Source: Desulfomonilia bacterium | GTDB lineage: Bacteria > Desulfobacterota > Desulfomonilia > UBA1062 | Length of the DNA stretch: 64,000 nt | Direction of reading: 5' to 3' | Assembly (NCBI GenBank): GCA_050014195.1 | Contig: JBEKDT010000002.1 | Location: forward strand, 192,001-256,000 | Part shown: positions 1 through 64,000 of the stretch, piece after piece | How positions within the stretch are numbered: position 1 is the stretch's first letter | Layout of the letters: the number at the start of each line of letters is the position of its first letter | Made by a program: the position numbers and the translations under genes | Notes under the pieces: generated by a model | Seen by the model: only the letters and a program-made list of their open reading frames with translations | What the model was told of the DNA's origin: nothing | Databases searched by the model: none

Positions 1-40
1 GCTATTTCATAAAAACAAAAAAGATTTTAAAGGTAATACT

Positions 41-1402
41 ATGAACAGGATGCGTTCTTTTTTTTCGATCTTTCTCCTGATTCTCTTTTCTCTCCATGTT
101 TTTATGGCCCAAGCGTATGCTGCAGAAAATCAAGTTCAGCAAAAGCCGGTGCTTGGAATAATCACGGGAAAGTCCACCAGTCAGAACACCCCATCGCAAA
201 ACCTCCTTGCCTCAGGAAAAATTACAAGCAACAAGATCGACTTGGTAACACAAAAGTTTGCCGAAGTTCTGGGGGACTGGGTGGCCGACAAGATTTTTCT
301 CGACATCACCTGGCTTAAGATCTTCTACTGCCTGATTTTGTTTCTGGGTGTTCTCATCCTCGATCGCATCATCAAGTATATCCTCAGCAGACAGATCCAT
401 AAGAAATTTGCTGCACGCATGCGCATGCAGACGCTTGCATCCTTGATCGATGCCCAGCGCGGTCCGCTATCCCTGTTCATCCTTTCGTATGGTGCCCTAT
501 GGTCCTTCTCCCCCATCCTGTCGCAATTCAAGTCTGTCAAGGACCTGCAGTATATTCCTATCGTTGTCGGCAAGGCCGCTGATATCGCCTGCTACTTTGC
601 CATCCTGTGGTATCTCTACCGCCTTGGTTTCTTTTTGGAGAATTACCTCAAAGACAAGGCTGATAAATCCGAAAAAGGCCTTGGCGACATGCTGCTGCCG
701 TTTCTCGGCAAGACTTTAGGTATTCTGATCATCTTTATCGGATTTGCCGTCATACTCCATCGACTCACCGGCATGAACTTCGGCCTCATGATCGCATCTT
801 TGGGTATCGGCGGCGCAGCCATCGCCTTTGCAGCCAAAGAGTCAATAGGCAACTTCTTAGGCTCGCTCACCATCATCTTTGACAAGCCCTTTACCCTAGG
901 AGACCGGATCGTCATCGATAATTACGATGGAGTCGTGGAACAGTTAGGGTTCAGGAGCACGCGGATCAGGACAATGGAAGGCAGCCTCGTGAGCATCCCG
1001 AATGAAAAAGTCATCACCTGTGCCCTGGAGAACATCGGGCAGAAACCCTATATTCGCTGGCTTAACAACTTCACCCTTGCCTCTGATACACCTCCCGCCA
1101 AGGTGGAGCAGGCCGTTGCAATCATCAAGGGCATCCTGGACAACCATGAAGGCATGAACCCCGACTTTCCGCCACGGGTTTACTTCAACGGCTTCAATGG
1201 TACAAGCCTCAACATCCTCGTGCTGACGTGGTACCACCCTGCCGAGTACTGGCAATACATGGATTGGCTCCAGCAGACCTGCTTCAAGATCTTAAACGCC
1301 TTTGAGGCTGAGGGCATTGAATTCGCCTACCCAATGCAAACCGTCAACCAGGCAGGGGATAAGAAGAAAGAGCTTGAGATTAAAGTAATCAGTGATCAGT
1401 GA
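41..1402 (+). CDS. mscS: MscS-family small-conductance mechanosensitive channel
   Basis: Multiple TM helices followed by ASLGIGGAAIAFAAKE..GNFLG, KPFTLGDRI and GFRSTRIRT..G.LVSIPN motifs, with C-terminal GIEFAYP. Confidence 0.9.
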   Translation: MNRMRSFFSIFLLILFSLHVFMAQAYAAENQVQQKPVLGIITGKSTSQNTPSQNLLASGKITSNKIDLVTQKFAEVLGDWVADKIFLDITWLKIFYCLILFLGVLILDRIIKYILSRQIHKKFAARMRMQTLASLIDAQRGPLSLFILSYGALWSFSPILSQFKSVKDLQYIPIVVGKAADIACYFAILWYLYRLGFFLENYLKDKADKSEKGLGDMLLPFLGKTLGILIIFIGFAVILHRLTGMNFGLMIASLGIGGAAIAFAAKESIGNFLGSLTIIFDKPFTLGDRIVIDNYDGVVEQLGFRSTRIRTMEGSLVSIPNEKVITCALENIGQKPYIRWLNNFTLASDTPPAKVEQAVAIIKGILDNHEGMNPDFPPRVYFNGFNGTSLNILVLTWYHPAEYWQYMDWLQQTCFKILNAFEAEGIEFAYPMQTVNQAGDKKKELEIKVISDQ

Positions 1403-1409
1403 TCACAGA

Positions 1410-2105
1410 TCACTGACTGTCAAGGTTCCCAAGCCAGCTCAGCGTCTTCCCGAGGATGCTGGCGTAGACCTGTTCATCGGTGACACTGGAGGCGACTTGC
1501 ATCTTGAAGGAATGATCCCCTCCTTCGATAACCTCAAGGGTCCAGGGTGCCTTGATCCGGCTGAGCACATCCTTTAGGATGGTAATATCGCAGAAAGGGT
1601 CGTGGCTCCCTTCAAAGAAGAGCATGGGGACATCAATCCTGTGGAGATGGGCATCCCGCAGGATATCCTTCTTGCCGGGCGGGTGGAGGGGATATCCGAG
1701 GAGGATTAATCCGCTGACATCAAAGAGTCCGGCCGCTACAGCCTGGCTGGCTATTCTGCCGCCAAGGGACTTGCCTGCTACCACAACCCTCTCCGGTTGA
1801 TACGCGGGGTGGTTCTTGAAAAACTGGTACACACTCAGCCACGTGGCCATAAGCACATCGTCACTGTCCGGGTTTCTCCGGGCTCTATCCCGGTAGGGGA
1901 AGTTGAACCTCACGCACAGATACCCTGCCTGCTCCAGGACATGGGCCATATGGACGAGCAGCGGGTTGAACATGTCGTTACCTGCACCATGGGCAAGGAT
2001 CACTGCAGTTTTGCGTGATGCATCATAGTTCTGTGGAAAAGAAACCAGTGTAGATATCTTTCCACCATGCTCTGCAGGGATGAACACGTATTCATCGGCA
2101 GCCAA
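1410..2105 (-). CDS. Alpha/beta-fold hydrolase (KANL3/Tex30-like, dienelactone hydrolase-related)
   Basis: HGAG oxyanion motif, GKSLGG nucleophile elbow, GYPLHPPG, D..DH catalytic residues. Confidence 0.8.
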   Translation of the reverse strand: MAADEYVFIPAEHGGKISTLVSFPQNYDASRKTAVILAHGAGNDMFNPLLVHMAHVLEQAGYLCVRFNFPYRDRARRNPDSDDVLMATWLSVYQFFKNHPAYQPERVVVAGKSLGGRIASQAVAAGLFDVSGLILLGYPLHPPGKKDILRDAHLHRIDVPMLFFEGSHDPFCDITILKDVLSRIKAPWTLEVIEGGDHSFKMQVASSVTDEQVYASILGKTLSWLGNLDSQ

Positions 2106-2314
2106 AATCGTCTCCTTCTCAATACGGACTGTTCTACATTATTATAAAAAATCCCTCGGAACCCATACCAGATGATATGATACCCTTTTCAATCATATAA
2201 TGATACCCGATGTCAAAACATCAGATGGTATTTGTGTGTCAATCAGGCTTTTGGCTTGAAATCATGAGAGAGATGCATATTGTCTTTTCCCATGAGATAC
2301 CCTAGATAACTCAC

Positions 2315-3415
2315 GTGGCCACCACAAAACTTAAGCGTGCTATGGCATATGTGCCCCTTGCCGCAGCTTTGATCATCGTGATGGTGGTGTTTATGATGGA
2401 AATACCTAAGAACGATCCTGAAGCATCAATGGTGCCGGCTGGAGAAGGCATGAGTATCTGGGATATCGCACGAAACAAGATCCACCACGGCAACGGCTAC
2501 TTTATAAATCCATTCACCCCCTTCGAGATGCGGCGCAGAAGCATGCTCGATGTACTGAGATGGAAATTCTTTTCAGACAATCAGTTCAAGCAGTATTACA
2601 AAGATGAGAAGGTCGAGCCTGTCCGCATCGACTGGCAACCTATCAAATCGAATACCTCCTTGAGCATCACCTATATCAACCATGCAAGCGTGCTCATCAA
2701 GGAAGGCACCACCTCTCTGCTCGTTGACCCGGTGCTGTTCGGCATGTTCTGGCCCATCAAGGATTTCAGCCCCCTTGCCTTTTCTCCGGATCAGATGCCG
2801 AAAATCGATGCCGTACTCATCACGCATGGACATTACGACCATCTCGACCTGAAATCCTTAAAGACGTTCAATGGTAACTCCCTCTTCTTGTGCCCCCTTG
2901 GATACGGCGACCTTCTCAAAGAAAACGGATCAAGAAGGGTCAAAGAGCTTGACTGGCTCGACAGCATAACAGTGGGCCCTTTTGAGATCACATTCCTGCC
3001 GTGCAACCACTGGACCATGCGCAATCCCATAATCGGGCCCAACACGGCCCTGTGGGGGTCGTATCTCGTCAAATCCTCATCGGGCAGAACCATCTATATC
3101 ACGGGAGACACTGCCTACTTCGACCGGTTTGCAGAGATTGGGCAGCGTTATAAGATAGACCTGGCAATCTTCAACCTCGGGGCATACGAGCCGCGATGGT
3201 TCATGAAGTATTCCCATATCAACCCCCGGGAGACGGTACAGGCATTCAAGGAACTCGGCGCAAAGAAGCTTATGGTCGTTCACTGGGGTACCTTCAGGCT
3301 GGGTGATGAGCCGGTATACCAGCCCCCTCTGGACATCAGGAAGGAAATGGAAAAGTCAGGGCTGTATGACAGACTCTTTGAGTTGAAGCACGGCCAGACA
3401 TTGTTCCTTGATTGA
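2315..3415 (+). CDS. MBL-fold metallo-hydrolase (NAPE-PLD/RomA-like) with N-terminal membrane anchor
   Basis: THGHYDHLD (HxHxDH), GDTAY, GAYEPRWFM, HWGTF motifs. Confidence 0.85.
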   Translation: MATTKLKRAMAYVPLAAALIIVMVVFMMEIPKNDPEASMVPAGEGMSIWDIARNKIHHGNGYFINPFTPFEMRRRSMLDVLRWKFFSDNQFKQYYKDEKVEPVRIDWQPIKSNTSLSITYINHASVLIKEGTTSLLVDPVLFGMFWPIKDFSPLAFSPDQMPKIDAVLITHGHYDHLDLKSLKTFNGNSLFLCPLGYGDLLKENGSRRVKELDWLDSITVGPFEITFLPCNHWTMRNPIIGPNTALWGSYLVKSSSGRTIYITGDTAYFDRFAEIGQRYKIDLAIFNLGAYEPRWFMKYSHINPRETVQAFKELGAKKLMVVHWGTFRLGDEPVYQPPLDIRKEMEKSGLYDRLFELKHGQTLFLD

Positions 3416-3514
3416 TTGCACGTCGTCCATCACCTCTCACCCCTGGTGATCATAAACAGCCTGCCCCGTCCTCTTGACAACCCGGGTATGGAGTTTATGA
3501 AATGGAATAAAGGC

Positions 3515-4504
3515 ATGGAAAATAATAACGCTGCAGATTGGAAAGGAAGAAAAGTCGTTATCGTGGGTGCCGGTGCGGTGGGGTCGACCTTTGCCTACGC
3601 CCTTGCCCAGAGCGGTATAGCAGACGATATCGCGATAATCGACCATAACCGGGAACTGGTGAGGGGCCAGGTCCTCGATCTGGCCAATGGCGTGCCTTTC
3701 TTCCCCACGGTACATATCCATGAAGGATTGCCGGATGATTACCGCGATGCCCAAGTGGTCGTTATAACTGCAGGCTCCAAGCAGCAACAGGGGGAATCAC
3801 GTTTGAACCTCCTTAAGAGAAACATCACCATCATTGAGCGGATCGCTTATGATATCGCCCGGAATGGCTCGCAGGCCGTCATTGTCGTGGTGAGCAATCC
3901 TGTGGATATTTTGTCATATGCCGCCCTGAAGAAGTCGGGGTTGCCGCGGGGACGCGTCATAGGCTCCGGCACCGTCCTTGACAGCTCCAGGTTGCGGTAC
4001 ATGCTTCACCAGTACTGCGGGATAGATGTACATAACGTCCACGCATATATCCTGGGTGAACATGGCGACAGCGAGTTTGCAGCATGGTCTATGACCCATA
4101 TGGCCGGCATCCCCATCGATCAATATTGCCAAATCTGCAACAAGTGCGACGATTGGAAAGAAGGACGGAAGAAAATAATGGACGACGTCAGGAATTCCGC
4201 TTACCACATTATAGATTATAAAGGTTCAACATATTTTGCCATAGGACTGGCCCTGGTTCAGATCGTATCTGCAATTGTCCGGAACCAGCACAGTGTCTTG
4301 ACCGTATCCACTATGCTGGGGGGAGAATATGGGGTTGAGGATGTCTGTCTGAGCATCCCCTGCATCGTCACCCGGCAGGGTGTTGAGAAGATCATAGAAG
4401 GACATCTGTCCGAGGATGAACTGCAGTCTCTTCATCTCTCGGCACACATCCTGAAGGACACGCTTGCCGGTCTTCACACGGATGAATCCCCTCATGTTCA
4501 CTGA
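3515..4504 (+). CDS. ldh: L-lactate dehydrogenase
   Basis: GAGAVG Rossmann motif, Q..GESRL substrate loop, GSGTVLDSSR, GEHGDS; start moved to ATG 3515. Confidence 0.9.
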   Translation: MENNNAADWKGRKVVIVGAGAVGSTFAYALAQSGIADDIAIIDHNRELVRGQVLDLANGVPFFPTVHIHEGLPDDYRDAQVVVITAGSKQQQGESRLNLLKRNITIIERIAYDIARNGSQAVIVVVSNPVDILSYAALKKSGLPRGRVIGSGTVLDSSRLRYMLHQYCGIDVHNVHAYILGEHGDSEFAAWSMTHMAGIPIDQYCQICNKCDDWKEGRKKIMDDVRNSAYHIIDYKGSTYFAIGLALVQIVSAIVRNQHSVLTVSTMLGGEYGVEDVCLSIPCIVTRQGVEKIIEGHLSEDELQSLHLSAHILKDTLAGLHTDESPHVH

Positions 4505-5701
4505 TCACCTCTTGGCCTTTTTGAACGCCCTTTCCAGGTCCTCGATGATGTCTTCGACATCTTCCAGTCCCACAGCCAGGCGGAACAGGGTGTCGGTGAT
4601 GCCGAGTTCATAGCGCTTCTCACGGGTATAGTCGTAATACGTTATGGTGGCCGGATGGGTGATGAGTGTCTCCGCACCACCGAAACTCGGACCGATATAG
4701 ATCATCTCGAGGGAGTCCATGAAACGGTTGGCATCATCAAGGTCACCCTTCGTGATAAAGGTAACCACGCACCCGCCGCCCGTCATCTGCTCCTTGGCGA
4801 TTGCATAGTGCTGGTGGCTTTCCAGAAACGGATAGTACACCCGCTCAACGTCGGGGTGGCTTTCAAGAAATTTGGCCACTTCAAGGGCTGTTTCGTTCTG
4901 CAGCTTCACCCGCATGGGGAATGTCTTAATTCCCCGCAGCAGGAGATAGCAGCAGTGGGCGTCGATAAGGCCGCCCATGGACTTATGGAGGCTTCGGATA
5001 GGGGTGATGAGCTCGGTACTCCCCAGTACGACACCAGCCAGGATATCGTTGTGCCCTGACAGGTACTTGGTTCCGCTGTAGGTGACAAGATCGATGCCGA
5101 ACTCCAGGGGCCTCTGGTTGATAGGCGTGGCTATGGTGCTGTCGATGAGAGTCATAATATGATGTTTATCAGCAATCTTCTTGAGTAAAACAAGGTCAAA
5201 GACATTGAGGTACGGGTTCGTGGGAGACTCGGAGAAGATAAACTTGGTGTTCTTTCTAATTGCGCCCTCCAGGGCATCATAGTCGCCGAAGGGTACTATG
5301 GTGCAATCCACACCGAATCTCTGCAGGTAGATATTACAGAATTCAAGGGTCTTCTTGTAGCTGTCATCCGTAATGACAATGTGATCTCCGGTGCTGACCA
5401 GGGAAAGGATCGTGGTGGTGATGGCCATCATGCCGGATGAGAAGACCACGCAGTCTTCGGCCCCTTCAAGGTCCGCAATGCGCCGCTGGGCTATGACCTC
5501 GGTAGGGTTGCCATACCTGCCGTACTCGAACCTCTCCTTTTTTTCCTTTGTGTATTCTCTGATGTCCTTGCTGTTCTTGAATGTGAATGTGGAGGTCTGA
5601 AATATCGGCGTGGTCAGGGAATCGGCATATTTATCCCGAGGCTCACCCGCGTGGATCGCCCGGGATGCCATGCCGGATTTTTTCTTTCTTTTTTCGTTCA
5701 T
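4505..5701 (-). CDS. metB: PLP-dependent trans-sulfuration enzyme (cystathionine gamma-synthase-like)
   Basis: YGRYGNPT, ESPTNP, SGTKYLSGHND (PLP lysine), RLAVGLE; GGAG RBS before ATG at 5701. Confidence 0.8.
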   Translation of the reverse strand: MNEKRKKKSGMASRAIHAGEPRDKYADSLTTPIFQTSTFTFKNSKDIREYTKEKKERFEYGRYGNPTEVIAQRRIADLEGAEDCVVFSSGMMAITTTILSLVSTGDHIVITDDSYKKTLEFCNIYLQRFGVDCTIVPFGDYDALEGAIRKNTKFIFSESPTNPYLNVFDLVLLKKIADKHHIMTLIDSTIATPINQRPLEFGIDLVTYSGTKYLSGHNDILAGVVLGSTELITPIRSLHKSMGGLIDAHCCYLLLRGIKTFPMRVKLQNETALEVAKFLESHPDVERVYYPFLESHQHYAIAKEQMTGGGCVVTFITKGDLDDANRFMDSLEMIYIGPSFGGAETLITHPATITYYDYTREKRYELGITDTLFRLAVGLEDVEDIIEDLERAFKKAKR

Positions 5702-5745
5702 GACTTCTCCTTTTCCGCACATCCCTAATAAAATAATTAGTGTTT

Positions 5746-5774
5746 ATGCTAATATACGCCCTGTTTACTGTCAA
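5746..5774 (-). promoter_or_regulatory. Putative sigma70 promoter of the metB-like gene
   Basis: Minus strand TTGACA-N17-TAGCAT, 45 nt upstream of the start. Confidence 0.6.
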
Positions 5775-5846
5775 GGCAAAAGCTGCCCTGAAACGGCCCG
5801 GTTCTCCTTGTCATGATCGAAACGGATGTGGTAACAGCCCTGGGCT

Positions 5847-6488
5847 ATGAACGACGTCATAGATGCGGTCATACAATATGCACGGAACCACTTCGAGGAT
5901 GCAAAATACAGCCACGACTGGGAGCATACTGAACGGGTTTACAAGCTGTGCATGCACATCGGCGCCATTGAAGGGGCGGACCTTGATGTACTTGCAATAT
6001 CCGCCTTTCTGCATGATATCGGCAGGACTCACCAGGACAAGGCCAAGGGAAGCATCTGTCATGCCGAGAAGGGTGCCGATATGGCCCGTGAGATGTTGGA
6101 AAAGTACCCGATCCCTCACGAGAAGAAGGAGAATATCATCCACTGCGTCCTGACCCACCGGTACCGGAACAGCCATGTACCCGAGACTATTGAGGCCAAG
6201 GTCCTTTTTGATGCCGACAAGCTCGATGCCATAGGCGCGGTGGGAATAGCCCGGGCATACCTTTTTGCCGGCGAGGTGGGGGCCGTACTGCACAACCCCC
6301 ATGCAATACCTGAGCAGACCAAGCCCTACAGTAAGGATGACACAGGCTATCGGGAATACAGGGTGAAACTCAGTCGGATTAAGGATAAAATGCTCACGTC
6401 GGAAGGCAAGCGCATGGCGCAAGAACGCCATGCCTTCATGGAAGATTTCTTCGAGCGCTTCCTTAAGGAGCATGAGGGGCTGCTGTGA
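5847..6488 (+). CDS. HD-domain phosphohydrolase (YedJ-like)
   Basis: HDWEH...LHDIG...HAEKG...DADKLDAIG. Confidence 0.85.
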   Translation: MNDVIDAVIQYARNHFEDAKYSHDWEHTERVYKLCMHIGAIEGADLDVLAISAFLHDIGRTHQDKAKGSICHAEKGADMAREMLEKYPIPHEKKENIIHCVLTHRYRNSHVPETIEAKVLFDADKLDAIGAVGIARAYLFAGEVGAVLHNPHAIPEQTKPYSKDDTGYREYRVKLSRIKDKMLTSEGKRMAQERHAFMEDFFERFLKEHEGLL

Positions 6489-6534
6489 TGACTCAAACAT
6501 ATAAAAAGTTTATCGAATAACTTAGGAAAACGTC

Positions 6535-6885
6535 ATGCACGAGCTCCCTGTCATGCAGAGCATCCTTACGATTGTACTCAAACATGCAGCCATGCATCGT
6601 ATGAAGAAGATTCATGCTATTAATCTGTCCGTGGGTACATTGAGCGACCTTGAAGCCGAATGGATGCAGCGCTATTTTGATCATTTAAGCGCCGGGACGG
6701 TTGCCGAAGGGGCCAGGCTCAAGATCGAGTGGGTGCCTGCCGTGCTCTCATGCGAGGCATGCGGGGAGCACTTTGAGATCGACAAGACCAAGCTGGGCGG
6801 CATCACCTGCCCTGCATGCGGGCAAAAGAAGTTTTCACTAGTGTCCGGCAAGGAATACCATATCAAGGACATGGAGGCCGAATGA
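6535..6885 (+). CDS. hypA: Nickel metallochaperone HypA
   Basis: N-terminal MHE, two CxxC (CEAC, CPAC), SGKE. Confidence 0.95.
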   Translation: MHELPVMQSILTIVLKHAAMHRMKKIHAINLSVGTLSDLEAEWMQRYFDHLSAGTVAEGARLKIEWVPAVLSCEACGEHFEIDKTKLGGITCPACGQKKFSLVSGKEYHIKDMEAE

Positions 6886-7553
6886 TGAGCGAGATCCGCC
6901 TGATCGAGATCAAAGAAGAGATCCTCTCTGACAATAAAAAAGATGCCGACACCTTGAGAAAGAAGCTGAAAGATCAGAAGACCTTTCTCCTCAATCTCAT
7001 GTCCTCGCCGGGCGCCGGTAAGACGACCCTGATACTTAAGACCATCGAGCACCTCAAGACCAGATTCCGGATAGGCGTGCTTGAGGCGGACATCGACTCC
7101 ATGGTGGATGCCGAGAAGGTAGCAGCCGCAGGCATCCCTGCCGTGCAGATCAGGACCGGCGGTTTCTGCCACCTGGACGCCACTATGGTGATGAAGGGAC
7201 TCAATGCATTCGACCTTTCAAGCCTTGATCTTGTCATCATCGAGAATGTGGGCAATCTCGTATGTCCGGCCGAGTTCGACACCGGCGCAGTGAAGAACGC
7301 CATGATCTTAAGCGTGCCCGAGGGCGATGACAAACCCTTGAAATACCCACTCATGTTCAGCATCTGTGATGTGCTGCTGGTAAACAAGATCGATTACTTA
7401 AGCATTTCCGACTTCGACATGAAGGCCCTCCATGAGCGGGCCCGCACGCTGAACCCCGGCATTACGATCATCGAAACCTCGGGAAAGACCGGGGCCGGGA
7501 TTGATGCATGGGCGCAGTGGCTGGCCAAGGAGACACATACTTTCATCACCTAA
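6882..7553 (+). CDS. hypB: Nickel-insertion GTPase HypB
   Basis: SSPGAGKT, CHLDA, ENVGNLVCPAEF, EGDDKPLKYP, NKID; ATGA overlap with hypA. Confidence 0.95.
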   Translation: MMSEIRLIEIKEEILSDNKKDADTLRKKLKDQKTFLLNLMSSPGAGKTTLILKTIEHLKTRFRIGVLEADIDSMVDAEKVAAAGIPAVQIRTGGFCHLDATMVMKGLNAFDLSSLDLVIIENVGNLVCPAEFDTGAVKNAMILSVPEGDDKPLKYPLMFSICDVLLVNKIDYLSISDFDMKALHERARTLNPGITIIETSGKTGAGIDAWAQWLAKETHTFIT

Positions 7554-7561
7554 GGTCTTTC

Positions 7562-7701
7562 GAAGGAACGCCTTGAGGGGCGATCTTACGAAGGATATCG
7601 TGGCTTAAAGCCGCTCATATATTATGCAGCATATTACGGAGATGTAGGAGCGCCTTCAGGCGCGACCCGTTCGGGATATCGCGGCTAAAGCCGCTCCTAC
7701 A
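7562..7701. repeat. Two tandem GTAG-family REP doublets (REPIN-like), one intact and one degenerate
   Basis: TGTAGGAGCGCCTTCAGGCGCGA...TCGCGGCTAAAGCCGCTCCTACA at 7643-7701; decayed copy GAAGGAACGCCTTGAGGGGCGA...TCGTGGCTTAAAGCCGCTCATAT at 7562-7620. Confidence 0.8.
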
Positions 7702-7762
7702 ATCTGCTTGATCTTGGACCGCCCTGTATGGGTATATAGGGCACAAAAATTGCGAGTGCACT

Positions 7763-8986
7763 ATGATCAGAATCAATGAAAACTACCTGAAGCTCAGACC
7801 GTCATATCTGTTTTCCGAAATATCCCGCCGCGTGGAGGCTTTCCAGGAGGCTTACCCCGGCAAAGATATCATCCGGCTCGGTATCGGCGATGTCACCCGG
7901 GCCCTGCCGAAATCATGTATTAATGCCTTTCACCTTGCCGTGGAGGAAATGGCATCAGACAGCACCTTCAAGGGCTATGGTCCTGAGCAGGGGTATGCTT
8001 TTCTCAGAGAAAAGATCGCCCGGTATGATTATCAGTCCAGAGGGGCCGAGATACATGCAGACGAGATATTCGTCAGCGACGGCGCCAAGAGCGATACGGC
8101 CAACATCCAGGAGATCTTTTCAGGTGATATACTCATCGCAATCCCCGATCCGGTCTACCCTGTCTACCTCGACACCAATGTCATGGCAGGCCGGACAGGC
8201 GACCTTGGAGATGGGAGATATAAGAAAATCATCTACCTTGACAGCACTGCGGAAAACGGCTTTGTGCCCGGTCTTCCGAAAGAGAAGGTGGATCTCATCT
8301 ACCTGTGCTTTCCCAATAACCCGACAGGCGCCGTCATTACAAAAGATATGCTGAAGCAATGGGTGGATTATGCACGGCACAACAAGGCTCTGATCCTCTA
8401 TGACGCCGCCTATGAGGCATTCATCAAGGATGAGTCGCTCCCCCGGTCCATCTATGAGCTGGAAGGCGCCAGGGAGGTGGCCATCGAGTTCAGGAGCTTC
8501 TCCAAGACTGCAGGATTCACCGGGACAAGGTGTGCCTACACGGTTGTGCCCAAATCCTGCATGGCCTACGACAGTGCCGGTGGAACACATTTCCTGCATT
8601 CCTTTTGGAACAGGCGGCAGGCCACAAAGTTCAACGGCGTCTCCTACCCTGTGCAAAAGGCTGCTGAGGCGGTCTATTCAGAAGAAGGCAGGGCCCAGGT
8701 AAAAGAACTCATCGGCTACTACATGAACAATGCCTCCCTTATCAGGGCACGTATGCAGCCGCTTGGATACACATGCACGGGAGGAGAGAACTCGCCCTAT
8801 ATCTGGGTGAAGACTCTCATGGACTCCTGGGATTTCTTTGACATGCTCCTGAACAAGGCAGGAGTCGTGTGCACCCCGGGCTCCGGTTTCGGCAGGTGCG
8901 GACAGGGCTATATCCGCATCAGTGCCTTCAACAGCCATGAAAACGTAGAAAGGGCGATAGAGAATATAGAGCAGGTTTTGAAATAA
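7763..8986 (+). CDS. dapL: LL-diaminopimelate aminotransferase
   Basis: [49 protein letters not shown]. Confidence 0.95.
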
Positions 8987-8994
8987 AATCTTTC

Positions 8995-11900
8995 TCAGCT
9001 CATTATACGCAGGATAGCATCTGCCAGCTCGGATCTTGAAAACGGTTTGAGCATGTATTCATGGATACCCGTCCTTTGTTCCTGCAGTTCCTGCAGCGCC
9101 CCTTCAGAACCGGAACACACAATAACAGGGAAGTCTTTTCGGATCTCATGCACACGAGTTGCCAGCTCATGACCCTTCATCAGCGGCATTACCTGGTCGG
9201 TTATCAACAGGGAGAACTTATCCGGATCACTCCTGAAAAGGCTTAAGGCCTCCTGGGGATCAGTGGTTGCAGTAACGCGGTATCCAATATGAACGAGGAG
9301 CTGATGGATACTGCGCAATTCCGCATTGTTGTCATCGACCAAAAGGATATGTTTCTCGTTGTGTCCGTTCATATTCAGACTTGATATAAGAGTCTGATTC
9401 CCGGAATCAAGATACAGCGGGAAGAAGATCTCGAATGTTGCCCCCTTTCCAACCTCGCTGTGAAGGAGTATCGAGCCTCCGGCATTCTTTACCACCTCAT
9501 GCACCACGGCGAGACCAAGCCCGGTGCCTTTGCCCGACTTCCTGGTGGTAAAGAACGGGTCGAATATCTTGTCTTTTATTTCCGGGCTGATCCCATATCC
9601 GGTGTCACGAACAGTGAGTTTAACGTATCTCCCCGGGGTGAGATCATTGACAAAGGCTTGAGAGGCTTTTGCGATCTTTGTTTCCTTGAGTGTGACACTG
9701 AGAGACCCTTTGTCGGACTTCATGGCCTGCATCGCATTGGTGCAGAGATTGAGAATCAGCTGATATATCTGGGTCGGTTCTGCCTGTACAAGACTTTTTT
9801 GGGTGGTTATCGATTGCCTGAATTTGACATCAGGAGGGAGAGACCGAATGAAGAAGGCCAGGGCATCCTTGACAACAGGACCAACAACAACGGGTTTAGA
9901 GAGAGATTCTTTTGTGGCGCCGAACAACTTGATCTGCTTGACCAGGTTTTTCCCGAGCTGTGCTGCATCGATTATCTGATCAAGGTACTCCCGCTCCTGT
10001 GTCCCTTTAAGAAGTGTATCCGATATGAGCTCTGAATTAATAAGAATAGGCTGAAGCACATTATTGAAATCGTGGGCTATTCCACCTGCCAATTTACCCA
10101 GCGCCTCTATTTTCTGTGCTTGGATGAGTTGAGTCTCGAGTCTATTCTTTTCTTCTTCCGCCCGCTTGCGTTCGGTTATGTCCTTCACCGTGTGAATGAC
10201 TCTAATGATTTCTCCTTTGTCGTTAACTACCGGGTCCACAGAGGCAAGGAACCACAGGTCTCTTGTTTCATCATGATGTTCAACCTCCTCATGTCTTTTT
10301 GTCTTCAACGTCTTTGCCAGAGGACATCCATCAATGGGCCCATCCGTATTGTGCATCAGGGAGAAGCAGTGGTTATTGGTAATCTTATCGAGGGGCAGGT
10401 CGAAGAAAGAAGCAGCAGCGGCATTCACCCGGTAAATCTTAAAATCCTCATCAAGGATCATCACATGATCTTTAATGGAGTCAAAGGTGACCTGCCAGTC
10501 GCGTGCGGCTTTTCTTAGCTCTTCATCCAGATGCTTTCGCTCGGTAATGTCAAAGAGGGTCGACCGGCTCAAGACATACTTGCCTTCATTGTCTTTAACG
10601 GCAGTTGCGTTCAGGAGCACCGGCATGATGGTACCGTCTTTGCGTATCATCTCGAATTCGAGATTGTTGATCCATCCTTGCTCTTTGAAACGGGGAAAAC
10701 TATCCATAAAGGTCTGTAGGCTTTCAGTGGTGAGGATGTCTAAAAACCTCATCTTTCGGACGATTTCTTCTCTCGTGTACCCGAGCCATTTAAGCTCGGT
10801 GTCGTTTATCCGGACAAAGAAACCGTCTTTGTCCAGTGAGTGATAGCCGCACGGTGCACTGTTATAAAGATCGTGAATCTCTGCAGAGGATTGCTGAATG
10901 GCCTCCTCCGAACGTTTGCGCTCGGTCACATCATTCAGTACGTAGACCAGAAAGGCTATTTCGCCGACATCATCAAACACGGGATAGAGAGACAGGTCCC
11001 AATAAGAAACCCCCCACTCCGGATGATCGGGAAAGACAAACGGCCTTGCAAAGACATTATACGGCTCTTTCGTTTCAATAACCCATTGAAACTTTTCTTT
11101 CAGTTCATCCGATGGGTAATATTCGAAGTGGTTATGGCCGGGGAATTCCGATACATCTCGATGACATACCTTGGCATATGCATCATTCACACGAATGAAG
11201 TTGAAATCCCTATCAAGAAATACCATACAGGTGGATGAATGTTTGAAGAATGTCTCTAATTCTCTCGTTTTTTCTGAGAGAATATTTTCCGTCCGCATGC
11301 GCTCGGTGATCTCGGCCTCTAATGCTTGAATGGCATTGACCAGCTTTTCTGTTCTTTCTTGTACTTTCAACTCAAGCTCGTCGTGCGCCATACGAAGCGC
11401 CTCTTCCGCCTTCGCATGCGCTACGCGCAACCTGATCGCTGTTATTCCATACGCAAGGTCATAGGCCAGTTCAGTAAGTAATTTCACCTCATCTTCCGAG
11501 AATGTATCCGGTTCTCTTGAATATATGGTTATTGCACCGAAGGCCTTGCTGCCTTCCATAAGAGGAAGGACTATTGAAGATGCATACCCTCGCTTTCTTG
11601 CCTCTTCACGCCAGGGCTTGAAGAGGGGGTCGGTCAGCATATTCCTGCACGTACTTACTTTCCCTGTTCTGATAGCCGTGCCCGTGGGCCCCCGGCCGCG
11701 TTCGGTATCCGCCCAGGTGATGTTCAATCTTTTGAGATATCCTTCATCAAAACCGGCATGTGCTACTACCCGGACGGTTTTGCCTTCATCCTCTTCGGCA
11801 TACCCTATCCACACCATGGCATGACCGCAGTCTTTCACTATAACCCTGCATACTTCCTGCAGGTACTCTGATTCGTCTGTTGCATGCATCATGGCCTGAT

Positions 11901-12387
11901 TACTATTACTGAGTGCCCTGAGTGTCCTGTTGAGCCTGCTGAGTTCCTCTTCCCTTCTCTTATTTCCGGTGATATCGCGTATGATGATCTGAACAGCAGG
12001 CTCGCCCTGGAAGTCGATCATGCCGCCAACGGACTCAACATATATTACCCGACCGTCAAGACTCAGCATCCTGGTTTCCTGCAAGGGGAGTCTCTGTCCT
12101 GCAAGTCCCTGTCGCATCCGGGACTCCATTACGTCTTGTTCGTCCGGATGAATCAGTTCGAGAACGGTCTTTGCCTGAAGTTGTTTGAGAGTTTCTGCGC
12201 CGTAGAGCTTCAGTGCAACCGAATTTGCGTATAAGAATTTTCCGTTACGGTGCACGATGACGCCGTCAGGAAACGATTCAACTAAAGACCGGTAACGCGC
12301 CTCGCTTGAGCTCAATTCCTCTTCAGCCCTCTTGCGTTCTGTATCGATGCCGGTCTTCTTTAGTTTTTCAACCATTGGTTCCCCCAA
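8995..12387 (-). CDS. Cytoplasmic hybrid sensor histidine kinase (PAS-GAF-PAS-PAS-PAS-HisKA-HATPase-REC)
   Basis: Repeated DITERK PAS ends, GAF (GRGPTG), H-box [20 protein letters not shown], receiver ILLVDD...LITDQVMP; no TM helices; start uncertain. Confidence 0.92.
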
Positions 12388-12609
12388 AGGTGAGCCTCAA
12401 CGATCGAATTCATTGTTGTCAAAGGGATAAGAATCCGTCTTCGATACTTGTAAGGGAATGAAATATTTTTCATATTTATATGTACAAACATAGTGATGAT
12501 AATGCACAAACTACCCAAATGCAACAAAACATAAAAACTGAATCACTGATCATCATTTACGGCTTATTGCTTGACATCAGGGGCCTATCATGGCTTATTT
12601 CTATCAGGT

Positions 12610-13338
12610 ATGATCACCTTCAAGAAGGTCAACAAGTGGTTCGGCGAACTCCATGTCCTCAATGACGTGGATTTTCACGTGGATGCAGGTGAGGTAGTGG
12701 TTATCTGCGGTCCCAGCGGATCGGGCAAGAGTACCCTGATCAGATGCATCAACAAGCTCGAGCCCATTCAACAAGGCGAGATCTATGTAGACAATATGCC
12801 CATCCATGACCCGAAGATCAATCTGCGGCGAGTAAGGGAAGAGATCGGTTTCGTGTTCCAGCAGTTCAACCTCTACCCGCACATGACCGTTCTTAAGAAT
12901 ATCACACTGGCTCCCATCCATGTGCGCAAGCAGAAAAAGGAGGAGGCCGAAGCTTATGCCCACATGCTGCTTGAAAAGGTCGATATAGCAGAGAAGGCCA
13001 ATTCCTACCCCGACCAGCTTTCCGGTGGTCAGCAGCAGCGGGTTGCCATTGCCCGTGGATTAGCTATGCGCCCCAAAATCATGCTCTTTGATGAGCCTAC
13101 TTCTGCCCTGGACCCCGAGATGATCAACGAGGTGCTCGATGTCATGAAGACACTCGCCCGTGAGGGAATGACCATGATCGTGGTCACGCATGAGATGGGG
13201 TTCGCCCGCGAGGTAGCTCACCGGGTGGTCTTTATGGACGAAGGCCAGCTCATCGAAAGCGCGCCGCCCGACAAGTTCTTTAGTGAGGCACGGCACGAGC
13301 GCACAAAACTATTCTTAAGCAAGATCTTGACCCACTAG
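12610..13338 (+). CDS. glnQ: Polar amino-acid ABC transporter ATP-binding protein (GlnQ-like)
   Basis: [44 protein letters not shown]. Confidence 0.92.
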
Positions 13339-13387
13339 GGGTCTCTACGCATTCTATATAAGAGACATCCTAATAAAGGAGGAGGAT

Positions 13388-14239
13388 ATGAAGAGGATAT
13401 TTACAGGGGTACTCGTCACACTGGTTTTCATGGTACTTGCAGGTCCCACACTTTGTTATGCCGGTACCACCTATGACAAAGTCAAGAAAGACGGAGTTGT
13501 CCGCGTGGGCATGATGTACAACAGCATCCCCGCAGCATACTTCAATGACAAGAATGAGTGGGTGGGCTTTGATGTGGACATAGCCGAAGAGGTGGTCAAA
13601 AGGATCGGCGCTTCAATGGGCAAACAGCTCAAGGTGGAACGGGTCAAGGTGAACAATATCTCGAGGATCTCCATGCTCACGTCAAACATGATCGACATGT
13701 CCGTTGCCAACATGACCCATAAACGCGAGCGCGATAAGACCATCGACTTTTCCATCACCTATTTCTTCGACGGCCAGAAGATCCTTGCCAAAAAAGGTAA
13801 ATTCAAGAGCCTCAAGGATTTCAAGGGCAAGAAGCTCGCATCACAGCAGGGCACCACGAGTGAGAAGAACGCTGTAGCCCTCCTAAAGAGACTCGGCGAC
13901 CCGAATGCGGAGAAGGACGTCATCAGCTTCCAGGATGAACCTTCCTGCTTCCTTGCCCTCCAGCAGGGCAAGGTGGCCGGCTGGACAACCGACAGCACTA
14001 TCCTGTTGGGCTATGCGGCAAAGGACCCCGGCAAGTATGAGCTTGTGGGTGAATTCTTCAGCAGTGAGCCATACGGCATCGGCATGCCGCAGGACGATAG
14101 TGCATGGCGCGGCGCCATCAACTTCGCCCTCCAGGATATGTGGGCTGACGGGACCTACAAGAAGATCTACGACAAATGGTACGGCCCCACCACACCCTAC
14201 TTCTTCCCTTTGACCGAAAAAATCGAGATGTGGCCGTGA
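13388..14239 (+). CDS. Polar amino-acid ABC transporter substrate-binding protein
   Basis: Signal peptide, GFDVDIA, RDKTIDFSITYF, QGTTS, EPYGIG, GTYKKIYDKW; strong AGGAGG RBS. Confidence 0.92.
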   Translation: MKRIFTGVLVTLVFMVLAGPTLCYAGTTYDKVKKDGVVRVGMMYNSIPAAYFNDKNEWVGFDVDIAEEVVKRIGASMGKQLKVERVKVNNISRISMLTSNMIDMSVANMTHKRERDKTIDFSITYFFDGQKILAKKGKFKSLKDFKGKKLASQQGTTSEKNAVALLKRLGDPNAEKDVISFQDEPSCFLALQQGKVAGWTTDSTILLGYAAKDPGKYELVGEFFSSEPYGIGMPQDDSAWRGAINFALQDMWADGTYKKIYDKWYGPTTPYFFPLTEKIEMWP

Positions 14240-14265
14240 TGGGAGAAAGATAACCGCTATGAACG

Positions 14266-14301
14266 AATCTGCGGTCCGGTCATCCGGACCGCAGATTTTT
14301 T
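14266..14301 (+). terminator. Rho-independent terminator-like hairpin between the SBP and permease genes
   Basis: AATCTGCGGTCCGG-tcat-CCGGACCGCAGATT followed by a T-run. Confidence 0.75.
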
Positions 14302-14349
14302 AGAGTCTGTTAAAAATCGTCGCTATCGCTGGTGAGAACATAAACTTTT

Positions 14350-16152
14350 ATGAGAGACTCAACCAAGAACCTGCTCCAGCAGATATGTGTTGTATGCGCC
14401 ATCATTGTCGCTGTCTTCCTTCTCTTCAAACATGCACACTTCGATTATAAGTTCTACTGGGCTGTTCTGTGGGAGGTAAACCCCACCTATAAGGAGATCT
14501 TCGGCCTTTGGCTGCTCAAGGGCTTGTTGCTCACGATTGAGATATCTTTGATCAGTACGGGCATCGCCCTGGTCATGGGCACAATCTTCGGCATAGCAAG
14601 GCTCTCGCGATTCACGCCTACCTATGCCATTGCTACGGCTTATGTCGAGTTCTTCAGAAATACGCCCTTGCTCGTCCAACTCTTTTTCTGGTACTTTGCC
14701 TTCCCCCTGGTCCTCCCCGAGAGCCTGAACACGTACCTCAACGCGCATAACTACGAATTCTGGGCCGCCACATGCGGGCTTGGAATCTACACCGGCGCTT
14801 TTGTGGCCGAAGTTGTACGGGCCGGTATTCAGGCCATTCCCCATGGGCACATAGAGGCAGCCGTGTCCTCAGGGCTCACCGGCGCGCAGATGCTGCGTCA
14901 TGTCATCCTGCCCCAGGCATTCCGCATTATCATCCCTCCGCTCGGCAGTGAATTCCTCAATAATATGAAAAACTCGTCCCTTGCCATGACCATCGGCGTA
15001 GGCGAACTATGCTGGAATTCCCAGCAGATCCAGTCTTTCACCTTCCGTGGGTTCGAGGCCACAACCGCTGCATCGCTCATCTATCTGACCGTTTCGCTCT
15101 CCATCTCGCTCATCATGAACAGCATCAACCACCACCTGGCCATCGGCCAGGCAAAGCGGCTCAATACGGTAGACCGTTTCTTCGCCCTTGTCCTCCGCCC
15201 CGTATTCCTGCTCGGAAGGGCGATATCCTCCATTATTACGGCATTGAAGCGACTACTTAGATTTGGAGAGTTTGCCCCGGTACACGAAGAAGCGATTTAC
15301 GCCTCCATCTGGGAGCGATTAGCCGGAAAGATATGGCAGGTGCTCATCTTATCCGCAAGGGTCCTGTTCGTCTTTCTGTTCATCGGTCTTATCTGTCTCT
15401 TGGGTCTTATCGTCTATAAATACAATTGGCACGTGATCTCCTCCAACATCGTATCACTCCTCATCTGGACCTTCCCCCACGGCGGGCCGGGCGAGATCTT
15501 CTATGGTCTCGGCGGGCTTGCCCTGAGTGTGATTCTGGCTTTTATTGCTCTTCTTGTGAGTTTTTTCATCGGGCTGTTCATTGGGCTCGGCAGGCTTTCA
15601 AAAAACCCGCTTGTCTCCACTCCGAGCGTTCTTTATATCGAGGTCATCCGGGGCAACCCCCTCATTATGGTCATCTTCTGGGTCTACTTCTTCTCGCATT
15701 TTGTCACGGGCTTTCAGATGGACGTATTCTGGAGCGCTACAATAGCCTTTACCATCTTCTCAGGGGCCTACCTGGCCGAGATCGTACGTGCAGGTGTGAG
15801 TGCCATTCCCAATGGTCAGATTGAGGCGGCTACGGCATCGGGTCTTTCCTATTTCCGGGCCATGCGGCATGTGGTGCTGCCCCAAGCCCTCAAGATCATG
15901 ATCCCTGCCTTTGTGGGACAGTTCATCTCCCTGTTCAAGGACACCTCGCTTGCCTATATTGTCGGGGTGTTTGAGCTCACCACTGTTGCCCAGACGCTCA
16001 ACAACCGCCTCATGATCTACCCCTTCGAGATCTACACCACCATTGCCGTGCTTTACTTCATATGCTGCTACAGTATGTCACGTTTTGCCCGCAGGCTCGA
16101 GATTAGGTATACGCCCACCAAGAAAGACTACCGTTCCATGAGCATGGCCTGA
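14350..16152 (+). CDS. Amino-acid ABC transporter permease, fusion of two HisM/HisQ-type domains
   Basis: Two copies of YVE.FR.(T/N)P...AE.VRAG..AIP.G..EAA..SGL...PQA in one 600-aa ORF. Confidence 0.9.
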   Translation: MRDSTKNLLQQICVVCAIIVAVFLLFKHAHFDYKFYWAVLWEVNPTYKEIFGLWLLKGLLLTIEISLISTGIALVMGTIFGIARLSRFTPTYAIATAYVEFFRNTPLLVQLFFWYFAFPLVLPESLNTYLNAHNYEFWAATCGLGIYTGAFVAEVVRAGIQAIPHGHIEAAVSSGLTGAQMLRHVILPQAFRIIIPPLGSEFLNNMKNSSLAMTIGVGELCWNSQQIQSFTFRGFEATTAASLIYLTVSLSISLIMNSINHHLAIGQAKRLNTVDRFFALVLRPVFLLGRAISSIITALKRLLRFGEFAPVHEEAIYASIWERLAGKIWQVLILSARVLFVFLFIGLICLLGLIVYKYNWHVISSNIVSLLIWTFPHGGPGEIFYGLGGLALSVILAFIALLVSFFIGLFIGLGRLSKNPLVSTPSVLYIEVIRGNPLIMVIFWVYFFSHFVTGFQMDVFWSATIAFTIFSGAYLAEIVRAGVSAIPNGQIEAATASGLSYFRAMRHVVLPQALKIMIPAFVGQFISLFKDTSLAYIVGVFELTTVAQTLNNRLMIYPFEIYTTIAVLYFICCYSMSRFARRLEIRYTPTKKDYRSMSMA

Positions 16153-16196
16153 TACAAGGGCATAAAGAGGTCTCATCAGGCTTGTTACAGTTTATG

Positions 16197-16370
16197 TGAC
16201 ACAATGTCATGCCGGTGGGCGGATTTTCATTCTTATTTGTCATTTTGTCACAACAAAATCCCGGTAGAAGTGTTCACTTGTCAAAATGACATTTCGCCTT
16301 CAAATATTATCTCATTTATAATCCTAATTTCAATTAGTTACAACGGTTCATCTCGTGGCATGAACATTGC
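16197..16370 (+). promoter_or_regulatory. Sigma54 promoter with three upstream activator boxes and an IHF-like site (copy 1)
   Basis: TGGCATGAACATTGC (GG-N10-GC) at 16356-16370; boxes TGACAcaaTGTCA 16197, TGTCAtttTGTCA 16238, TGTCAaaaTGACA 16279; TTTCAATTAGTTA 16328-16340. Confidence 0.8.
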
Positions 16371-16410
16371 CTTCTCATTCATCAGAGAAATAAAACAAAG
16401 GAGAACGAGA

Positions 16411-16587
16411 ATGATATCACTCTGGATCGTAATTGGTTGCTTGTTCATGACGGGAATCGGGATCAGGTTCATGTACCGCGTGTTGGGGCTCACCCCGGCC
16501 GAAGCAACTGCCGTTTTCGTGCTCATCGTGACGCTGGTGGGTGTTAATTCGGGCCCTGTCAGGCAGATGATCGCACAGCTCTTCTAA
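16411..16587 (+). CDS. 58-aa two-helix membrane protein, cassette gene A (copy 1)
   Basis: AGGAG RBS; 41/58 identical to the paralog at 32676-32852. Confidence 0.85.
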   Translation: MISLWIVIGCLFMTGIGIRFMYRVLGLTPAEATAVFVLIVTLVGVNSGPVRQMIAQLF

Positions 16588-16611
16588 CAAAGGCATACTG
16601 GAGAAGAAGAC

Positions 16612-16851
16612 GTGAAAAAGGCAATAAAAGACAGGTTACCGAGGAAGCTATCCGGCAGGATAGCCAGGATCAGCGCACTCAGTTTTGTGCTGGTTATCAT
16701 GACATTCCTCGGCCTGTATGTGGGTATGTATGTCGACCAGATCACCCACATGGCGCCCAATTTCACGATGCTTGGACTTATAATTGGTATCGTTATAGGG
16801 TTTAAGGGTTTTGTCGAAGAGGTACTGGTAGAAAGGAGAAAGGAATCATGA
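16612..16851 (+). CDS. AtpZ/ATPase gene1-like small membrane protein, cassette gene B (copy 1)
   Basis: G.Y.G..(L/V)D.....P.F...GL..G...GF pattern typical of the AtpZ/AtpI gene1 family; paralog at 32892. Confidence 0.75.
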   Translation: MKKAIKDRLPRKLSGRIARISALSFVLVIMTFLGLYVGMYVDQITHMAPNFTMLGLIIGIVIGFKGFVEEVLVERRKES

Positions 16852-16955
16852 CATTCGTATTCATTGGTATCGGCGCTGTTTCCTTCATTGCCATCACTGT
16901 ACGTTTTGCATCGAAAGTGAGCACGAAAGAGCCCGAAGCATCCCGTGTGAAGTAA
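16848..16955 (+). CDS. 35-aa single-TM peptide, cassette gene C (copy 1; not in ORF track)
   Basis: ATGA overlap with gene B, AGGAG RBS; MTFVFIGIGAVSFIAITVRF... matches the paralog at 33137. Confidence 0.7.
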   Translation: MTFVFIGIGAVSFIAITVRFASKVSTKEPEASRVK

Positions 16956-16990
16956 ATCCTCTTCCCGGACAAAAGTTTTAAAGAAGTTCC

Positions 16991-17022
16991 AAGGGAGGCC
17001 TTTTCTTGAGGCCTCCCTTTTT
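16991..17022 (+). terminator. Rho-independent terminator of cassette copy 1
   Basis: AAGGGAGGCCT-tttcttg-AGGCCTCCCTT followed by TTT. Confidence 0.8.
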
Positions 17023-17130
17023 ATGTCTTTTCATCCTTTGGACATACGTCAACCAAAAATGAAATTTATTTGACGGCACGGCCCTGCTTCGCTTAGGCTT
17101 TTGTTACTATCATTGCTTCAGGAGGGTTCC

Positions 17131-17706
17131 ATGATATCACGGATAGATCACGTGTCGCTGGCAGTCAGAGATATTGATGCAGCGTTGCGCTTCTTCACCG
17201 ATCTCCTGGGCGCCGTACCCGGCGCTTCAGGCAAAGACCCGGGTATGAAGTATTACTGGCAGATCCTCTCTTTAGGCGACCTGAGCAGGATTGAGCTCAT
17301 CACCCCCACCGGAGAAGGGAGCTTCCTGGACAACTTCCTTAAAGACAAGAAGGGCGGCGTGCATCACATCACCCTGCAGACCCCCGACATACAAAAGGCA
17401 AAAGAGGCGCTTGAAGAGCATAACATCCCCTTTTTCGGGTTCACCAACTACGCGGAGATATGGAAGGAGATCTTCATTCACCCGAAGCACGCCTTCGGCG
17501 TGCTTGTGCAGCTCGCTGAGTTCAATGCGGACGACTGGATTTCACCGTCCCTCAGGATGCCTAAGGACACTAAATGGACCATCAAGAAAGACGATGACGG
17601 TGTTCAACTCAAGTTCGCGCACCCGGGAGGCGGCGCGGCAAGTATTGTGTTGAACAAGGAGGATGCCGGGCGGCTCCTCGATGAATTAAAAGAGGCCATT
17701 AAATAA
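17131..17706 (+). CDS. VOC-family protein (methylmalonyl-CoA epimerase-like) with C-terminal extension
   Basis: IDHVSLAV, IELITP, GGVHHITL, FIHPK..FGVLVQL; GGAGG RBS before ATG 17131. Confidence 0.75.
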   Translation: MISRIDHVSLAVRDIDAALRFFTDLLGAVPGASGKDPGMKYYWQILSLGDLSRIELITPTGEGSFLDNFLKDKKGGVHHITLQTPDIQKAKEALEEHNIPFFGFTNYAEIWKEIFIHPKHAFGVLVQLAEFNADDWISPSLRMPKDTKWTIKKDDDGVQLKFAHPGGGAASIVLNKEDAGRLLDELKEAIK

Positions 17707-17710
17707 GACC

Positions 17711-19105
17711 ATGAATGTCCTGATCCATGTGGACAATGCCATAAGAATCTTTGAGGCCGATCTGCCATTAGAGGCAGTGCAGGCCATAGAGGCGGACCTG
17801 ACGCTGCCAAATCCCAAGTGGGAGCAGGTGGAGACCTACAGCCGCAGCCGCAGGCGAAATTTCCAGCCCGAATTCATCAGGTATTATAAAAGGAAGAGTG
17901 GTGTGCTCCTCATGCCCAGGGGCTACATCCACACCCTCCGCTCCCGTCTGAAGGACGCCCCCTGCACCATCGTGGACAAGACCCGCTTATTGCCGAGCGT
18001 TCATTTTTCATTCAAAACGCAATTGCATCCCTATCAGATCTCAGCGGTCAAAGATGTCATCGGCAGGAGATTCGGTGTGCTGGAGGCACCGCCAGGTGCA
18101 GGCAAGACCGTCATGGCCCTAGCCGTCATTGCCCAGAGAAAACAGCCCGCACTGGTGATCGTCCACACCAAGGAGCTCATGTACCAGTGGCACAAGCGCT
18201 CGTACGAATTCCTCGGCATCCCTTTGGACGAGATAGGACTTATCGGCGATGGGAACAGCCAGATAGGCGACAGGCTCACCATTGCCATCATCAACTCGCT
18301 CTATAAAGTAATCGATGATGTCAAGCCTGTCATCGGCCACCTCGTGGTGGACGAGTGCCACCACACACCTGCCCGCACATTCACCGAGGCGGTGAGCCTC
18401 TTCGACAGCACCTTCATGCTGGGGCTTTCTGCCACACCGTATAGGAGGGACAAGCTCACCAAGATCATCTACTTCTATCTAGGCGACCGGGCGCACCAGA
18501 TCCATTCCCACGAACTCCAGGCCATAGAGAAGATCATGCGGGCCAAGCTCATATTGCGACATACCAACTGCGCCTACTACTTCGATGCGGACGAGTACCA
18601 GTACATGATCTCGGCCCTGGTGAACGATGGGAAAAGGAACAAGCTCATCGTGGAAGACGTGGTGAACCGGGTCTTTACACCTGAAAGCGGGATTGCGCTC
18701 GTCATCTCGGACCGGGTTGCCCACTGTGAGGATCTCTTCAATGCCATTACCGGCCGCGGGGTCAAGGCATGCCTGCTCACCGGCTCGGTGCAGGTCAAGG
18801 AGCGGGCCCGGATAGTAGAAGAACTTAACAGAAACCAGGCACAGGTCCTGGTCGCAACAGCCCAGCTCATCGGTGAAGGGTTCGACCTCAAGCAACTATC
18901 CTCGATTTTCCTGGCTACACCGATTAAATTCACCGGCAGGGTCAAGCAGTATATCGGCCGGATCCTCAGGGTGACCGAGGGCAAGGAAGACGCGTTTATC
19001 TTTGACTACCTCGACACCAACGGCATGCTCAAGAACAGCTTCGCCTCCCGCATGTCGGCATACTACGATTTGGGTGTGAAGCTGGATTCTGTTAAAGACT
19101 ACTAG
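17711..19105 (+). CDS. Superfamily II DEAD/DEAH-type helicase (ResIII/SSL2-like)
   Basis: APPGAGKT, DECHH, GLSATP, GEGFD, QYIGRILR. Confidence 0.88.
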   Translation: MNVLIHVDNAIRIFEADLPLEAVQAIEADLTLPNPKWEQVETYSRSRRRNFQPEFIRYYKRKSGVLLMPRGYIHTLRSRLKDAPCTIVDKTRLLPSVHFSFKTQLHPYQISAVKDVIGRRFGVLEAPPGAGKTVMALAVIAQRKQPALVIVHTKELMYQWHKRSYEFLGIPLDEIGLIGDGNSQIGDRLTIAIINSLYKVIDDVKPVIGHLVVDECHHTPARTFTEAVSLFDSTFMLGLSATPYRRDKLTKIIYFYLGDRAHQIHSHELQAIEKIMRAKLILRHTNCAYYFDADEYQYMISALVNDGKRNKLIVEDVVNRVFTPESGIALVISDRVAHCEDLFNAITGRGVKACLLTGSVQVKERARIVEELNRNQAQVLVATAQLIGEGFDLKQLSSIFLATPIKFTGRVKQYIGRILRVTEGKEDAFIFDYLDTNGMLKNSFASRMSAYYDLGVKLDSVKDY

Positions 19106-19184
19106 TGAACAATAATCCATAGCGATATTCACATGATGGAGCAATAATTGAATATACGGTTTTCATTTCATGCAAACTACTTTT

Positions 19185-20198
19185 TTACCGGAACTCGGTT
19201 TCGGTCAACCTTTCCAGGGCACCCTGGCAGGATGATCCTACACCCGCAGTACAGGAGAAGCAGTGATTGCCGATGACGATTGCCCGGGTCTTCAATCTCT
19301 CAAAATCAAAATCATCGATGTGGTTCGGCGTTTTGCCTTCCACCGGCAAGTCCAGCATCTGGTTGAAATCACAATCATACAATCGCCCGTCCCACCCTAC
19401 TGAAACGGTGTTCCGGCACATCAAACAATGAATAGTCGAAGGATTGAATGATGTGTGAAGAACATTCATATAGTCTTCAAAGTTCTCCGACCGGATGAGG
19501 TACTCCAGATACCTGCCTACAGGCGAGTTGACCAGGCAATAGAGGGTATTGAAGACAACCCCATGCTCTCCTTTCAGCCGGGTCTTGTATTCATGTTCCA
19601 GTGCCTGCTGCGCCCCAGGCAGAAAGGCACCAACCGGATTATAGACAAGGTTCAGGATCAAGCCGCTTCCGGGTATGCCATACCCCCTTTCATTCAGCAG
19701 CCGCATGACCTCGATGATGCATCTGAAAACGCCGCCGCCCCTCTGCCTGTTGACCCTATCTTCATGGTAGTCGGGAAGGGAAGCAATGATTTCGACCCTG
19801 TGGTCCGCATAGAGATCAATGAAGTTTTTATATTGTTCGTCGCGGAGGATTACAAGGTTGGTGCGGACCATCAACCGCCGATTCAACGTGGCAGCTTCCC
19901 GGATAAACCAGGGAAGCTCCGGATTCATCTCCGGTGCGCCGCCCGTGATATCTATGGTACCGATCCGATGGGTACGCAGCACTTCCAGGCATTTTTCAAA
20001 CACCCTGCGTCCCATGATTTCCGATCGCTCCGGACCGGCCTGGACATGGCAGTGCCTGCATGAGAGGTTGCAGCGCTTACTCACATTCATCTGGAGTATT
20101 TCAATCGATTCAGATCTCAGCGGAGTGCTGATCCTTTTATGAAACGGGATCCTTACAGGGTTATTATTGAGGATCTCCATTTGCTCCAAAGAAGTCAT
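19185..20198 (-). CDS. arsS: ArsS-like radical SAM protein with Cys-rich C-terminal domain (DUF3641 type)
   Basis: CNLSCRHCH, DITGGAPEMNP, LMCR...YDCDFNQML, HCFSCTAG.GSSC. Confidence 0.85.
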   Translation of the reverse strand: MTSLEQMEILNNNPVRIPFHKRISTPLRSESIEILQMNVSKRCNLSCRHCHVQAGPERSEIMGRRVFEKCLEVLRTHRIGTIDITGGAPEMNPELPWFIREAATLNRRLMVRTNLVILRDEQYKNFIDLYADHRVEIIASLPDYHEDRVNRQRGGGVFRCIIEVMRLLNERGYGIPGSGLILNLVYNPVGAFLPGAQQALEHEYKTRLKGEHGVVFNTLYCLVNSPVGRYLEYLIRSENFEDYMNVLHTSFNPSTIHCLMCRNTVSVGWDGRLYDCDFNQMLDLPVEGKTPNHIDDFDFERLKTRAIVIGNHCFSCTAGVGSSCQGALERLTETEFR

Positions 20199-20199
20199 A

Positions 20200-20535
20200 T
20201 TACATTTCCTTCTTCTTGATAATCTTTCGCATCTGCGTGGAATGAGCCAGGACATCACCCGCTGTCATTGCAGCTCCGACATGTACTGCCTCCATCATCT
20301 CATCACTGGAAACGCTCAGCGAAAGGCATTTATTCGTGTAGGCATCAATGCAGTACGGGCAGTGACGCACAGTAGCCACCGTAAGGGCTATTAATGCCTT
20401 TTCCCGCTCGGTGAGCACGCCGGGTCCTGTTACCTCGGCGTAATATTCAAAGAACTTTTTGCCCTGCTCGGGGGCATACTCCGTTATGTTCGGAAAATCT
20501 TCGAGGTCTTTGGTTTCATAGTAAGGTCTGGACAT
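20200..20535 (-). CDS. AhpD/carboxymuconolactone decarboxylase-like partner of ArsS
   Basis: LTEREKALIAL.V....CPYCIDAY...MMEAVHV; directly upstream of arsS. Confidence 0.85.
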   Translation of the reverse strand: MSRPYYETKDLEDFPNITEYAPEQGKKFFEYYAEVTGPGVLTEREKALIALTVATVRHCPYCIDAYTNKCLSLSVSSDEMMEAVHVGAAMTAGDVLAHSTQMRKIIKKKEM

Positions 20536-20939
20536 AGCAAATCTCCTTTAATATAAAATTACTTCTGCATGTTAAACACCTGTATCACGTGTTTGGCATC
20601 CTTCTTTAAGAAATTTATTTTATAATAGAGTCTCCTCAAGAATAAAACCAGTCTCTTACCTCATCTTGTGGGTTTTGCCACGTTGTCACATTATAGGCAT
20701 AACCGCACTGCTCGCACTAACTTATCGATTTCCAAAGCACACACGGGCGCATCACAAACACTAAGCTGCATACATCACACCAAGGGATTGATGCATGCTC
20801 ATATGCAAAGATCCCCCTATAAAAATCTTCCGCATAAAATCTTCATAGTTCTTTCTTCTTGACTTTCAACCCCGTTGACTTAACGTATATATAACTTAAA
20901 CTAAAGTAGGTTTTTATTAAATGAAAAGAGGCATGAGCC

Positions 20940-22316
20940 GTGAACCTTGACCCCTTGTTCCTCTCCCGCATCCAATTCGCGGTCACTGTTTCCTTTCACA
21001 TCATCTTCCCGTCTCTGACCATTGGACTCTCTCTATGGCTGGCAATGCTCCAGGGCATGTCTCAGGCTACCGGTAATGCCCTGTATCAAAGGCTCTTCGA
21101 TCTCTGGCTTAAGATCTTTACCATACTGTTCGCCATGGGCGTTGTCTCCGGCCTCGTGATGGCGTTCCAGTTCGGCGCCAATTGGAGTGTGATGTCTGTT
21201 AAGACAGGGCCTGTCCTGGGCCCGCTACTCGGTTATGAGGCCTTCACGGCATTCATGCTGGAGGCGACCTTCCTGGGTGTGGTCCTGTACGCACGCAACC
21301 GCGTGCCGCCATGGTTCTATTTCTTTTCCTGCTGCATGATCGCCCTCGGTTCGACCTTGTCGTCCTTCTGGATTCTCTGCAACAACAGCTGGATGCAGGT
21401 GCCGGTGGGTTATGAGATAATAAACGGAAAGATAACCCCGGTTGACTGGAGGGCCATCGTGCTCGGCCCTGTATTCCTGATCCGCTGGCTGCACATGCTG
21501 CTTGCATCTCTCCTGACCACCGGCATGTGCATCCTTGCTGCAGGCGCCTGGTATGTGCTCCGCAATATCCATCGCGCAGAGGCGCGGATCATGCTGGACT
21601 GGGGCCTGGGTTTGGCAGCAGTGCTGATGATCTTTCAGTTCTATCTCGGGGATATAAGCGGCAAGCACATGTATAAGTATCAGCCAGCTAAATTCGCTGC
21701 CATCGAGGCGCGGTGGCAGCATGAGCAGCCGGGTACGGAAGTATGGTTTGCAATCCCCGACGAGAAAAACAAGAGAAATCTCTTTGCCGTCACAACACCC
21801 TATGCAGGCAGTTGGATCGCAACAGGAAGCTGGACCGCGCCTGTTTCCGGACTGAGTGATTTTCCGGAAGAAGACTGGCCGCCCATTCTTATCCCGTTCT
21901 TTTCATTCCGCATCATGGTAGGCCTTGGGTTGTTGATGCTGGCCATCGGCTCGTTCGGCATATTGCTCCGCTTGCAGGGTCGACTGGAGACAACGCGCTG
22001 GTTCCTTTGGAGTGCGATTCTTGCCTTTCCAAGCGGCTTTATTGCCGTCATCATCGGCTGGTTCACTGCCGAAGTCGGCCGTCAGCCCTGGGTGGTATAC
22101 GGGCTCCTGCGTACAGCACAGACCGTGACACCGACACTGACCGGGGCGAATGTGCTCGCAACCCTTGTAGGCTATGTGGTGGTTTATACATTGATCTCCT
22201 CTTTCGGGACCTACTATATCTATGGCGTGCTGCGCAAAGGGCCTTCCAAGGGCGGACCTGAGACGACCGGAGCCTCCGGGACTGTAACCCCCGGCACTCT
22301 TGAGGCAAAGGAGTAA
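20940..22316 (+). CDS. cydA: Cytochrome bd ubiquinol oxidase subunit I (short Q-loop, CioA-like)
   Basis: FHIIF, FQFG, WLHM, QPAKFAAIE, RIMVG, GWFTAEVGRQPW. Confidence 0.95.
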   Translation: MNLDPLFLSRIQFAVTVSFHIIFPSLTIGLSLWLAMLQGMSQATGNALYQRLFDLWLKIFTILFAMGVVSGLVMAFQFGANWSVMSVKTGPVLGPLLGYEAFTAFMLEATFLGVVLYARNRVPPWFYFFSCCMIALGSTLSSFWILCNNSWMQVPVGYEIINGKITPVDWRAIVLGPVFLIRWLHMLLASLLTTGMCILAAGAWYVLRNIHRAEARIMLDWGLGLAAVLMIFQFYLGDISGKHMYKYQPAKFAAIEARWQHEQPGTEVWFAIPDEKNKRNLFAVTTPYAGSWIATGSWTAPVSGLSDFPEEDWPPILIPFFSFRIMVGLGLLMLAIGSFGILLRLQGRLETTRWFLWSAILAFPSGFIAVIIGWFTAEVGRQPWVVYGLLRTAQTVTPTLTGANVLATLVGYVVVYTLISSFGTYYIYGVLRKGPSKGGPETTGASGTVTPGTLEAKE

Positions 22317-22321
22317 GCCCG

Positions 22322-23302
22322 ATGGATGTTACTTGGCTTCCCTTATTCTGGGCAGGCCTGATCGCCTTTGCCATGTTCGTTTATGTTGTCCTTGACGGCT
22401 ACGACCTCGGTATCGGCATTTTGTCCGGTACTACCCGCAATGAGGCTTATCGGGACGCCATGGTGAATGCCGTCTCTCCATTCTGGGACGGGAACGAAGT
22501 CTGGCTGGTCCTTATCGGGGCAAGTCTATTCGGTGCATTCCCCATGGTATATGCAATCTTTCTCCCCGCCTTCTACCTGCCCATAGCGTTGATGCTGCTC
22601 GCCTTGATCTTCCGGGGTGTTGCCATCGAGTTCCGTTATCATGCAAAACAAATGCGCCGGCTCTGGGACTCGGGATTCTTCCTCGGGTCTCTCATTGCGA
22701 GCTTTGTTCAAGGTGCGGCCATCGGCAGGATGGTGCAGGAACTGCCGGTAGCAGGCGGACAATATGCCGGGAGTGCCTTCGAGTGGCTGACACCGTTCTC
22801 CGTGCTCTGTGGAATCGGCCTGGCAATAGGCTATACGCTCCTCGGAGCCGCATGGCTGGTTTTGAAGACGGACGGCGCCTTGCGCGACTGGGCCTATCGC
22901 CGGTTAGGACGGCTGCTTGCAGGTGTCCTTATGATTCTCCTTATTGTCGCCGTGTTCGCACTTACTACGCATCTGCAGGTAAGGGACCGCTGGCTTCAGC
23001 ACTTGTGGCTGGTCATCTTTCCGTTGATCATCTTCCTGGCCTCCATCGGCTTATGGCTCGGGGTCCGCAGACGGAGCGACAGGGTTCCCTACGCCATGGC
23101 CGTTCTCATCTTTCTTGCCGCCTTTTTGTCGCTGGCAGGCAGCTTCTGGCCCTATATGATCCCGTTTACCGTAACGATCGAGACGGCGGCGGCACCGGTG
23201 CAGTCTCTCAGGTTCCTTTTCTACGGGGCGGGTATCATTGTCTTCCCCGTTGTTCTTATCTATACCGGCGTGGTTTATTGGGTTCTGAGGGGAAAGGTTT
23301 AG
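22322..23302 (+). CDS. cydB: Cytochrome bd ubiquinol oxidase subunit II
   Basis: LDGYDLGIG, PFWDGNEVWLV, LIFRGVAIEFR. Confidence 0.95.
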   Translation: MDVTWLPLFWAGLIAFAMFVYVVLDGYDLGIGILSGTTRNEAYRDAMVNAVSPFWDGNEVWLVLIGASLFGAFPMVYAIFLPAFYLPIALMLLALIFRGVAIEFRYHAKQMRRLWDSGFFLGSLIASFVQGAAIGRMVQELPVAGGQYAGSAFEWLTPFSVLCGIGLAIGYTLLGAAWLVLKTDGALRDWAYRRLGRLLAGVLMILLIVAVFALTTHLQVRDRWLQHLWLVIFPLIIFLASIGLWLGVRRRSDRVPYAMAVLIFLAAFLSLAGSFWPYMIPFTVTIETAAAPVQSLRFLFYGAGIIVFPVVLIYTGVVYWVLRGKV

Positions 23303-23314
23303 AAGGCTAGAGAA

Positions 23315-24460
23315 TTGCTCTCATACCCACCTCTTCTTCTCATTGCCGGGGCCAAAGGCGCAGTAGGTTCAACGGTAGCGGCTGCTATTTCAGCGATGAA
23401 AAAGGACCCGGATACAGTCCTCCCCTGGCTGACCACGGCACCTTTGTGTAATCACCTTGGTCCCTTCGGGGGTATGGAATTCTCCGGATGGGATGCTTCC
23501 CCCGAATCAATCAATCAGGCCATCGAATACCACAAGGTCCTCCCAAATAAATCCCTCCTTTATGAAGAGTATCTGGGCAAGATCCGGATTCATCAGGCCC
23601 CTTCGGGCGAACTGCCCCTTCATGCGCAGGTTGAACAGTTGATAGGGGATATTGAGGGTTTCAAGGCACTCTATCCCAAGACCCATCCGGTCCTGATCAA
23701 CCTTCTGCCGGCATGCAGGACGATCGATCTTTCGGGATTGGACCGGCTGGATCGGCTGTATTCGCATACGGATTCAACAAAATTCCCCGATCTGGCCTAT
23801 GCCCTTGCTGCAATCTTAACCGGTATCCCGGTCGTGAATTTCACATCCAATGCCCTCGAGCTGCCCGTGATCGTCGAAGAGGCGCTTAAGGCGGGCGTCC
23901 CTGTGTGCGGCCGTGACGGGAAGACCGGTCAGACCTACCTGAAGGTAGTGCTCGCTTCGGCCCTGAAGGCCCGCAGCCTTCAGGTTGACGGATGGTACAG
24001 TTTGAATATACTCGGCAACGAAGACGGCAGGAATCTTGCCGATCCCACGAAGGCATCAGGCAAAGTGGCCAACAAAACCGGGTTGCTGGAAGAGGTTCTC
24101 GGATATAAGGTTGGCAGGCAATATGGAACTGATTCCCATAAGGTCGTTATCGACTATTATCCACCCAGAGGTGATTGCAAAGAGGCGTGGGATGTCATCG
24201 ACTTTGCAGGCCTCTTCGGCCTGCCCATGAGCCTCAGGCTGAACCTGCAGGCGCGCGACTCCATCCTGGCAGCCCCCCTTGTCATCGACCTGGCCCGCTG
24301 GATGGCCGCCCTGCATGCTGCAGGCCGTTCAGGCCTGGTTCCGGAGTTGGGCTTCTATTTTAAGAAACCCCTGGGCCCCAATCCACCGGTGACCTTCCAG
24401 GATCAACTCGCAGCGCTTGATCGATTGGAAGTTGTTTGCAAGGGGCATATAAATAGTTGA
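23315..24460 (+). CDS. ino1: Myo-inositol-1-phosphate synthase family protein
   Basis: GRDGKTGQT, NILGNEDG, GDCKEAWD, RDSILAAPLVIDL, YFKKP. Confidence 0.82.
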   Translation: MLSYPPLLLIAGAKGAVGSTVAAAISAMKKDPDTVLPWLTTAPLCNHLGPFGGMEFSGWDASPESINQAIEYHKVLPNKSLLYEEYLGKIRIHQAPSGELPLHAQVEQLIGDIEGFKALYPKTHPVLINLLPACRTIDLSGLDRLDRLYSHTDSTKFPDLAYALAAILTGIPVVNFTSNALELPVIVEEALKAGVPVCGRDGKTGQTYLKVVLASALKARSLQVDGWYSLNILGNEDGRNLADPTKASGKVANKTGLLEEVLGYKVGRQYGTDSHKVVIDYYPPRGDCKEAWDVIDFAGLFGLPMSLRLNLQARDSILAAPLVIDLARWMAALHAAGRSGLVPELGFYFKKPLGPNPPVTFQDQLAALDRLEVVCKGHINS

Positions 24461-24485
24461 GCATCCTGGTAAGGGAGTATGCATC

Positions 24486-25376
24486 ATGAAGTTCGGGTAC
24501 AGCACCAATGCCTTTGTGAATTATTCCTTGTTCGATGCGGTAAACATGATTGCCGAGCTTGGGTTCGGCGGGGTCGAAATCATGGCCGACCGCCCCCATC
24601 TCTACCCGCAGGACTGGGGACACGAAGGCCTTATCCGGCTCAAAGACCTGATCCTCCAAAAGGGCCTTCGGATCACCAACCTGAACAGCTTCACCCTGTT
24701 CGCCGTGGGAGATACCTACCTTCCATCGTGGATAGAGCCCGTGAAAGAGAGACGGGATATCCGTATCCGCCATACCCTTGATTGCCTGAAACTCGCATCC
24801 TTTCTCGGGTGTGATAACATCTCCGTTCCCCCCGGCGGGCCCTTGCACGGAATTGCACGTCAGGAAGCCTTGTCCTTGTTCTATGATGGTCTCGATAAGG
24901 TCGTTCCCCTGGCCCAAGAGCTTCGGGTCAAGGTCCTTGTGGAACCCGAGCCGGACCTGCTCATGGAAAACACCCAGCAGTTCAAGGAGTTCATCCGGGA
25001 GGTCCGCTCGACCTTTGTGGGGCTCAACTTCGACATCGGCCATTTCTTCTGTGCCGGGGAAGAGCCTGGTAAAGCCTTTCAGGAGCTCCTGCCGTGGATC
25101 GGCCATGTCCATATCGAGGATATTGCGGAAAACCGGCGCCACCACCATCTTATCCCCGGGCTGGGGGCCATCGATTTTCAGCGTGTCCTTACAACTATAC
25201 GGCAAACCGGCTACCAGGGGGATATCAGCCTTGAGCTCTACACCTATGCGGACAGGCCTGTTGATGCCGGCCGGAAAAGCCTGACCTTTCTCCTGCCCCT
25301 CTTTCAGGAAGCAGGGTTTGATGTTGACATGCTGTTACGCAGAGTTACGAACCAAACAGGAGAAGAAGGAGGATGA
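24486..25376 (+). CDS. Sugar phosphate isomerase/epimerase (xylose isomerase-like TIM barrel)
   Basis: GYSTNAF, VEPEP, NFDIGH, HVHIED, HLIPG.G.IDF, SLELY. Confidence 0.85.
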   Translation: MKFGYSTNAFVNYSLFDAVNMIAELGFGGVEIMADRPHLYPQDWGHEGLIRLKDLILQKGLRITNLNSFTLFAVGDTYLPSWIEPVKERRDIRIRHTLDCLKLASFLGCDNISVPPGGPLHGIARQEALSLFYDGLDKVVPLAQELRVKVLVEPEPDLLMENTQQFKEFIREVRSTFVGLNFDIGHFFCAGEEPGKAFQELLPWIGHVHIEDIAENRRHHHLIPGLGAIDFQRVLTTIRQTGYQGDISLELYTYADRPVDAGRKSLTFLLPLFQEAGFDVDMLLRRVTNQTGEEGG

Positions 25377-25380
25377 CTCT

Positions 25381-26175
25381 TTGAATTATTCGATGCCCCC
25401 CAATCAGGATTCAAAACATTCTCTGAAGAAACCCGGGGAAGACACCTACTTCGGTTTCCGCAAGGTCCCTGTCCGGGAGAAGGCCGGATACGTACTCCGG
25501 CACTTCAACACCATAGCCCTCAAGTACGATTTCATGAACACCATCTTAAGCCTCGGACTTCACTACCTCTGGAAACGTTTGTCCGTAAAGGCCTTGGTGT
25601 TGAAGCCGGGGGACTTGGTGATCGATGTATGCGGTGGCACTGCAGACCTCTCTATCCTTGCCGCAAGGGCTGTGGGCGGCAGAGGCCGGGTCGTTCTCTA
25701 TGACATCAACCGGGCCATGATGGAAGGGGGAAGGCCCAAGGTTGCAAGGACCTTACTTGCAAAGAGAATCCTTTATGTCCAGGGGGATGCGGAATGCATG
25801 TGTTTTCTTGAAGGCAGTTTCGATGCGGCAATGGTGGGCTTCGGGATCAGGAACCTGACCAATATGGAGAAGGGGCTTGCGGAGATGTACCGGGTACTCA
25901 AACCCGGGGGCAAGATGATGTGCCTTGAGTTCTCCCTTCCCACATCTTCATGGTTCCGCCTCCTCTATGATTTCTATTCTTTTCACCTCATGCCCCTTGC
26001 CGGGCGACTCCTGGCCGGTACTCGCGAGGCATATCTCTACCTCCCCGAATCAATCCGCAAGTTCCCGCAGCCGGATGTATTTGCCGCTATGCTCAAAGGT
26101 ACCGGGTTTTCCGCAGTGGAGTACCAAAGGCTTACCAACGGGATTGCAGTCATTTATACCGGGGTAAAGGCATGA
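25381..26175 (+). CDS. ubiE: UbiE/MenG-family C-methyltransferase
   Basis: YDFMNTILSLG.H..WK, DVCGGTAD, FGIRN, RVLKPGG..CLEFS, YLYLPESI; TTG start after GGAGG. Confidence 0.88.
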   Translation: MNYSMPPNQDSKHSLKKPGEDTYFGFRKVPVREKAGYVLRHFNTIALKYDFMNTILSLGLHYLWKRLSVKALVLKPGDLVIDVCGGTADLSILAARAVGGRGRVVLYDINRAMMEGGRPKVARTLLAKRILYVQGDAECMCFLEGSFDAAMVGFGIRNLTNMEKGLAEMYRVLKPGGKMMCLEFSLPTSSWFRLLYDFYSFHLMPLAGRLLAGTREAYLYLPESIRKFPQPDVFAAMLKGTGFSAVEYQRLTNGIAVIYTGVKA

Positions 26176-26768
26176 AGCTGAACTGGGCGGAGCGCCTGGC
26201 GGTCAATAACCCCATAAGGCCTCTGCAACAGCGCCTTGAGATCGGCTGGATGAAGAAAAATATCCGTCTCAACCCTAACGCCCTTGTCTTGGAGGTAGGG
26301 TGCGGCAGGGGGGCAGGGTCTTATCTTATCAAGAAGATGTTTGATCCTGCCTTTGTCCATGCCATGGATCTTGATATTCGGATGATCCGAAAGGCGCATG
26401 ACTATCTCTCCCCTGAAAAAAGGAATGGGATTTCTTTTTTTGTCGGCGACGTGGTCCGGCTGCCCTACCGAGACAGCACCATGGATGCCGTGTTCGGGTT
26501 CGGGGTCCTCCACCATGTCCCGGACTGGCAAGAGGCCTTGGCCGAGATCGTAAGGGTATTGAAGGTCGGCGGGACCTACTTCTTCGAGGAGCTCTACCCA
26601 ACGCTTTACCAGAACATTATCACCAGGCACATCCTCCTCCATCCCACTGAGAACCGTTTCCGCAGTCAAGACCTGAAAGAGGCCCTGAAAAATGCGGGCC
26701 TGGAGCTGAAAAATTATTTAGAGATCCCGAAGCTGGAAATCTTCGGGTATGCGACCAAACAGGCGTAG
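26172..26768 (+). CDS. Class I SAM-dependent methyltransferase
   Basis: VLEVGCGRG, GVLHHV, RVLKVGG; ATGA overlap with ubiE. Confidence 0.85.
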   Translation: MKLNWAERLAVNNPIRPLQQRLEIGWMKKNIRLNPNALVLEVGCGRGAGSYLIKKMFDPAFVHAMDLDIRMIRKAHDYLSPEKRNGISFFVGDVVRLPYRDSTMDAVFGFGVLHHVPDWQEALAEIVRVLKVGGTYFFEELYPTLYQNIITRHILLHPTENRFRSQDLKEALKNAGLELKNYLEIPKLEIFGYATKQA

Positions 26769-26965
26769 ACTACGAGAAATTATCGGAACGGATATCAGGA
26801 GAATATCCATATATCTCTCCCAAAAACTTTTACTTTTCAGTCCTCTTTGTAACCGGTCATTTATAGAAGAAATCTACAGTTGATAGTAGGCAGTTGAGAC
26901 CGGTGATTTATCGCAGGAATCTCCACTTTTCCATGATAAATATATCTCAATGATTTCTTATTAAT

Positions 26966-28912
26966 TCATTGATGTAAGTTGTTGATAAAGTCGGGACCCT
27001 TCTTAAGAACATCGGAAGATTTTTTGTTTGCTAGCAATTTTATCAATTTTTGTTGAGCATCCCAATAATTTGGATCTGTAATTAATACTTTTCTATATTG
27101 CTCAACTGCCTTATCAATTTTGCCTTGTGATAAAAGTGCGTTTCCGAGATTATAATGTGCTTCCGATAAATTTGGCTTAATCTGAAGTGCATTATTAAAG
27201 TAATGAATTGCTTCGTTAACTCTACCTTGAGATTCTAAACAAATACCCATGTTTACATTCGCAGATGCATTTTCAGATTTTATCTCCAGGACCTTAGAGA
27301 ACATCTTGATTGCTCCATCAAATCTTTTCTGATGCATGTATGCAACACCAAGACTATTATAAGCATCTTCATAAGTCGGATCAATTAATATAGCCTTGGT
27401 ATAATAACTAACTGCTTTTGATATATCACCTTTCATTATAAATATTTCACCCATTATTAGATTTATATATTTATCATTGGGAGCTACTTTCAAGGCCTCA
27501 TTACAATGTTTTGCTGCGCCGTCAAGATCACCTTCACCAATTAGGGTCTTTGCAAGCCAAAGGTGGGCTACATCATTATTAACAGTCACCTTGATGCAAT
27601 GCTCAAAAAGAGTATCACTATTTTTCCAATACCCCACTTGTATCCACGAATATATCATAAGAATAGAAAGGCTTGCCCCTGCTAATGTAAACAAGTAGTA
27701 TTTTTGAAGTCGCCATTTTTCGAGTAATTCAGGTACACCCCAGGCAACCATGATAAATATACCAATAAAAGGGACATAGGCCCATCGATCAGCCATAGCC
27801 GGCCAAATGCCCGACTGGTATAATCCACTTACTGGTATAAGGGTACCAGCATACCAAAGCCACCCTACGAGAAGATAAGGATGTCTTCGGGAGGTTACAA
27901 TAACTATAGCACTGATAAATACAATCAAGAGAAAGGCTCCGAAACTCTGCCAAAATGGAATAGATTGTGGGAAGGGATAATATACCGCCAGGTTATGTGG
28001 CCAGATCGCCTTCCCTATGTATGCAATATATGAAACTAGGGCATTACCAATCCTTAAACCTATTGGGATTTGTTCATATGATATAATATTAACATATATT
28101 GATAGTTTAAGCGATAATGTGGAGACATAGACGGAGAGAAAAGATAAAAGAATTAAAGGGATTTTATCAAGGATTACCCGTGATTTCAGTAAGTCACCAA
28201 GACTACTTATGACAGATTTATGAGATTGGATAGAACTCCCAGATCCTATATGACTAAACGAGAGACGATCAAGAGGCCAATAGTCAAGTAATAGTAATAC
28301 AAAGGGTAATGTTATGAGCATGGGTTTTGCGAGAAGTCCCATGATAAAACTGATAACTACTAGTAGATATCGAATAAGGGATGGACGCTTTGTATAATTG
28401 AAGTAGGTAAGCATGACTATAAACCAAAAACAGGTGCTTAAGAGATTCTTCCTCTCTGCAATCCATGCTACAGTATCCACATTGATTGGATGGAGTGCAA
28501 AGAGCGCTGCTACAAAGGCACTCTTCCATTGAGATCCTGTCATAACTCTAAGTACTAAAAACAAGAGTAAAGTATTTATGATGTGGAGAAAAAGGTTAGT
28601 AAGATGATGCTTGCCTGCATCCAGCCCCCACAGTTGTATATCAAGCATGTGTGAAATCAATGTGAGAGGATGCCAGTAGTTTTTTTCTTCGCCAGAAAGA
28701 CTGAATGCCCACTTGATATTTTCTAGAGTAATCCCTGAAATAATGTGCTCATTTTCTGTAACATAAAAATTGTCATCAACGCTAACAAAGTCGTTATTCT
28801 TGGTTTGCAAGTATACGGAGCAGGTTAATATTATAAGAAATATAGAGATAATAATAGCGTGTTTTTCAAAAATATCATATTTTTGTTTTATGTCTTTGTT
28901 AAGGTAATTCAT
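26966..28912 (-). CDS. Multi-pass membrane protein with C-terminal TPRs (TMTC/GT-C glycosyltransferase-like)
   Basis: DD..YV, WHPLT..SH, FALHP, ADRWAY motifs, many TM helices, about 6 TPRs; markedly AT-rich. Confidence 0.8.
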   Translation of the reverse strand: MNYLNKDIKQKYDIFEKHAIIISIFLIILTCSVYLQTKNNDFVSVDDNFYVTENEHIISGITLENIKWAFSLSGEEKNYWHPLTLISHMLDIQLWGLDAGKHHLTNLFLHIINTLLLFLVLRVMTGSQWKSAFVAALFALHPINVDTVAWIAERKNLLSTCFWFIVMLTYFNYTKRPSLIRYLLVVISFIMGLLAKPMLITLPFVLLLLDYWPLDRLSFSHIGSGSSIQSHKSVISSLGDLLKSRVILDKIPLILLSFLSVYVSTLSLKLSIYVNIISYEQIPIGLRIGNALVSYIAYIGKAIWPHNLAVYYPFPQSIPFWQSFGAFLLIVFISAIVIVTSRRHPYLLVGWLWYAGTLIPVSGLYQSGIWPAMADRWAYVPFIGIFIMVAWGVPELLEKWRLQKYYLFTLAGASLSILMIYSWIQVGYWKNSDTLFEHCIKVTVNNDVAHLWLAKTLIGEGDLDGAAKHCNEALKVAPNDKYINLIMGEIFIMKGDISKAVSYYTKAILIDPTYEDAYNSLGVAYMHQKRFDGAIKMFSKVLEIKSENASANVNMGICLESQGRVNEAIHYFNNALQIKPNLSEAHYNLGNALLSQGKIDKAVEQYRKVLITDPNYWDAQQKLIKLLANKKSSDVLKKGPDFINNLHQ

Positions 28913-29387
28913 TGCGTTAACTTACTATCAGCAAATCCATTATTGACAGAAAAGAAATTTATCTAAATCCTACAGATTATAGTAACCCTTTTCATTAAGT
29001 TATCTTCCTCCTAAGTTAGAGATATCCAATAAATAAGTCAAGTCTCCGATTTTATGTAAATTAGCATCTCCGATATAGCGCTACGCTACTAGAAGATCTT
29101 CCATCTACATGGTCATACCCGTTCATCTTCAATAGAAAAAATACATAGGAGAAAACATAGATTATGCCAGAGGCAACGAACTGATTTGGATTTTTCAAAA
29201 TCATAGATTTCGTGCCATGAGCAACGTTCTGGTATGAAGAGATAGGCTGCGTAGCTTTCAACTCAAGATCATCAGTTTTCAGACATCATAAAACCGAGAT
29301 GAAATCATATCTTTTATTATTTCTTTTGGTTATCATATGATTAAGGGGGTGTGCCATGCCCTACCATAAACATAGGCAAGGGAAGAT

Positions 29388-30194
29388 GTGTGTATGATGT
29401 TCTTCATGAGGAGGCTCAAAAACAGGGTCATTGCGAAGGTGATTACCGGTCTCCCGGCTTTGGCTAAAGGATTCATCGAAGCATATAAGCCATGGGAATC
29501 TGAGGACATCCCGTGGACTCTTGTGGAGAAGCCTTTGGTACAGAGTACTGTTGCCATCGTCACTACTGCGGGTGTGCATCGTAAAGACCAAAAACCCTTC
29601 AACATGCATGATAAAAACGGTGACCCTTCTTTTCGGGAGATCGACGGCAATACCCCGCTGCGAGATCTCATGATCACCCATGACTATTATGACCACACCG
29701 ATGCCGAAAAAGACTTGAACATCGTCTTCCCCATAGAACGTCTGCAGGAATTCGCTTCAGAGGGTATTATTGGAAAAGTAGCGGATGCGCATTACACATT
29801 CATGGGTCACATCATGGGGCCGCACATCTACACGCTCATGGAGATGAGTACCCCGGAGGTGGCTGCCAGATTAAAGAAGAAGGAAGTGGACTATGTTTTG
29901 TTGACACCGGGTTGAGCTATCTGCAATCAGTCCGTGGGATTGATTCAGCGGGGTATCGAGGCTGCCGGTATACCCACCATCGGGATCTCCATTGTCAGGC
30001 AGTATACGCAAAAGGTTAAACCGCCCAGGACGATCTTCCTCAAGTGGCCCTTCGGGCACCCGCTGGGTGAGCCGAATCACATTGATCAACAACGTGCCGT
30101 TCTGCGTAAGGCATTTGAAGCCCTGATGGAAATTAAAACACCCGGAACAATTATTGATGTACCTTGGCGATGGAAAAGGGAAAGCTATGGGTAG
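29388..30194 (+). CDS. PrdB/GrdB-like selenoprotein (glycine/sarcosine/betaine/proline reductase selenoprotein B family), UGA=Sec at 29913
   Basis: ORFs 29388-29915 and 29934-30194 are in frame; read-through gives LTPG-U-AICNQSVGLIQR (UxxC); TTAGVH, GDPSFR, D.N.VFP, PFGHPLG motifs. Confidence 0.88.
29918..29955 (+). promoter_or_regulatory. Putative bacterial SECIS hairpin
   Basis: Immediately 3' of the UGA: AATCAGTCC-gtg-GGATTGATT stem with a G-containing apical loop, extendable by ATCTGC pairing with the G-rich segment after it. Confidence 0.7.
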
Positions 30195-30455
30195 CCGAAA
30201 TGAAACTCCGCGCAGCAAGCTTAAGCGGTTTATAAGGAGTATTTTCCTTTTTCTCCTCTCCTGAATCCACAATTCGTCAGGACAGACGAATTGGATGTAC
30301 TTTACGTTCACCCTTCAGGGTGAGGGACATGGATGTCCCGAATCACTCCCACCAGGAGAGGAAGATTTTGTACAAACCCCTGTATTGGTTTTTTCATCCG
30401 ATCATAGGATCCCGGGATAGAACACGTGCTCTCTTTCCTTCTGGATTGTAACGGC

Positions 30456-31169
30456 TCATTCCTTTTCAAGGGGAAAGGTCAAGGTTGCCCCATACCACCC
30501 TATGACCGCCACAATGGGGACCAGCGAAAGGATCAAAAAGAAATAGACAATACCCTCCGTGGCCAAGGAGGTGAAGACATCGGGAAACAAGACCCGCCAG
30601 AGAAAGACAATGATGGAGACTGCCATGAGGATGCCGGATAAGAATATCTTGATCCTGACCGGCCTCATGGATTTTGCCTGATAATTGAGCCACCAAGTGA
30701 AATAGCCGGTCAGGACAGCCGGAACGGAAAAAAGGATGCCGGCTCCCAGACAGTGGAATGCTGTTGTCTCAAAAGATTTCACATCGGTGAGGAGATAAAG
30801 AAGGCTGAAGAGTGCCGGCGAGATCATGAATACGATCGGGAAGTGCACCAGCATGGGGTGCGGGTGGCGGCGAAGAAAGGGAAACCGCTCCAACACTATT
30901 TCTAATGGATTGGGTAAAGACCTTAACGCCTTATCTTTCTTCCTGAAGGTCCCAACAAGGTAAAATTTATCCAGGACCTCCGGGCCATGGGGCGCGGCCT
31001 CGATATCTGTGGTAAGGTCGCAGCCGGCATGGTGGCGTTTCATGTGAAGCCCTGCCTTCCACAGCTTGCTCGCACTGACGTCGATCACCCTGCCCTTGTG
31101 GGCTATGTACACAGGCTGTCCATCTTTACCGTTGAATGCCGAGAGAGATTCCAGGTCGAATTCCTTCAT
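30456..31169 (-). CDS. Cytochrome b5-like heme-binding domain fused to a DUF2231-type membrane domain
   Basis: FNGKDGQP.YIA..G.V.DVS...W..G.H..RH.AG.DLT...APHG, then HPMLVHFPI and TM helices. Confidence 0.8.
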   Translation of the reverse strand: MKEFDLESLSAFNGKDGQPVYIAHKGRVIDVSASKLWKAGLHMKRHHAGCDLTTDIEAAPHGPEVLDKFYLVGTFRKKDKALRSLPNPLEIVLERFPFLRRHPHPMLVHFPIVFMISPALFSLLYLLTDVKSFETTAFHCLGAGILFSVPAVLTGYFTWWLNYQAKSMRPVRIKIFLSGILMAVSIIVFLWRVLFPDVFTSLATEGIVYFFLILSLVPIVAVIGWYGATLTFPLEKE

Positions 31170-31228
31170 ATCGTCCTTTCATGATAGGGCAAACGGATAA
31201 TCCCAAGCCGACAGTTCCCTTTCGTTAT

Positions 31229-32242
31229 TCATAAGACCACCCAGCTCAGCAGTGTTACCATGAGCATGGACAATGGATAATAGCTTGCCCGGTTGAAAAG
31301 GCGCACGGCCTCTCCTGAATCTTCGGCCCGATAAAGACGGTAGCCGGGGAGAAGAAGCAAATAAAAAGCAGAAAACAATGCACCCAGGATATAGAGATAA
31401 TTTAAGTGCCTCGGCGAAAGCCAGAACATGGCCAGACTCATGGCCGCAGTGATCACAAGAGAAAAGAAGATAATATGAGTGGCTCGCTGGGCACCGAAGC
31501 GTACAGGGATAGTCCTGGCATGTATCTTTCTGTCAATATCCAGATCGGACAGATCGTTGGGCACATTCTGCCCCCCGATCTCCCAGAAAAAAAGCCAGAG
31601 GAATATCGTTACCACAATATGCGTCGAAGGATTCGGATTTACGGCAAACACAGCAGCAACGGGCCCTGATGTCTTAACTAATCCGCTGATGACACTCCGC
31701 ATATGGGTGATTTTCAGGAGATAGCAATAGATCACCTCCAGGAAAGCGGCCGAGAGAAAAATGACAGGGCAAACAGGGTTAAGGAGGAAGGCCCCTACCA
31801 GTGCCAGCACTGCCCAGGCAGAAGTCCAGAACAATGCTTCCTTGTAACTCAGCATCCCCTGAGCCAGGGGATGGCGTACGAAGACACTATCCAGGTCCGG
31901 TCTTGATTCGCTTGGTGTGCTTGAACACATAATCTCCTGGTCAACACGGTAATCGATGAGGTCATTGAGCGCATACACTGCCGTGTAACCCGAGAAGGCG
32001 GTTATCAGGCCTAAGGCCAGCACCTCGAATGAAGGAAAGGTATTTAGGCACAGAAGGGCCGCCAGACCCGGGGTGGCTAAATCCAGCAATAAGTGGGGGG
32101 TCCTGGAAAGGGCCAAGAAAAGGTTCAGCCGGGAGAGGCCCGCCTGGTCCGACAGCAACGTGGTCTTCAAATTGTGCTCACTCCCCAGGAAAGATGGCAG
32201 CAGCCTTTCATCTCTACATCCACCATGCCCATTTTTCATCAA
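31229..32242 (-). CDS. UbiA-family prenyltransferase
   Basis: NDLIDYRVD and NDLSD..D Asp-rich motifs, RHPLAQG, RTIPVRFG, many TM helices; start uncertain. Confidence 0.85.
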   Translation of the reverse strand: MMKNGHGGCRDERLLPSFLGSEHNLKTTLLSDQAGLSRLNLFLALSRTPHLLLDLATPGLAALLCLNTFPSFEVLALGLITAFSGYTAVYALNDLIDYRVDQEIMCSSTPSESRPDLDSVFVRHPLAQGMLSYKEALFWTSAWAVLALVGAFLLNPVCPVIFLSAAFLEVIYCYLLKITHMRSVISGLVKTSGPVAAVFAVNPNPSTHIVVTIFLWLFFWEIGGQNVPNDLSDLDIDRKIHARTIPVRFGAQRATHIIFFSLVITAAMSLAMFWLSPRHLNYLYILGALFSAFYLLLLPGYRLYRAEDSGEAVRLFNRASYYPLSMLMVTLLSWVVL

Positions 32243-32454
32243 TGCCTAATACTTTGTATATGATTTTTGATTGTCCAACAATTACTATACCATGGTCTTT
32301 CAATAAATTTTGCCATGCAACACAGTTATATAATATGAGTTCGTACATGGATGGGAAGCCCTACCCTATTTCCTCATACAGGTGTAGACCATGTCCCGGT
32401 CCGGTAATACGGGCATAGCGAACTGCACCCCTTCACTCTCCAATTCCACGGCAT

Positions 32455-32627
32455 TGCCACTTTGTCACATTTTGACCATGGTTACCCTACGGTTTTGCCA
32501 ATTTGTTCATGCCCGGTATCTTCATTGATGCACTTGTGCCATTTTGGCAAAAATATGGTGCGAGAGAATATTTATAGTTAGTATAATCATTGAGTTATAA
32601 ACCATGATCATCTGGCATGGCCCTTGC
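32455..32627 (+). promoter_or_regulatory. Sigma54 promoter with three upstream activator boxes and an IHF-like site (copy 2)
   Basis: TGGCATGGCCCTTGC at 32613-32627; boxes TGCCActtTGTCA 32455, TGCCAattTGTTC 32496, TGCCAtttTGGCA 32537; AATCATTGAGTTA 32585-32597. Confidence 0.8.
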
Positions 32628-32675
32628 CTTATGTTAGATAGAAAGAAAAAAACAAACCCCAAGGAGGGTAAGACA

Positions 32676-32852
32676 ATGATGACATTATGGATCGTTCTCG
32701 GCGCACTGTTCATGACCGGCATAGGCATCAGGTTCACCTACAAGGTATTGGGACTCACCCCGGCCGAAGCAACCGCAGTATTCGTCCTGGTGGTCACCCT
32801 GATCAGCATCAACACCGGCCCGGCACGCGAGATCCTCATGAACCTGTTCTAA
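32676..32852 (+). CDS. 58-aa two-helix membrane protein, cassette gene A (copy 2)
   Basis: AAGGAGG RBS; paralog of 16411-16587. Confidence 0.85.
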   Translation: MMTLWIVLGALFMTGIGIRFTYKVLGLTPAEATAVFVLVVTLISINTGPAREILMNLF

Positions 32853-32891
32853 GGCCACAGCGGGATAGCAAAACGGATAAGGAGGAAGGCC

Positions 32892-33131
32892 ATGAAACGG
32901 ATAAAGACAAAGAAAGAGAAGATCGAAAGGGCACTGGCCAACAGGCTCAGCAGGATCAGCGCATACAGTCTGGTGCTCGTTACGATGACCTTCCTCGGGC
33001 TGTACGGCGGGATGGAGCTTGACAAGATGACGGGCATGACGCCCAACTTCACCTTTGTCTGCCTGATCGTCGGCATCGCCATGGGCTTCAAGGGCTTCAT
33101 CCAGGAAGTCATCGCAGAGAGAAAGGCGTAA
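32892..33131 (+). CDS. AtpZ/ATPase gene1-like small membrane protein, cassette gene B (copy 2)
   Basis: AGGAGG RBS; RISA.S.VLV.MTFLGLY.GM..D..T.M.PNFT...GFKGF shared with copy 1. Confidence 0.75.
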   Translation: MKRIKTKKEKIERALANRLSRISAYSLVLVTMTFLGLYGGMELDKMTGMTPNFTFVCLIVGIAMGFKGFIQEVIAERKA

Positions 33132-33136
33132 GTACC

Positions 33137-33235
33137 ATGACGGCTCTATTCATCACCATGGGCATCATCACACTTGTAGCCATGACCGTAAGGTTCCCCG
33201 GACACGGCAGGCACAAAGTACAAAGGGTATCCTAG
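33137..33235 (+). CDS. 32-aa single-TM peptide, cassette gene C (copy 2; not in ORF track)
   Basis: MTALFITMGIITLVAMTVRFPGHGRHKVQRVS; same position and MT..FI..G.....A.TVRF pattern as copy 1. Confidence 0.65.
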   Translation: MTALFITMGIITLVAMTVRFPGHGRHKVQRVS

Positions 33236-33305
33236 GGGTCTGTTTATCGTTCCGCCTTCCGGCAGGTTCAGGGCCTATTCACTATTCACTTTCCGGGCAC
33301 CCTGA

Positions 33306-35891
33306 TTATTTTTTGAAAATCCCCTTCAGCATATCTTCGATATTCTTCTTCGCATCCTCGGTACCCTGCGGGAGCCCGCCCTTGTCCTGAAGTTTCTTCA
33401 TGCTCTTATCCAGGTATCTGGAGGCATAGTACCGGGTCAGCGCACTGCTTAAAGGCTTCACCTCTATCATGGGAACGGGTTTCTTGAGTGAACCGGTGAT
33501 GGTCATGGGCAGCACGAGCCTGTTCTGGTCGTTCATGAGGGTAGAGAAGGCGGCAGTCTTGGCGCCGATGCGCTGGGAGAACCGTTTGGGCAGAATCACC
33601 TGCCCTTTGAGATTGACCTGGTTGTTTTCCAGGCTGATGGTCCCTTTCAGTCTTGATTCAGTATCCACATCTCTGCCGCTGCTGATGTTCAGGAGCTGCA
33701 TGGAATCTACATTGATCACCTTGCCGGCAAGGTCGAGTTGTGCATTCATCGTCTCAAAACGAGTGGTCTGGTATTTCTGGACCTCGGCCGGTGCCAGACC
33801 AAAGGCACCGGAAAGGCCCGGAACACCCAGCAGGGTACCCAGCACGCTTCCCCCAAGATCGAAGTTCTTCCATTCGCCCTTATTGATGCGGAGATTCACC
33901 TTGGCGCCCAGGTTGTCCAGCGCTGGAGCGCCCGCCACGCCCTGTGCCTTGACATCTCCTGTGAGCGTTCCCGTGAAGATTCCCTTGAAGTTTGTCAGTG
34001 TATCCAGGACATTTCCTGCCTGGACATTGTTAAAGGCGGGAGATGCATCCCACGCCTTGGTCTTGAGGTTGTAAGAGGCCGCACCCTTGATGGACCCCTT
34101 CAATGCCGCCAGATCAAAGGAATTCACCTTAAACCGGTCATCGGCATAGGTGAACGCACCGGTGAGATTTGTGAACGGCAGATCCTTGATTATTCCCTGC
34201 CGGGACTTGATGACCCCATTCATATTCATGCCCTTTTCCTTTTTCAGGGCATCCATTGATAGCGTAACCCCGTTGAGACTTGCCGTGACAGGCCCGGCAA
34301 GGAGTTTTGCCTTGGCTTGAACTTCAGGGGCCGGCTTGGTCAGGACAAGGCCCATGTGGTCAGAGAGTGCCGAGATGTTCATGGTCATGGCCCCTGTTCC
34401 ACCGTTGATGGTTGTCTTGACTGCCACATTGCCGCTTGGCCTGAAGGCTTGGAGTATGGGAATGAGCGCCTGTGCGTTCTCCAGCGGCATCGGGTTTGTC
34501 TGAATCCTGATCCGGTAGTTTGACTTGTCCTGAACCTTGCGGACCTCACCCGAGCCATTGGCGGTTATGGCTCCAAGATTGACATCAAGGGCATTGATCT
34601 CCGTGATGTCCTTCTTCATGGTCATTCTGCTTGAAAAGGTGAACGGGCTGTTTGCAGGTTTAGCGAAGATCTTGCCGAAGGTGATTCCCAAGGGCTTCAT
34701 GTCAATGCCGGTACTTATCTGAAAGGTCTCCTTGTCGCCGGATGTGGCAAGACTGAACCCAGCAGGCCCTGTCAGGTTGATCTTGCCCGGTATGAGTCCG
34801 GCAAACATTGGCAGCTGTGCCAGGGTGTCGCCCGGGGTAATATGGTCGGACTTGAGAGTCATATTCCATGTCGGAGTTGTCTTGAGATCCCGGACAGTAC
34901 CCTCGAATGTGCCTTCGTCCCGGCCGAGTGTAAAGGTTCCATTGCCTATCTCAAGGCGCTGCTGTTCAAACGCCAGGACCAGGTTGCTTGAAAACGAACA
35001 TGATATGCCTTTCCGGTCCTTTGCTTCCTGGTTCGCACCTGGACCCCCAAGGACAAGGCCCTTCAGTTCCAGGACGGCCTTTGCGTTTATCTTATCATTC
35101 AAAGTCCCTTTTGCCGTGATGTCGATCTTCATGGTGCCGGCCCGGACAGGCATCTTCACAGGCAGGGTTTCGATCGGCAGGGAATCAAGGAGGAGACGCA
35201 CATCAACGGGTGCCTGGGTCAATCCACCCTCCCCGGGTACGGGGCCTATGGTGCCTGCCAGGGCGAAATTCTGTCCATCAGTGCTCATGAGAGATGCAGT
35301 GAGCGAAAAGGATATGGGCCTGAACATAGAGATATCCTGGGATTCAAGGTCGATGTCGCTGACAATAAAAGGCTTGGAGCCGGGTTTGAGCTTATCGTCG
35401 CGATAGGTGATGACCCCGTGCTTGACCATTACATTGCTCACCAGCAATGCAGCAGACGCACCGGGTTTTGGGGCCCCCTCCTCGGGTTTTTCCCCTGGTT
35501 TGGGAATAAGCAGGGTTGTGAAGTTGAACACACCTCCACTGTTTCTGATGATATGAATCTGAGGCTCCTTGAGCACGACTGCCTTGATCTTGATCTCTTT
35601 TTTCAGCAAGGGAAGGATGGCAACCTTTATTCTTGCCGCCTTAAGAGAAAGAAAATCTTCGTGAGAAAATGCAGGGTCATCTGTGATGCGAAGGCCATCG
35701 ATCTCGGCGCCCAGGCCTGTCAGGATGGTGAGCCGGATGCTCTGAAAATCAACCTGACGGTTTGTGTGCGACTTGATCCGGGCAAGGATCATATCCTTAT
35801 GCTTGTTCAGATCTACTGCAAAAGGCAGCACGGCAAGGATGATTATGATAACCCCGAAGACAATGCCGGCAACAATGGCTATCTTTTTCAT
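33306..35891 (-). CDS. AsmA-family protein
   Basis: N-terminal TM anchor, VDLNKHK..I...IK..TNRQV, long beta-rich body, C-terminal LPMTITGSLKKP. Confidence 0.8.
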   Translation of the reverse strand: MKKIAIVAGIVFGVIIIILAVLPFAVDLNKHKDMILARIKSHTNRQVDFQSIRLTILTGLGAEIDGLRITDDPAFSHEDFLSLKAARIKVAILPLLKKEIKIKAVVLKEPQIHIIRNSGGVFNFTTLLIPKPGEKPEEGAPKPGASAALLVSNVMVKHGVITYRDDKLKPGSKPFIVSDIDLESQDISMFRPISFSLTASLMSTDGQNFALAGTIGPVPGEGGLTQAPVDVRLLLDSLPIETLPVKMPVRAGTMKIDITAKGTLNDKINAKAVLELKGLVLGGPGANQEAKDRKGISCSFSSNLVLAFEQQRLEIGNGTFTLGRDEGTFEGTVRDLKTTPTWNMTLKSDHITPGDTLAQLPMFAGLIPGKINLTGPAGFSLATSGDKETFQISTGIDMKPLGITFGKIFAKPANSPFTFSSRMTMKKDITEINALDVNLGAITANGSGEVRKVQDKSNYRIRIQTNPMPLENAQALIPILQAFRPSGNVAVKTTINGGTGAMTMNISALSDHMGLVLTKPAPEVQAKAKLLAGPVTASLNGVTLSMDALKKEKGMNMNGVIKSRQGIIKDLPFTNLTGAFTYADDRFKVNSFDLAALKGSIKGAASYNLKTKAWDASPAFNNVQAGNVLDTLTNFKGIFTGTLTGDVKAQGVAGAPALDNLGAKVNLRINKGEWKNFDLGGSVLGTLLGVPGLSGAFGLAPAEVQKYQTTRFETMNAQLDLAGKVINVDSMQLLNISSGRDVDTESRLKGTISLENNQVNLKGQVILPKRFSQRIGAKTAAFSTLMNDQNRLVLPMTITGSLKKPVPMIEVKPLSSALTRYYASRYLDKSMKKLQDKGGLPQGTEDAKKNIEDMLKGIFKK

Positions 35892-36127
35892 TCAGGAACC
35901 TCCTATATGCAGCAGCTTTTGCACGAACCCAACCCTGGGGGCTTTATAGCATGCACCCTTCGGCGAGACAATGGGGGCGACAAGAGAGGAGGCTGTCGCC
36001 AAAATCATAAAAGCGAATTAGGGAAAACCTTGGCTTCGCTTCAGGATGACATTTAATCCAATTATGGTTATTGTCATTCTGAACAAAATGAAGCATCTTT
36101 TTACGCGTGTTGTTTGCCTTATGGTCG

Positions 36128-37816
36128 TTAAATATCCAGCCCCAACTGGCCTCCCGGGTTCATGATGTTGTTGGGGTCGAAGTGTTTCTTGAGTGTCCTT
36201 AAGACCGCCATCTGTTCGTGACCGAGATGCGCCTCGATCCAGGGAGCAATCATGCGCCCGATGCCGTGGTGGTGGCTCAGGGAGCCTCCGTATTTCAGGA
36301 TATTCTCGATGATGCCCCGGTGAAACTTCCTGAATTCATCAAGGTCGTCCATCTTCGCCAGAAAGATGAAGTAGAGGTTCGTGCCCTGTGGGTAGAAGTG
36401 GGATGCATGGGTCATACACATGGTTTGAGGCCGTTCCTTGATGTATTCCCTCACACCCTGGTGAAGGGTATGCAGGTTGTCCCACGTCACCGCGGATTCA
36501 AGGGTGTCGATGACGACACCGTAATCCATGAGGTCTTCCCGCATGTACGGTTCTGTATAGCGGGTATGCTCCCACTTCTTTGCCGCATATCCGGTGAGTG
36601 ACATGGCACCGAACTCTTTGCAGATCCGCTTGACCTGGTGTTCTATATTTTTTGCAAAGGCCTTTTCACCCTCGGCATTCCCCATGAAGAGGCAGCGCTG
36701 CATGGGCATGTAGCCTTTCTTGCGAAGGAAGGTATCCACGAACCCCGGCATGCCGTAAAGCTTTAACCCTCTATCGGTCTCCTCAGGATCGGATATCCTG
36801 AAGATGGCAGGCATGCCGAACTCGCCCTGGCTGATTTCACGGCTGGCATCCACTGCCGCCTCCCAGGTCGGGAACATGAAGCTGAATCGCCTGGTATTCT
36901 CCGGCATATATCTATAGATCTTCATGGTGGCCTCCACGAGGATGCCGTACGTGCCCTCGCTGCCTTTCATGATGTCATTCACCTTTGGGCCTGTGGCTGT
37001 GGCCGGGTAGTCATGGGTCTTGAATGTGCCTGCCGGTGTAACGTACTCCTGGCTGATGACCAGGTCATAGACGTCTCCATAGTATGAAGAGGCCTGGCCT
37101 GAACCCAATGTAACGATCCACCCTCCCACCGTTGAATATTCAAAGGACTGGGGAAAGTGGCCGCAGGTATACCTCCTCTTCGTATGGAAGAGCTCAGGCG
37201 ATCTATGCAATACCTCTTCGTAGGCCGGGCCGTACATCCCGGGCTGCACCCGGGCCGTCTGGTTGTCTTCGTTTACCTCAAGCACCTTGTTCATGTGCGT
37301 GCTCAAGACTAGCGATATGCCGCCCTTTGCGGGCCTCACACCGAAGTTCACCGAGCTGCCTGCCCCGAATGCATAGATGGGTATAGCGTTCTCATTACAA
37401 TACATGACTATATGCTGCACATCCTCTTTGTTCCTGGGGTGGACAACGAGGTCGGCCACCTGGGCGACCAAGCCCCTTCTGAGCTCCAAAAGCTCCTCGG
37501 TGGTCTTGCCGCTTGCATATTTGACCCTGCTGTAATCATCCGACGTCACATTATCTCTGCCGACAATGGCCTCAATATGCTCCCGGTGGTGAGATTCCAA
37601 GGCGCTCGGCCTGTTCAGAGAGATATTCTCCAGGCCTTCACCCTTTTTTGTCAGGAAGTCTTCATCTCTCATGGAGAACTCTTCTTTGATCATTTCATAC
37701 CACTTCATGCTCGGGTGCTTGTATGTATGCGGGTCTCCATATTTGAATACGGACCGGTAGGAACCTTTCGGCGGGGCTTCTTCAGTCCATTTCGGCACGA
37801 ACCTGCTTTTAATCAT
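36128..37816 (-). CDS. FAD-binding oxidoreductase, alkyl-dihydroxyacetonephosphate synthase-like
   Basis: GHFPQSFEYSTVGGW, GSEGTYGI, HASHFYPQGTNLYF, GGSLSHHHGIG, FDPNNIMNPG. Confidence 0.82.
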   Translation of the reverse strand: MIKSRFVPKWTEEAPPKGSYRSVFKYGDPHTYKHPSMKWYEMIKEEFSMRDEDFLTKKGEGLENISLNRPSALESHHREHIEAIVGRDNVTSDDYSRVKYASGKTTEELLELRRGLVAQVADLVVHPRNKEDVQHIVMYCNENAIPIYAFGAGSSVNFGVRPAKGGISLVLSTHMNKVLEVNEDNQTARVQPGMYGPAYEEVLHRSPELFHTKRRYTCGHFPQSFEYSTVGGWIVTLGSGQASSYYGDVYDLVISQEYVTPAGTFKTHDYPATATGPKVNDIMKGSEGTYGILVEATMKIYRYMPENTRRFSFMFPTWEAAVDASREISQGEFGMPAIFRISDPEETDRGLKLYGMPGFVDTFLRKKGYMPMQRCLFMGNAEGEKAFAKNIEHQVKRICKEFGAMSLTGYAAKKWEHTRYTEPYMREDLMDYGVVIDTLESAVTWDNLHTLHQGVREYIKERPQTMCMTHASHFYPQGTNLYFIFLAKMDDLDEFRKFHRGIIENILKYGGSLSHHHGIGRMIAPWIEAHLGHEQMAVLRTLKKHFDPNNIMNPGGQLGLDI

Positions 37817-37836
37817 TTGTTACCTCCACCCTTATT

Positions 37837-39474
37837 TCAGTTTGCGGGTACCTTAAGTGCATCCGCTGTCTTTGTTATCTCCTCGACAACCCTTTTACCG
37901 TCCCATCCAAGCTCCCCAGCAACGGTGAGCGCCACTTTTTCCAGCACCTCGATGCCGGGGTTGCCAAGCGTAGCGATGCCGGTCCTGCGGAACACGATAT
38001 CGCTTAAACTGCGCGCCATCTCGTGGCGGACAGCATAAACGGCCTGGGCGAGGATCTCCCCATCGTCATTGAGCATTCCGGTCAATGATTGGTCATGCCG
38101 TGCAATCTCCAGGACCGGCTCGAATTCGGTCCCGTAATTCTTGCCGAGATATTCGAGTGTAGCTGCATCAAAGTCTTTGTTCTTGTGTTTGATGTCGAGC
38201 ATAAAGGTCTTCATGTCCGTTATCTGGGATCCCCAGAGATATCGCTTGGCTGACGGCGAAACCGTGTGCCGGATCCCAAGTTTCTTCTCCATCAGGTCAA
38301 CGGCCTTTTCCGCCAGGTTCCTGCTGGTGGTGAACTTGCCGCCTTCCACGGTGATGAGACCTTGCAGGTCATCAACGGCATTGTCATATATCTCGTATCT
38401 GCGGGATGCCCCATAGGTATCTGCAGACTCGTCTTCCACAAGAGGCCGTAAGCCCCCATAGGCGTAAAGAATATCGTCGTACCCGACAACCTCACTGCCC
38501 AGTGTGGTATTGACATCATTGATGAGCCCCTCGATGCTCTTTCTGGTCACACGGTATTCATCAGGGTTTCCGGTGAAGGGCTGATCCGTTGTCCCGATGA
38601 GATTGTGACCCCTCCAGGGGACCATAAAGAAATGCCTGGCCTCTTTGGTCATGTAGCTGACGACATGGGAGTTCACGATCTTTTTCGTAATGATGTGGAT
38701 ACCCTCCGACCTCTTTAAGGTCCCGGACGCGGTACCCTGCCTTGCCAGGCCGAGGAGTATATCCGCCCAAGGGCCGGCACAGTTGATAACGAGTTTGGCC
38801 TTCAACTCCTGGAGCGATCCTTTCAGAAGATCCCTTACCGTCACCCCTTCGATCTTCCCGTTGTCATTCATGATGAACCCTTCCACCCGGGCATAGTTGG
38901 CAACCTTGGCGCCATGGTGAACGGCTGATTTGATGAAGGCCAGGGTAAGCCGCTCCGGAAAGATGTTCGCGCAGTCATAGAATACCGATGCGCCTTTCAT
39001 CCCCTGCGCAAAAATCCCGGGCTCCAGTACGAGGGCTTCGGATGTGGATATCTTCCTGTGGGGAGGAATCTTCTTGCCCTTGTCCCATGTGCGGTTTCTG
39101 TCATACGACAATGCATCATATATCCTCAGCCCGATGCCGATCTCCACGGCATTGTTTTTAGGGCATACGGTGTCGTGCACCATCATCATGGGTATGGGAT
39201 AGACGAAGTTGGGGGCGATGTTCTCCAGGGTCCTTCTCTCTTTGAGCGACTCCCTGACCAGGCCGAATTCCGCATTGGCAAGGTAGCGCAGCCCGCCGTG
39301 GATGAGCTTGGATGTTGCTGCGGATGTAGCGCATGCGAAATCCTTCTTTTCGACGAGCGCGGCCTTAAGTCCCCTGCTGGCAGCCTCGTAGGCAACCGCA
39401 GCCCCGGTGATCCCGCCGCCGATAATGATAATGTCGTGGTTGATAGTGCAGGGTTCTTCAATGAATCTCTTCAT
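37837..39474 (-). CDS. glpD: FAD-dependent glycerol-3-phosphate dehydrogenase/oxidase
   Basis: IIGGGITGA, TSKLIHGGLRYL, NCAGPWAD, GTTD, GLRPL, GGKFTTSR. Confidence 0.88.
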   Translation of the reverse strand: MKRFIEEPCTINHDIIIIGGGITGAAVAYEAASRGLKAALVEKKDFACATSAATSKLIHGGLRYLANAEFGLVRESLKERRTLENIAPNFVYPIPMMMVHDTVCPKNNAVEIGIGLRIYDALSYDRNRTWDKGKKIPPHRKISTSEALVLEPGIFAQGMKGASVFYDCANIFPERLTLAFIKSAVHHGAKVANYARVEGFIMNDNGKIEGVTVRDLLKGSLQELKAKLVINCAGPWADILLGLARQGTASGTLKRSEGIHIITKKIVNSHVVSYMTKEARHFFMVPWRGHNLIGTTDQPFTGNPDEYRVTRKSIEGLINDVNTTLGSEVVGYDDILYAYGGLRPLVEDESADTYGASRRYEIYDNAVDDLQGLITVEGGKFTTSRNLAEKAVDLMEKKLGIRHTVSPSAKRYLWGSQITDMKTFMLDIKHKNKDFDAATLEYLGKNYGTEFEPVLEIARHDQSLTGMLNDDGEILAQAVYAVRHEMARSLSDIVFRRTGIATLGNPGIEVLEKVALTVAGELGWDGKRVVEEITKTADALKVPAN

Positions 39475-40205
39475 GCGCCTTCCCCCTTTCCCTTCAGGGT
39501 CTGTATGTATGAGCGGATGGCTGTTTCGGCATAAACGAGCACATCGCGCATGACCTTCCTGGACTGTTCGGTATCGCCTTTTTTTATTGTCTCGAAGATC
39601 TCCCGATGAAATTGTTCGGAACGTTTGGCGTTTTCCGGGTTGTCGAAGTAGAGATGGCCGAAATCCACGAAGAAGCCGTTAAAAAAATTCAGCAGGATGA
39701 GATAGAGGATATTGCCGCTTGCCAGCCCAACGATGTGGTGAACCTTCATATCCCTGATCATGACCGATGCTTCCTTGCTATGGAATACGATCTCATCCAG
39801 TGCGTTTATGTGATCCTCCGTTCTGTTCCGGGCTGCAATGGCCGCCATCTCGGGGACGAGGATGAGCCTGACCTCAAGGAGGGTCATGAGGATGTCCGTA
39901 TCGAGGGTGTCATCAAGGTAGAACAGGGCATTGACGAGCTCGAGATTGGGGCTTTCTAAATAATTCTTCACATACACCCCGTCGCCGTGCCTGATCTCGA
40001 TGACATCGAGCGATTCCAGCTTCTTGAGTGCCTCGCGCACCGTCGATCGGTTGACCTGGAAGGTAAGCGCCAGGTTCCTCTCGGTGGGAAGCTTCTGGCC
40101 CACCTTCATGTCTTTCTTGATGATCTTCTTCAGGAGCAGTGCTGCGATCTTCTCATAGAGCCTGCTCCTGCTGAGCTGACCCATTCGTGATGCCGGCATA
40201 TTCAT
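39471..40205 (-). CDS. GntR/FadR-family transcriptional regulator
   Basis: LPTERNLA..FQVNRSTVREAL..L...I.HG.G wHTH plus FCD domain. Confidence 0.92.
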   Translation of the reverse strand: MNMPASRMGQLSRSRLYEKIAALLLKKIIKKDMKVGQKLPTERNLALTFQVNRSTVREALKKLESLDVIEIRHGDGVYVKNYLESPNLELVNALFYLDDTLDTDILMTLLEVRLILVPEMAAIAARNRTEDHINALDEIVFHSKEASVMIRDMKVHHIVGLASGNILYLILLNFFNGFFVDFGHLYFDNPENAKRSEQFHREIFETIKKGDTEQSRKVMRDVLVYAETAIRSYIQTLKGKGEGA

Positions 40206-40216
40206 TATAGTTTCCC

Positions 40217-40255
40217 CTGCATGAATTGGTCGGGTGGTCCGACCAATTCATGCAG
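40217..40255. promoter_or_regulatory. FadR-type operator within a perfect 17-bp inverted repeat
   Basis: CTGCATGAATTGGTCGG-gtggt-CCGACCAATTCATGCAG containing TGGTCCGACCA (FadR-family TGGT-N3-ACCA), just upstream of the regulator start. Confidence 0.75.
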
Positions 40256-40447
40256 TATTATATTCTTTCTGTCAAGAAAATACGTATAGTAATCAGGAGT
40301 AACCCTTCATGTACTTTGATTCTTACCTGAAACCCTATGCTTAGTGTGCTCATGTTCTTTGAATGTCATTTCCCCTTGACTGCTTAACGTCATGCCCCTA
40401 CATGCACACCTTGTTGAAAAAACTATACGTGGAAGGGGGAAAATAAC

Positions 40448-41188
40448 ATGAAAAAATCAAGTAACCTTTTCATATTGGTGTTCGTAGGATTGGTCACCCT
40501 GTACAGCTCTCCTGCTCTTCATGAAAATGCAAATGCAGGGGACATGATATTAAGCGATATGCAAGCGGGTTCCTCCTACAAGGGGGACCTCATGTCAAAC
40601 CAAGTGCATACCAGTTCCCTTGCTTCAAATGATGTATGGCTGCTGCATGGAGAACAAGGTAGCCGGGTTGTGATCACAGATGCGGTGGAAGCCGGACATG
40701 TCCCGCCGGATATCTATCTCTATCCTCCAGGCGGCACGGCATATGAGGCCCGTTCAGACCCAGGGAGCGACCGATACCGGGTCATTGACCGGAATCTGGA
40801 ATTCACCGGGAATTACGTCGTGCTTATCCATAACAATGACAATAACGACCCATTAAACACGCTCAATTACGAACTCACCTATACGACGTTCCAAATGAAT
40901 GGGTCTTACATGATAGATCCTGATGCTATTGATGGAAACCTCATTAAAACCGTTCCCAGCAGGTTATATCAGCCCAGGTCGGGAGGGATTGTAACGAGCG
41001 CAATTGCAGTCGATGAGGCTACCATGGGGCTTGGACCGCTCTTTTATGGAATCTTTATAGGGATTGGCAGCACGGTTGAAGGTGTAGCAAGTCTCTTTGA
41101 GAAGTCCTCTTCGGAAACGAAAGTTCAAGACACCTGCCCGATGCCTGTGATTTATAATGACAAAGAGTTGGTTCTCTGTGCCAAATAA
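40448..41188 (+). CDS. Hypothetical exported protein (possible beta-sandwich/PPC-like domain)
   Basis: Signal peptide, purine-rich RBS, D.W...G..G..V.I...IYLY.P.G...TGNY pattern. Confidence 0.6.
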   Translation: MKKSSNLFILVFVGLVTLYSSPALHENANAGDMILSDMQAGSSYKGDLMSNQVHTSSLASNDVWLLHGEQGSRVVITDAVEAGHVPPDIYLYPPGGTAYEARSDPGSDRYRVIDRNLEFTGNYVVLIHNNDNNDPLNTLNYELTYTTFQMNGSYMIDPDAIDGNLIKTVPSRLYQPRSGGIVTSAIAVDEATMGLGPLFYGIFIGIGSTVEGVASLFEKSSSETKVQDTCPMPVIYNDKELVLCAK

Positions 41189-41288
41189 TAAAAGGTATAT
41201 CGACCACGGATAGACCCTATCCTTCCGATATGGATAGGAATGGAAGCCTCTGGGCATGAATCTACAATAAACCGTAAGGACGAGAATA

Positions 41289-41525
41289 TCAGTCTTGTTT
41301 ACTTATTGCCCTCAAATTAAGCAGATTGATATCTGTCTTTGGTTGATATTTATTGATCAGCTCACCAATGGCCTCATTCACAAGCAGAGAAAGCTCCTTT
41401 CCCGTCAATGCAGAGAGAACAGTAAGAGCCTTTGCGTATCTTTCCTCGATGTAGTAGTTCCTCTTGATGAGCTTGCTGTTATCGTCATTCCTTAAATCCA
41501 GCGGCTTCCTTCCTCTTGTTGCCAT
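41289..41525 (-). CDS. Small ribbon-helix-helix-like DNA-binding protein
   Basis: KRNYYI strand followed by ALTVLSALTGKELSLLVNEAIGELI helices; GGGG RBS. Confidence 0.6.
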   Translation of the reverse strand: MATRGRKPLDLRNDDNSKLIKRNYYIEERYAKALTVLSALTGKELSLLVNEAIGELINKYQPKTDINLLNLRAISKQD

Positions 41526-41779
41526 TTTTCCCCCACAGTTAGTTTGTTAAATCTTTTTCTGAAACCATTGCACTTATTAGATGAATATATCTTATTACCG
41601 GTTCCTTTATCAGTTATTTATTTCTTTTGCAAAAGGATCTCTTCCGGGTACCGACTCGGTGATTCTTGACCTTCGGCCCGGTCTGGTGTTAAGTCATCTT
41701 CTACCTTGAAGATCACACACATCAGGTGCGGTTCGAAGAGCACCGGAGGATGCAAGAGGTCATGGGATCAACAAAGCGC

Positions 41780-42595
41780 ATGGTAAAGGTTTCCTTCACC
41801 AAGATGGCAGGGACGGGGAATGACTTCATCATGGTGAACAATGTCAAGAAACTCTACAATCTTGACTGGCAGGCCTTTGCGGTCCGCTTCTGCCCCTTGA
41901 AGACCGGCATCGGTGCGGACGGTGTGATAGTACTGGATGAAGATACGGACACGAATTTTGCCTTCCGGATCTTCAATGCCGACGGCAGCGAAGCGGAAAT
42001 GTGCGGCAACGGGGCCCGGTGCGCAGCCCTTTTTGCCGTTCAGCAGGGCGTTGCAAAGAACTCCATGCGGTTCAAGACCCTGGCAGGCATCATTGGCGCC
42101 AGGATCGACAAAGAAGATGTCGCCATCCGGATGACCGATCCTGAAGGTCTGAAAACCGGTATCAGCATCGATGTTGAAGATGAACAGACAAGTGTACACT
42201 TCATCAACACCGGTGTCCCTCATACCATACTTTTCATTGATCATATCGAGGATGCGAGAGTGTTTGAGCTGGGGCGAGCCATCCGTTTTCACAACAGGTT
42301 CGCGCCTGCAGGGACCAATGCGAACTTCGTGCAGGTCCTTTCTCAGGACCGCATCCACGTGCGTACCTACGAGCGGGGGGTTGAGGCAGAGACCTATGCC
42401 TGCGGAACAGGCGCAGTGGCCTCGGCAATAATAGCTGAGCACCTGGGTAAAGTTATAGGCGCGCCTGTTCATGTACACACGAAGGGCGGCGACTTGAAGA
42501 TCGACTTTACCAGAGATGGCAGCCGATACTCCGGAGTCTGGCTCATAGGGCCGGTGGATACGGTTTTCACCGGCGAGATCATGGTAAGGCCATGA
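41780..42595 (+). CDS. dapF: Diaminopimelate epimerase
   Basis: KMAGTGNDF, GIGADG, NADGSEAEMCGNGARC, TGVPH, ERGVE.ET.ACGTG; start uncertain (41726-41780). Confidence 0.95.
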   Translation: MVKVSFTKMAGTGNDFIMVNNVKKLYNLDWQAFAVRFCPLKTGIGADGVIVLDEDTDTNFAFRIFNADGSEAEMCGNGARCAALFAVQQGVAKNSMRFKTLAGIIGARIDKEDVAIRMTDPEGLKTGISIDVEDEQTSVHFINTGVPHTILFIDHIEDARVFELGRAIRFHNRFAPAGTNANFVQVLSQDRIHVRTYERGVEAETYACGTGAVASAIIAEHLGKVIGAPVHVHTKGGDLKIDFTRDGSRYSGVWLIGPVDTVFTGEIMVRP

Positions 42596-42613
42596 TGAAA
42601 AGAGTAATGATCA

Positions 42614-44152
42614 ATGCGTGAGCTTGTAGCAGTCCTTGACTTCGGTTCCCAATACGCCCAGCTTATCTCCCGTCGCATCAGGGAGTGCGGTGTGTATTGC
42701 GAGATCCTCCCCCACGATATATCGTGCGCCGATCTGAGCGCCCTTGCGCCCAAGGCGATTGTCCTTTCCGGAGGACCGGCCTCTGTACTCGAAGAAGGCC
42801 ATCCCGGGATTGATTCGGGGATCTTTAAACTTGGCATCCCTGTGCTCGGAATTTGCTATGGGCTGCAACTTCTCTCTGATGCACTCGGCGGAAAACTTGA
42901 ACGTGGGGTAGCCCGCGAATATGGCCCTGCCTCCATCGAGATAGACAGTCCCGGCCGACTCTTTGACGGACTTCACCATCAGCTCGATGTCTGGATGAGC
43001 CATGGCGACCATGTATCAACCCCGCCCAAGGGCTTTTCCATCCTGGCACACACACGCTCGTGCGCAGTGGCTGCCATGGGGGACGACACGCGAAAGATCT
43101 ACGGTGTCCAGTTCCACCCGGAAGTGGTTCACACGCCCAAGGGCATCGACATCCTGAAAAACTTTCTCTTTGGAATAGCCGGATGCTCCGGCGGCTGGAC
43201 CATGAGAGGCTTTATCGAGGAATCCATAAAGAACATCAAAGCCCAGGTGGGTAATGCCCGGGTCATATGCGGCATGTCGGGAGGGGTGGACTCTGCAGTC
43301 GTGGCTGCCCTTATCAACAAGGCCATCGGCTCTCAGATGACGGCCATCTTCGTTGACAACGGGGTGCTTCGTGGAGGCGAGGCTGCTGAGATCCGTAAGA
43401 CCTTCACCGAGATATACCCGCTGAATCTCGATATCGTGGATGCCGGCGATAGATTCCTTGATGCCCTCAAAGAGGTGACCGAGCCTGAAGAAAAACGCAA
43501 GATCATCGGCGGGACCTTTATCGATGTATTCTATGACGAGGCAGAGCGCATCGGCGGGGCTGACTATCTTGCCCAAGGGACGCTGTATCCGGATGTCATC
43601 GAGAGCAGGTCCGCCAAGGGCGGCCCTTCAGTCACGATCAAAAGCCACCACAATGTGGGCGGCCTGCCTGATGACCTCAAGTTCACACTCATCGAGCCGT
43701 TGAAGGAGCTTTTCAAGGACGAAGTGCGGGTACTCGGCAAAGAACTGGGGCTCCCTGATACCATCCTCAAGCGGCAGCCCTTCCCTGGACCGGGCCTTGC
43801 CGTGCGTATTCTGGGTGAAGTAACCAGGGACAATGTGAAAATCCTCCAGGAGGCCGATCGGCGGGTACAAGAGGAAATGATCCGCTATGATGCATACAAA
43901 GATGTGTGGCAGTCATTCGCCGTGCTCCTGCCTGTAAAGAGTGTGGGAGTAATGGGGGACGAGCGGACGTACGCCAATGTGATAGCCATCAGGGCGGTCC
44001 ACAGCATGGACGGCATGACAGCGGACTGGGTCAAGCTGCCCTACGACCTGCTGGCGCGGATCTCCACCCGCATCATCAACGAGGTCAAGGGGGTGAACCG
44101 CGTGGTCTATGATATCAGTTCCAAACCGCCCAGCACCATCGAATGGGAGTGA
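42614..44152 (+). CDS. guaA: GMP synthase (glutamine-hydrolysing)
   Basis: DFGSQY, GICYG, QFHPEV, SGGVDS, IKSHHNVGG, SKPPSTIEWE. Confidence 0.97.
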   Translation: MRELVAVLDFGSQYAQLISRRIRECGVYCEILPHDISCADLSALAPKAIVLSGGPASVLEEGHPGIDSGIFKLGIPVLGICYGLQLLSDALGGKLERGVAREYGPASIEIDSPGRLFDGLHHQLDVWMSHGDHVSTPPKGFSILAHTRSCAVAAMGDDTRKIYGVQFHPEVVHTPKGIDILKNFLFGIAGCSGGWTMRGFIEESIKNIKAQVGNARVICGMSGGVDSAVVAALINKAIGSQMTAIFVDNGVLRGGEAAEIRKTFTEIYPLNLDIVDAGDRFLDALKEVTEPEEKRKIIGGTFIDVFYDEAERIGGADYLAQGTLYPDVIESRSAKGGPSVTIKSHHNVGGLPDDLKFTLIEPLKELFKDEVRVLGKELGLPDTILKRQPFPGPGLAVRILGEVTRDNVKILQEADRRVQEEMIRYDAYKDVWQSFAVLLPVKSVGVMGDERTYANVIAIRAVHSMDGMTADWVKLPYDLLARISTRIINEVKGVNRVVYDISSKPPSTIEWE

Positions 44153-44155
44153 GTC

Positions 44156-45412
44156 CTATTTAAACGACGGTATCATATCAATGGCTTTAGCGGTGAGATC
44201 ATGTACAATGCCGTTCAGCCACGCGGTACCACTCTTCCGTGTCGTCTCGGGAAGGCCCTTGATGGTAGCGATGTAGTCGGAGGTCCCCTCAGGCATGTCC
44301 TTATAGAGCGCTGCAAGGAATGCGTCCCTCACCTGATCACTGCCGGAGAACGACCGGTATGACTGGATCATGTCCGCTATCATGCTCCAGTTTCTGAACA
44401 GCTCCTCCTGTTGATTTATCATGGCCGGTGGTTGTGCCCATGCACCGGCCGGGCCCTTGTGCATTATCAGGGATTCAGGGATCATATGGATGAAGGCCTC
44501 GAGTCTGGCCGTCCTCTCATCGATGGCCAGATCCAGCTTCTCTATGGCCCCTTCCAGCAGGGCGATATGAAAGTGCCCTGAGCCTGCAAACAGGGATCTG
44601 ACATGAGAATACCATGCCTTTAAAGCAATGATGTTGGCGATGTAGGTTATGTTGTTCCGGACCTTGTCCTTTATTTTCATCAAGAGTCCCGGAACAAATT
44701 TCTTACGCGCTGCCGCAAACTGTATGCCCGTGATGAGCTTGTGGCCTTCATGAAAATCGCCACGAAAGATGACGCCTGCAGCGATCACGGTACCATACCC
44801 GATGACGGCCGGCCCCACAAGGCCGCCCTGGCCGCCGAGAAATATGGGCCGCTGGTCCAGCATGACACCGCGGGGAACATCACCTATAAGCGATGCAGTG
44901 GCCTTGTCCTGATTGGGGGTGAAATTGAAATGGATGTACGAGCTGCCGACCTCGCTGTGGTCTTTCCTGCTTGTGCCTCCGGCCATGAAGCAGTCGCAGA
45001 AATTGATGAGGCTCCCCAGCGTGACGAAAGGGAACAATATGGTGTGTTTGATGCCAACCGCATGCGCACAGCTCGCCTCTTCTTCGAGTATGCATGCATC
45101 CCGGACATGCGCGCCGGATGCTACGTTCGATCCACGGAGAAATACGGAATTTCTGAAATAACCGCCTTTGAGCTCCACAAAGGGACCGATCTGACAGTCT
45201 TCAACAGTGACCGGACCTTCCTGGCCGAGCCTGACTCCTTCCATGATCAGGGTCTTCTTTCCGCGGATCCTGCAACCCGGGTTGATGATGATGTCCTTGC
45301 CTGAGATCCTGCCCGGATCCACTTCATCTCCGATGTAAACACTCTTAGGGTCCGGAATGGTAACACCCTTTTCGATGAGCGCCTTCACTTTGGGGCTTGG
45401 GGTTTCTTCCAT
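44156..45412 (-). CDS. GlmU-related left-handed beta-helix protein lacking the uridyltransferase domain
   Basis: GVTIPDP..VYI, GPF....G, LGSLINFCD, hexapeptide-like repeats; adjacent to glmM. Confidence 0.65.
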   Translation of the reverse strand: MEETPSPKVKALIEKGVTIPDPKSVYIGDEVDPGRISGKDIIINPGCRIRGKKTLIMEGVRLGQEGPVTVEDCQIGPFVELKGGYFRNSVFLRGSNVASGAHVRDACILEEEASCAHAVGIKHTILFPFVTLGSLINFCDCFMAGGTSRKDHSEVGSSYIHFNFTPNQDKATASLIGDVPRGVMLDQRPIFLGGQGGLVGPAVIGYGTVIAAGVIFRGDFHEGHKLITGIQFAAARKKFVPGLLMKIKDKVRNNITYIANIIALKAWYSHVRSLFAGSGHFHIALLEGAIEKLDLAIDERTARLEAFIHMIPESLIMHKGPAGAWAQPPAMINQQEELFRNWSMIADMIQSYRSFSGSDQVRDAFLAALYKDMPEGTSDYIATIKGLPETTRKSGTAWLNGIVHDLTAKAIDMIPSFK

Positions 45413-45415
45413 AAC

Positions 45416-46774
45416 TCAATCCCTTAAACCTATTTTCTCGGCAATCACCTTGGCTATCATCTGAGCGTATCTGTCCGTCTCGTGCTCGGTGGGGCCCTCC
45501 ACCATGACACGGCACATCTGCTGGGTACCGGAATATCGCACAAGCACCCTGCCCTTATCACCCAGCACGTCTTCCACCTCCTTGATGACGGACACGATCT
45601 CGGGGATGGTCTCCAGATCCGGCTTGCGCTTGACGTCGATATTGATGAGCTTCTGGGGGAAGACCTTCATGACCTTTGCCAGTTCGGAAAGCGGTCTGCC
45701 TTGAGTTTTCATGGCGCTGAGCACCTGAAGTGCCGAGATGATGCCGTCACCCGAGGTATGATGATCCAGGAAGATGATGTGGCCTGACTGCTCTCCACCG
45801 ATGACGGCCCTATGCTCAAGCATCTCCTCCAACACGTATCGGTCTCCAACCTTGGTCTCCATCATGTCGATACCCAAGTCCTTCAAAGCCACCTTCATCC
45901 CCAGGTTACTCATGACGGTCGCCACCAGGAGATTGTTCCTGAGCGCCCCCTGCTTCTTCATGGCATTTGCACAAAGGACAAGGATATGGTCGCCGGTGAG
46001 CACATCCCCCTTCTCGTCTACGGCAATGACCCGATCTCCGTCTCCGTCAAAGGCAAACCCCACGTCCGCTCCATTCTTGACGACCTCATATGCGAGCGAA
46101 TCGGGATGTTGTGAACCGCAGCCCCGGTTGATGTTCTTGCCGTCCGGTTCGTGGTAAAGCGGAATCACTTTCGCACCGAGTTCGAAGAATACCTCAGGGG
46201 CTATCCGATAGGTGGCACCATTGGCACAATCCAGCACGATCTTCATGCCCTCGAGCGAATATTCATCAGGGAATGAGCGCTTGAGGTAGACGATATACCT
46301 CCCCCTTGCATCATCGATGCGGTAGGCCTTGCCGATGGTTTCAGGCTCCGCGTGGAAGGTGGAGATGTCTTCAGCAAGGATGATCTTCTCGATCTCGGCT
46401 TCACGTGAATCAGGGAGCTTGAAGCCGTCCTTTGAGAAGATCTTGATGCCGTTGTCCTCGTATGGGTTATGGGAGGCCGAGATCACAATACCTGCATCCG
46501 CCCTCATGCTCACGGTCAGAAAGGCCACACCAGGTGTGGTCATGGGCCCCACCTGAAGGGCGTCCGCACCCATGGAGCAGATACCCGAAACAAGCGCGCT
46601 CTCAAGCATGTATCCCGAAACCCTGGTATCCTTCCCGATGAGGATCCTCGGTGTGTGCCCCTCTTTCCTGGAAAGGTATGCTATGGCACGGCCCACCTTG
46701 AGTGCCGTCTCGGAGGTCATGGGGTGGACGTTTGCTACGCCTCTGATGCCATCGGTACCGAATAGATTGCCCAT
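45416..46774 (-). CDS. glmM: Phosphoglucosamine mutase
   Basis: LFGTDGIRG, GKDTRVSGY, ISASHNP, FDGDGDR, GGEQSGH, RYSGTQ. Confidence 0.96.
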   Translation of the reverse strand: MGNLFGTDGIRGVANVHPMTSETALKVGRAIAYLSRKEGHTPRILIGKDTRVSGYMLESALVSGICSMGADALQVGPMTTPGVAFLTVSMRADAGIVISASHNPYEDNGIKIFSKDGFKLPDSREAEIEKIILAEDISTFHAEPETIGKAYRIDDARGRYIVYLKRSFPDEYSLEGMKIVLDCANGATYRIAPEVFFELGAKVIPLYHEPDGKNINRGCGSQHPDSLAYEVVKNGADVGFAFDGDGDRVIAVDEKGDVLTGDHILVLCANAMKKQGALRNNLLVATVMSNLGMKVALKDLGIDMMETKVGDRYVLEEMLEHRAVIGGEQSGHIIFLDHHTSGDGIISALQVLSAMKTQGRPLSELAKVMKVFPQKLINIDVKRKPDLETIPEIVSVIKEVEDVLGDKGRVLVRYSGTQQMCRVMVEGPTEHETDRYAQMIAKVIAEKIGLRD

Positions 46775-46812
46775 TATTGTCACTCCCTTGTTGCTCAGAC
46801 CACTTTAAGATA

Positions 46813-49800
46813 TTATTCACCCAAAAACTCAGAGAGTTTTGAGGCCTCATATCCGGATGATTCTATGCGTTTCATAAGATCAACGGCCGTATCATATGCC
46901 GTATGCAGTGCTTCCATTATAGCCTTTTCACTGAGCTTCCTGTCTGCCAGGCGTTCCAACAACGAGCACACTAGCAGAGAGGAAACCAGCATTTCCATGG
47001 ACTCCTTGTTGAACCACCACTTCTCGTTAAATTGATTGAAGCCCAGGAAGTCACGTACCCGTGTATCCGGGAGCATGTCATTAAGAGCGGAGGCGAACTG
47101 CTGCGGTCTCATTGTGGAGAGCAGTCCTTGATACTGTGTGAGGATTTGTATCAACACTATCTCATAGCGGGCCCTGCCCTGGTCCGACCCCAGGCCGGCA
47201 ATCGCATTCTCCATGGCACGACCCAGCATCCACTCCTCAATCAGGGCACATGACCTTCTTCCTCGATCTTCATCACCCGCAAGAACCCCTATGCGGGATA
47301 CTACCGAGAAGAGCACCAATATCCTCCATCCGAAGAGGTCATCAGCCACCTGATCCGGTATAACAGTGAGAACGGATTGCGACTTCACATCATTCTTCCA
47401 GGCCTTTTTATGCCTTAAACCATCGAGCTTGAAGATCACCTCCATCAGCGAGCATGCCTCGTCGGCAACAGCAGCCTCCCTGTTTGCCCAGCCCGAAAAT
47501 TCCCGGGCACTCTTGAAGAAGGTCGTAAGGCGTTCCCGGTATGCGGCAGGAACCTTGCCGGTGCGTCTTCCTTCGGCAACGAGCATTTTCAGCGTATCAA
47601 GGGCGATCAACTCACCAAAGGGCTTAAGCACCTTATCGAGATAAATCTCCTTTAAGGCAGTCATTATATCGGGCATGCCCCTGCCCATTAGCTTTTCATC
47701 CAATTCTCGGCACCTTCCATCGTGGTCGTAGACCTCCCGGAAGGAGGTAAACACATGGCATTTGAAGGCCCCAAGGTGAATCATCAGTCCGTCCCGCCAG
47801 AGGCTTCGGCTGTTACGGATGTATTCAAGGCCGGACTTGTCGTCATGAAAGATATAATACAGCGAATCTTCGTTCTTCAGGCCCAGGCCTTCACCGAGGC
47901 TCATATGGATGATGTGCCTCCTGCCGTGATTCTCCATGTTCATACCTACCGAACGGCTGATGGTACCGGTGGCCTCAGCATAGCGATTGTTGTAGATTAC
48001 CAGCGATCTCTCATCTCCATACCTGTTGGAGTAGGCGAATATGTCCTCATTCACATGTCCCTCCGGCGTGCGCACATCATACAGGACGAAGCTCTCCACG
48101 CCGCTGAAGAGGCGGCGTTTCTTCAAGAGGGGGAAGATCTCCCGTTCGTGGCGCATCACCAGGTGGTGGTCGATGGACTCGTCCCAGTAGGCCCTGCGAT
48201 ATTCCATGCCGTATTTTTCCGAGAACCCTTCAATCTGCCCATGGCCGAACATGGGCAGCCCCGGCATGGTGGCCATGAGGGTTGCCACGCCGAAATACTT
48301 GTCATCCTTGCCGAATCCGTGCACGGCAGGCTCTTCGTCCGGGTTGTTCATGAAATTCACGAAACGCCTCAAGATCTCCGGATTGAAACGCAGCACGTTC
48401 TTCATAACATCGCGGTACTTGCTGTTTTCCTCTGTCTTGAGCATATTCATGAAGGCACTGTTGTAAACGCGGTGCATGCCCAGACTCCTGACAAAGTAGC
48501 CTTCCATGAGCCAGAATGCTTCAGCCAGGAGCAGCGTATTGGGAACTTCCTCGGCCACCCGGTCTACGAGCTCTCTCCAGAATTCAACCGGAAAGAGCCG
48601 TTCGAACTCATCAGGGGTCACACCATGGCCTGAACGCGATGGTATGTCTCCGCCAAAGCCGGGAGGCGGATACCAGAGACGCTGGAAGTGCCTCTTGGCG
48701 AGCGTCATGGCGGCATCGAACCGGATGATGGGGAACTTCCTGGCAATGGCAATGGTCTGGTCAATAACCGCCCGGCGTACCTCGTGTTTTAAGAAGTCGA
48801 GCTGGGCAGTGTCGTTCCAGGGCATGCTCGTACCGTCGTTGCCGTGGTAGATGTACCGGTTGTTTCCGGTGTAGCGGTCATGCCGCCTGAAGACGACTGC
48901 GGCATCCCTGCGGTCCCAGTAGCCGTCCTCGATCTGAACCTCAACGCGGTCTTCACCGGACAGGTTGGCCCCGGTAAACCTATAGCCCGGGAAGGGGCTG
49001 TGGTCGAGCTGGATGAACCAGTCCGGGTGCTCGATGACCCACTTGGAATAGATACCCATATGGTTCGGCACCATGTCGGTTGCCATCCTGATACCATGAC
49101 GCATTGCACGTAATTTGAGGTTCTCGAAGGCCTCATCGCCTCCAAGCTCGTGGGCTATCGTGTAATCATAAATGGAGTATGCCGATGCAGCTGCCTCAGG
49201 GTTGCCGGTCATCTGTTTGATGGTGCGCGACGCCGGGCTCCGCTCCCAGATTCCGATGAGCCATAATCCGGTAAACCCCCAGCGGGCGAGGATCTCCAGT
49301 TCTTCGTCCGGGATCTGGTCGAGCCGCCAGATGTGCCTTTGATATTTGGCGGAGAGCTGGTGCAGCCACACGTATACGCTCTTGGCTATGAGCACGAGGC
49401 TTGCCATCCAGTCGAGGTCCGCGCTGAACCGCTCGAGATCCTCCAGGTCCTTCAGGGTGAAGAAGGGAACAGGCGCGGTCCCGGGGCCGAGGAACCTGGC
49501 CTTGGTCTCTTCCTTGATGAGGTCGAGGCCGCTTAGGAGCTTGATATAGAGCTCTGCGAGGAGATACCCCCAGTTTACCCTGATGAATTCAAGCTGGTCA
49601 TAGAGCGAATGGGGCGCGGCCCTCAATGGGGCAAGCAGGAGGTCGAGCAGTGTCTGCCCCAAGGGGCCCAACGGCGGCTGTGTTTTGAAAAACTCATCCA
49701 GGCAGGATATGATCTGGATATACGGGGTCTCCTCTCTGAGTTGTTTGTCGTCAAAGAGTTCTTTGTAGGGTGTCAAAGCGGGATTCTCATTGGAGATGAA

Positions 49801-50244
49801 GAGCATGAGCATCTCTTCCATGGCGACGAACTTATTGGAAACCCCGTTCGTATCGGACTGGAGATACTCCTTGACCGAAAGCTTACCCAAATACACATCC
49901 CTCGGTGGGAACTGATCGAGAAACTGCTCAAGCGTGCTGTCAATAGAAGGAAGCCTTATGGCGGCATAGCCGTAAGCATCCTTCATGATGTTCGGGTTCA
50001 CCTGCCTGCGGTAGACCTCGATCATGAAGTGCAGCACCTCGTCGATCAGTCCCATGGCATTGATGTCCGAGGCCCTGACCGAAAGCTCCGGTTTTGCTGC
50101 AACGCCGCGCACCCGGTTCATCTTGTCGGCGAATTCCCTGGCTGCATGCGGGGATGCAAAGATCACATTGCCGGAGAAAGAAAACAGTGTTTTGTCGAAC
50201 TGATAGAGTTCCCGTGCTTTTTTGGAGATATGGAATTCAAACAT
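46813..50244 (-). CDS. Large GH13 alpha-amylase-family glycoside hydrolase
   Basis: DMVPNH, IRFDAAM (nucleophile), LAEAFW (acid/base), NNPDE, PGLPMFGHGQ. Confidence 0.85.
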   Translation of the reverse strand: MFEFHISKKARELYQFDKTLFSFSGNVIFASPHAAREFADKMNRVRGVAAKPELSVRASDINAMGLIDEVLHFMIEVYRRQVNPNIMKDAYGYAAIRLPSIDSTLEQFLDQFPPRDVYLGKLSVKEYLQSDTNGVSNKFVAMEEMLMLFISNENPALTPYKELFDDKQLREETPYIQIISCLDEFFKTQPPLGPLGQTLLDLLLAPLRAAPHSLYDQLEFIRVNWGYLLAELYIKLLSGLDLIKEETKARFLGPGTAPVPFFTLKDLEDLERFSADLDWMASLVLIAKSVYVWLHQLSAKYQRHIWRLDQIPDEELEILARWGFTGLWLIGIWERSPASRTIKQMTGNPEAAASAYSIYDYTIAHELGGDEAFENLKLRAMRHGIRMATDMVPNHMGIYSKWVIEHPDWFIQLDHSPFPGYRFTGANLSGEDRVEVQIEDGYWDRRDAAVVFRRHDRYTGNNRYIYHGNDGTSMPWNDTAQLDFLKHEVRRAVIDQTIAIARKFPIIRFDAAMTLAKRHFQRLWYPPPGFGGDIPSRSGHGVTPDEFERLFPVEFWRELVDRVAEEVPNTLLLAEAFWLMEGYFVRSLGMHRVYNSAFMNMLKTEENSKYRDVMKNVLRFNPEILRRFVNFMNNPDEEPAVHGFGKDDKYFGVATLMATMPGLPMFGHGQIEGFSEKYGMEYRRAYWDESIDHHLVMRHEREIFPLLKKRRLFSGVESFVLYDVRTPEGHVNEDIFAYSNRYGDERSLVIYNNRYAEATGTISRSVGMNMENHGRRHIIHMSLGEGLGLKNEDSLYYIFHDDKSGLEYIRNSRSLWRDGLMIHLGAFKCHVFTSFREVYDHDGRCRELDEKLMGRGMPDIMTALKEIYLDKVLKPFGELIALDTLKMLVAEGRRTGKVPAAYRERLTTFFKSAREFSGWANREAAVADEACSLMEVIFKLDGLRHKKAWKNDVKSQSVLTVIPDQVADDLFGWRILVLFSVVSRIGVLAGDEDRGRRSCALIEEWMLGRAMENAIAGLGSDQGRARYEIVLIQILTQYQGLLSTMRPQQFASALNDMLPDTRVRDFLGFNQFNEKWWFNKESMEMLVSSLLVCSLLERLADRKLSEKAIMEALHTAYDTAVDLMKRIESSGYEASKLSEFLGE

Positions 50245-50506
50245 AGATTTTAGTTTCTCACATTACATCCATCACAATGGAAGCTGCCTGCAGGTGTCAT
50301 CCACAACGCCAATCCAAATACCCTTACAATGGGTTGTAGCAAAATCTATGGGAAGGCCGCTCACCAGTCAAGACAAAAGCGCAGATCATAGGAAAAGATG
50401 GCGGTAAGCGATGGATGGTGAGTTGTGAGTATATTTTATCCGGCCTATGATCTTGTATAGATTACCCCAATAAATTGTCCCTCGTTCAATCGATTGATCA
50501 TAGATC

Positions 50507-50788
50507 TCACAAGGTAAGAATTTCGTCGATGGTGAGATCTTCCACACAGAGCGGGTCGATCCCCTTTAACCTGGCCGACAGCTCCTTGGCTGAGATTTCT
50601 GAAAGAGGCATGATGACCCTGTAGTTGTGCTTATCAAGCCAGATGAGAAACTGCCATGCGTAACATTCCCTGCAGTGGACTTTCTTTTTCTTCAGGTAGG
50701 CCTCCCCCTCCAGCGTTTCCAGCACCTTGTGGCGGGGGCATGAGATGTCGATGCAGAAGGTACCGGATTTGTATTTCTTAGTTGTCAT
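50507..50788 (-). CDS. Hypothetical Cys/His-containing small protein
   Basis: GAGG RBS; CIDISCPRH...HCRECY possible metal site. Confidence 0.6.
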   Translation of the reverse strand: MTTKKYKSGTFCIDISCPRHKVLETLEGEAYLKKKKVHCRECYAWQFLIWLDKHNYRVIMPLSEISAKELSARLKGIDPLCVEDLTIDEILTL

Positions 50789-50937
50789 GATTTTCCTCGT
50801 GTATGGGTTTCATTGATTTAAATGATATCACTTCTGAGAGGACTTGGCAACTTTTTCCCTTGTTTCTTATAATTTCTTCTGTATTTCCGTTAGGTTTGAA
50901 AGAAGTTTAAAAACTTAATGCTCCGGACAATAAGTGG

Positions 50938-50982
50938 TTGACAAACGAGCATCTAATATTTATTATTAGTAAATATTTACTA
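50938..50982 (+). promoter_or_regulatory. Sigma70 promoter with overlapping 16-bp palindromic operator
   Basis: TTGACA-N17-TATTAT (50938-50966) followed by the perfect palindrome TAGTAAATATTTACTA (50967-50982). Confidence 0.7.
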
Positions 50983-51000
50983 TATTGAATATTTGATATT

Positions 51001-51543
51001 ATGAATATTGGATCGATACTACGGCAGAAGAGAAAAGAGCGAAAGCTCATCTTAAAGACTGTGGCGGAAAAGGCCGGCATATCAGAGGGCTTTTTAAGCC
51101 AGGTGGAGAATGAGGTTAATTCACCATCGGTATATACACTCGTTAAGATCTGCAATGCCATAGGCATTGAGGCGGGCGATGTACTCAACCAGGCCAAGCA
51201 GATGGAAAGGTTGATAGTAATCCGCAAATCAGAGTGGAAAGATGTTGAGCTGCCACACACAGGATTTATTACCCAAAGATTTTTCCCCCCTGAGAACAGG
51301 AATGTCATCGACAGCGCCGTATTGGTTTTGGAACCGGGGAAGAGCATCCCTGCAAGGAAAAATATCAAGAACGGCCAGGAGGTGCTCTGCGTGCTGAGGG
51401 GCATGGTAGAACTTGTGCATAGCGACCGGACCGTAACACTCTCCGAGGGCGATTCCATACATTACTATTCCACCCCTGAGAAGGAGATGATCACAAACAA
51501 AAGCAAAGGTCTCTCCGTGGTCTTTTGGGTTGGAACAATATGA
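51001..51543 (+). CDS. XRE-family HTH regulator with cupin domain
   Basis: LK.VAEKAGISEGFLSQVEN...SPS..TL; C-terminal E...VL.G...L.EGDSI cupin. Confidence 0.92.
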   Translation: MNIGSILRQKRKERKLILKTVAEKAGISEGFLSQVENEVNSPSVYTLVKICNAIGIEAGDVLNQAKQMERLIVIRKSEWKDVELPHTGFITQRFFPPENRNVIDSAVLVLEPGKSIPARKNIKNGQEVLCVLRGMVELVHSDRTVTLSEGDSIHYYSTPEKEMITNKSKGLSVVFWVGTI

Positions 51544-51701
51544 TATAGCTTTATTTTTTATGCACCATTTTTTTGCTTGAGCGTTTTTTTGAATCGGATG
51601 GTTTCTTATCTGAAGAAACCTCCATTGATGGGATTGGTTTCATTAAAGGCAACGAAAGCTGTGGGGATATACCTATAATTTCATGAGACAGGGGGATTCG
51701 T

Positions 51702-53138
51702 ATGATCAAATTCAGTAAGCAACAGTTGAAGGTACCCAAGTTGATGAGGCCGGTATACCTGGTGTCTGCAGGGCAATCGAAATTTGACAGGGCCATGCCT
51801 GACAAACGTACGGAGGAGCTTTGTATAGACGCATTCACTATGGCAGCGGACCTCCTGAATATGTCGCCGGCTGAACTGAAGCGATATATTCATACCTGCT
51901 ACTACGGTCATTTTGCCGACCACTTCGGAGACCAGCTCCTGGGCGAGGCGGTCATACACGACAGGCTCGGCCTGGACCCGCTCGGCAATAGCGGCATAAA
52001 GACCGGTGGTGCAACGGGCGGTTCCACGCTCTGGGAGGCCATGAAGACCGTTGCTTCAGGGTATTCCGACTGCGTGCTTGCCATGGGCTGGGAGAGGATG
52101 GACGAGGTCCCCACGGACGAGGGCAACTTCCTGATATCGTGCGCCGCGGACAAGGATTGGGAATCCCCTCTGGGGCACATCTATACCGGTTATTATGCCG
52201 TTATGGCCCAGAAATACTGGCAGGTCTTCGGAAAGGCCGAGGACTCGTTCAGGAGGACGCTGGCCGAGATCTCTGTGAAGCACCACGGCTATGCCCGCTT
52301 CAACCCGTTCGCCCACGGCCCCATGAAGATCACGGTTGATGATGTCTTGAAATCACCGATAATCGCAGATCCGTTGAGGGCTCTGGATGCGTGCCTCATG
52401 AGCGTTGGCGCTGCGTGCGCGATTGTCTGTGACGAGGATACGGCGGTTAAGCTGACGAAGAACTCCAAGAACGTGCCCTTGAGAATCTGGGTGGCTGCCG
52501 GCTCTCACACTTTGCGACCCGCGGACAGAAGGGACATGGAGATACCGCTTCTGCCCAATGAGACAGCGGATCAGTACAAGAATTTGGGAAAAGAGTTTCC
52601 CGGCGGTGAGAGGTATCCCGGTTTCACGGGATTCCTGGGCGCCCGCATGGCGGCATGGTACGGATACCGCATGACAGGCATCAAAGACCCCTTAAAGGAC
52701 CTGGATGTGATCGAACTGCACGATGCATTCACCATCAGCGACGTGCAGACCTATGAGGATATCGGGTTGAGGCCCTACGGCTATGGACGCGACTATGTGG
52801 AGTCCGGTGACTGCTATCATACCAACCCCAAGACAGGCAAGCCGGGCAAGCTCCCGTCTAACATATCGGGAGGCCTGCTTGGATGCATGCACGCGGTGGG
52901 GGCAACAGGCATCATGCAGACATTCGAGATTGCGACCCATATCTGGAACCGGTGGGCAGAGATACATGGAGATGAAAAGCTCTGGAAGAAATTCAACAGG
53001 AAGAAGCCTTCCGACTGGAAGAACCTGCAGGTCAAAGGGGCCAAGAGGGCCCTTGCCATAAGTCATGCCGGTGTAGGGTCGCACGTGACGGCAACGATTC
53101 TGATGCATCCTGATCATTTATTGAAAAAAGACGCATAA
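51702..53138 (+). CDS. SCP2-type thiolase-domain protein
   Basis: GWERM, HDAF, N.SGGL...HAVGATG; usual CxSG replaced by GGATGG. Confidence 0.85.
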   Translation: MIKFSKQQLKVPKLMRPVYLVSAGQSKFDRAMPDKRTEELCIDAFTMAADLLNMSPAELKRYIHTCYYGHFADHFGDQLLGEAVIHDRLGLDPLGNSGIKTGGATGGSTLWEAMKTVASGYSDCVLAMGWERMDEVPTDEGNFLISCAADKDWESPLGHIYTGYYAVMAQKYWQVFGKAEDSFRRTLAEISVKHHGYARFNPFAHGPMKITVDDVLKSPIIADPLRALDACLMSVGAACAIVCDEDTAVKLTKNSKNVPLRIWVAAGSHTLRPADRRDMEIPLLPNETADQYKNLGKEFPGGERYPGFTGFLGARMAAWYGYRMTGIKDPLKDLDVIELHDAFTISDVQTYEDIGLRPYGYGRDYVESGDCYHTNPKTGKPGKLPSNISGGLLGCMHAVGATGIMQTFEIATHIWNRWAEIHGDEKLWKKFNRKKPSDWKNLQVKGAKRALAISHAGVGSHVTATILMHPDHLLKKDA

Positions 53139-53150
53139 AGGAGAAGGACA

Positions 53151-53741
53151 ATGAGCATGTTCGGTCAAGTTTATGTAAAGAACAATCAATATAAGATAAA
53201 GGGTAATTTTCACCACCTCACCCCCAATATGCCTATAAGAAATGCAGACGACGGCTGGAAGCTCATGGGGGTCACAAATCCAAGGGACATGACCTATATC
53301 CATTCATACGGCGGTGAGGCCCTATTCTTTGAATCTCTCTCCCAGGGAAAACTGATGGCCACCAAATGTGTCAACCCGAAATGTGAGTCCAAGGGCTCCA
53401 TATATCAGCCCTTCAGGATCTTCTGCCCCGATTGCCTGGGGAAGAACAAGGCAATAGACATGACGGCACTCGCACAAAAAACTGCGAAGGTCCATACGTT
53501 CATGGTGTGCGAGAGATCGGGCGCCTTCAGCCTGCTCGATAAGCCTATCAAATTCATCAACATAGAATTCGACGGCGTATGCACTATTTTGATGAGCTAT
53601 CTTGCAAAAGGCGACCCGAAGATAGGGATGAAGGTGGTACCCATATTCCAGAGGTTGAACCCGACCTACACCATCCTGGATCTTGCCTGGGTGCCTAAGG
53701 GTACGAAGGCTGATTCTCTGCCGCAAGGATTCTCATTTTGA
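53151..53741 (+). CDS. Zn-ribbon/OB-fold DUF35 partner of thiolase
   Basis: FFESL..GKL.ATKC...C.....P.R.FCPDC, IGMKV.P.F. Confidence 0.88.
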   Translation: MSMFGQVYVKNNQYKIKGNFHHLTPNMPIRNADDGWKLMGVTNPRDMTYIHSYGGEALFFESLSQGKLMATKCVNPKCESKGSIYQPFRIFCPDCLGKNKAIDMTALAQKTAKVHTFMVCERSGAFSLLDKPIKFINIEFDGVCTILMSYLAKGDPKIGMKVVPIFQRLNPTYTILDLAWVPKGTKADSLPQGFSF

Positions 53742-53802
53742 TTGATGAACATATGCGGATGATTGTGAAGATTACTATTTTTTCCATGATTTGGAGGAAG
53801 CT

Positions 53803-54960
53803 ATGTGTGACTTTGGATTATCAAGCGAACAAAAGCTTCTCCGTCAAAACATCAGGGAGTTTGCCGAGAACGAGATAGCACCGGTTGCGCAGCAGCTTGA
53901 TGAGACGGAAACATTTTCAATCGAGCTTACCAGGAAGATGGCCGGCCTGGGGCTCTTCGGGATCGTGGTTGCCGAGGAATACGGCGGCGCCCACATGGAT
54001 TACCTGGCATACATAATCGCCATAGAGGAGATAGCCCGCATCGATGGTTCCCAGGCGGCTACCGTGGCGGCCGCCAATTCGCTGGGCATCGGCCCCATAT
54101 ACTACTTCGGGAACGAGAAGCAGAAGCAGGAATGGCTGCCCAGGCTCTGCAGCGGTGAGATTCTGGCATCCTTCGGCCTCACGGAAGCCGATGCCGGTTC
54201 CGATGCCGGGGCGAGCAAGACAACGGCCAGACTCGAAAACGGTCAGTGGGTGGTAAACGGCAGCAAGATTTTCATTACAAACTCGACTTCGGTGCTGTCA
54301 GGAATCTGTACGGTCCAGGCCATCACCGGGAAAAAACCCGACGGCAAGAAAGAGGTTTCCTGCATACTGGTACCAAACGGCACCCCCGGGTTCACAACAA
54401 AGAAGATGACCGGGAAGATGATGTGGAGATCTTCTGACACTGGGGAGCTGTACTTCGATGACTGCCACGTCCCGGAGGAGAACCTGCTCGGCAAGCAGGG
54501 AGACGGCTTTCACCAGATGCTCTCTACGCTGGACAACGGCAGGCTCGCCATTGCGGCCATGGGCCTGGGCGGGGCTCAGGGGGCGTTCGAGCTGGCACTC
54601 AAGTATGCAAAAACCCGGGAACAGTTCGGCAAGCCCATATGTTCCTTCCAGGTCAATGCCTTCAAGCTCGCCGACATGGACACCGAGATCGAGGTTGCCA
54701 GGGACCTGCTCTACAAGGCATGCAAGCTGAAAGACTCTAGCTTGCCCTTCCGCAAGCTGGCTGCCATGTCGAAGCTCTACTGCGCCGAGATGATGGGTCG
54801 GGTGGTGGACCAGGCCGTCCAGATACACGGCGGCTACGGCCTCATGAAGGAATACAACATCGAGCGCTTCTTCCGGGATTACAAACTGCTGACTATCGGT
54901 GAGGGAACCTCGGAGATCCAGCGTGTCGTTATTTCCAGGGAGATCGGATGTTATTCCTGA
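53803..54960 (+). CDS. Acyl-CoA dehydrogenase
   Basis: FGLTE..AGSDA, NGSKIFITN, R.QFGKPI..FQ, QIHGGYG, IGEGTSEIQR. Confidence 0.95.
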   Translation: MCDFGLSSEQKLLRQNIREFAENEIAPVAQQLDETETFSIELTRKMAGLGLFGIVVAEEYGGAHMDYLAYIIAIEEIARIDGSQAATVAAANSLGIGPIYYFGNEKQKQEWLPRLCSGEILASFGLTEADAGSDAGASKTTARLENGQWVVNGSKIFITNSTSVLSGICTVQAITGKKPDGKKEVSCILVPNGTPGFTTKKMTGKMMWRSSDTGELYFDDCHVPEENLLGKQGDGFHQMLSTLDNGRLAIAAMGLGGAQGAFELALKYAKTREQFGKPICSFQVNAFKLADMDTEIEVARDLLYKACKLKDSSLPFRKLAAMSKLYCAEMMGRVVDQAVQIHGGYGLMKEYNIERFFRDYKLLTIGEGTSEIQRVVISREIGCYS

Positions 54961-54994
54961 TTCTAACATTAAATTGTAAAAAGGGAGTTTTCAG

Positions 54995-56017
54995 GTGTCG
55001 GCTATGAGCAAGGAAAAGATCGGGAAAAAAAATATCGAACTCAAATCAGGACTCAATGAATTGTTTACGAATCCTGACGCAGACACTGCCAGGGAATTTT
55101 TCAGGACAAAATCACGGGCGCTTAAACCGAAGCTTTCAACCGTGGAAGATGTTGTAAGGACTCTTCTGCATGACGGCGATTATATCGGAATAGGCGGGTT
55201 CGGCGCCAACAGGATACCCACTGCAATTCTTCACGAGATGGTAAGGCAGGGCAAAAAGCATCTGGGTCTCGCGGGTCATACCTCTACACATGATTTCCAG
55301 ATCCTTGTTGCGGGTGAATGTTTTGACCGGTGTGATATCGCATATGTAATAGGCCTTGAGGCGCGTGGACTTTCTCCCAATGCACGGCGGTACATCGAAA
55401 GCGGCAAGGTGAAGATCACCGAATGGACCAATGCAACACTTTCCTGGCGTATAAAAGCAGCTGCTATGGGGCTTTCCTTTCTACCGGCCAGGAACATGAT
55501 GGGGACGGATACATTCAAATACAGCGCAGCGAAAGAGATACTCTGCCCGTTCACCGGACAAAAATACGTTGCGCATCCGGCCCTCTATCCGGACTTTGCA
55601 GCCATCCATGTGCACGAGTGTGATATCTACGGCAACGCACACGTATATGGGGCCTCTGTCTCGGACCAGGATCTGGCAAAGGCCTCAAAGCGCGTCGTAC
55701 TTACCACGGAGAGGTTAATCTCGACCGAGAAGATCCGTCAGAATCCGGAGGCGACCTTTATTCCCTTCTGGTGTGTCGATGCGGTCATTGAGATTCCATA
55801 TGGAAGCTATCCAGGTAACATGCCGTATGAGTACTTCTCGGATGAGGAGCACCTGAGAGAGTGGCTCACCATTGAAAAGGACCCGGATGAATTCAAGAAG
55901 TTCATTGATAAGCAGATATATAAGACCAAGAATTTTTATGAATACCTCGAACTCAACGGCGGCATAGAGAAGATGAAGAAACTCCGGGCCATTGAACTCT
56001 TAATCGATAAAAAGTAG
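54995..56017 (+). CDS. gctA: Glutaconate CoA-transferase-like subunit A
   Basis: DGD.I.IGGF...R.P, AAAMGL.FLP, HV...D.YGN, PYGSYP. Confidence 0.8.
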   Translation: MSAMSKEKIGKKNIELKSGLNELFTNPDADTAREFFRTKSRALKPKLSTVEDVVRTLLHDGDYIGIGGFGANRIPTAILHEMVRQGKKHLGLAGHTSTHDFQILVAGECFDRCDIAYVIGLEARGLSPNARRYIESGKVKITEWTNATLSWRIKAAAMGLSFLPARNMMGTDTFKYSAAKEILCPFTGQKYVAHPALYPDFAAIHVHECDIYGNAHVYGASVSDQDLAKASKRVVLTTERLISTEKIRQNPEATFIPFWCVDAVIEIPYGSYPGNMPYEYFSDEEHLREWLTIEKDPDEFKKFIDKQIYKTKNFYEYLELNGGIEKMKKLRAIELLIDKK

Positions 56018-56027
56018 GGGTGCCAAG

Positions 56028-56798
56028 ATGGCTGACTATAATCAGATCGAGCTCATGATATGTGTTGCTGCAAGAAATCTGGAGGACGGATCAACCGTTG
56101 TCGTCGGTACAGGAGCCCCATGCGCCGCCGCGATGCTCGCACAGAAGACCCACTCACCCAACATCTGCATACTGTTTGAGGCAGGGGGCGTAGCGCCGAT
56201 CCTTCCCGCCATGCCCATATCGGTGGGCGACTCTAGGACGTTCCATAAGGCTATCATGGCGAGTTCAATGCCCGAGATCATGGAGACTTGCCAGCGCGGG
56301 ATGGTCGATTACACATTCCTCGGTGGTGCTCAGATTGATATGTACGGGAATATAAACTCAACGATGATAGGAAAAGATCACTCAAAGCCCACGGTAAGAT
56401 TTCCCGGGTCCGGAGGGGCGAATGACCTCGCATCACTGTGCTGGCGTACCATGATGATGACGGTACAGGATTCGAAGCGTTTTACGAACAATATCGATTT
56501 CATCACCTCTCCGGGATACCTCCAAGGAGGCAATTCGCGCTATGAGGCAGGGCTGCCGAAGGGAACGGGGCCTTACAGAATCATCACCCATATGGCCATC
56601 ATGGGTTTTGATGATGAGACCAAGAGGATGAAGGTACTCTCCATAAATCCCGGGTACACCAGTGAAGATGTCCAGGACAACTGCGGTTTTGAACTGCTGT
56701 GGGCGGACAATATAACTGAAACCGACCCCCCGCATGAATCCGAGCTTCGGATTCTGAGGGAAGAAGTCGATCCCAGCAGATATATCATAGGAAGGTGA
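56028..56798 (+). CDS. gctB: Glutaconate CoA-transferase-like subunit B
   Basis: VGTGAP, FEAGG (catalytic Glu position), GGAQID.YGN.NST, GSGGAND, FITSPG. Confidence 0.82.
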   Translation: MADYNQIELMICVAARNLEDGSTVVVGTGAPCAAAMLAQKTHSPNICILFEAGGVAPILPAMPISVGDSRTFHKAIMASSMPEIMETCQRGMVDYTFLGGAQIDMYGNINSTMIGKDHSKPTVRFPGSGGANDLASLCWRTMMMTVQDSKRFTNNIDFITSPGYLQGGNSRYEAGLPKGTGPYRIITHMAIMGFDDETKRMKVLSINPGYTSEDVQDNCGFELLWADNITETDPPHESELRILREEVDPSRYIIGR

Positions 56799-56877
56799 TG
56801 AGTTGAGGCAGGAGCTCGATTGAGGCATACCGAGAAATTTCAGGAGGCGCCTCTCTACAAAAGGCTGGAAGGATGAA

Positions 56878-57705
56878 ATGAGATCGGGCCGATCACTCGA
56901 AAAACTTGTCTTGTATCTCAAGCGACATCGCGTCGGCAAAGGAACCGTATTGATCGAGTCCCCCAAACGCATTCGTGACAAGTCAACAGGCCGCCTGTGC
57001 AAACATGATGTCGTCCTGACAATCAATCCCGGATATCATGCGGTGCTGGTTGCAATTGAATGCCGGGAACGAGGCCGGCCGGTCGGACTGTCTCAACTTG
57101 AGGCATTTGCTCAAAAGTGCTCGGCGACATCCATAAACAAATCCGTTATTGTCTCTTCTTGCGGTTTCACCAAAACCGCACTTTGCAAGGCAAAGGCACT
57201 TGGCATACATTGCCTGCCTCTTGAGCAAATTAAGAGTTTCCCCTGGTTTCATTGCGAGACGAAACTCCGTCAGATTCGAACGAATTACACACACATCGAT
57301 TTTGCGATTATCCCCGAGAAGGACTTTGTGAGAAAGCCTGCCTCATTCATGCTCATAAACGATGATGGAGAGACTATCTCCCCTGATATTTTACGCGACT
57401 ACCTGCTTGCTGCTTTGATCAAACGACAAGGAGAGCTATGCGATCTTAAAACCGGAGATAACGTTGAAAGAATCAGGATGCTCCCTAAAAACTTAAGCAT
57501 TATTGATATCGATACCGGCATAACCAAGAAAGTACGACAAATCAACTTGGTGGTATACTGCAAGAGCGAAGAGATGGAACAGTCTTTTCTATTGCAGGAG
57601 CACAAAGATACCAAGCCCGACACCTCTTATGCCCGGCTCCCGCGACTATTGAATAAGTCCGACTTCAGCGATGTTGGAATATTTATGCGTAAAAGTAAAA
57701 ATTAG
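56878..57705 (+). CDS. PD-(D/E)XK restriction endonuclease-like protein (Mrr_cat-like)
   Basis: LEK.V, HDVVL, AIECRE..RPV....LEAF..K, IVSS.GFT..A...A. Confidence 0.7.
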   Translation: MRSGRSLEKLVLYLKRHRVGKGTVLIESPKRIRDKSTGRLCKHDVVLTINPGYHAVLVAIECRERGRPVGLSQLEAFAQKCSATSINKSVIVSSCGFTKTALCKAKALGIHCLPLEQIKSFPWFHCETKLRQIRTNYTHIDFAIIPEKDFVRKPASFMLINDDGETISPDILRDYLLAALIKRQGELCDLKTGDNVERIRMLPKNLSIIDIDTGITKKVRQINLVVYCKSEEMEQSFLLQEHKDTKPDTSYARLPRLLNKSDFSDVGIFMRKSKN

Positions 57706-57954
57706 GGGAAAAGGGTGCAAATCTTTGACATAGCTGCTTATACGATACTGTCTTAATCCCAGTTCCCTATTTGAAGGATCAATTTTTACTTTCTACATAT
57801 ACGGTGGCGGCGGTGGGGACTGCTTCATATCAACTTCTGGTCCGGAAAGTCCTATTTCTCAAGGAGCGATTCCCCTGGTACTTACTGGTATTGCGCTCAT
57901 GGGTATTGCAAATCTCTTAAGAAAATATGCCAGCAACTAAGATCCTAATATACT

Positions 57955-57992
57955 CAAAACAGGCAGATTCAATCTTGGCTCTGCCTGTTTTG
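57955..57992. terminator. Hairpin between convergent transcription units
   Basis: CAAAACAGGCAGA-N12-TCTGCCTGTTTTG 13-bp inverted repeat. Confidence 0.55.
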
Positions 57993-58133
57993 TATGCTTG
58001 CAACAGATCCATAGGTCACCCATTCGTACTGGTCCGTCGTGGTGTTCTTGGTGCCGAAGAGCTTGTTGTCCGGCCACCTCTTCGCGCTGGTCTCGAAGAG
58101 ATCCACAAGGTTGTTCGGGCTGGTATAGTAACG
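57969..58133 (-). pseudogene. N-terminal remnant of a long-chain acyl-CoA ligase (FadD-like)
   Basis: Frame reads RYYTSPNNLVDLFETSAKRWPDNKLFGTKNTTTDQYEWVTY with strong GC3 bias; no in-frame start, early stop. Confidence 0.6.
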
Positions 58134-58201
58134 GATGGGAGAAGAACACCCATGCCTTTATTGATCTTTCTTATCCACCCTCTATCTGGGCTTTCATTCG
58201 T

Positions 58202-58993
58202 TCATATCTTCCTGCCCGGAAGGCTCATCGAAGCGGTAATTCCTCCGTCCACCGGCAACGCCTGGCCCGTGATGTAGCTCGCCTCATCGCTGGCAAGGAA
58301 GATTATGGCCCAGGCAACCTCTTCCGGAACTGCTGCGCGCCTGAGCTCCGAATACTTGCCCACCTGCCCTTCCTTGCCCGCGCTCCTGGCGTAATCGAAA
58401 AAGGGCTGGGTCATGCCGGTCTCGATGAGGCCCGGGCACACGGCGTTGATGCGCACGCCGGCGTCACCTACCTCGCATGCCGAGGTCTGCGTGAAGTTGA
58501 TGAGTGCCGCCTTACTGGCGCTGTAGGAATTGCCGCCCGCCCCGGAGCGGATGCCGGCCACCGAGGCGATATTGATGATGGAGCCCCGGCGCCTTCCTTT
58601 CATGTGAGCGATGACATGCTTTGTCGTATAGACCGGACCCATGACATTGACGTCGAATACCCTGTGCCAGTCTTCCGAGGTCTGGTTCTCCAGGGTATCC
58701 AGCGCGCCCGGGATCCCTGCGTTATTTACCAGGATATCGATATTGGTGAAGGTTTCAATGGCAAGGCCGATCAGGTCTTTGACCTCTTCCTCCGACGACA
58801 CGTCGGTCTTTCTGATGAGTACCGACCCCCCCTTCGCAGCTATCTCATCACGCACCCGGGCAAGCTGCTCTTCGTTCATATCCGCAAGAACAAGGCATGC
58901 GCCTTCGCCGGCAAAGAGCAGGGCCGTGGCCCTGCCGATGCCGCTGGCGGCGCCTGTTATGACAGCCGTTTTACCGCTGAGACGTCCTCCCAT
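58202..58993 (-). CDS. SDR-family oxidoreductase
   Basis: TGAASGIG, NNAG, YSASK, NAVCPG, GQALPVDGG. Confidence 0.95.
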   Translation of the reverse strand: MGGRLSGKTAVITGAASGIGRATALLFAGEGACLVLADMNEEQLARVRDEIAAKGGSVLIRKTDVSSEEEVKDLIGLAIETFTNIDILVNNAGIPGALDTLENQTSEDWHRVFDVNVMGPVYTTKHVIAHMKGRRRGSIINIASVAGIRSGAGGNSYSASKAALINFTQTSACEVGDAGVRINAVCPGLIETGMTQPFFDYARSAGKEGQVGKYSELRRAAVPEEVAWAIIFLASDEASYITGQALPVDGGITASMSLPGRKI

Positions 58994-59048
58994 AGGCTTC
59001 TCCTAAAGAAGTATTTACGGTACCTGTCTGAAATGGGATACTGCCCTG

Positions 59049-60503
59049 TCAGCCATCAATCCCCTTCCAGGGGATAATCCCGGCCTTGCGCTTTGCCATC
59101 TCTTCGTACCTGCTCAAGGGCGACTCTGCCAGGATCATCATCTTCTGGGCCTCCATGGAGCCCTCGGCATGCACGGTGATTATCTCGTGGAAGGCCGATT
59201 CGTGAGAGCAGGTCTGCCGCATGGTCTCGTGGATCATCTTCATGCGCTCCAGGGTGCTGTACTTTGCAGAGCCGCCGAGGTAGTGCTCAAGGTAGTCGTG
59301 GAGGTCCGGGTGGTCCCAGTCCTTCTTGTCAGGCGCCGTGCCGATGATTCCCCCGCCGATGTCCTGGATGAGCTCGATGAAGGAGTGATACTTGCTGGCG
59401 AAATGGAGCTTGGCCATGTTGGCGATGAGCGGGTTGGGGACCGCGATGTCGTCGTACATGACAGGGTCCAAGGCCGCCGCATTGGTTAGTGCACGCAGCG
59501 TCTCCACGTAAGCTGCGATGTCGGCGAGCTTGTTCCGTATGTGGCCGACCTTTTCCAGGCCGTTGTACTTGGCCATGGCCACGGCGCAGCCCGCAGCGGT
59601 CTCCACCAGGGGGATCTTGTAGCTGATGGCCGTGAACCTGTGGAAGGTCGCGAATGTGTAGGCGAGCAGCATGGAATGCTGCCACTCGCCGCACATGAAA
59701 ACACGCTCCCAGGGGACAAAGACATTGTCAAAGATGATCATGGCCTCCGTGAGCGTCTTGATGGGGTTGTCCGGGTGGAAATCATGATCCGTCCAGGCTC
59801 CCCTTCCTCCCCTGCATATGAAGGTCACCCCCTTGGTATTGGACGGTATGGCGAAGCTCACCGCATACTCGGATTCGTTCTCGCGCATCTGCCTGGTGGG
59901 GATGACAACGATCTCGTTGACAATGGGACCGCTGGTTATATGCGCCTTTGCGCCCTTGACAATGATGCCGTCCTTGTTCCTGTCCACCACGTGGACATAG
60001 TAGTCCGGGTGCTTCTGGTTCGCCGGCTCCTTGGAACGGTCGCCCTTCACGCAGGTGACGGCGCCGCAGGTAAAGAGGTCTTTTGTTCGCAGATATTCCA
60101 GGAATTTGCGTGCATTGTCCTGGTACTCCTTCTTGCCCATCTTACCGGCCACCACAATGGCGGCATTCAGGCAGTCAGTGCCGATATCGCGGCCGAAGGG
60201 CAGATCGCCAAGCAGTTCGATGGAGCGCCGGATCATCTTGGACCGGTTGATGAGGTCCTCCGTTGTCCGTGGCGTGACATAGAACCTGCTGATGGGCTCC
60301 CCGGTTTCGGGATGCTTTGCGACATAGAGATCCCGTACGGCCGGGTCCTTGGAGGCGCACAACTCATAGCCTCCCCCCACCAGGTCGCAGGTGGGGCCGA
60401 GCACCGGGTGAGTGGTGACATCCTCCACCTTTTCCCCTTGGATGTACACGCGTCTGCCATCACGCAGACTTGCCTTGTATTCGTCTACGGTTCGGATTGC
60501 CAT
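59049..60503 (-). CDS. 4-hydroxybutyryl-CoA dehydratase/4-hydroxyphenylacetate 3-hydroxylase-family flavoprotein
   Basis: Y..SL.DGR.VY..GE.V.DV..HP, KGDRS..P..Q..PD.YV, GAKAHIT, FDNVFVPWERVF, HAEGS. Confidence 0.85.
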   Translation of the reverse strand: MAIRTVDEYKASLRDGRRVYIQGEKVEDVTTHPVLGPTCDLVGGGYELCASKDPAVRDLYVAKHPETGEPISRFYVTPRTTEDLINRSKMIRRSIELLGDLPFGRDIGTDCLNAAIVVAGKMGKKEYQDNARKFLEYLRTKDLFTCGAVTCVKGDRSKEPANQKHPDYYVHVVDRNKDGIIVKGAKAHITSGPIVNEIVVIPTRQMRENESEYAVSFAIPSNTKGVTFICRGGRGAWTDHDFHPDNPIKTLTEAMIIFDNVFVPWERVFMCGEWQHSMLLAYTFATFHRFTAISYKIPLVETAAGCAVAMAKYNGLEKVGHIRNKLADIAAYVETLRALTNAAALDPVMYDDIAVPNPLIANMAKLHFASKYHSFIELIQDIGGGIIGTAPDKKDWDHPDLHDYLEHYLGGSAKYSTLERMKMIHETMRQTCSHESAFHEIITVHAEGSMEAQKMMILAESPLSRYEEMAKRKAGIIPWKGIDG

Positions 60504-60568
60504 GGTGCTTCCTCCTTTGTTGTGTTCCTGTGAAAGGTGTTTTTCACTGAGCCTTCACGCGCTGCTGA

Positions 60569-61432
60569 TCATGAATGCACTTTTAAGAGCGTTTTCTCCA
60601 CCTTATCCATAATTCTCTGAAACGCCATGCCGGCAACACAGCTCATGTCATAGAGCATAAAGGGTTTCCCGTTGTCGGTGTCTTTTACCACAATAGGGTC
60701 GATAGGTATGGCACCGAGGAAAGGAACACCCATCTCATGGGCCGCCCGCTCACCGCCCCCGGCCTTGAACAGGTCTATTGCATGGCCGCAATGGGGGCAG
60801 GAAAATGTGCTCATATTCTCAATGATGCCGAGCATTGTAAGCTTTAATGCCCGTGCAAACTCCACGCTCTTGCGCGAGTCCAGCAGTGCCACATCCTGGG
60901 GTGTGGTCACGATCACGGCATAAGGGGTGTGTTCCGCATGGGCCTGGGAAATGATCTGTGCAATGGAAAGGGGCTCATCGCCGGTGCCCGGAGGGAGGTC
61001 CACGATGAGGAAATCCAGCTCGCCCCAGTTTACATCCTTGAGAAAATGCATCATGATCGAATGCTTCATGGGACCACGCCAGATAATAGGCTGGTCCTGG
61101 TTCTCCAGCAGGTTCCCCACGGAGACCACCTTGAGATTTTTATATGCCTCCACAGGCAGCATGTCCCCGTCTTTATCCCCCTTTAGGGTTTGGTTCTCCA
61201 CACCCAGGATCTTGGGGATGTTGGGACCGTGGATATCACCGTCGAGGATTCCTACGGCATATCCCTTTCTCGCCAGGCCGGCTGCCAGATTCGCGGCCAC
61301 GGTGGATTTGCCCACACCGCCCTTGCCGCTCATGATCATGATGGTATTCTTGATGCGTGAGATCCTCTGCTGAAGCTTCTCCTTCGAATCATCCTTCTTT
61401 TTGGATGAAGGCTTGTCCTTTATCTGGATCAT
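60569..61432 (-). CDS. mrp: Mrp/NBP35 (ApbC) Fe-S carrier ATPase
   Basis: SGKGGVGKST, DIHGP, WRGP, DLPPGTGD, ENMS.F.CPHC. Confidence 0.95.
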   Translation of the reverse strand: MIQIKDKPSSKKKDDSKEKLQQRISRIKNTIMIMSGKGGVGKSTVAANLAAGLARKGYAVGILDGDIHGPNIPKILGVENQTLKGDKDGDMLPVEAYKNLKVVSVGNLLENQDQPIIWRGPMKHSIMMHFLKDVNWGELDFLIVDLPPGTGDEPLSIAQIISQAHAEHTPYAVIVTTPQDVALLDSRKSVEFARALKLTMLGIIENMSTFSCPHCGHAIDLFKAGGGERAAHEMGVPFLGAIPIDPIVVKDTDNGKPFMLYDMSCVAGMAFQRIMDKVEKTLLKVHS

Positions 61433-61572
61433 ATCCCGCCCTGTTGCATGACTGAAGCACGGTAGTGCTTAGCATAAAATCGCTATTTGCTCAAGGACAC
61501 GGGACAATCGGGCATTATCATAAAGGGATGCGTGGACATGAAACATTCCTTAAAACTTTTAAACCTGGAACT

Positions 61573-63138
61573 TCATTTTACTCCAGTAATCCTCACTATC
61601 CTTGCCTCAGGCCGAATCCTGCCCATGGCGGCATAGGCATAATCCCTCACATACCACGACGGGTCGATCCTTACTGTCTTGTCAAGGAGGCTTATCGCCT
61701 GATCGGATCCCATCCTGCCAAGGGCTTGGCATGCCTTGGTCCGCACATTCATCTGAGGGTCCTTCAGGCGAGTCTCAATGTCGGGAAGGAAAGAAGTGTC
61801 CCTGCGCTTACCCGCCTCGATCACGGCATTCAACCGTACCCGCGCACTCGGATCGTTCATGAGCCGTTCAAGGCCCTCCGGGGCCAAGGCCCCGGGATAA
61901 ACGGACAGAGCAATATACCGCATCCGTTCTGAAGGGGATGATGCATAGTCCATGATCCTCTCAGGTTGTGCCTTGAGTTGCGCCGTGAGATATGCCCCAT
62001 GGAACAAGGGCGCAAAGATCGACAGATAGGCAATGACAACCACCATGGCACTGATTCTGCTCCGGGTATACATATGCTCGAGGCCAAGGGCCGACCATGA
62101 CAGCAGGAGTACAATAATGGCGATGAGGGGCCCGGAAAAAAGGAAGAGTCCGATGGCGCCACGCATGTCTTTGTTCGGGTCGATCGCCTTGCCGTACTTC
62201 TCAATGATCCTGTTACCATCATTTGCGGTCAGGCCATCATCCGGCAGCCTGACAGCCCTGCAATTCAAAACGCCCCTGCCCGCCGCAAAGGTCGCCCCGG
62301 CAACCGAGCAGGGGGCTTTTGCCTGAATCCACAGGGTTCCGTGGGGCATATATCCGACACTGCTGCAATCGTCGGATAAGGCGATTACGTTTTGAGATCT
62401 GGCGGAAACGGGCTTGATCACATCGGCTGCCAGAAGCGTGTGTTCATAGTAGAAGTCGCTCAAGGTTCGGGTTATCGGCATAGAGAGCATGGAGTCACGT
62501 ATCGACAAGAAAGATGAGCCGGTTCCCACGAGGATGAGCAGCGGAACAACGATGATTCCGAAAAACACTGCCCAGGCCTTCAGGCTCACGATGCGGCGGC
62601 CTGTCTTCCTGACAATGAGCAGCCATGGCAGGGTGAAGACAATGGGGCCGAGGAGACCAAAACAGATGGATGCCAAAGGGAGCTCAAGGCTGAAACAGAA
62701 GTATGTGCACATAAGGGCTGCTGCTGCAAAAACAAAGAGATCGTTGCGTGTGAAACGGCCCGAGATCCATGCGGGGAGAGTAAGAACCATGCATAGAAAA
62801 GCATTCAGGACACCCAGCGTCAATCCGAAAAACAATGCACTTCCGAGCTGATGCTTCAGCAGCTTCAGATGGACATCATCCGGGCTGATGAGCGGTGTCA
62901 TACCGAACCGTGCCAAAAGGCCCATCTCAGCGGCTATAGAGCGGGTATGCATTCTGACAAAGATAAGTCCGAATGCGGTATAGAAGAGAATGCAGGCAAC
63001 ACTGCCCCAGAAAGACGCTGTGTACCACCTGCCGAAATATCCGGATGCCCCTGCCTGACGCAAGGGGAGAAAGATCACGGGGAAAAGATTTCTTTTACGG
63101 CTGATCGAGGGCTCGGAACCATGTATGAGCTCCTCCAT
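61573..63138 (-). CDS. Membrane protein with C-terminal HEAT-like repeats
   Basis: Several TM helices; repeated L.DP...VR..A..ALG motifs. Confidence 0.75.
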   Translation of the reverse strand: MEELIHGSEPSISRKRNLFPVIFLPLRQAGASGYFGRWYTASFWGSVACILFYTAFGLIFVRMHTRSIAAEMGLLARFGMTPLISPDDVHLKLLKHQLGSALFFGLTLGVLNAFLCMVLTLPAWISGRFTRNDLFVFAAAALMCTYFCFSLELPLASICFGLLGPIVFTLPWLLIVRKTGRRIVSLKAWAVFFGIIVVPLLILVGTGSSFLSIRDSMLSMPITRTLSDFYYEHTLLAADVIKPVSARSQNVIALSDDCSSVGYMPHGTLWIQAKAPCSVAGATFAAGRGVLNCRAVRLPDDGLTANDGNRIIEKYGKAIDPNKDMRGAIGLFLFSGPLIAIIVLLLSWSALGLEHMYTRSRISAMVVVIAYLSIFAPLFHGAYLTAQLKAQPERIMDYASSPSERMRYIALSVYPGALAPEGLERLMNDPSARVRLNAVIEAGKRRDTSFLPDIETRLKDPQMNVRTKACQALGRMGSDQAISLLDKTVRIDPSWYVRDYAYAAMGRIRPEARIVRITGVK

Positions 63139-63157
63139 CGCCGCGTCTACCTCACGA

Positions 63158-63658
63158 TCAGCCTACGGATGCGACTTTGACTTTCTTGTAGGCGCTCAGG
63201 AGACCGGATATCTCTTCAATGGACTTGACGCTTTTCCTTCCCCTGACGGCCTCGACATCGGACCGTGAGGTCCATACATTTTTAAAATTCTTCGAGAGCT
63301 TGGTGAACGCTATGAAATTCGCGACGGCATCATCGCAGACATGGGTAAACCGGCGCTTGTCATGGCTTGCGATGTCCCTGATCTTCTCCACCAGATTCTT
63401 ATCCAGACGCATGACATAGCGTATCCGCTTTTCGGATGTATCGTTCCTTGGGCCCACATATCTCTTCTTTTGGCGAAGAGGTATTCCCCCGCTCAGCTCG
63501 CCCTCCTTCTTGAAGATATAAGCATCCAGGGCGGCACCCACGAAATCTACCATGGCGATGTTCAGCATCCGGGAGATAACCCTGAGCTCACTCAAGTTTA
63601 TCGGTCTAAAGTACATCATAAAACGTGAAGACACCTTATCCTCTTTTGCGCGAATCAC
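63158..63658 (-). CDS. Hypothetical protein with two RHH-like repeats
   Basis: AGGAGG RBS before GTG; two strand-helix-helix segments ending AL..YI and AV..FI. Confidence 0.65.
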   Translation of the reverse strand: MIRAKEDKVSSRFMMYFRPINLSELRVISRMLNIAMVDFVGAALDAYIFKKEGELSGGIPLRQKKRYVGPRNDTSEKRIRYVMRLDKNLVEKIRDIASHDKRRFTHVCDDAVANFIAFTKLSKNFKNVWTSRSDVEAVRGRKSVKSIEEISGLLSAYKKVKVASVG

Positions 63659-63764
63659 AGATGCACCTCCTATTTCTTTCTGATCAAGAAATCTTCTTTT
63701 GAATCGATATCAGGCTCAATGCCCTTGCCATGTTTATGAGATAATTCATCCATATTCTTATACG

Positions 63765-64000
63765 TCAGACTTCCATGATCTCTTTTTCTTTTGCTGCAAG
63801 CAGGTCATCGATCTGTTTAATGTAATTGTCGGTAAGGTCCTGTACCCTATCCTGCGCCGACTTGAGATCGTCTTTGTTGATCTCCTTCTCCTTCTCAAGG
63901 TCTTTCAAGAGGGCATTGGCATCGCGGCGATGGTTGCGGATCTCTACGCGGAATTCCTCGGCTGTTTTCTTAATCATCTTCACGAGGTCCCTTCTTCTCT
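63765..64000 (-). CDS. frr: Ribosome recycling factor (3' part; start outside window)
   Basis: [14 protein letters not shown]...K.K.I..D....[20 protein letters not shown]. Confidence 0.95.

What the first reader, a model, noticed from the sequence alone, without database searches (positions are those of the whole stretch)
16197..33235. Duplicated sigma54-driven cassette of three tiny membrane proteins (candidate undescribed system)
Seen: the same unit occurs at 16197-17022 and 32455-33235 in the same orientation, about 16.3 kb apart: upstream boxes, IHF-like site, -24/-12 promoter, 58-aa gene A (41/58 identical), 79-aa gene B and 32-35-aa gene C. Protein sequence, gene order and regulatory geometry are conserved while intergenic DNA has diverged, which suggests selection on both copies. 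Known: sigma54 promoters need a dedicated enhancer-binding protein, so expression is tightly signal-gated. Inference: a small inducible membrane complex of unknown function; I know no described system with this make-up.
Basis: partly seen in the sequence, partly recalled or inferred. Interest (0 to 1): 0.85.

Follow-up and report, generated by a model that had tools for sequence, protein, structure and literature searches.

The report
Sigma-54 operons encoding mini ATPase-like proteolipids
An uncultured peat bacterium carries several copies of a tightly switched three-gene unit for tiny membrane proteins, two of which look like cut-down relatives of ATP-synthase membrane parts, and no such unit turned up in the literature I searched.

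Summary
The genome holds five A-B-C cassettes, not two, plus diverged A'-B' pairs. All five have a TGGCAY-N5-TTGC sigma-54 promoter, an IHF-like site and three upstream TGNCA-N3-TGNCA boxes. Gene A occurs in 49 of 51 genomes of the same family (Desulfomonilia, UBA1062-type MAGs), in 0 of 70 of the sister family, and in only 32 representative clusters among 1.84 billion proteins. dN/dS is 0.11-0.30 for A and B. The make-up is not wholly unknown. B passes Pfam's threshold for AtpZ/AtpQ (PF09527) and aligns to the genome's own AtpZ. A has no family. Its profile, however, hits only ATP-synthase c subunits in the PDB (18 of 18, best E 0.0022), over helix 2, and its invariant Glu31 aligns with the ion-binding Glu in the two alignments shown. 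This likeness is reciprocal in the genome. My reading: a signal-gated module of a loop-less mini c subunit, an AtpZ-like partner and a one-helix peptide. It either forms a cation-binding proteolipid assembly or modulates the ATPase rotor. Function, regulator and expression are untested.

The parts
16197..16209 (.). copy 1, distal upstream box TGACACAATGTCA (TGNCA-N3-TGNCA)
16238..16250 (.). copy 1, middle upstream box TGTCATTTTGTCA
16279..16291 (.). copy 1, proximal palindrome TGTCAAAATGACA, 77 nt before the TGG of the -24 element
16327..16343 (.). copy 1, IHF-like AT-rich site (family consensus TATCAAT.AGTTATAA, -29 to -13 from TGG)
16356..16370 (+). copy 1, sigma-54 -24/-12 promoter TGGCATGAACATTGC
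16411..16587 (+). gene A1, 58 aa, two-helix hairpin, c-subunit-like helix 2 with invariant Glu31
16612..16851 (+). gene B1, 79 aa, AtpZ/AtpQ family (PF09527, 38.0 bits, cut-off 26.6)
16848..16955 (+). gene C1, 35 aa, one helix then RF and a basic tail; its ATG overlaps the stop of B (ATGA)
16991..17019 (+). copy 1, intrinsic terminator (12-pair stem, T run)
32455..32467 (.). copy 2, distal upstream box TGCCACTTTGTCA
32496..32508 (.). copy 2, middle upstream box TGCCAATTTGTTC (imperfect)
32537..32549 (.). copy 2, proximal palindrome TGCCATTTTGGCA, 76 nt before TGG
32584..32600 (.). copy 2, IHF-like site (ATAATCATTGAGTTATA)
32613..32627 (+). copy 2, sigma-54 -24/-12 promoter TGGCATGGCCCTTGC
32676..32852 (+). 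gene A2, 58 aa
32892..33131 (+). gene B2, 79 aa, PF09527 (38.9 bits)
33137..33235 (+). gene C2, 32 aa

Best explanation
Each unit is a self-contained sigma-54 operon of about 0.75-0.95 kb. An NtrC-type enhancer-binding protein, not yet identified, would bind three TGNCA-N3-TGNCA boxes. An IHF-like site just upstream of the -24 element would bend the DNA, and sigma-54 polymerase would then transcribe A-B-C. A is a 58-aa hairpin that looks like an ATP-synthase c subunit (proteolipid) stripped of its cytoplasmic polar loop but keeping helix 2 with its carboxylate (Glu31, invariant). B is an AtpZ/AtpQ-type two-helix protein, the kind encoded at the head of F- and N-type atp operons. C is a one-helix peptide. 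My inference is that, on a signal, the cell makes a small proteolipid assembly: A oligomers, with B as partner or assembly helper and C as an accessory. This assembly would bind or conduct cations (H+/Na+, or Mg2+ as reported for AtpZ), or it would dock on the Fo/No rotor-stator to change ATPase behaviour. Shown here: the genes, selection on them, the promoter architecture, B's family, and the A-to-c-subunit likeness. Inferred: the regulator, membrane topology, oligomerisation, and any ion or ATPase role.
For: All five cassettes in the genome carry TGGCAY-N5-TTGC 55-64 nt before A. The palindrome 76-77 nt before TGG is found at these 5 only among 46 such promoter-like sites genome-wide. rpoN is present. 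In 71 distinct upstream regions anchored on TGG, the promoter, a TATCAAT.AGTTATAA block and two upstream blocks are conserved at fixed distances. In MAG loci, 63 of 71 complete A genes have the strict promoter motif; 52 are A-B-C, 5 A-B, 6 A-C and 8 A alone, by a heuristic. dN/dS is 0.11-0.22 for A, 0.17-0.30 for B, and 0.2-0.64 for C in the 6 of 10 pairs where dS could be computed. G9, G15, G17, R19, F20, G26, E31, N46 and P49 are invariant in 104 of 104 distinct A sequences. B scores 38.0 and 38.9 bits against PF09527, whose cut-off is 26.6, and hhalign to the genome's own AtpZ gives probability 97%, E 1e-10. The A profile against 177,635 PDB sequences returns 18 hits at E<=10, all 18 of them ATP-synthase c subunits, best E 0.0022. 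The hits cover A residues 20-52 against helix 2, and in the two alignments shown Glu31 sits on the ion-binding Glu. An A-only HMM against 52,409 six-frame ORFs of the genome has as best non-self hit an orphan c subunit (E 0.011), which ranks above A'; all 4 c-subunit genes fall within the top 15. The reverse c-subunit HMM gives A genes as 4 of its top 5 non-self hits. E-x4-F/Y-x12-P has the same spacing in c, A' and A (alignments). The diverged A' is also followed by a PF09527 protein. The same lineages also carry sigma-54-driven orphan c subunits.
Against: A does not match Pfam PF00137: 0 of 26 members at E<=10. hhalign of A against c subunits gives only 18-32% probability over 30-31 columns, and 0.8% against the N-ATPase c subunit. 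The A' profile finds no c subunit in the PDB, and A' against c profiles aligned only in the signal peptides. The likeness covers one hydrophobic helix, so convergence is possible. A lacks the R-N/Q-P loop that contacts F1. Glu31 lies 2-3 residues after the predicted turn, so it may not be a buried ion site. No cassette lies beside ATPase genes, and neighbours differ from copy to copy. There is no expression, protein or binding evidence of any kind.
Confidence: 0.42

Rival explanations
1. An inducible envelope or membrane-stress module of small membrane proteins with no mechanistic link to ATPases. It would be analogous in logic to sigma-54-driven phage-shock genes. The c-subunit likeness of A would then be convergence of hydrophobic helices, and B would be a generic two-helix membrane protein.
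For: The operons stand alone in varied neighbourhoods. Statistical support for A against c is weak by hhalign and absent in Pfam. One cassette lies beside a sensor kinase, a putative lipoprotein and an NtrC-type regulator, an order that, from recall, resembles envelope-sensing QseE-QseG-QseF.
Against: 18 of 18 PDB hits of the A profile are c subunits, and the best-hit relation is reciprocal in the genome. B passes the curated PF09527 cut-off. No PspA-like or chaperone gene is part of the unit.
Confidence: 0.25
2. A divalent-cation (Mg2+/Ca2+) uptake device. B would act like Bacillus AtpZ, reported to aid Mg2+ acquisition, and A and C would be accessory peptides. Induction would follow cation shortage.
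For: B belongs to PF09527, named by Pfam 'Putative F0F1-ATPase subunit Ca2+/Mg2+ transporter'. Passages in two papers say atpZ enhances Mg2+ acquisition in B. pseudofirmus OF4, citing Hicks et al. 2003 (PMC4453477 passages; PMC3543383 passages). An invariant Asp44 sits at the outer end of B helix 1.
Against: The Mg2+ role rests on one organism, and I could not read the primary paper. B is missing from some units (6 A-C and 8 A-only of 71), whereas A is always present. So A, not B, is the core.
Confidence: 0.12
3. A membrane-depolarising small toxin (A or C) with an immunity or partner protein (B), kept silent by the sigma-54 gate. This would be a dormancy or competition device that spreads as a cassette.
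For: The genes encode small hydrophobic proteins and are multi-copy. Discrete duplicated blocks run from -222 to about +530 or +710. Copies C2b and C15 are 96% identical over A and B while C has diverged, which suggests cassette-level exchange.
Against: The syntenic position is old: 15-16 of 79 MAG loci share the ABC-transporter / VOC / helicase neighbours of copy 1. Purifying selection is strong on all copies. There were no matches in PADLOC and nothing significant in PHROGs. No terminal inverted repeats were found.
Confidence: 0.08

Closest known systems
AtpZ and the c subunit (AtpE) of the F-type atpZ-atpI-atpB-atpE operon, present in this genome at C1:237884-239723
   Same: B is homologous to AtpZ (PF09527; hhalign 97% to the genome's own AtpZ). 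A shares helix 2 and the carboxylate position with c subunits. Both kinds of protein are two-helix hairpins.
   Different: The unit has no a, b or F1 genes and no AtpI; A is not related to AtpI (hhalign 0.3%). A is 58 aa and lacks the polar loop. The order is A then B. There is an extra peptide C. Control is by sigma-54, and there are five copies.
AtpQ/AtpR of N-ATPase operons (atpDCQRBEFAG; Dibrova et al. 2010, PMC2881411, passages read)
   Same: An AtpQ-type protein is paired with a second small membrane protein thought to act on the c ring. That paper notes that atpQ also occurs outside N-ATPase operons. This genome has such an operon at C2:8000-16000.
   Different: A gave no match to any Pfam or NCBIfam family at E<=10 beyond noise, so it is not AtpR. 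AtpR is described with three helices and two Arg. The cassettes are unlinked to the N-ATPase.
Hybrid c rings with atypical c subunits (Acetobacterium woodii c1, PDB 4bem)
   Same: The A profile hits the A. woodii c1 chain at E 0.022. That atypical c subunits can change rotor stoichiometry is my recall, not a result of any call.
   Different: c1 is a duplicated full-length hairpin encoded in the atp operon. A is a shortened single hairpin without the F1-contact loop, and nothing shows that it enters a ring.
Multi-copy sigma-54 genes under one NtrC-type regulator (Vibrio qrr genes with LuxO sites TTGCA-N3-TGCAA; recalled, not tested)
   Same: Several dispersed small genes each have a sigma-54 promoter and 13-bp 5-3-5 palindromic upstream sites.
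   Different: Those genes encode small RNAs. These encode three proteins under purifying selection.

Membership tests
AtpZ/AtpQ (Pfam PF09527, ATPase_gene1), for B | Score above Pfam's gathering cut-off (26.6 bits) | tested here: met
   B1 38.0 bits, B2 38.9 bits, B' 30.6 bits. All 5 B and 2 B' are over the cut-off in the genome scan.
AtpZ/AtpQ (Pfam PF09527), for B | Encoded in or at the head of an F- or N-type atp operon | tested here: not met
   No ATPase gene lies within about 6 kb of any of the five cassettes. The true atpZ and atpQ sit at C1 and C2:13171.
NCBIfam TIGR02230 (putative F0F1-ATPase subunit, hypothetical equivalog), for B | Score above the curated cut-off of 46.7 bits | tested here: not met
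   19.0 and 12.4 bits.
ATP synthase c subunit (Pfam PF00137), for A | Match to the family HMM | tested here: not met
   0 of 26 A/A' sequences match PF00137 at E<=10.
ATP synthase c subunit, for A | Helix 2 with conserved membrane carboxylate and C-terminal Pro at fixed spacing | tested here: met
   The profile hits 18 of 18 c subunits in the PDB, with Glu31 on the ion-binding Glu in the two alignments shown. Glu31 and Pro49 are invariant in 104 of 104. The E-to-P spacing of 18 matches that in the c alignment.
ATP synthase c subunit, for A | Polar cytoplasmic loop (R-N/Q-P) between the helices | tested here: not met
   The c alignment has an invariant Pro and a near-invariant R-N before it. 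A has RFTYKVLGLTP and is about 8 residues shorter between Arg and Glu.
ATP synthase c subunit, for A | Hairpin fold assembling into a ring | tested here: inconclusive
   AF2 gives a helical hairpin (pLDDT 83.4). Fold searches return only generic helical matches with Z below 6. Oligomerisation cannot be tested with the jobs left.
Sigma-54-dependent promoter with enhancer | -24 GG and -12 GC elements with canonical spacing, conserved across homologous loci | tested here: met
   5 of 5 in the genome; 63 of 71 in MAG loci by strict regex; near-invariant in 71 anchored regions; rpoN present.
Sigma-54-dependent promoter with enhancer | A cognate enhancer-binding protein bound to the upstream boxes | not testable with these tools
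   About 24 candidate EBP genes are present. The one beside cassette C15 has orthologues in 22 of 24 genomes of the family and in none of 16 of the sister family, but it is adjacent to a cassette only in G000, G003 and G007.

The most novel reading that the evidence does not exclude
These energy-limited anaerobes own a signal-gated tool-kit of rotor-ring parts: sigma-54-driven orphan c subunits, 91-aa A' proteins and 58-aa loop-less mini c subunits, each with AtpZ-like helpers. With it they would either remodel the c ring of their F- or N-type ATPase, changing ion-to-ATP gearing or blocking futile rotation, or build free proteolipid rings that act as regulated cation pores.
Probability: 0.18. 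Interest if true: 0.88.

Novelty: new variant of a known kind. Interest (0 to 1): 0.62.

Why it matters
If A really is a working mini c subunit with an AtpZ-type partner, it would be a case of ATP-synthase membrane parts recruited into a separate, transcriptionally gated device. It would also give a handle on two old loose ends: what AtpZ/AtpQ proteins do, and whether proteolipid hairpins can act outside a rotary ATPase. It would matter too for how syntrophic and peat anaerobes, which live near the thermodynamic limit, tune membrane energetics. Even if the ATPase link fails, this is a sharply defined regulon: five near-identical enhancer-promoter architectures, and the proximal enhancer palindrome turned up at no other strict sigma-54 site in the genome. 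That makes it a good model for finding the signal and the regulator in an uncultured lineage.

Tried and rejected
Complex prediction of B with A (collected): no verdict. It counts neither for nor against binding.

Fold searches with the AF2 model of A (and 94/98) gave only generic helical matches: best Z 5.9, and no Foldseek match at E<=0.001. They are uninformative for a 58-aa hairpin.

The ESM Atlas for A showed only unnamed clusters. A DUF2768 lead at 0.84 is below the level worth following.

Expression: 24 runs hold the DNA, all peat or wetland metagenomes on record as DNA, and no RNA holder is listed.

Neighbour analysis of 79 MAG loci found recurrent neighbours that only reflect the conserved chromosomal sites of copy 1 (amino-acid ABC transporter, VOC protein, helicase) and copy 2 (AsmA-like). 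No regulator or ATPase partner recurs.

Search for the regulator. The NtrC-type protein, kinase and putative lipoprotein beside cassette C15 reach no NCBIfam equivalog cut-off. They are lineage-specific but adjacent to cassettes only in three close relatives, so the assignment stays a lead.

Search for further targets of the upstream box. The loose 13-mer occurs 63 times against about 64 expected. The only other cluster, at C7:176034-176077, is a set of iteron-like repeats inside a gene and is unrelated.

A against AtpI: rejected (0.3%).

A' against c subunits: not supported by profile methods. The link of A' to c subunits therefore rests only on the shared E/F-Y/P spacing and on the A HMM.

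PHROGs and PADLOC: nothing significant.

No terminal inverted repeats flank the cassettes.

Literature searches found no description of this unit. The library lacks most subscription journals, supplements were not consulted, and Hicks et al. 2003 was not held.

Full report
**What is there.** At the stated coordinates the window holds two co-oriented units.
- Copy 1: gene A 16411-16587 (58 aa), gene B 16612-16851 (79 aa), gene C 16848-16955 (35 aa; its ATG overlaps the stop of B), and a strong intrinsic terminator at 16991-17019.
- Copy 2: A 32676-32852, B 32892-33131, C 33137-33235.
- A is 41/58 identical between the copies, B is 57% identical, and C is alike only in its first 20 residues.
- The strict sigma-54 pattern TGGCAYNNNNNTTGC occurs exactly twice in the 64 kb, each time 55-63 nt before gene A. 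The expected count is 0.5, and 7 of 100 shuffles reached two.

The window is contig C2:192001-256000 of a 4.2-Mb, 29-contig genome.
- tblastn finds five A-B-C cassettes: C2:208411, C2:224676, C15:47151, C8:44118 and C7:36495.
- All five have TGGCAY-N5-TTGC 55-64 nt before A.
- Of 46 such promoter-like sites in the genome, only these five have a TGYCA-N3-TGRCA palindrome, always 76-77 nt before the TGG.
- A diverged version also exists. It has A' (91-97 aa, signal-peptide-like N terminus plus hairpin) followed by B' (87-88 aa, also PF09527), again behind a TGGCAC-N5-TTGC site. It is on C15 (complete), C8 (A' reduced to a 26-residue remnant) and C23 (A' only).
- rpoN is present.

**Regulatory architecture.** Anchoring 71 distinct upstream regions (5 own, 66 from MAGs) on the TGG shows four conserved blocks at fixed distances:
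- the promoter, ccTGGCAcG.cccTTGCctTaT;
- TATCAAT.AGTTATAA at -29 to -13, which fits, from recall, the IHF consensus WATCAANNNNTTR;
- the proximal box at about -78 to -64;
- a second box at about -121 to -108.

A third, distal box near -157 is visible in individual loci. The middle base of each TGNCA half-site varies, with its partner varying to match.

**Are the genes real?** dN/dS among the five copies is 0.11-0.22 for A and 0.17-0.30 for B. For C it is 0.2-0.64 in the 6 of 10 pairs where dS could be computed; dS is saturated in the rest. In 104 distinct A sequences, G9, G15, G17, R19, F20, G26, E31, N46 and P49 never vary. B has invariant L29, V30, G40, D44, P51 and F53 in 36 sequences. C keeps a hydrophobic helix followed by RF and a basic tail across dozens of loci. 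Non-coding or chance ORFs can be excluded.

**Distribution.**
- With a single A query, 21 of 24 genomes of the same family match and 0 of 16 of the sister family do.
- With a profile, 49 of 51 against 0 of 70 match. The two non-matching genomes of the family are 78% and 96% complete.
- Profile matches per genome (A and A' types together; matches are not copy numbers) range from 1 to 13.
- In an even sample of 401 genomes of the phylum, 19 match: G000, five other genomes of this family, eleven genomes of four other families (f58, f68, f87, f110) that carry mostly the A' type, and two marginal matches (E 5e-4 and 5e-3).
- Source names for close homologues are Desulfomonilia and 'Deltaproteobacteria' MAGs for A, and Syntrophales MAGs for the distant A'. 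NCBI names all of them hypothetical.
- Named loci come from MAGs such as UBA1062, UBA6087 and Phox-21.
- Against 1.84 billion representative proteins, only 32 clusters reach E<=0.001. The family is narrow.
- The DNA of copy 1 is held by peat and wetland metagenome runs.

**Unit structure in other genomes.** Among 71 complete A genes in the MAG loci, 63 have the strict promoter motif. By a heuristic, 52 are A-B-C, 5 A-B, 6 A-C and 8 A alone. A is therefore the constant part. One locus has two A genes in tandem.

**Cassettes duplicate as blocks.** Copies C2b and C15 share a 756-bp block at 96.4% identity running from -222 to +531 relative to the ATG of A, with unrelated flanks. C7 and C8 share a 951-bp block at 80% from -222 to +713. 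Between C2b and C15, dS is 0.07 for A and 0.02 for B, but about 1.1 for C. That points to recent duplication or conversion covering the enhancer, A and B, but not C. No terminal inverted repeats flank the units. Copy 1 sits in an old syntenic site: 15-16 of 79 loci share its ABC-transporter, VOC-protein and helicase neighbours.

**What the proteins are: B.**
- B passes Pfam's cut-off for PF09527 (ATPase_gene1; AtpZ/AtpQ) at 38.0 and 38.9 bits against 26.6.
- Its profile aligns to the genome's own AtpZ at 97% probability.
- It stays below the NCBIfam equivalog cut-off.
- The genome has nine PF09527 genes: the housekeeping atpZ of atpZ-atpI-atpB-atpE on C1, the atpQ of a canonical N-ATPase operon atpDCQRBEFAG on C2:8000-16000, five B and two B'.
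- B is closer to the F-type AtpZ (35% identity, E 7e-6) than to AtpQ (E 0.22).

**What the proteins are: A.** A and C match nothing in Pfam, NCBIfam, PHROGs or PADLOC. The A profile nevertheless behaves in a very specific way.
- Against all 177,635 distinct PDB sequences it gives 18 hits at E<=10, and all 18 are ATP-synthase c subunits. They include Yarrowia at E 0.0022, A. woodii c1 at E 0.022, bovine, and I. tartaricus.
- The hits cover A residues 20-52 against helix 2, and in the two alignments shown Glu31 lies on the ion-binding Glu.
- An HMM built from A sequences only, run against all 52,409 six-frame ORFs of the genome, has as best non-self hit a c subunit (C15:123893-124282, E 0.011). 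This ranks above A' (E 0.021). The other three c-subunit genes are also among the top 15.
- The reverse search with a c-subunit HMM returns A genes as four of its five best non-self hits, at E 0.12-0.53.
- c, A' and A share the same spacing, E-x4-(F/Y)-x12-P (alignments).

Against membership stand these results:
- PF00137 itself is not matched (0 of 26).
- hhalign gives only 18-32% probability.
- The A' profile does not find c subunits.
- A lacks the R-N/Q-P loop.

I therefore call A a loop-less mini c subunit by resemblance, probably by descent. It is not a member of PF00137.

The AF2 model is a helical hairpin (helices 2-25, 29-46 and 48-57; pLDDT 83.4). From the positive residues in the loop, I infer that A has its N and C termini outside, B has both termini inside, and C has its N terminus outside.

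**A wider pattern.** The genome has four c-subunit genes: one F-type, one N-type and two orphans (C15:123908 and C14:78624).
- Each orphan is followed by a 429-431-aa ORF. The one on C15 matches dCache_1 and no output domain in Pfam; the one on C14 was not scanned.
- The C15 orphan has its own TGGCATGTCTATTGC site, as do its relatives in all 5 of 5 loci examined (G000 and four other genomes).
- Relatives at 63-88% identity were found only in the families that also carry A or A', in a sample of 151 genomes.
- c subunits of this phylum commonly have a signal-peptide-like N terminus, as A' does.
- The upstream boxes of A' and of the orphan c (TTGAACG-type half-sites) differ from those of the A-B-C cassettes, so at least two regulators are implied.

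**Regulator.** About 24 sigma-54 activator genes are present. Cassette C15 lies tail to tail with an operon of a HAMP sensor kinase, a 203-aa coiled-coil protein with a lipoprotein-like N terminus, and a receiver-AAA+-HTH_8 activator. None of these reaches an NCBIfam equivalog cut-off. Orthologues of the activator (61-97% identity) occur in 22 of 24 genomes of the family and in none of 16 of the sister family, which parallels the cassette. But they adjoin a cassette or an A' only in G000, G003 and G007, which are close kin and so count as about one event. It is a candidate, no more.

**Mechanism, with status.**
- Shown: a conserved sigma-54 enhancer-promoter; a three-gene unit ended by a terminator in copy 1; purifying selection; B in the AtpZ/AtpQ family; A like c-subunit helix 2.
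- Inferred: an NtrC-type activator on the three boxes with IHF bending; insertion of A, B and C in the membrane; A oligomerising like a proteolipid with B as helper.
- The helper role for B is an analogy. PMC2881411 (passages) cites AtpI as assisting c-ring assembly, and AtpZ has been tied to Mg2+ acquisition (PMC4453477 and PMC3543383, passages).
- Outcome, also inferred: a regulated cation-binding or cation-conducting assembly, or a modulator of the F- or N-type ATPase.

Confidence is about 0.4 for that functional reading, about 0.95 for a real sigma-54 operon family, and about 0.65 for descent of A from a c subunit.

**Novelty and verdict.** The six literature searches listed under Tried and rejected turned up no stand-alone, multi-copy, sigma-54-gated operon of a mini c subunit, an AtpZ-type protein and a one-helix peptide. 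Because its parts tie to known ATP-synthase families, I rate it a new variant of a known kind rather than categorically new. It is confined to uncultured lineages and has no expression data, which limits what can be claimed now.

Noticed in passing
G000:C15:123816-125630 (locus L132:2817-4629) and G000:C14:78610-80456 (locus L133:2610-4456): There are two orphan ATP-synthase c-subunit genes (PF00137, 125 and 122 aa, signal-peptide-like N termini) outside any atp operon. Each is followed by a 429-431-aa ORF; the C15 one matches dCache_1 with no output domain in Pfam, the C14 one was not scanned. The C15 copy has its own sigma-54 promoter, as do its relatives in four other genomes. Relatives at 63-88% identity were seen only in families that also carry A or A'.
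   Followed up: partly
G000:C2:8000-16000 (locus L134), about 180 kb upstream of the window on the same contig: A complete N-ATPase operon in the canonical order atpD-C-Q-R-B-E-F-A-G, in addition to the F-type atpZ-I-B-E on contig C1.
   Followed up: partly
G000:C15:45664-46424 (minus strand), C23:13080-13409, C8:44867-45292: These are diverged A'-B' units: A' of 91-97 aa with a signal-peptide-like N terminus, B' in PF09527, and a sigma-54 promoter but different upstream boxes (TTnAACGTTTCnTTnAA). The C8 copy keeps only the last 26 codons of A'. The A' type is the form found in Syntrophales-named MAGs, often with -12 TTTCA instead of TTGC.
   Followed up: partly
G000:C7:176000-176090: Four tandem repeats of about 20 bp, of the form GGGGTGACAnnnTGTCA, lie inside a 348-aa ORF on the minus strand. 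They look like iterons of a replication origin or a regulator array and are unrelated to the cassettes.
   Followed up: no
locus L060:1721-2089 (MAG contig JAKLDU010000062.1): Two A genes lie in tandem behind one sigma-54 promoter. Other MAG loci have A directly followed by C with no B, and in those A ends in LLG or MMG (59 aa).
   Followed up: no
window 14350-16152 and 17101-19105: Copy 1 sits between a fused double-permease amino-acid ABC transporter gene (600 aa) and a VOC/glyoxalase-family gene plus a ResIII/DEAD helicase gene. This neighbourhood recurs in 15-16 of 79 MAG loci, so the site is ancestral.
   Followed up: partly
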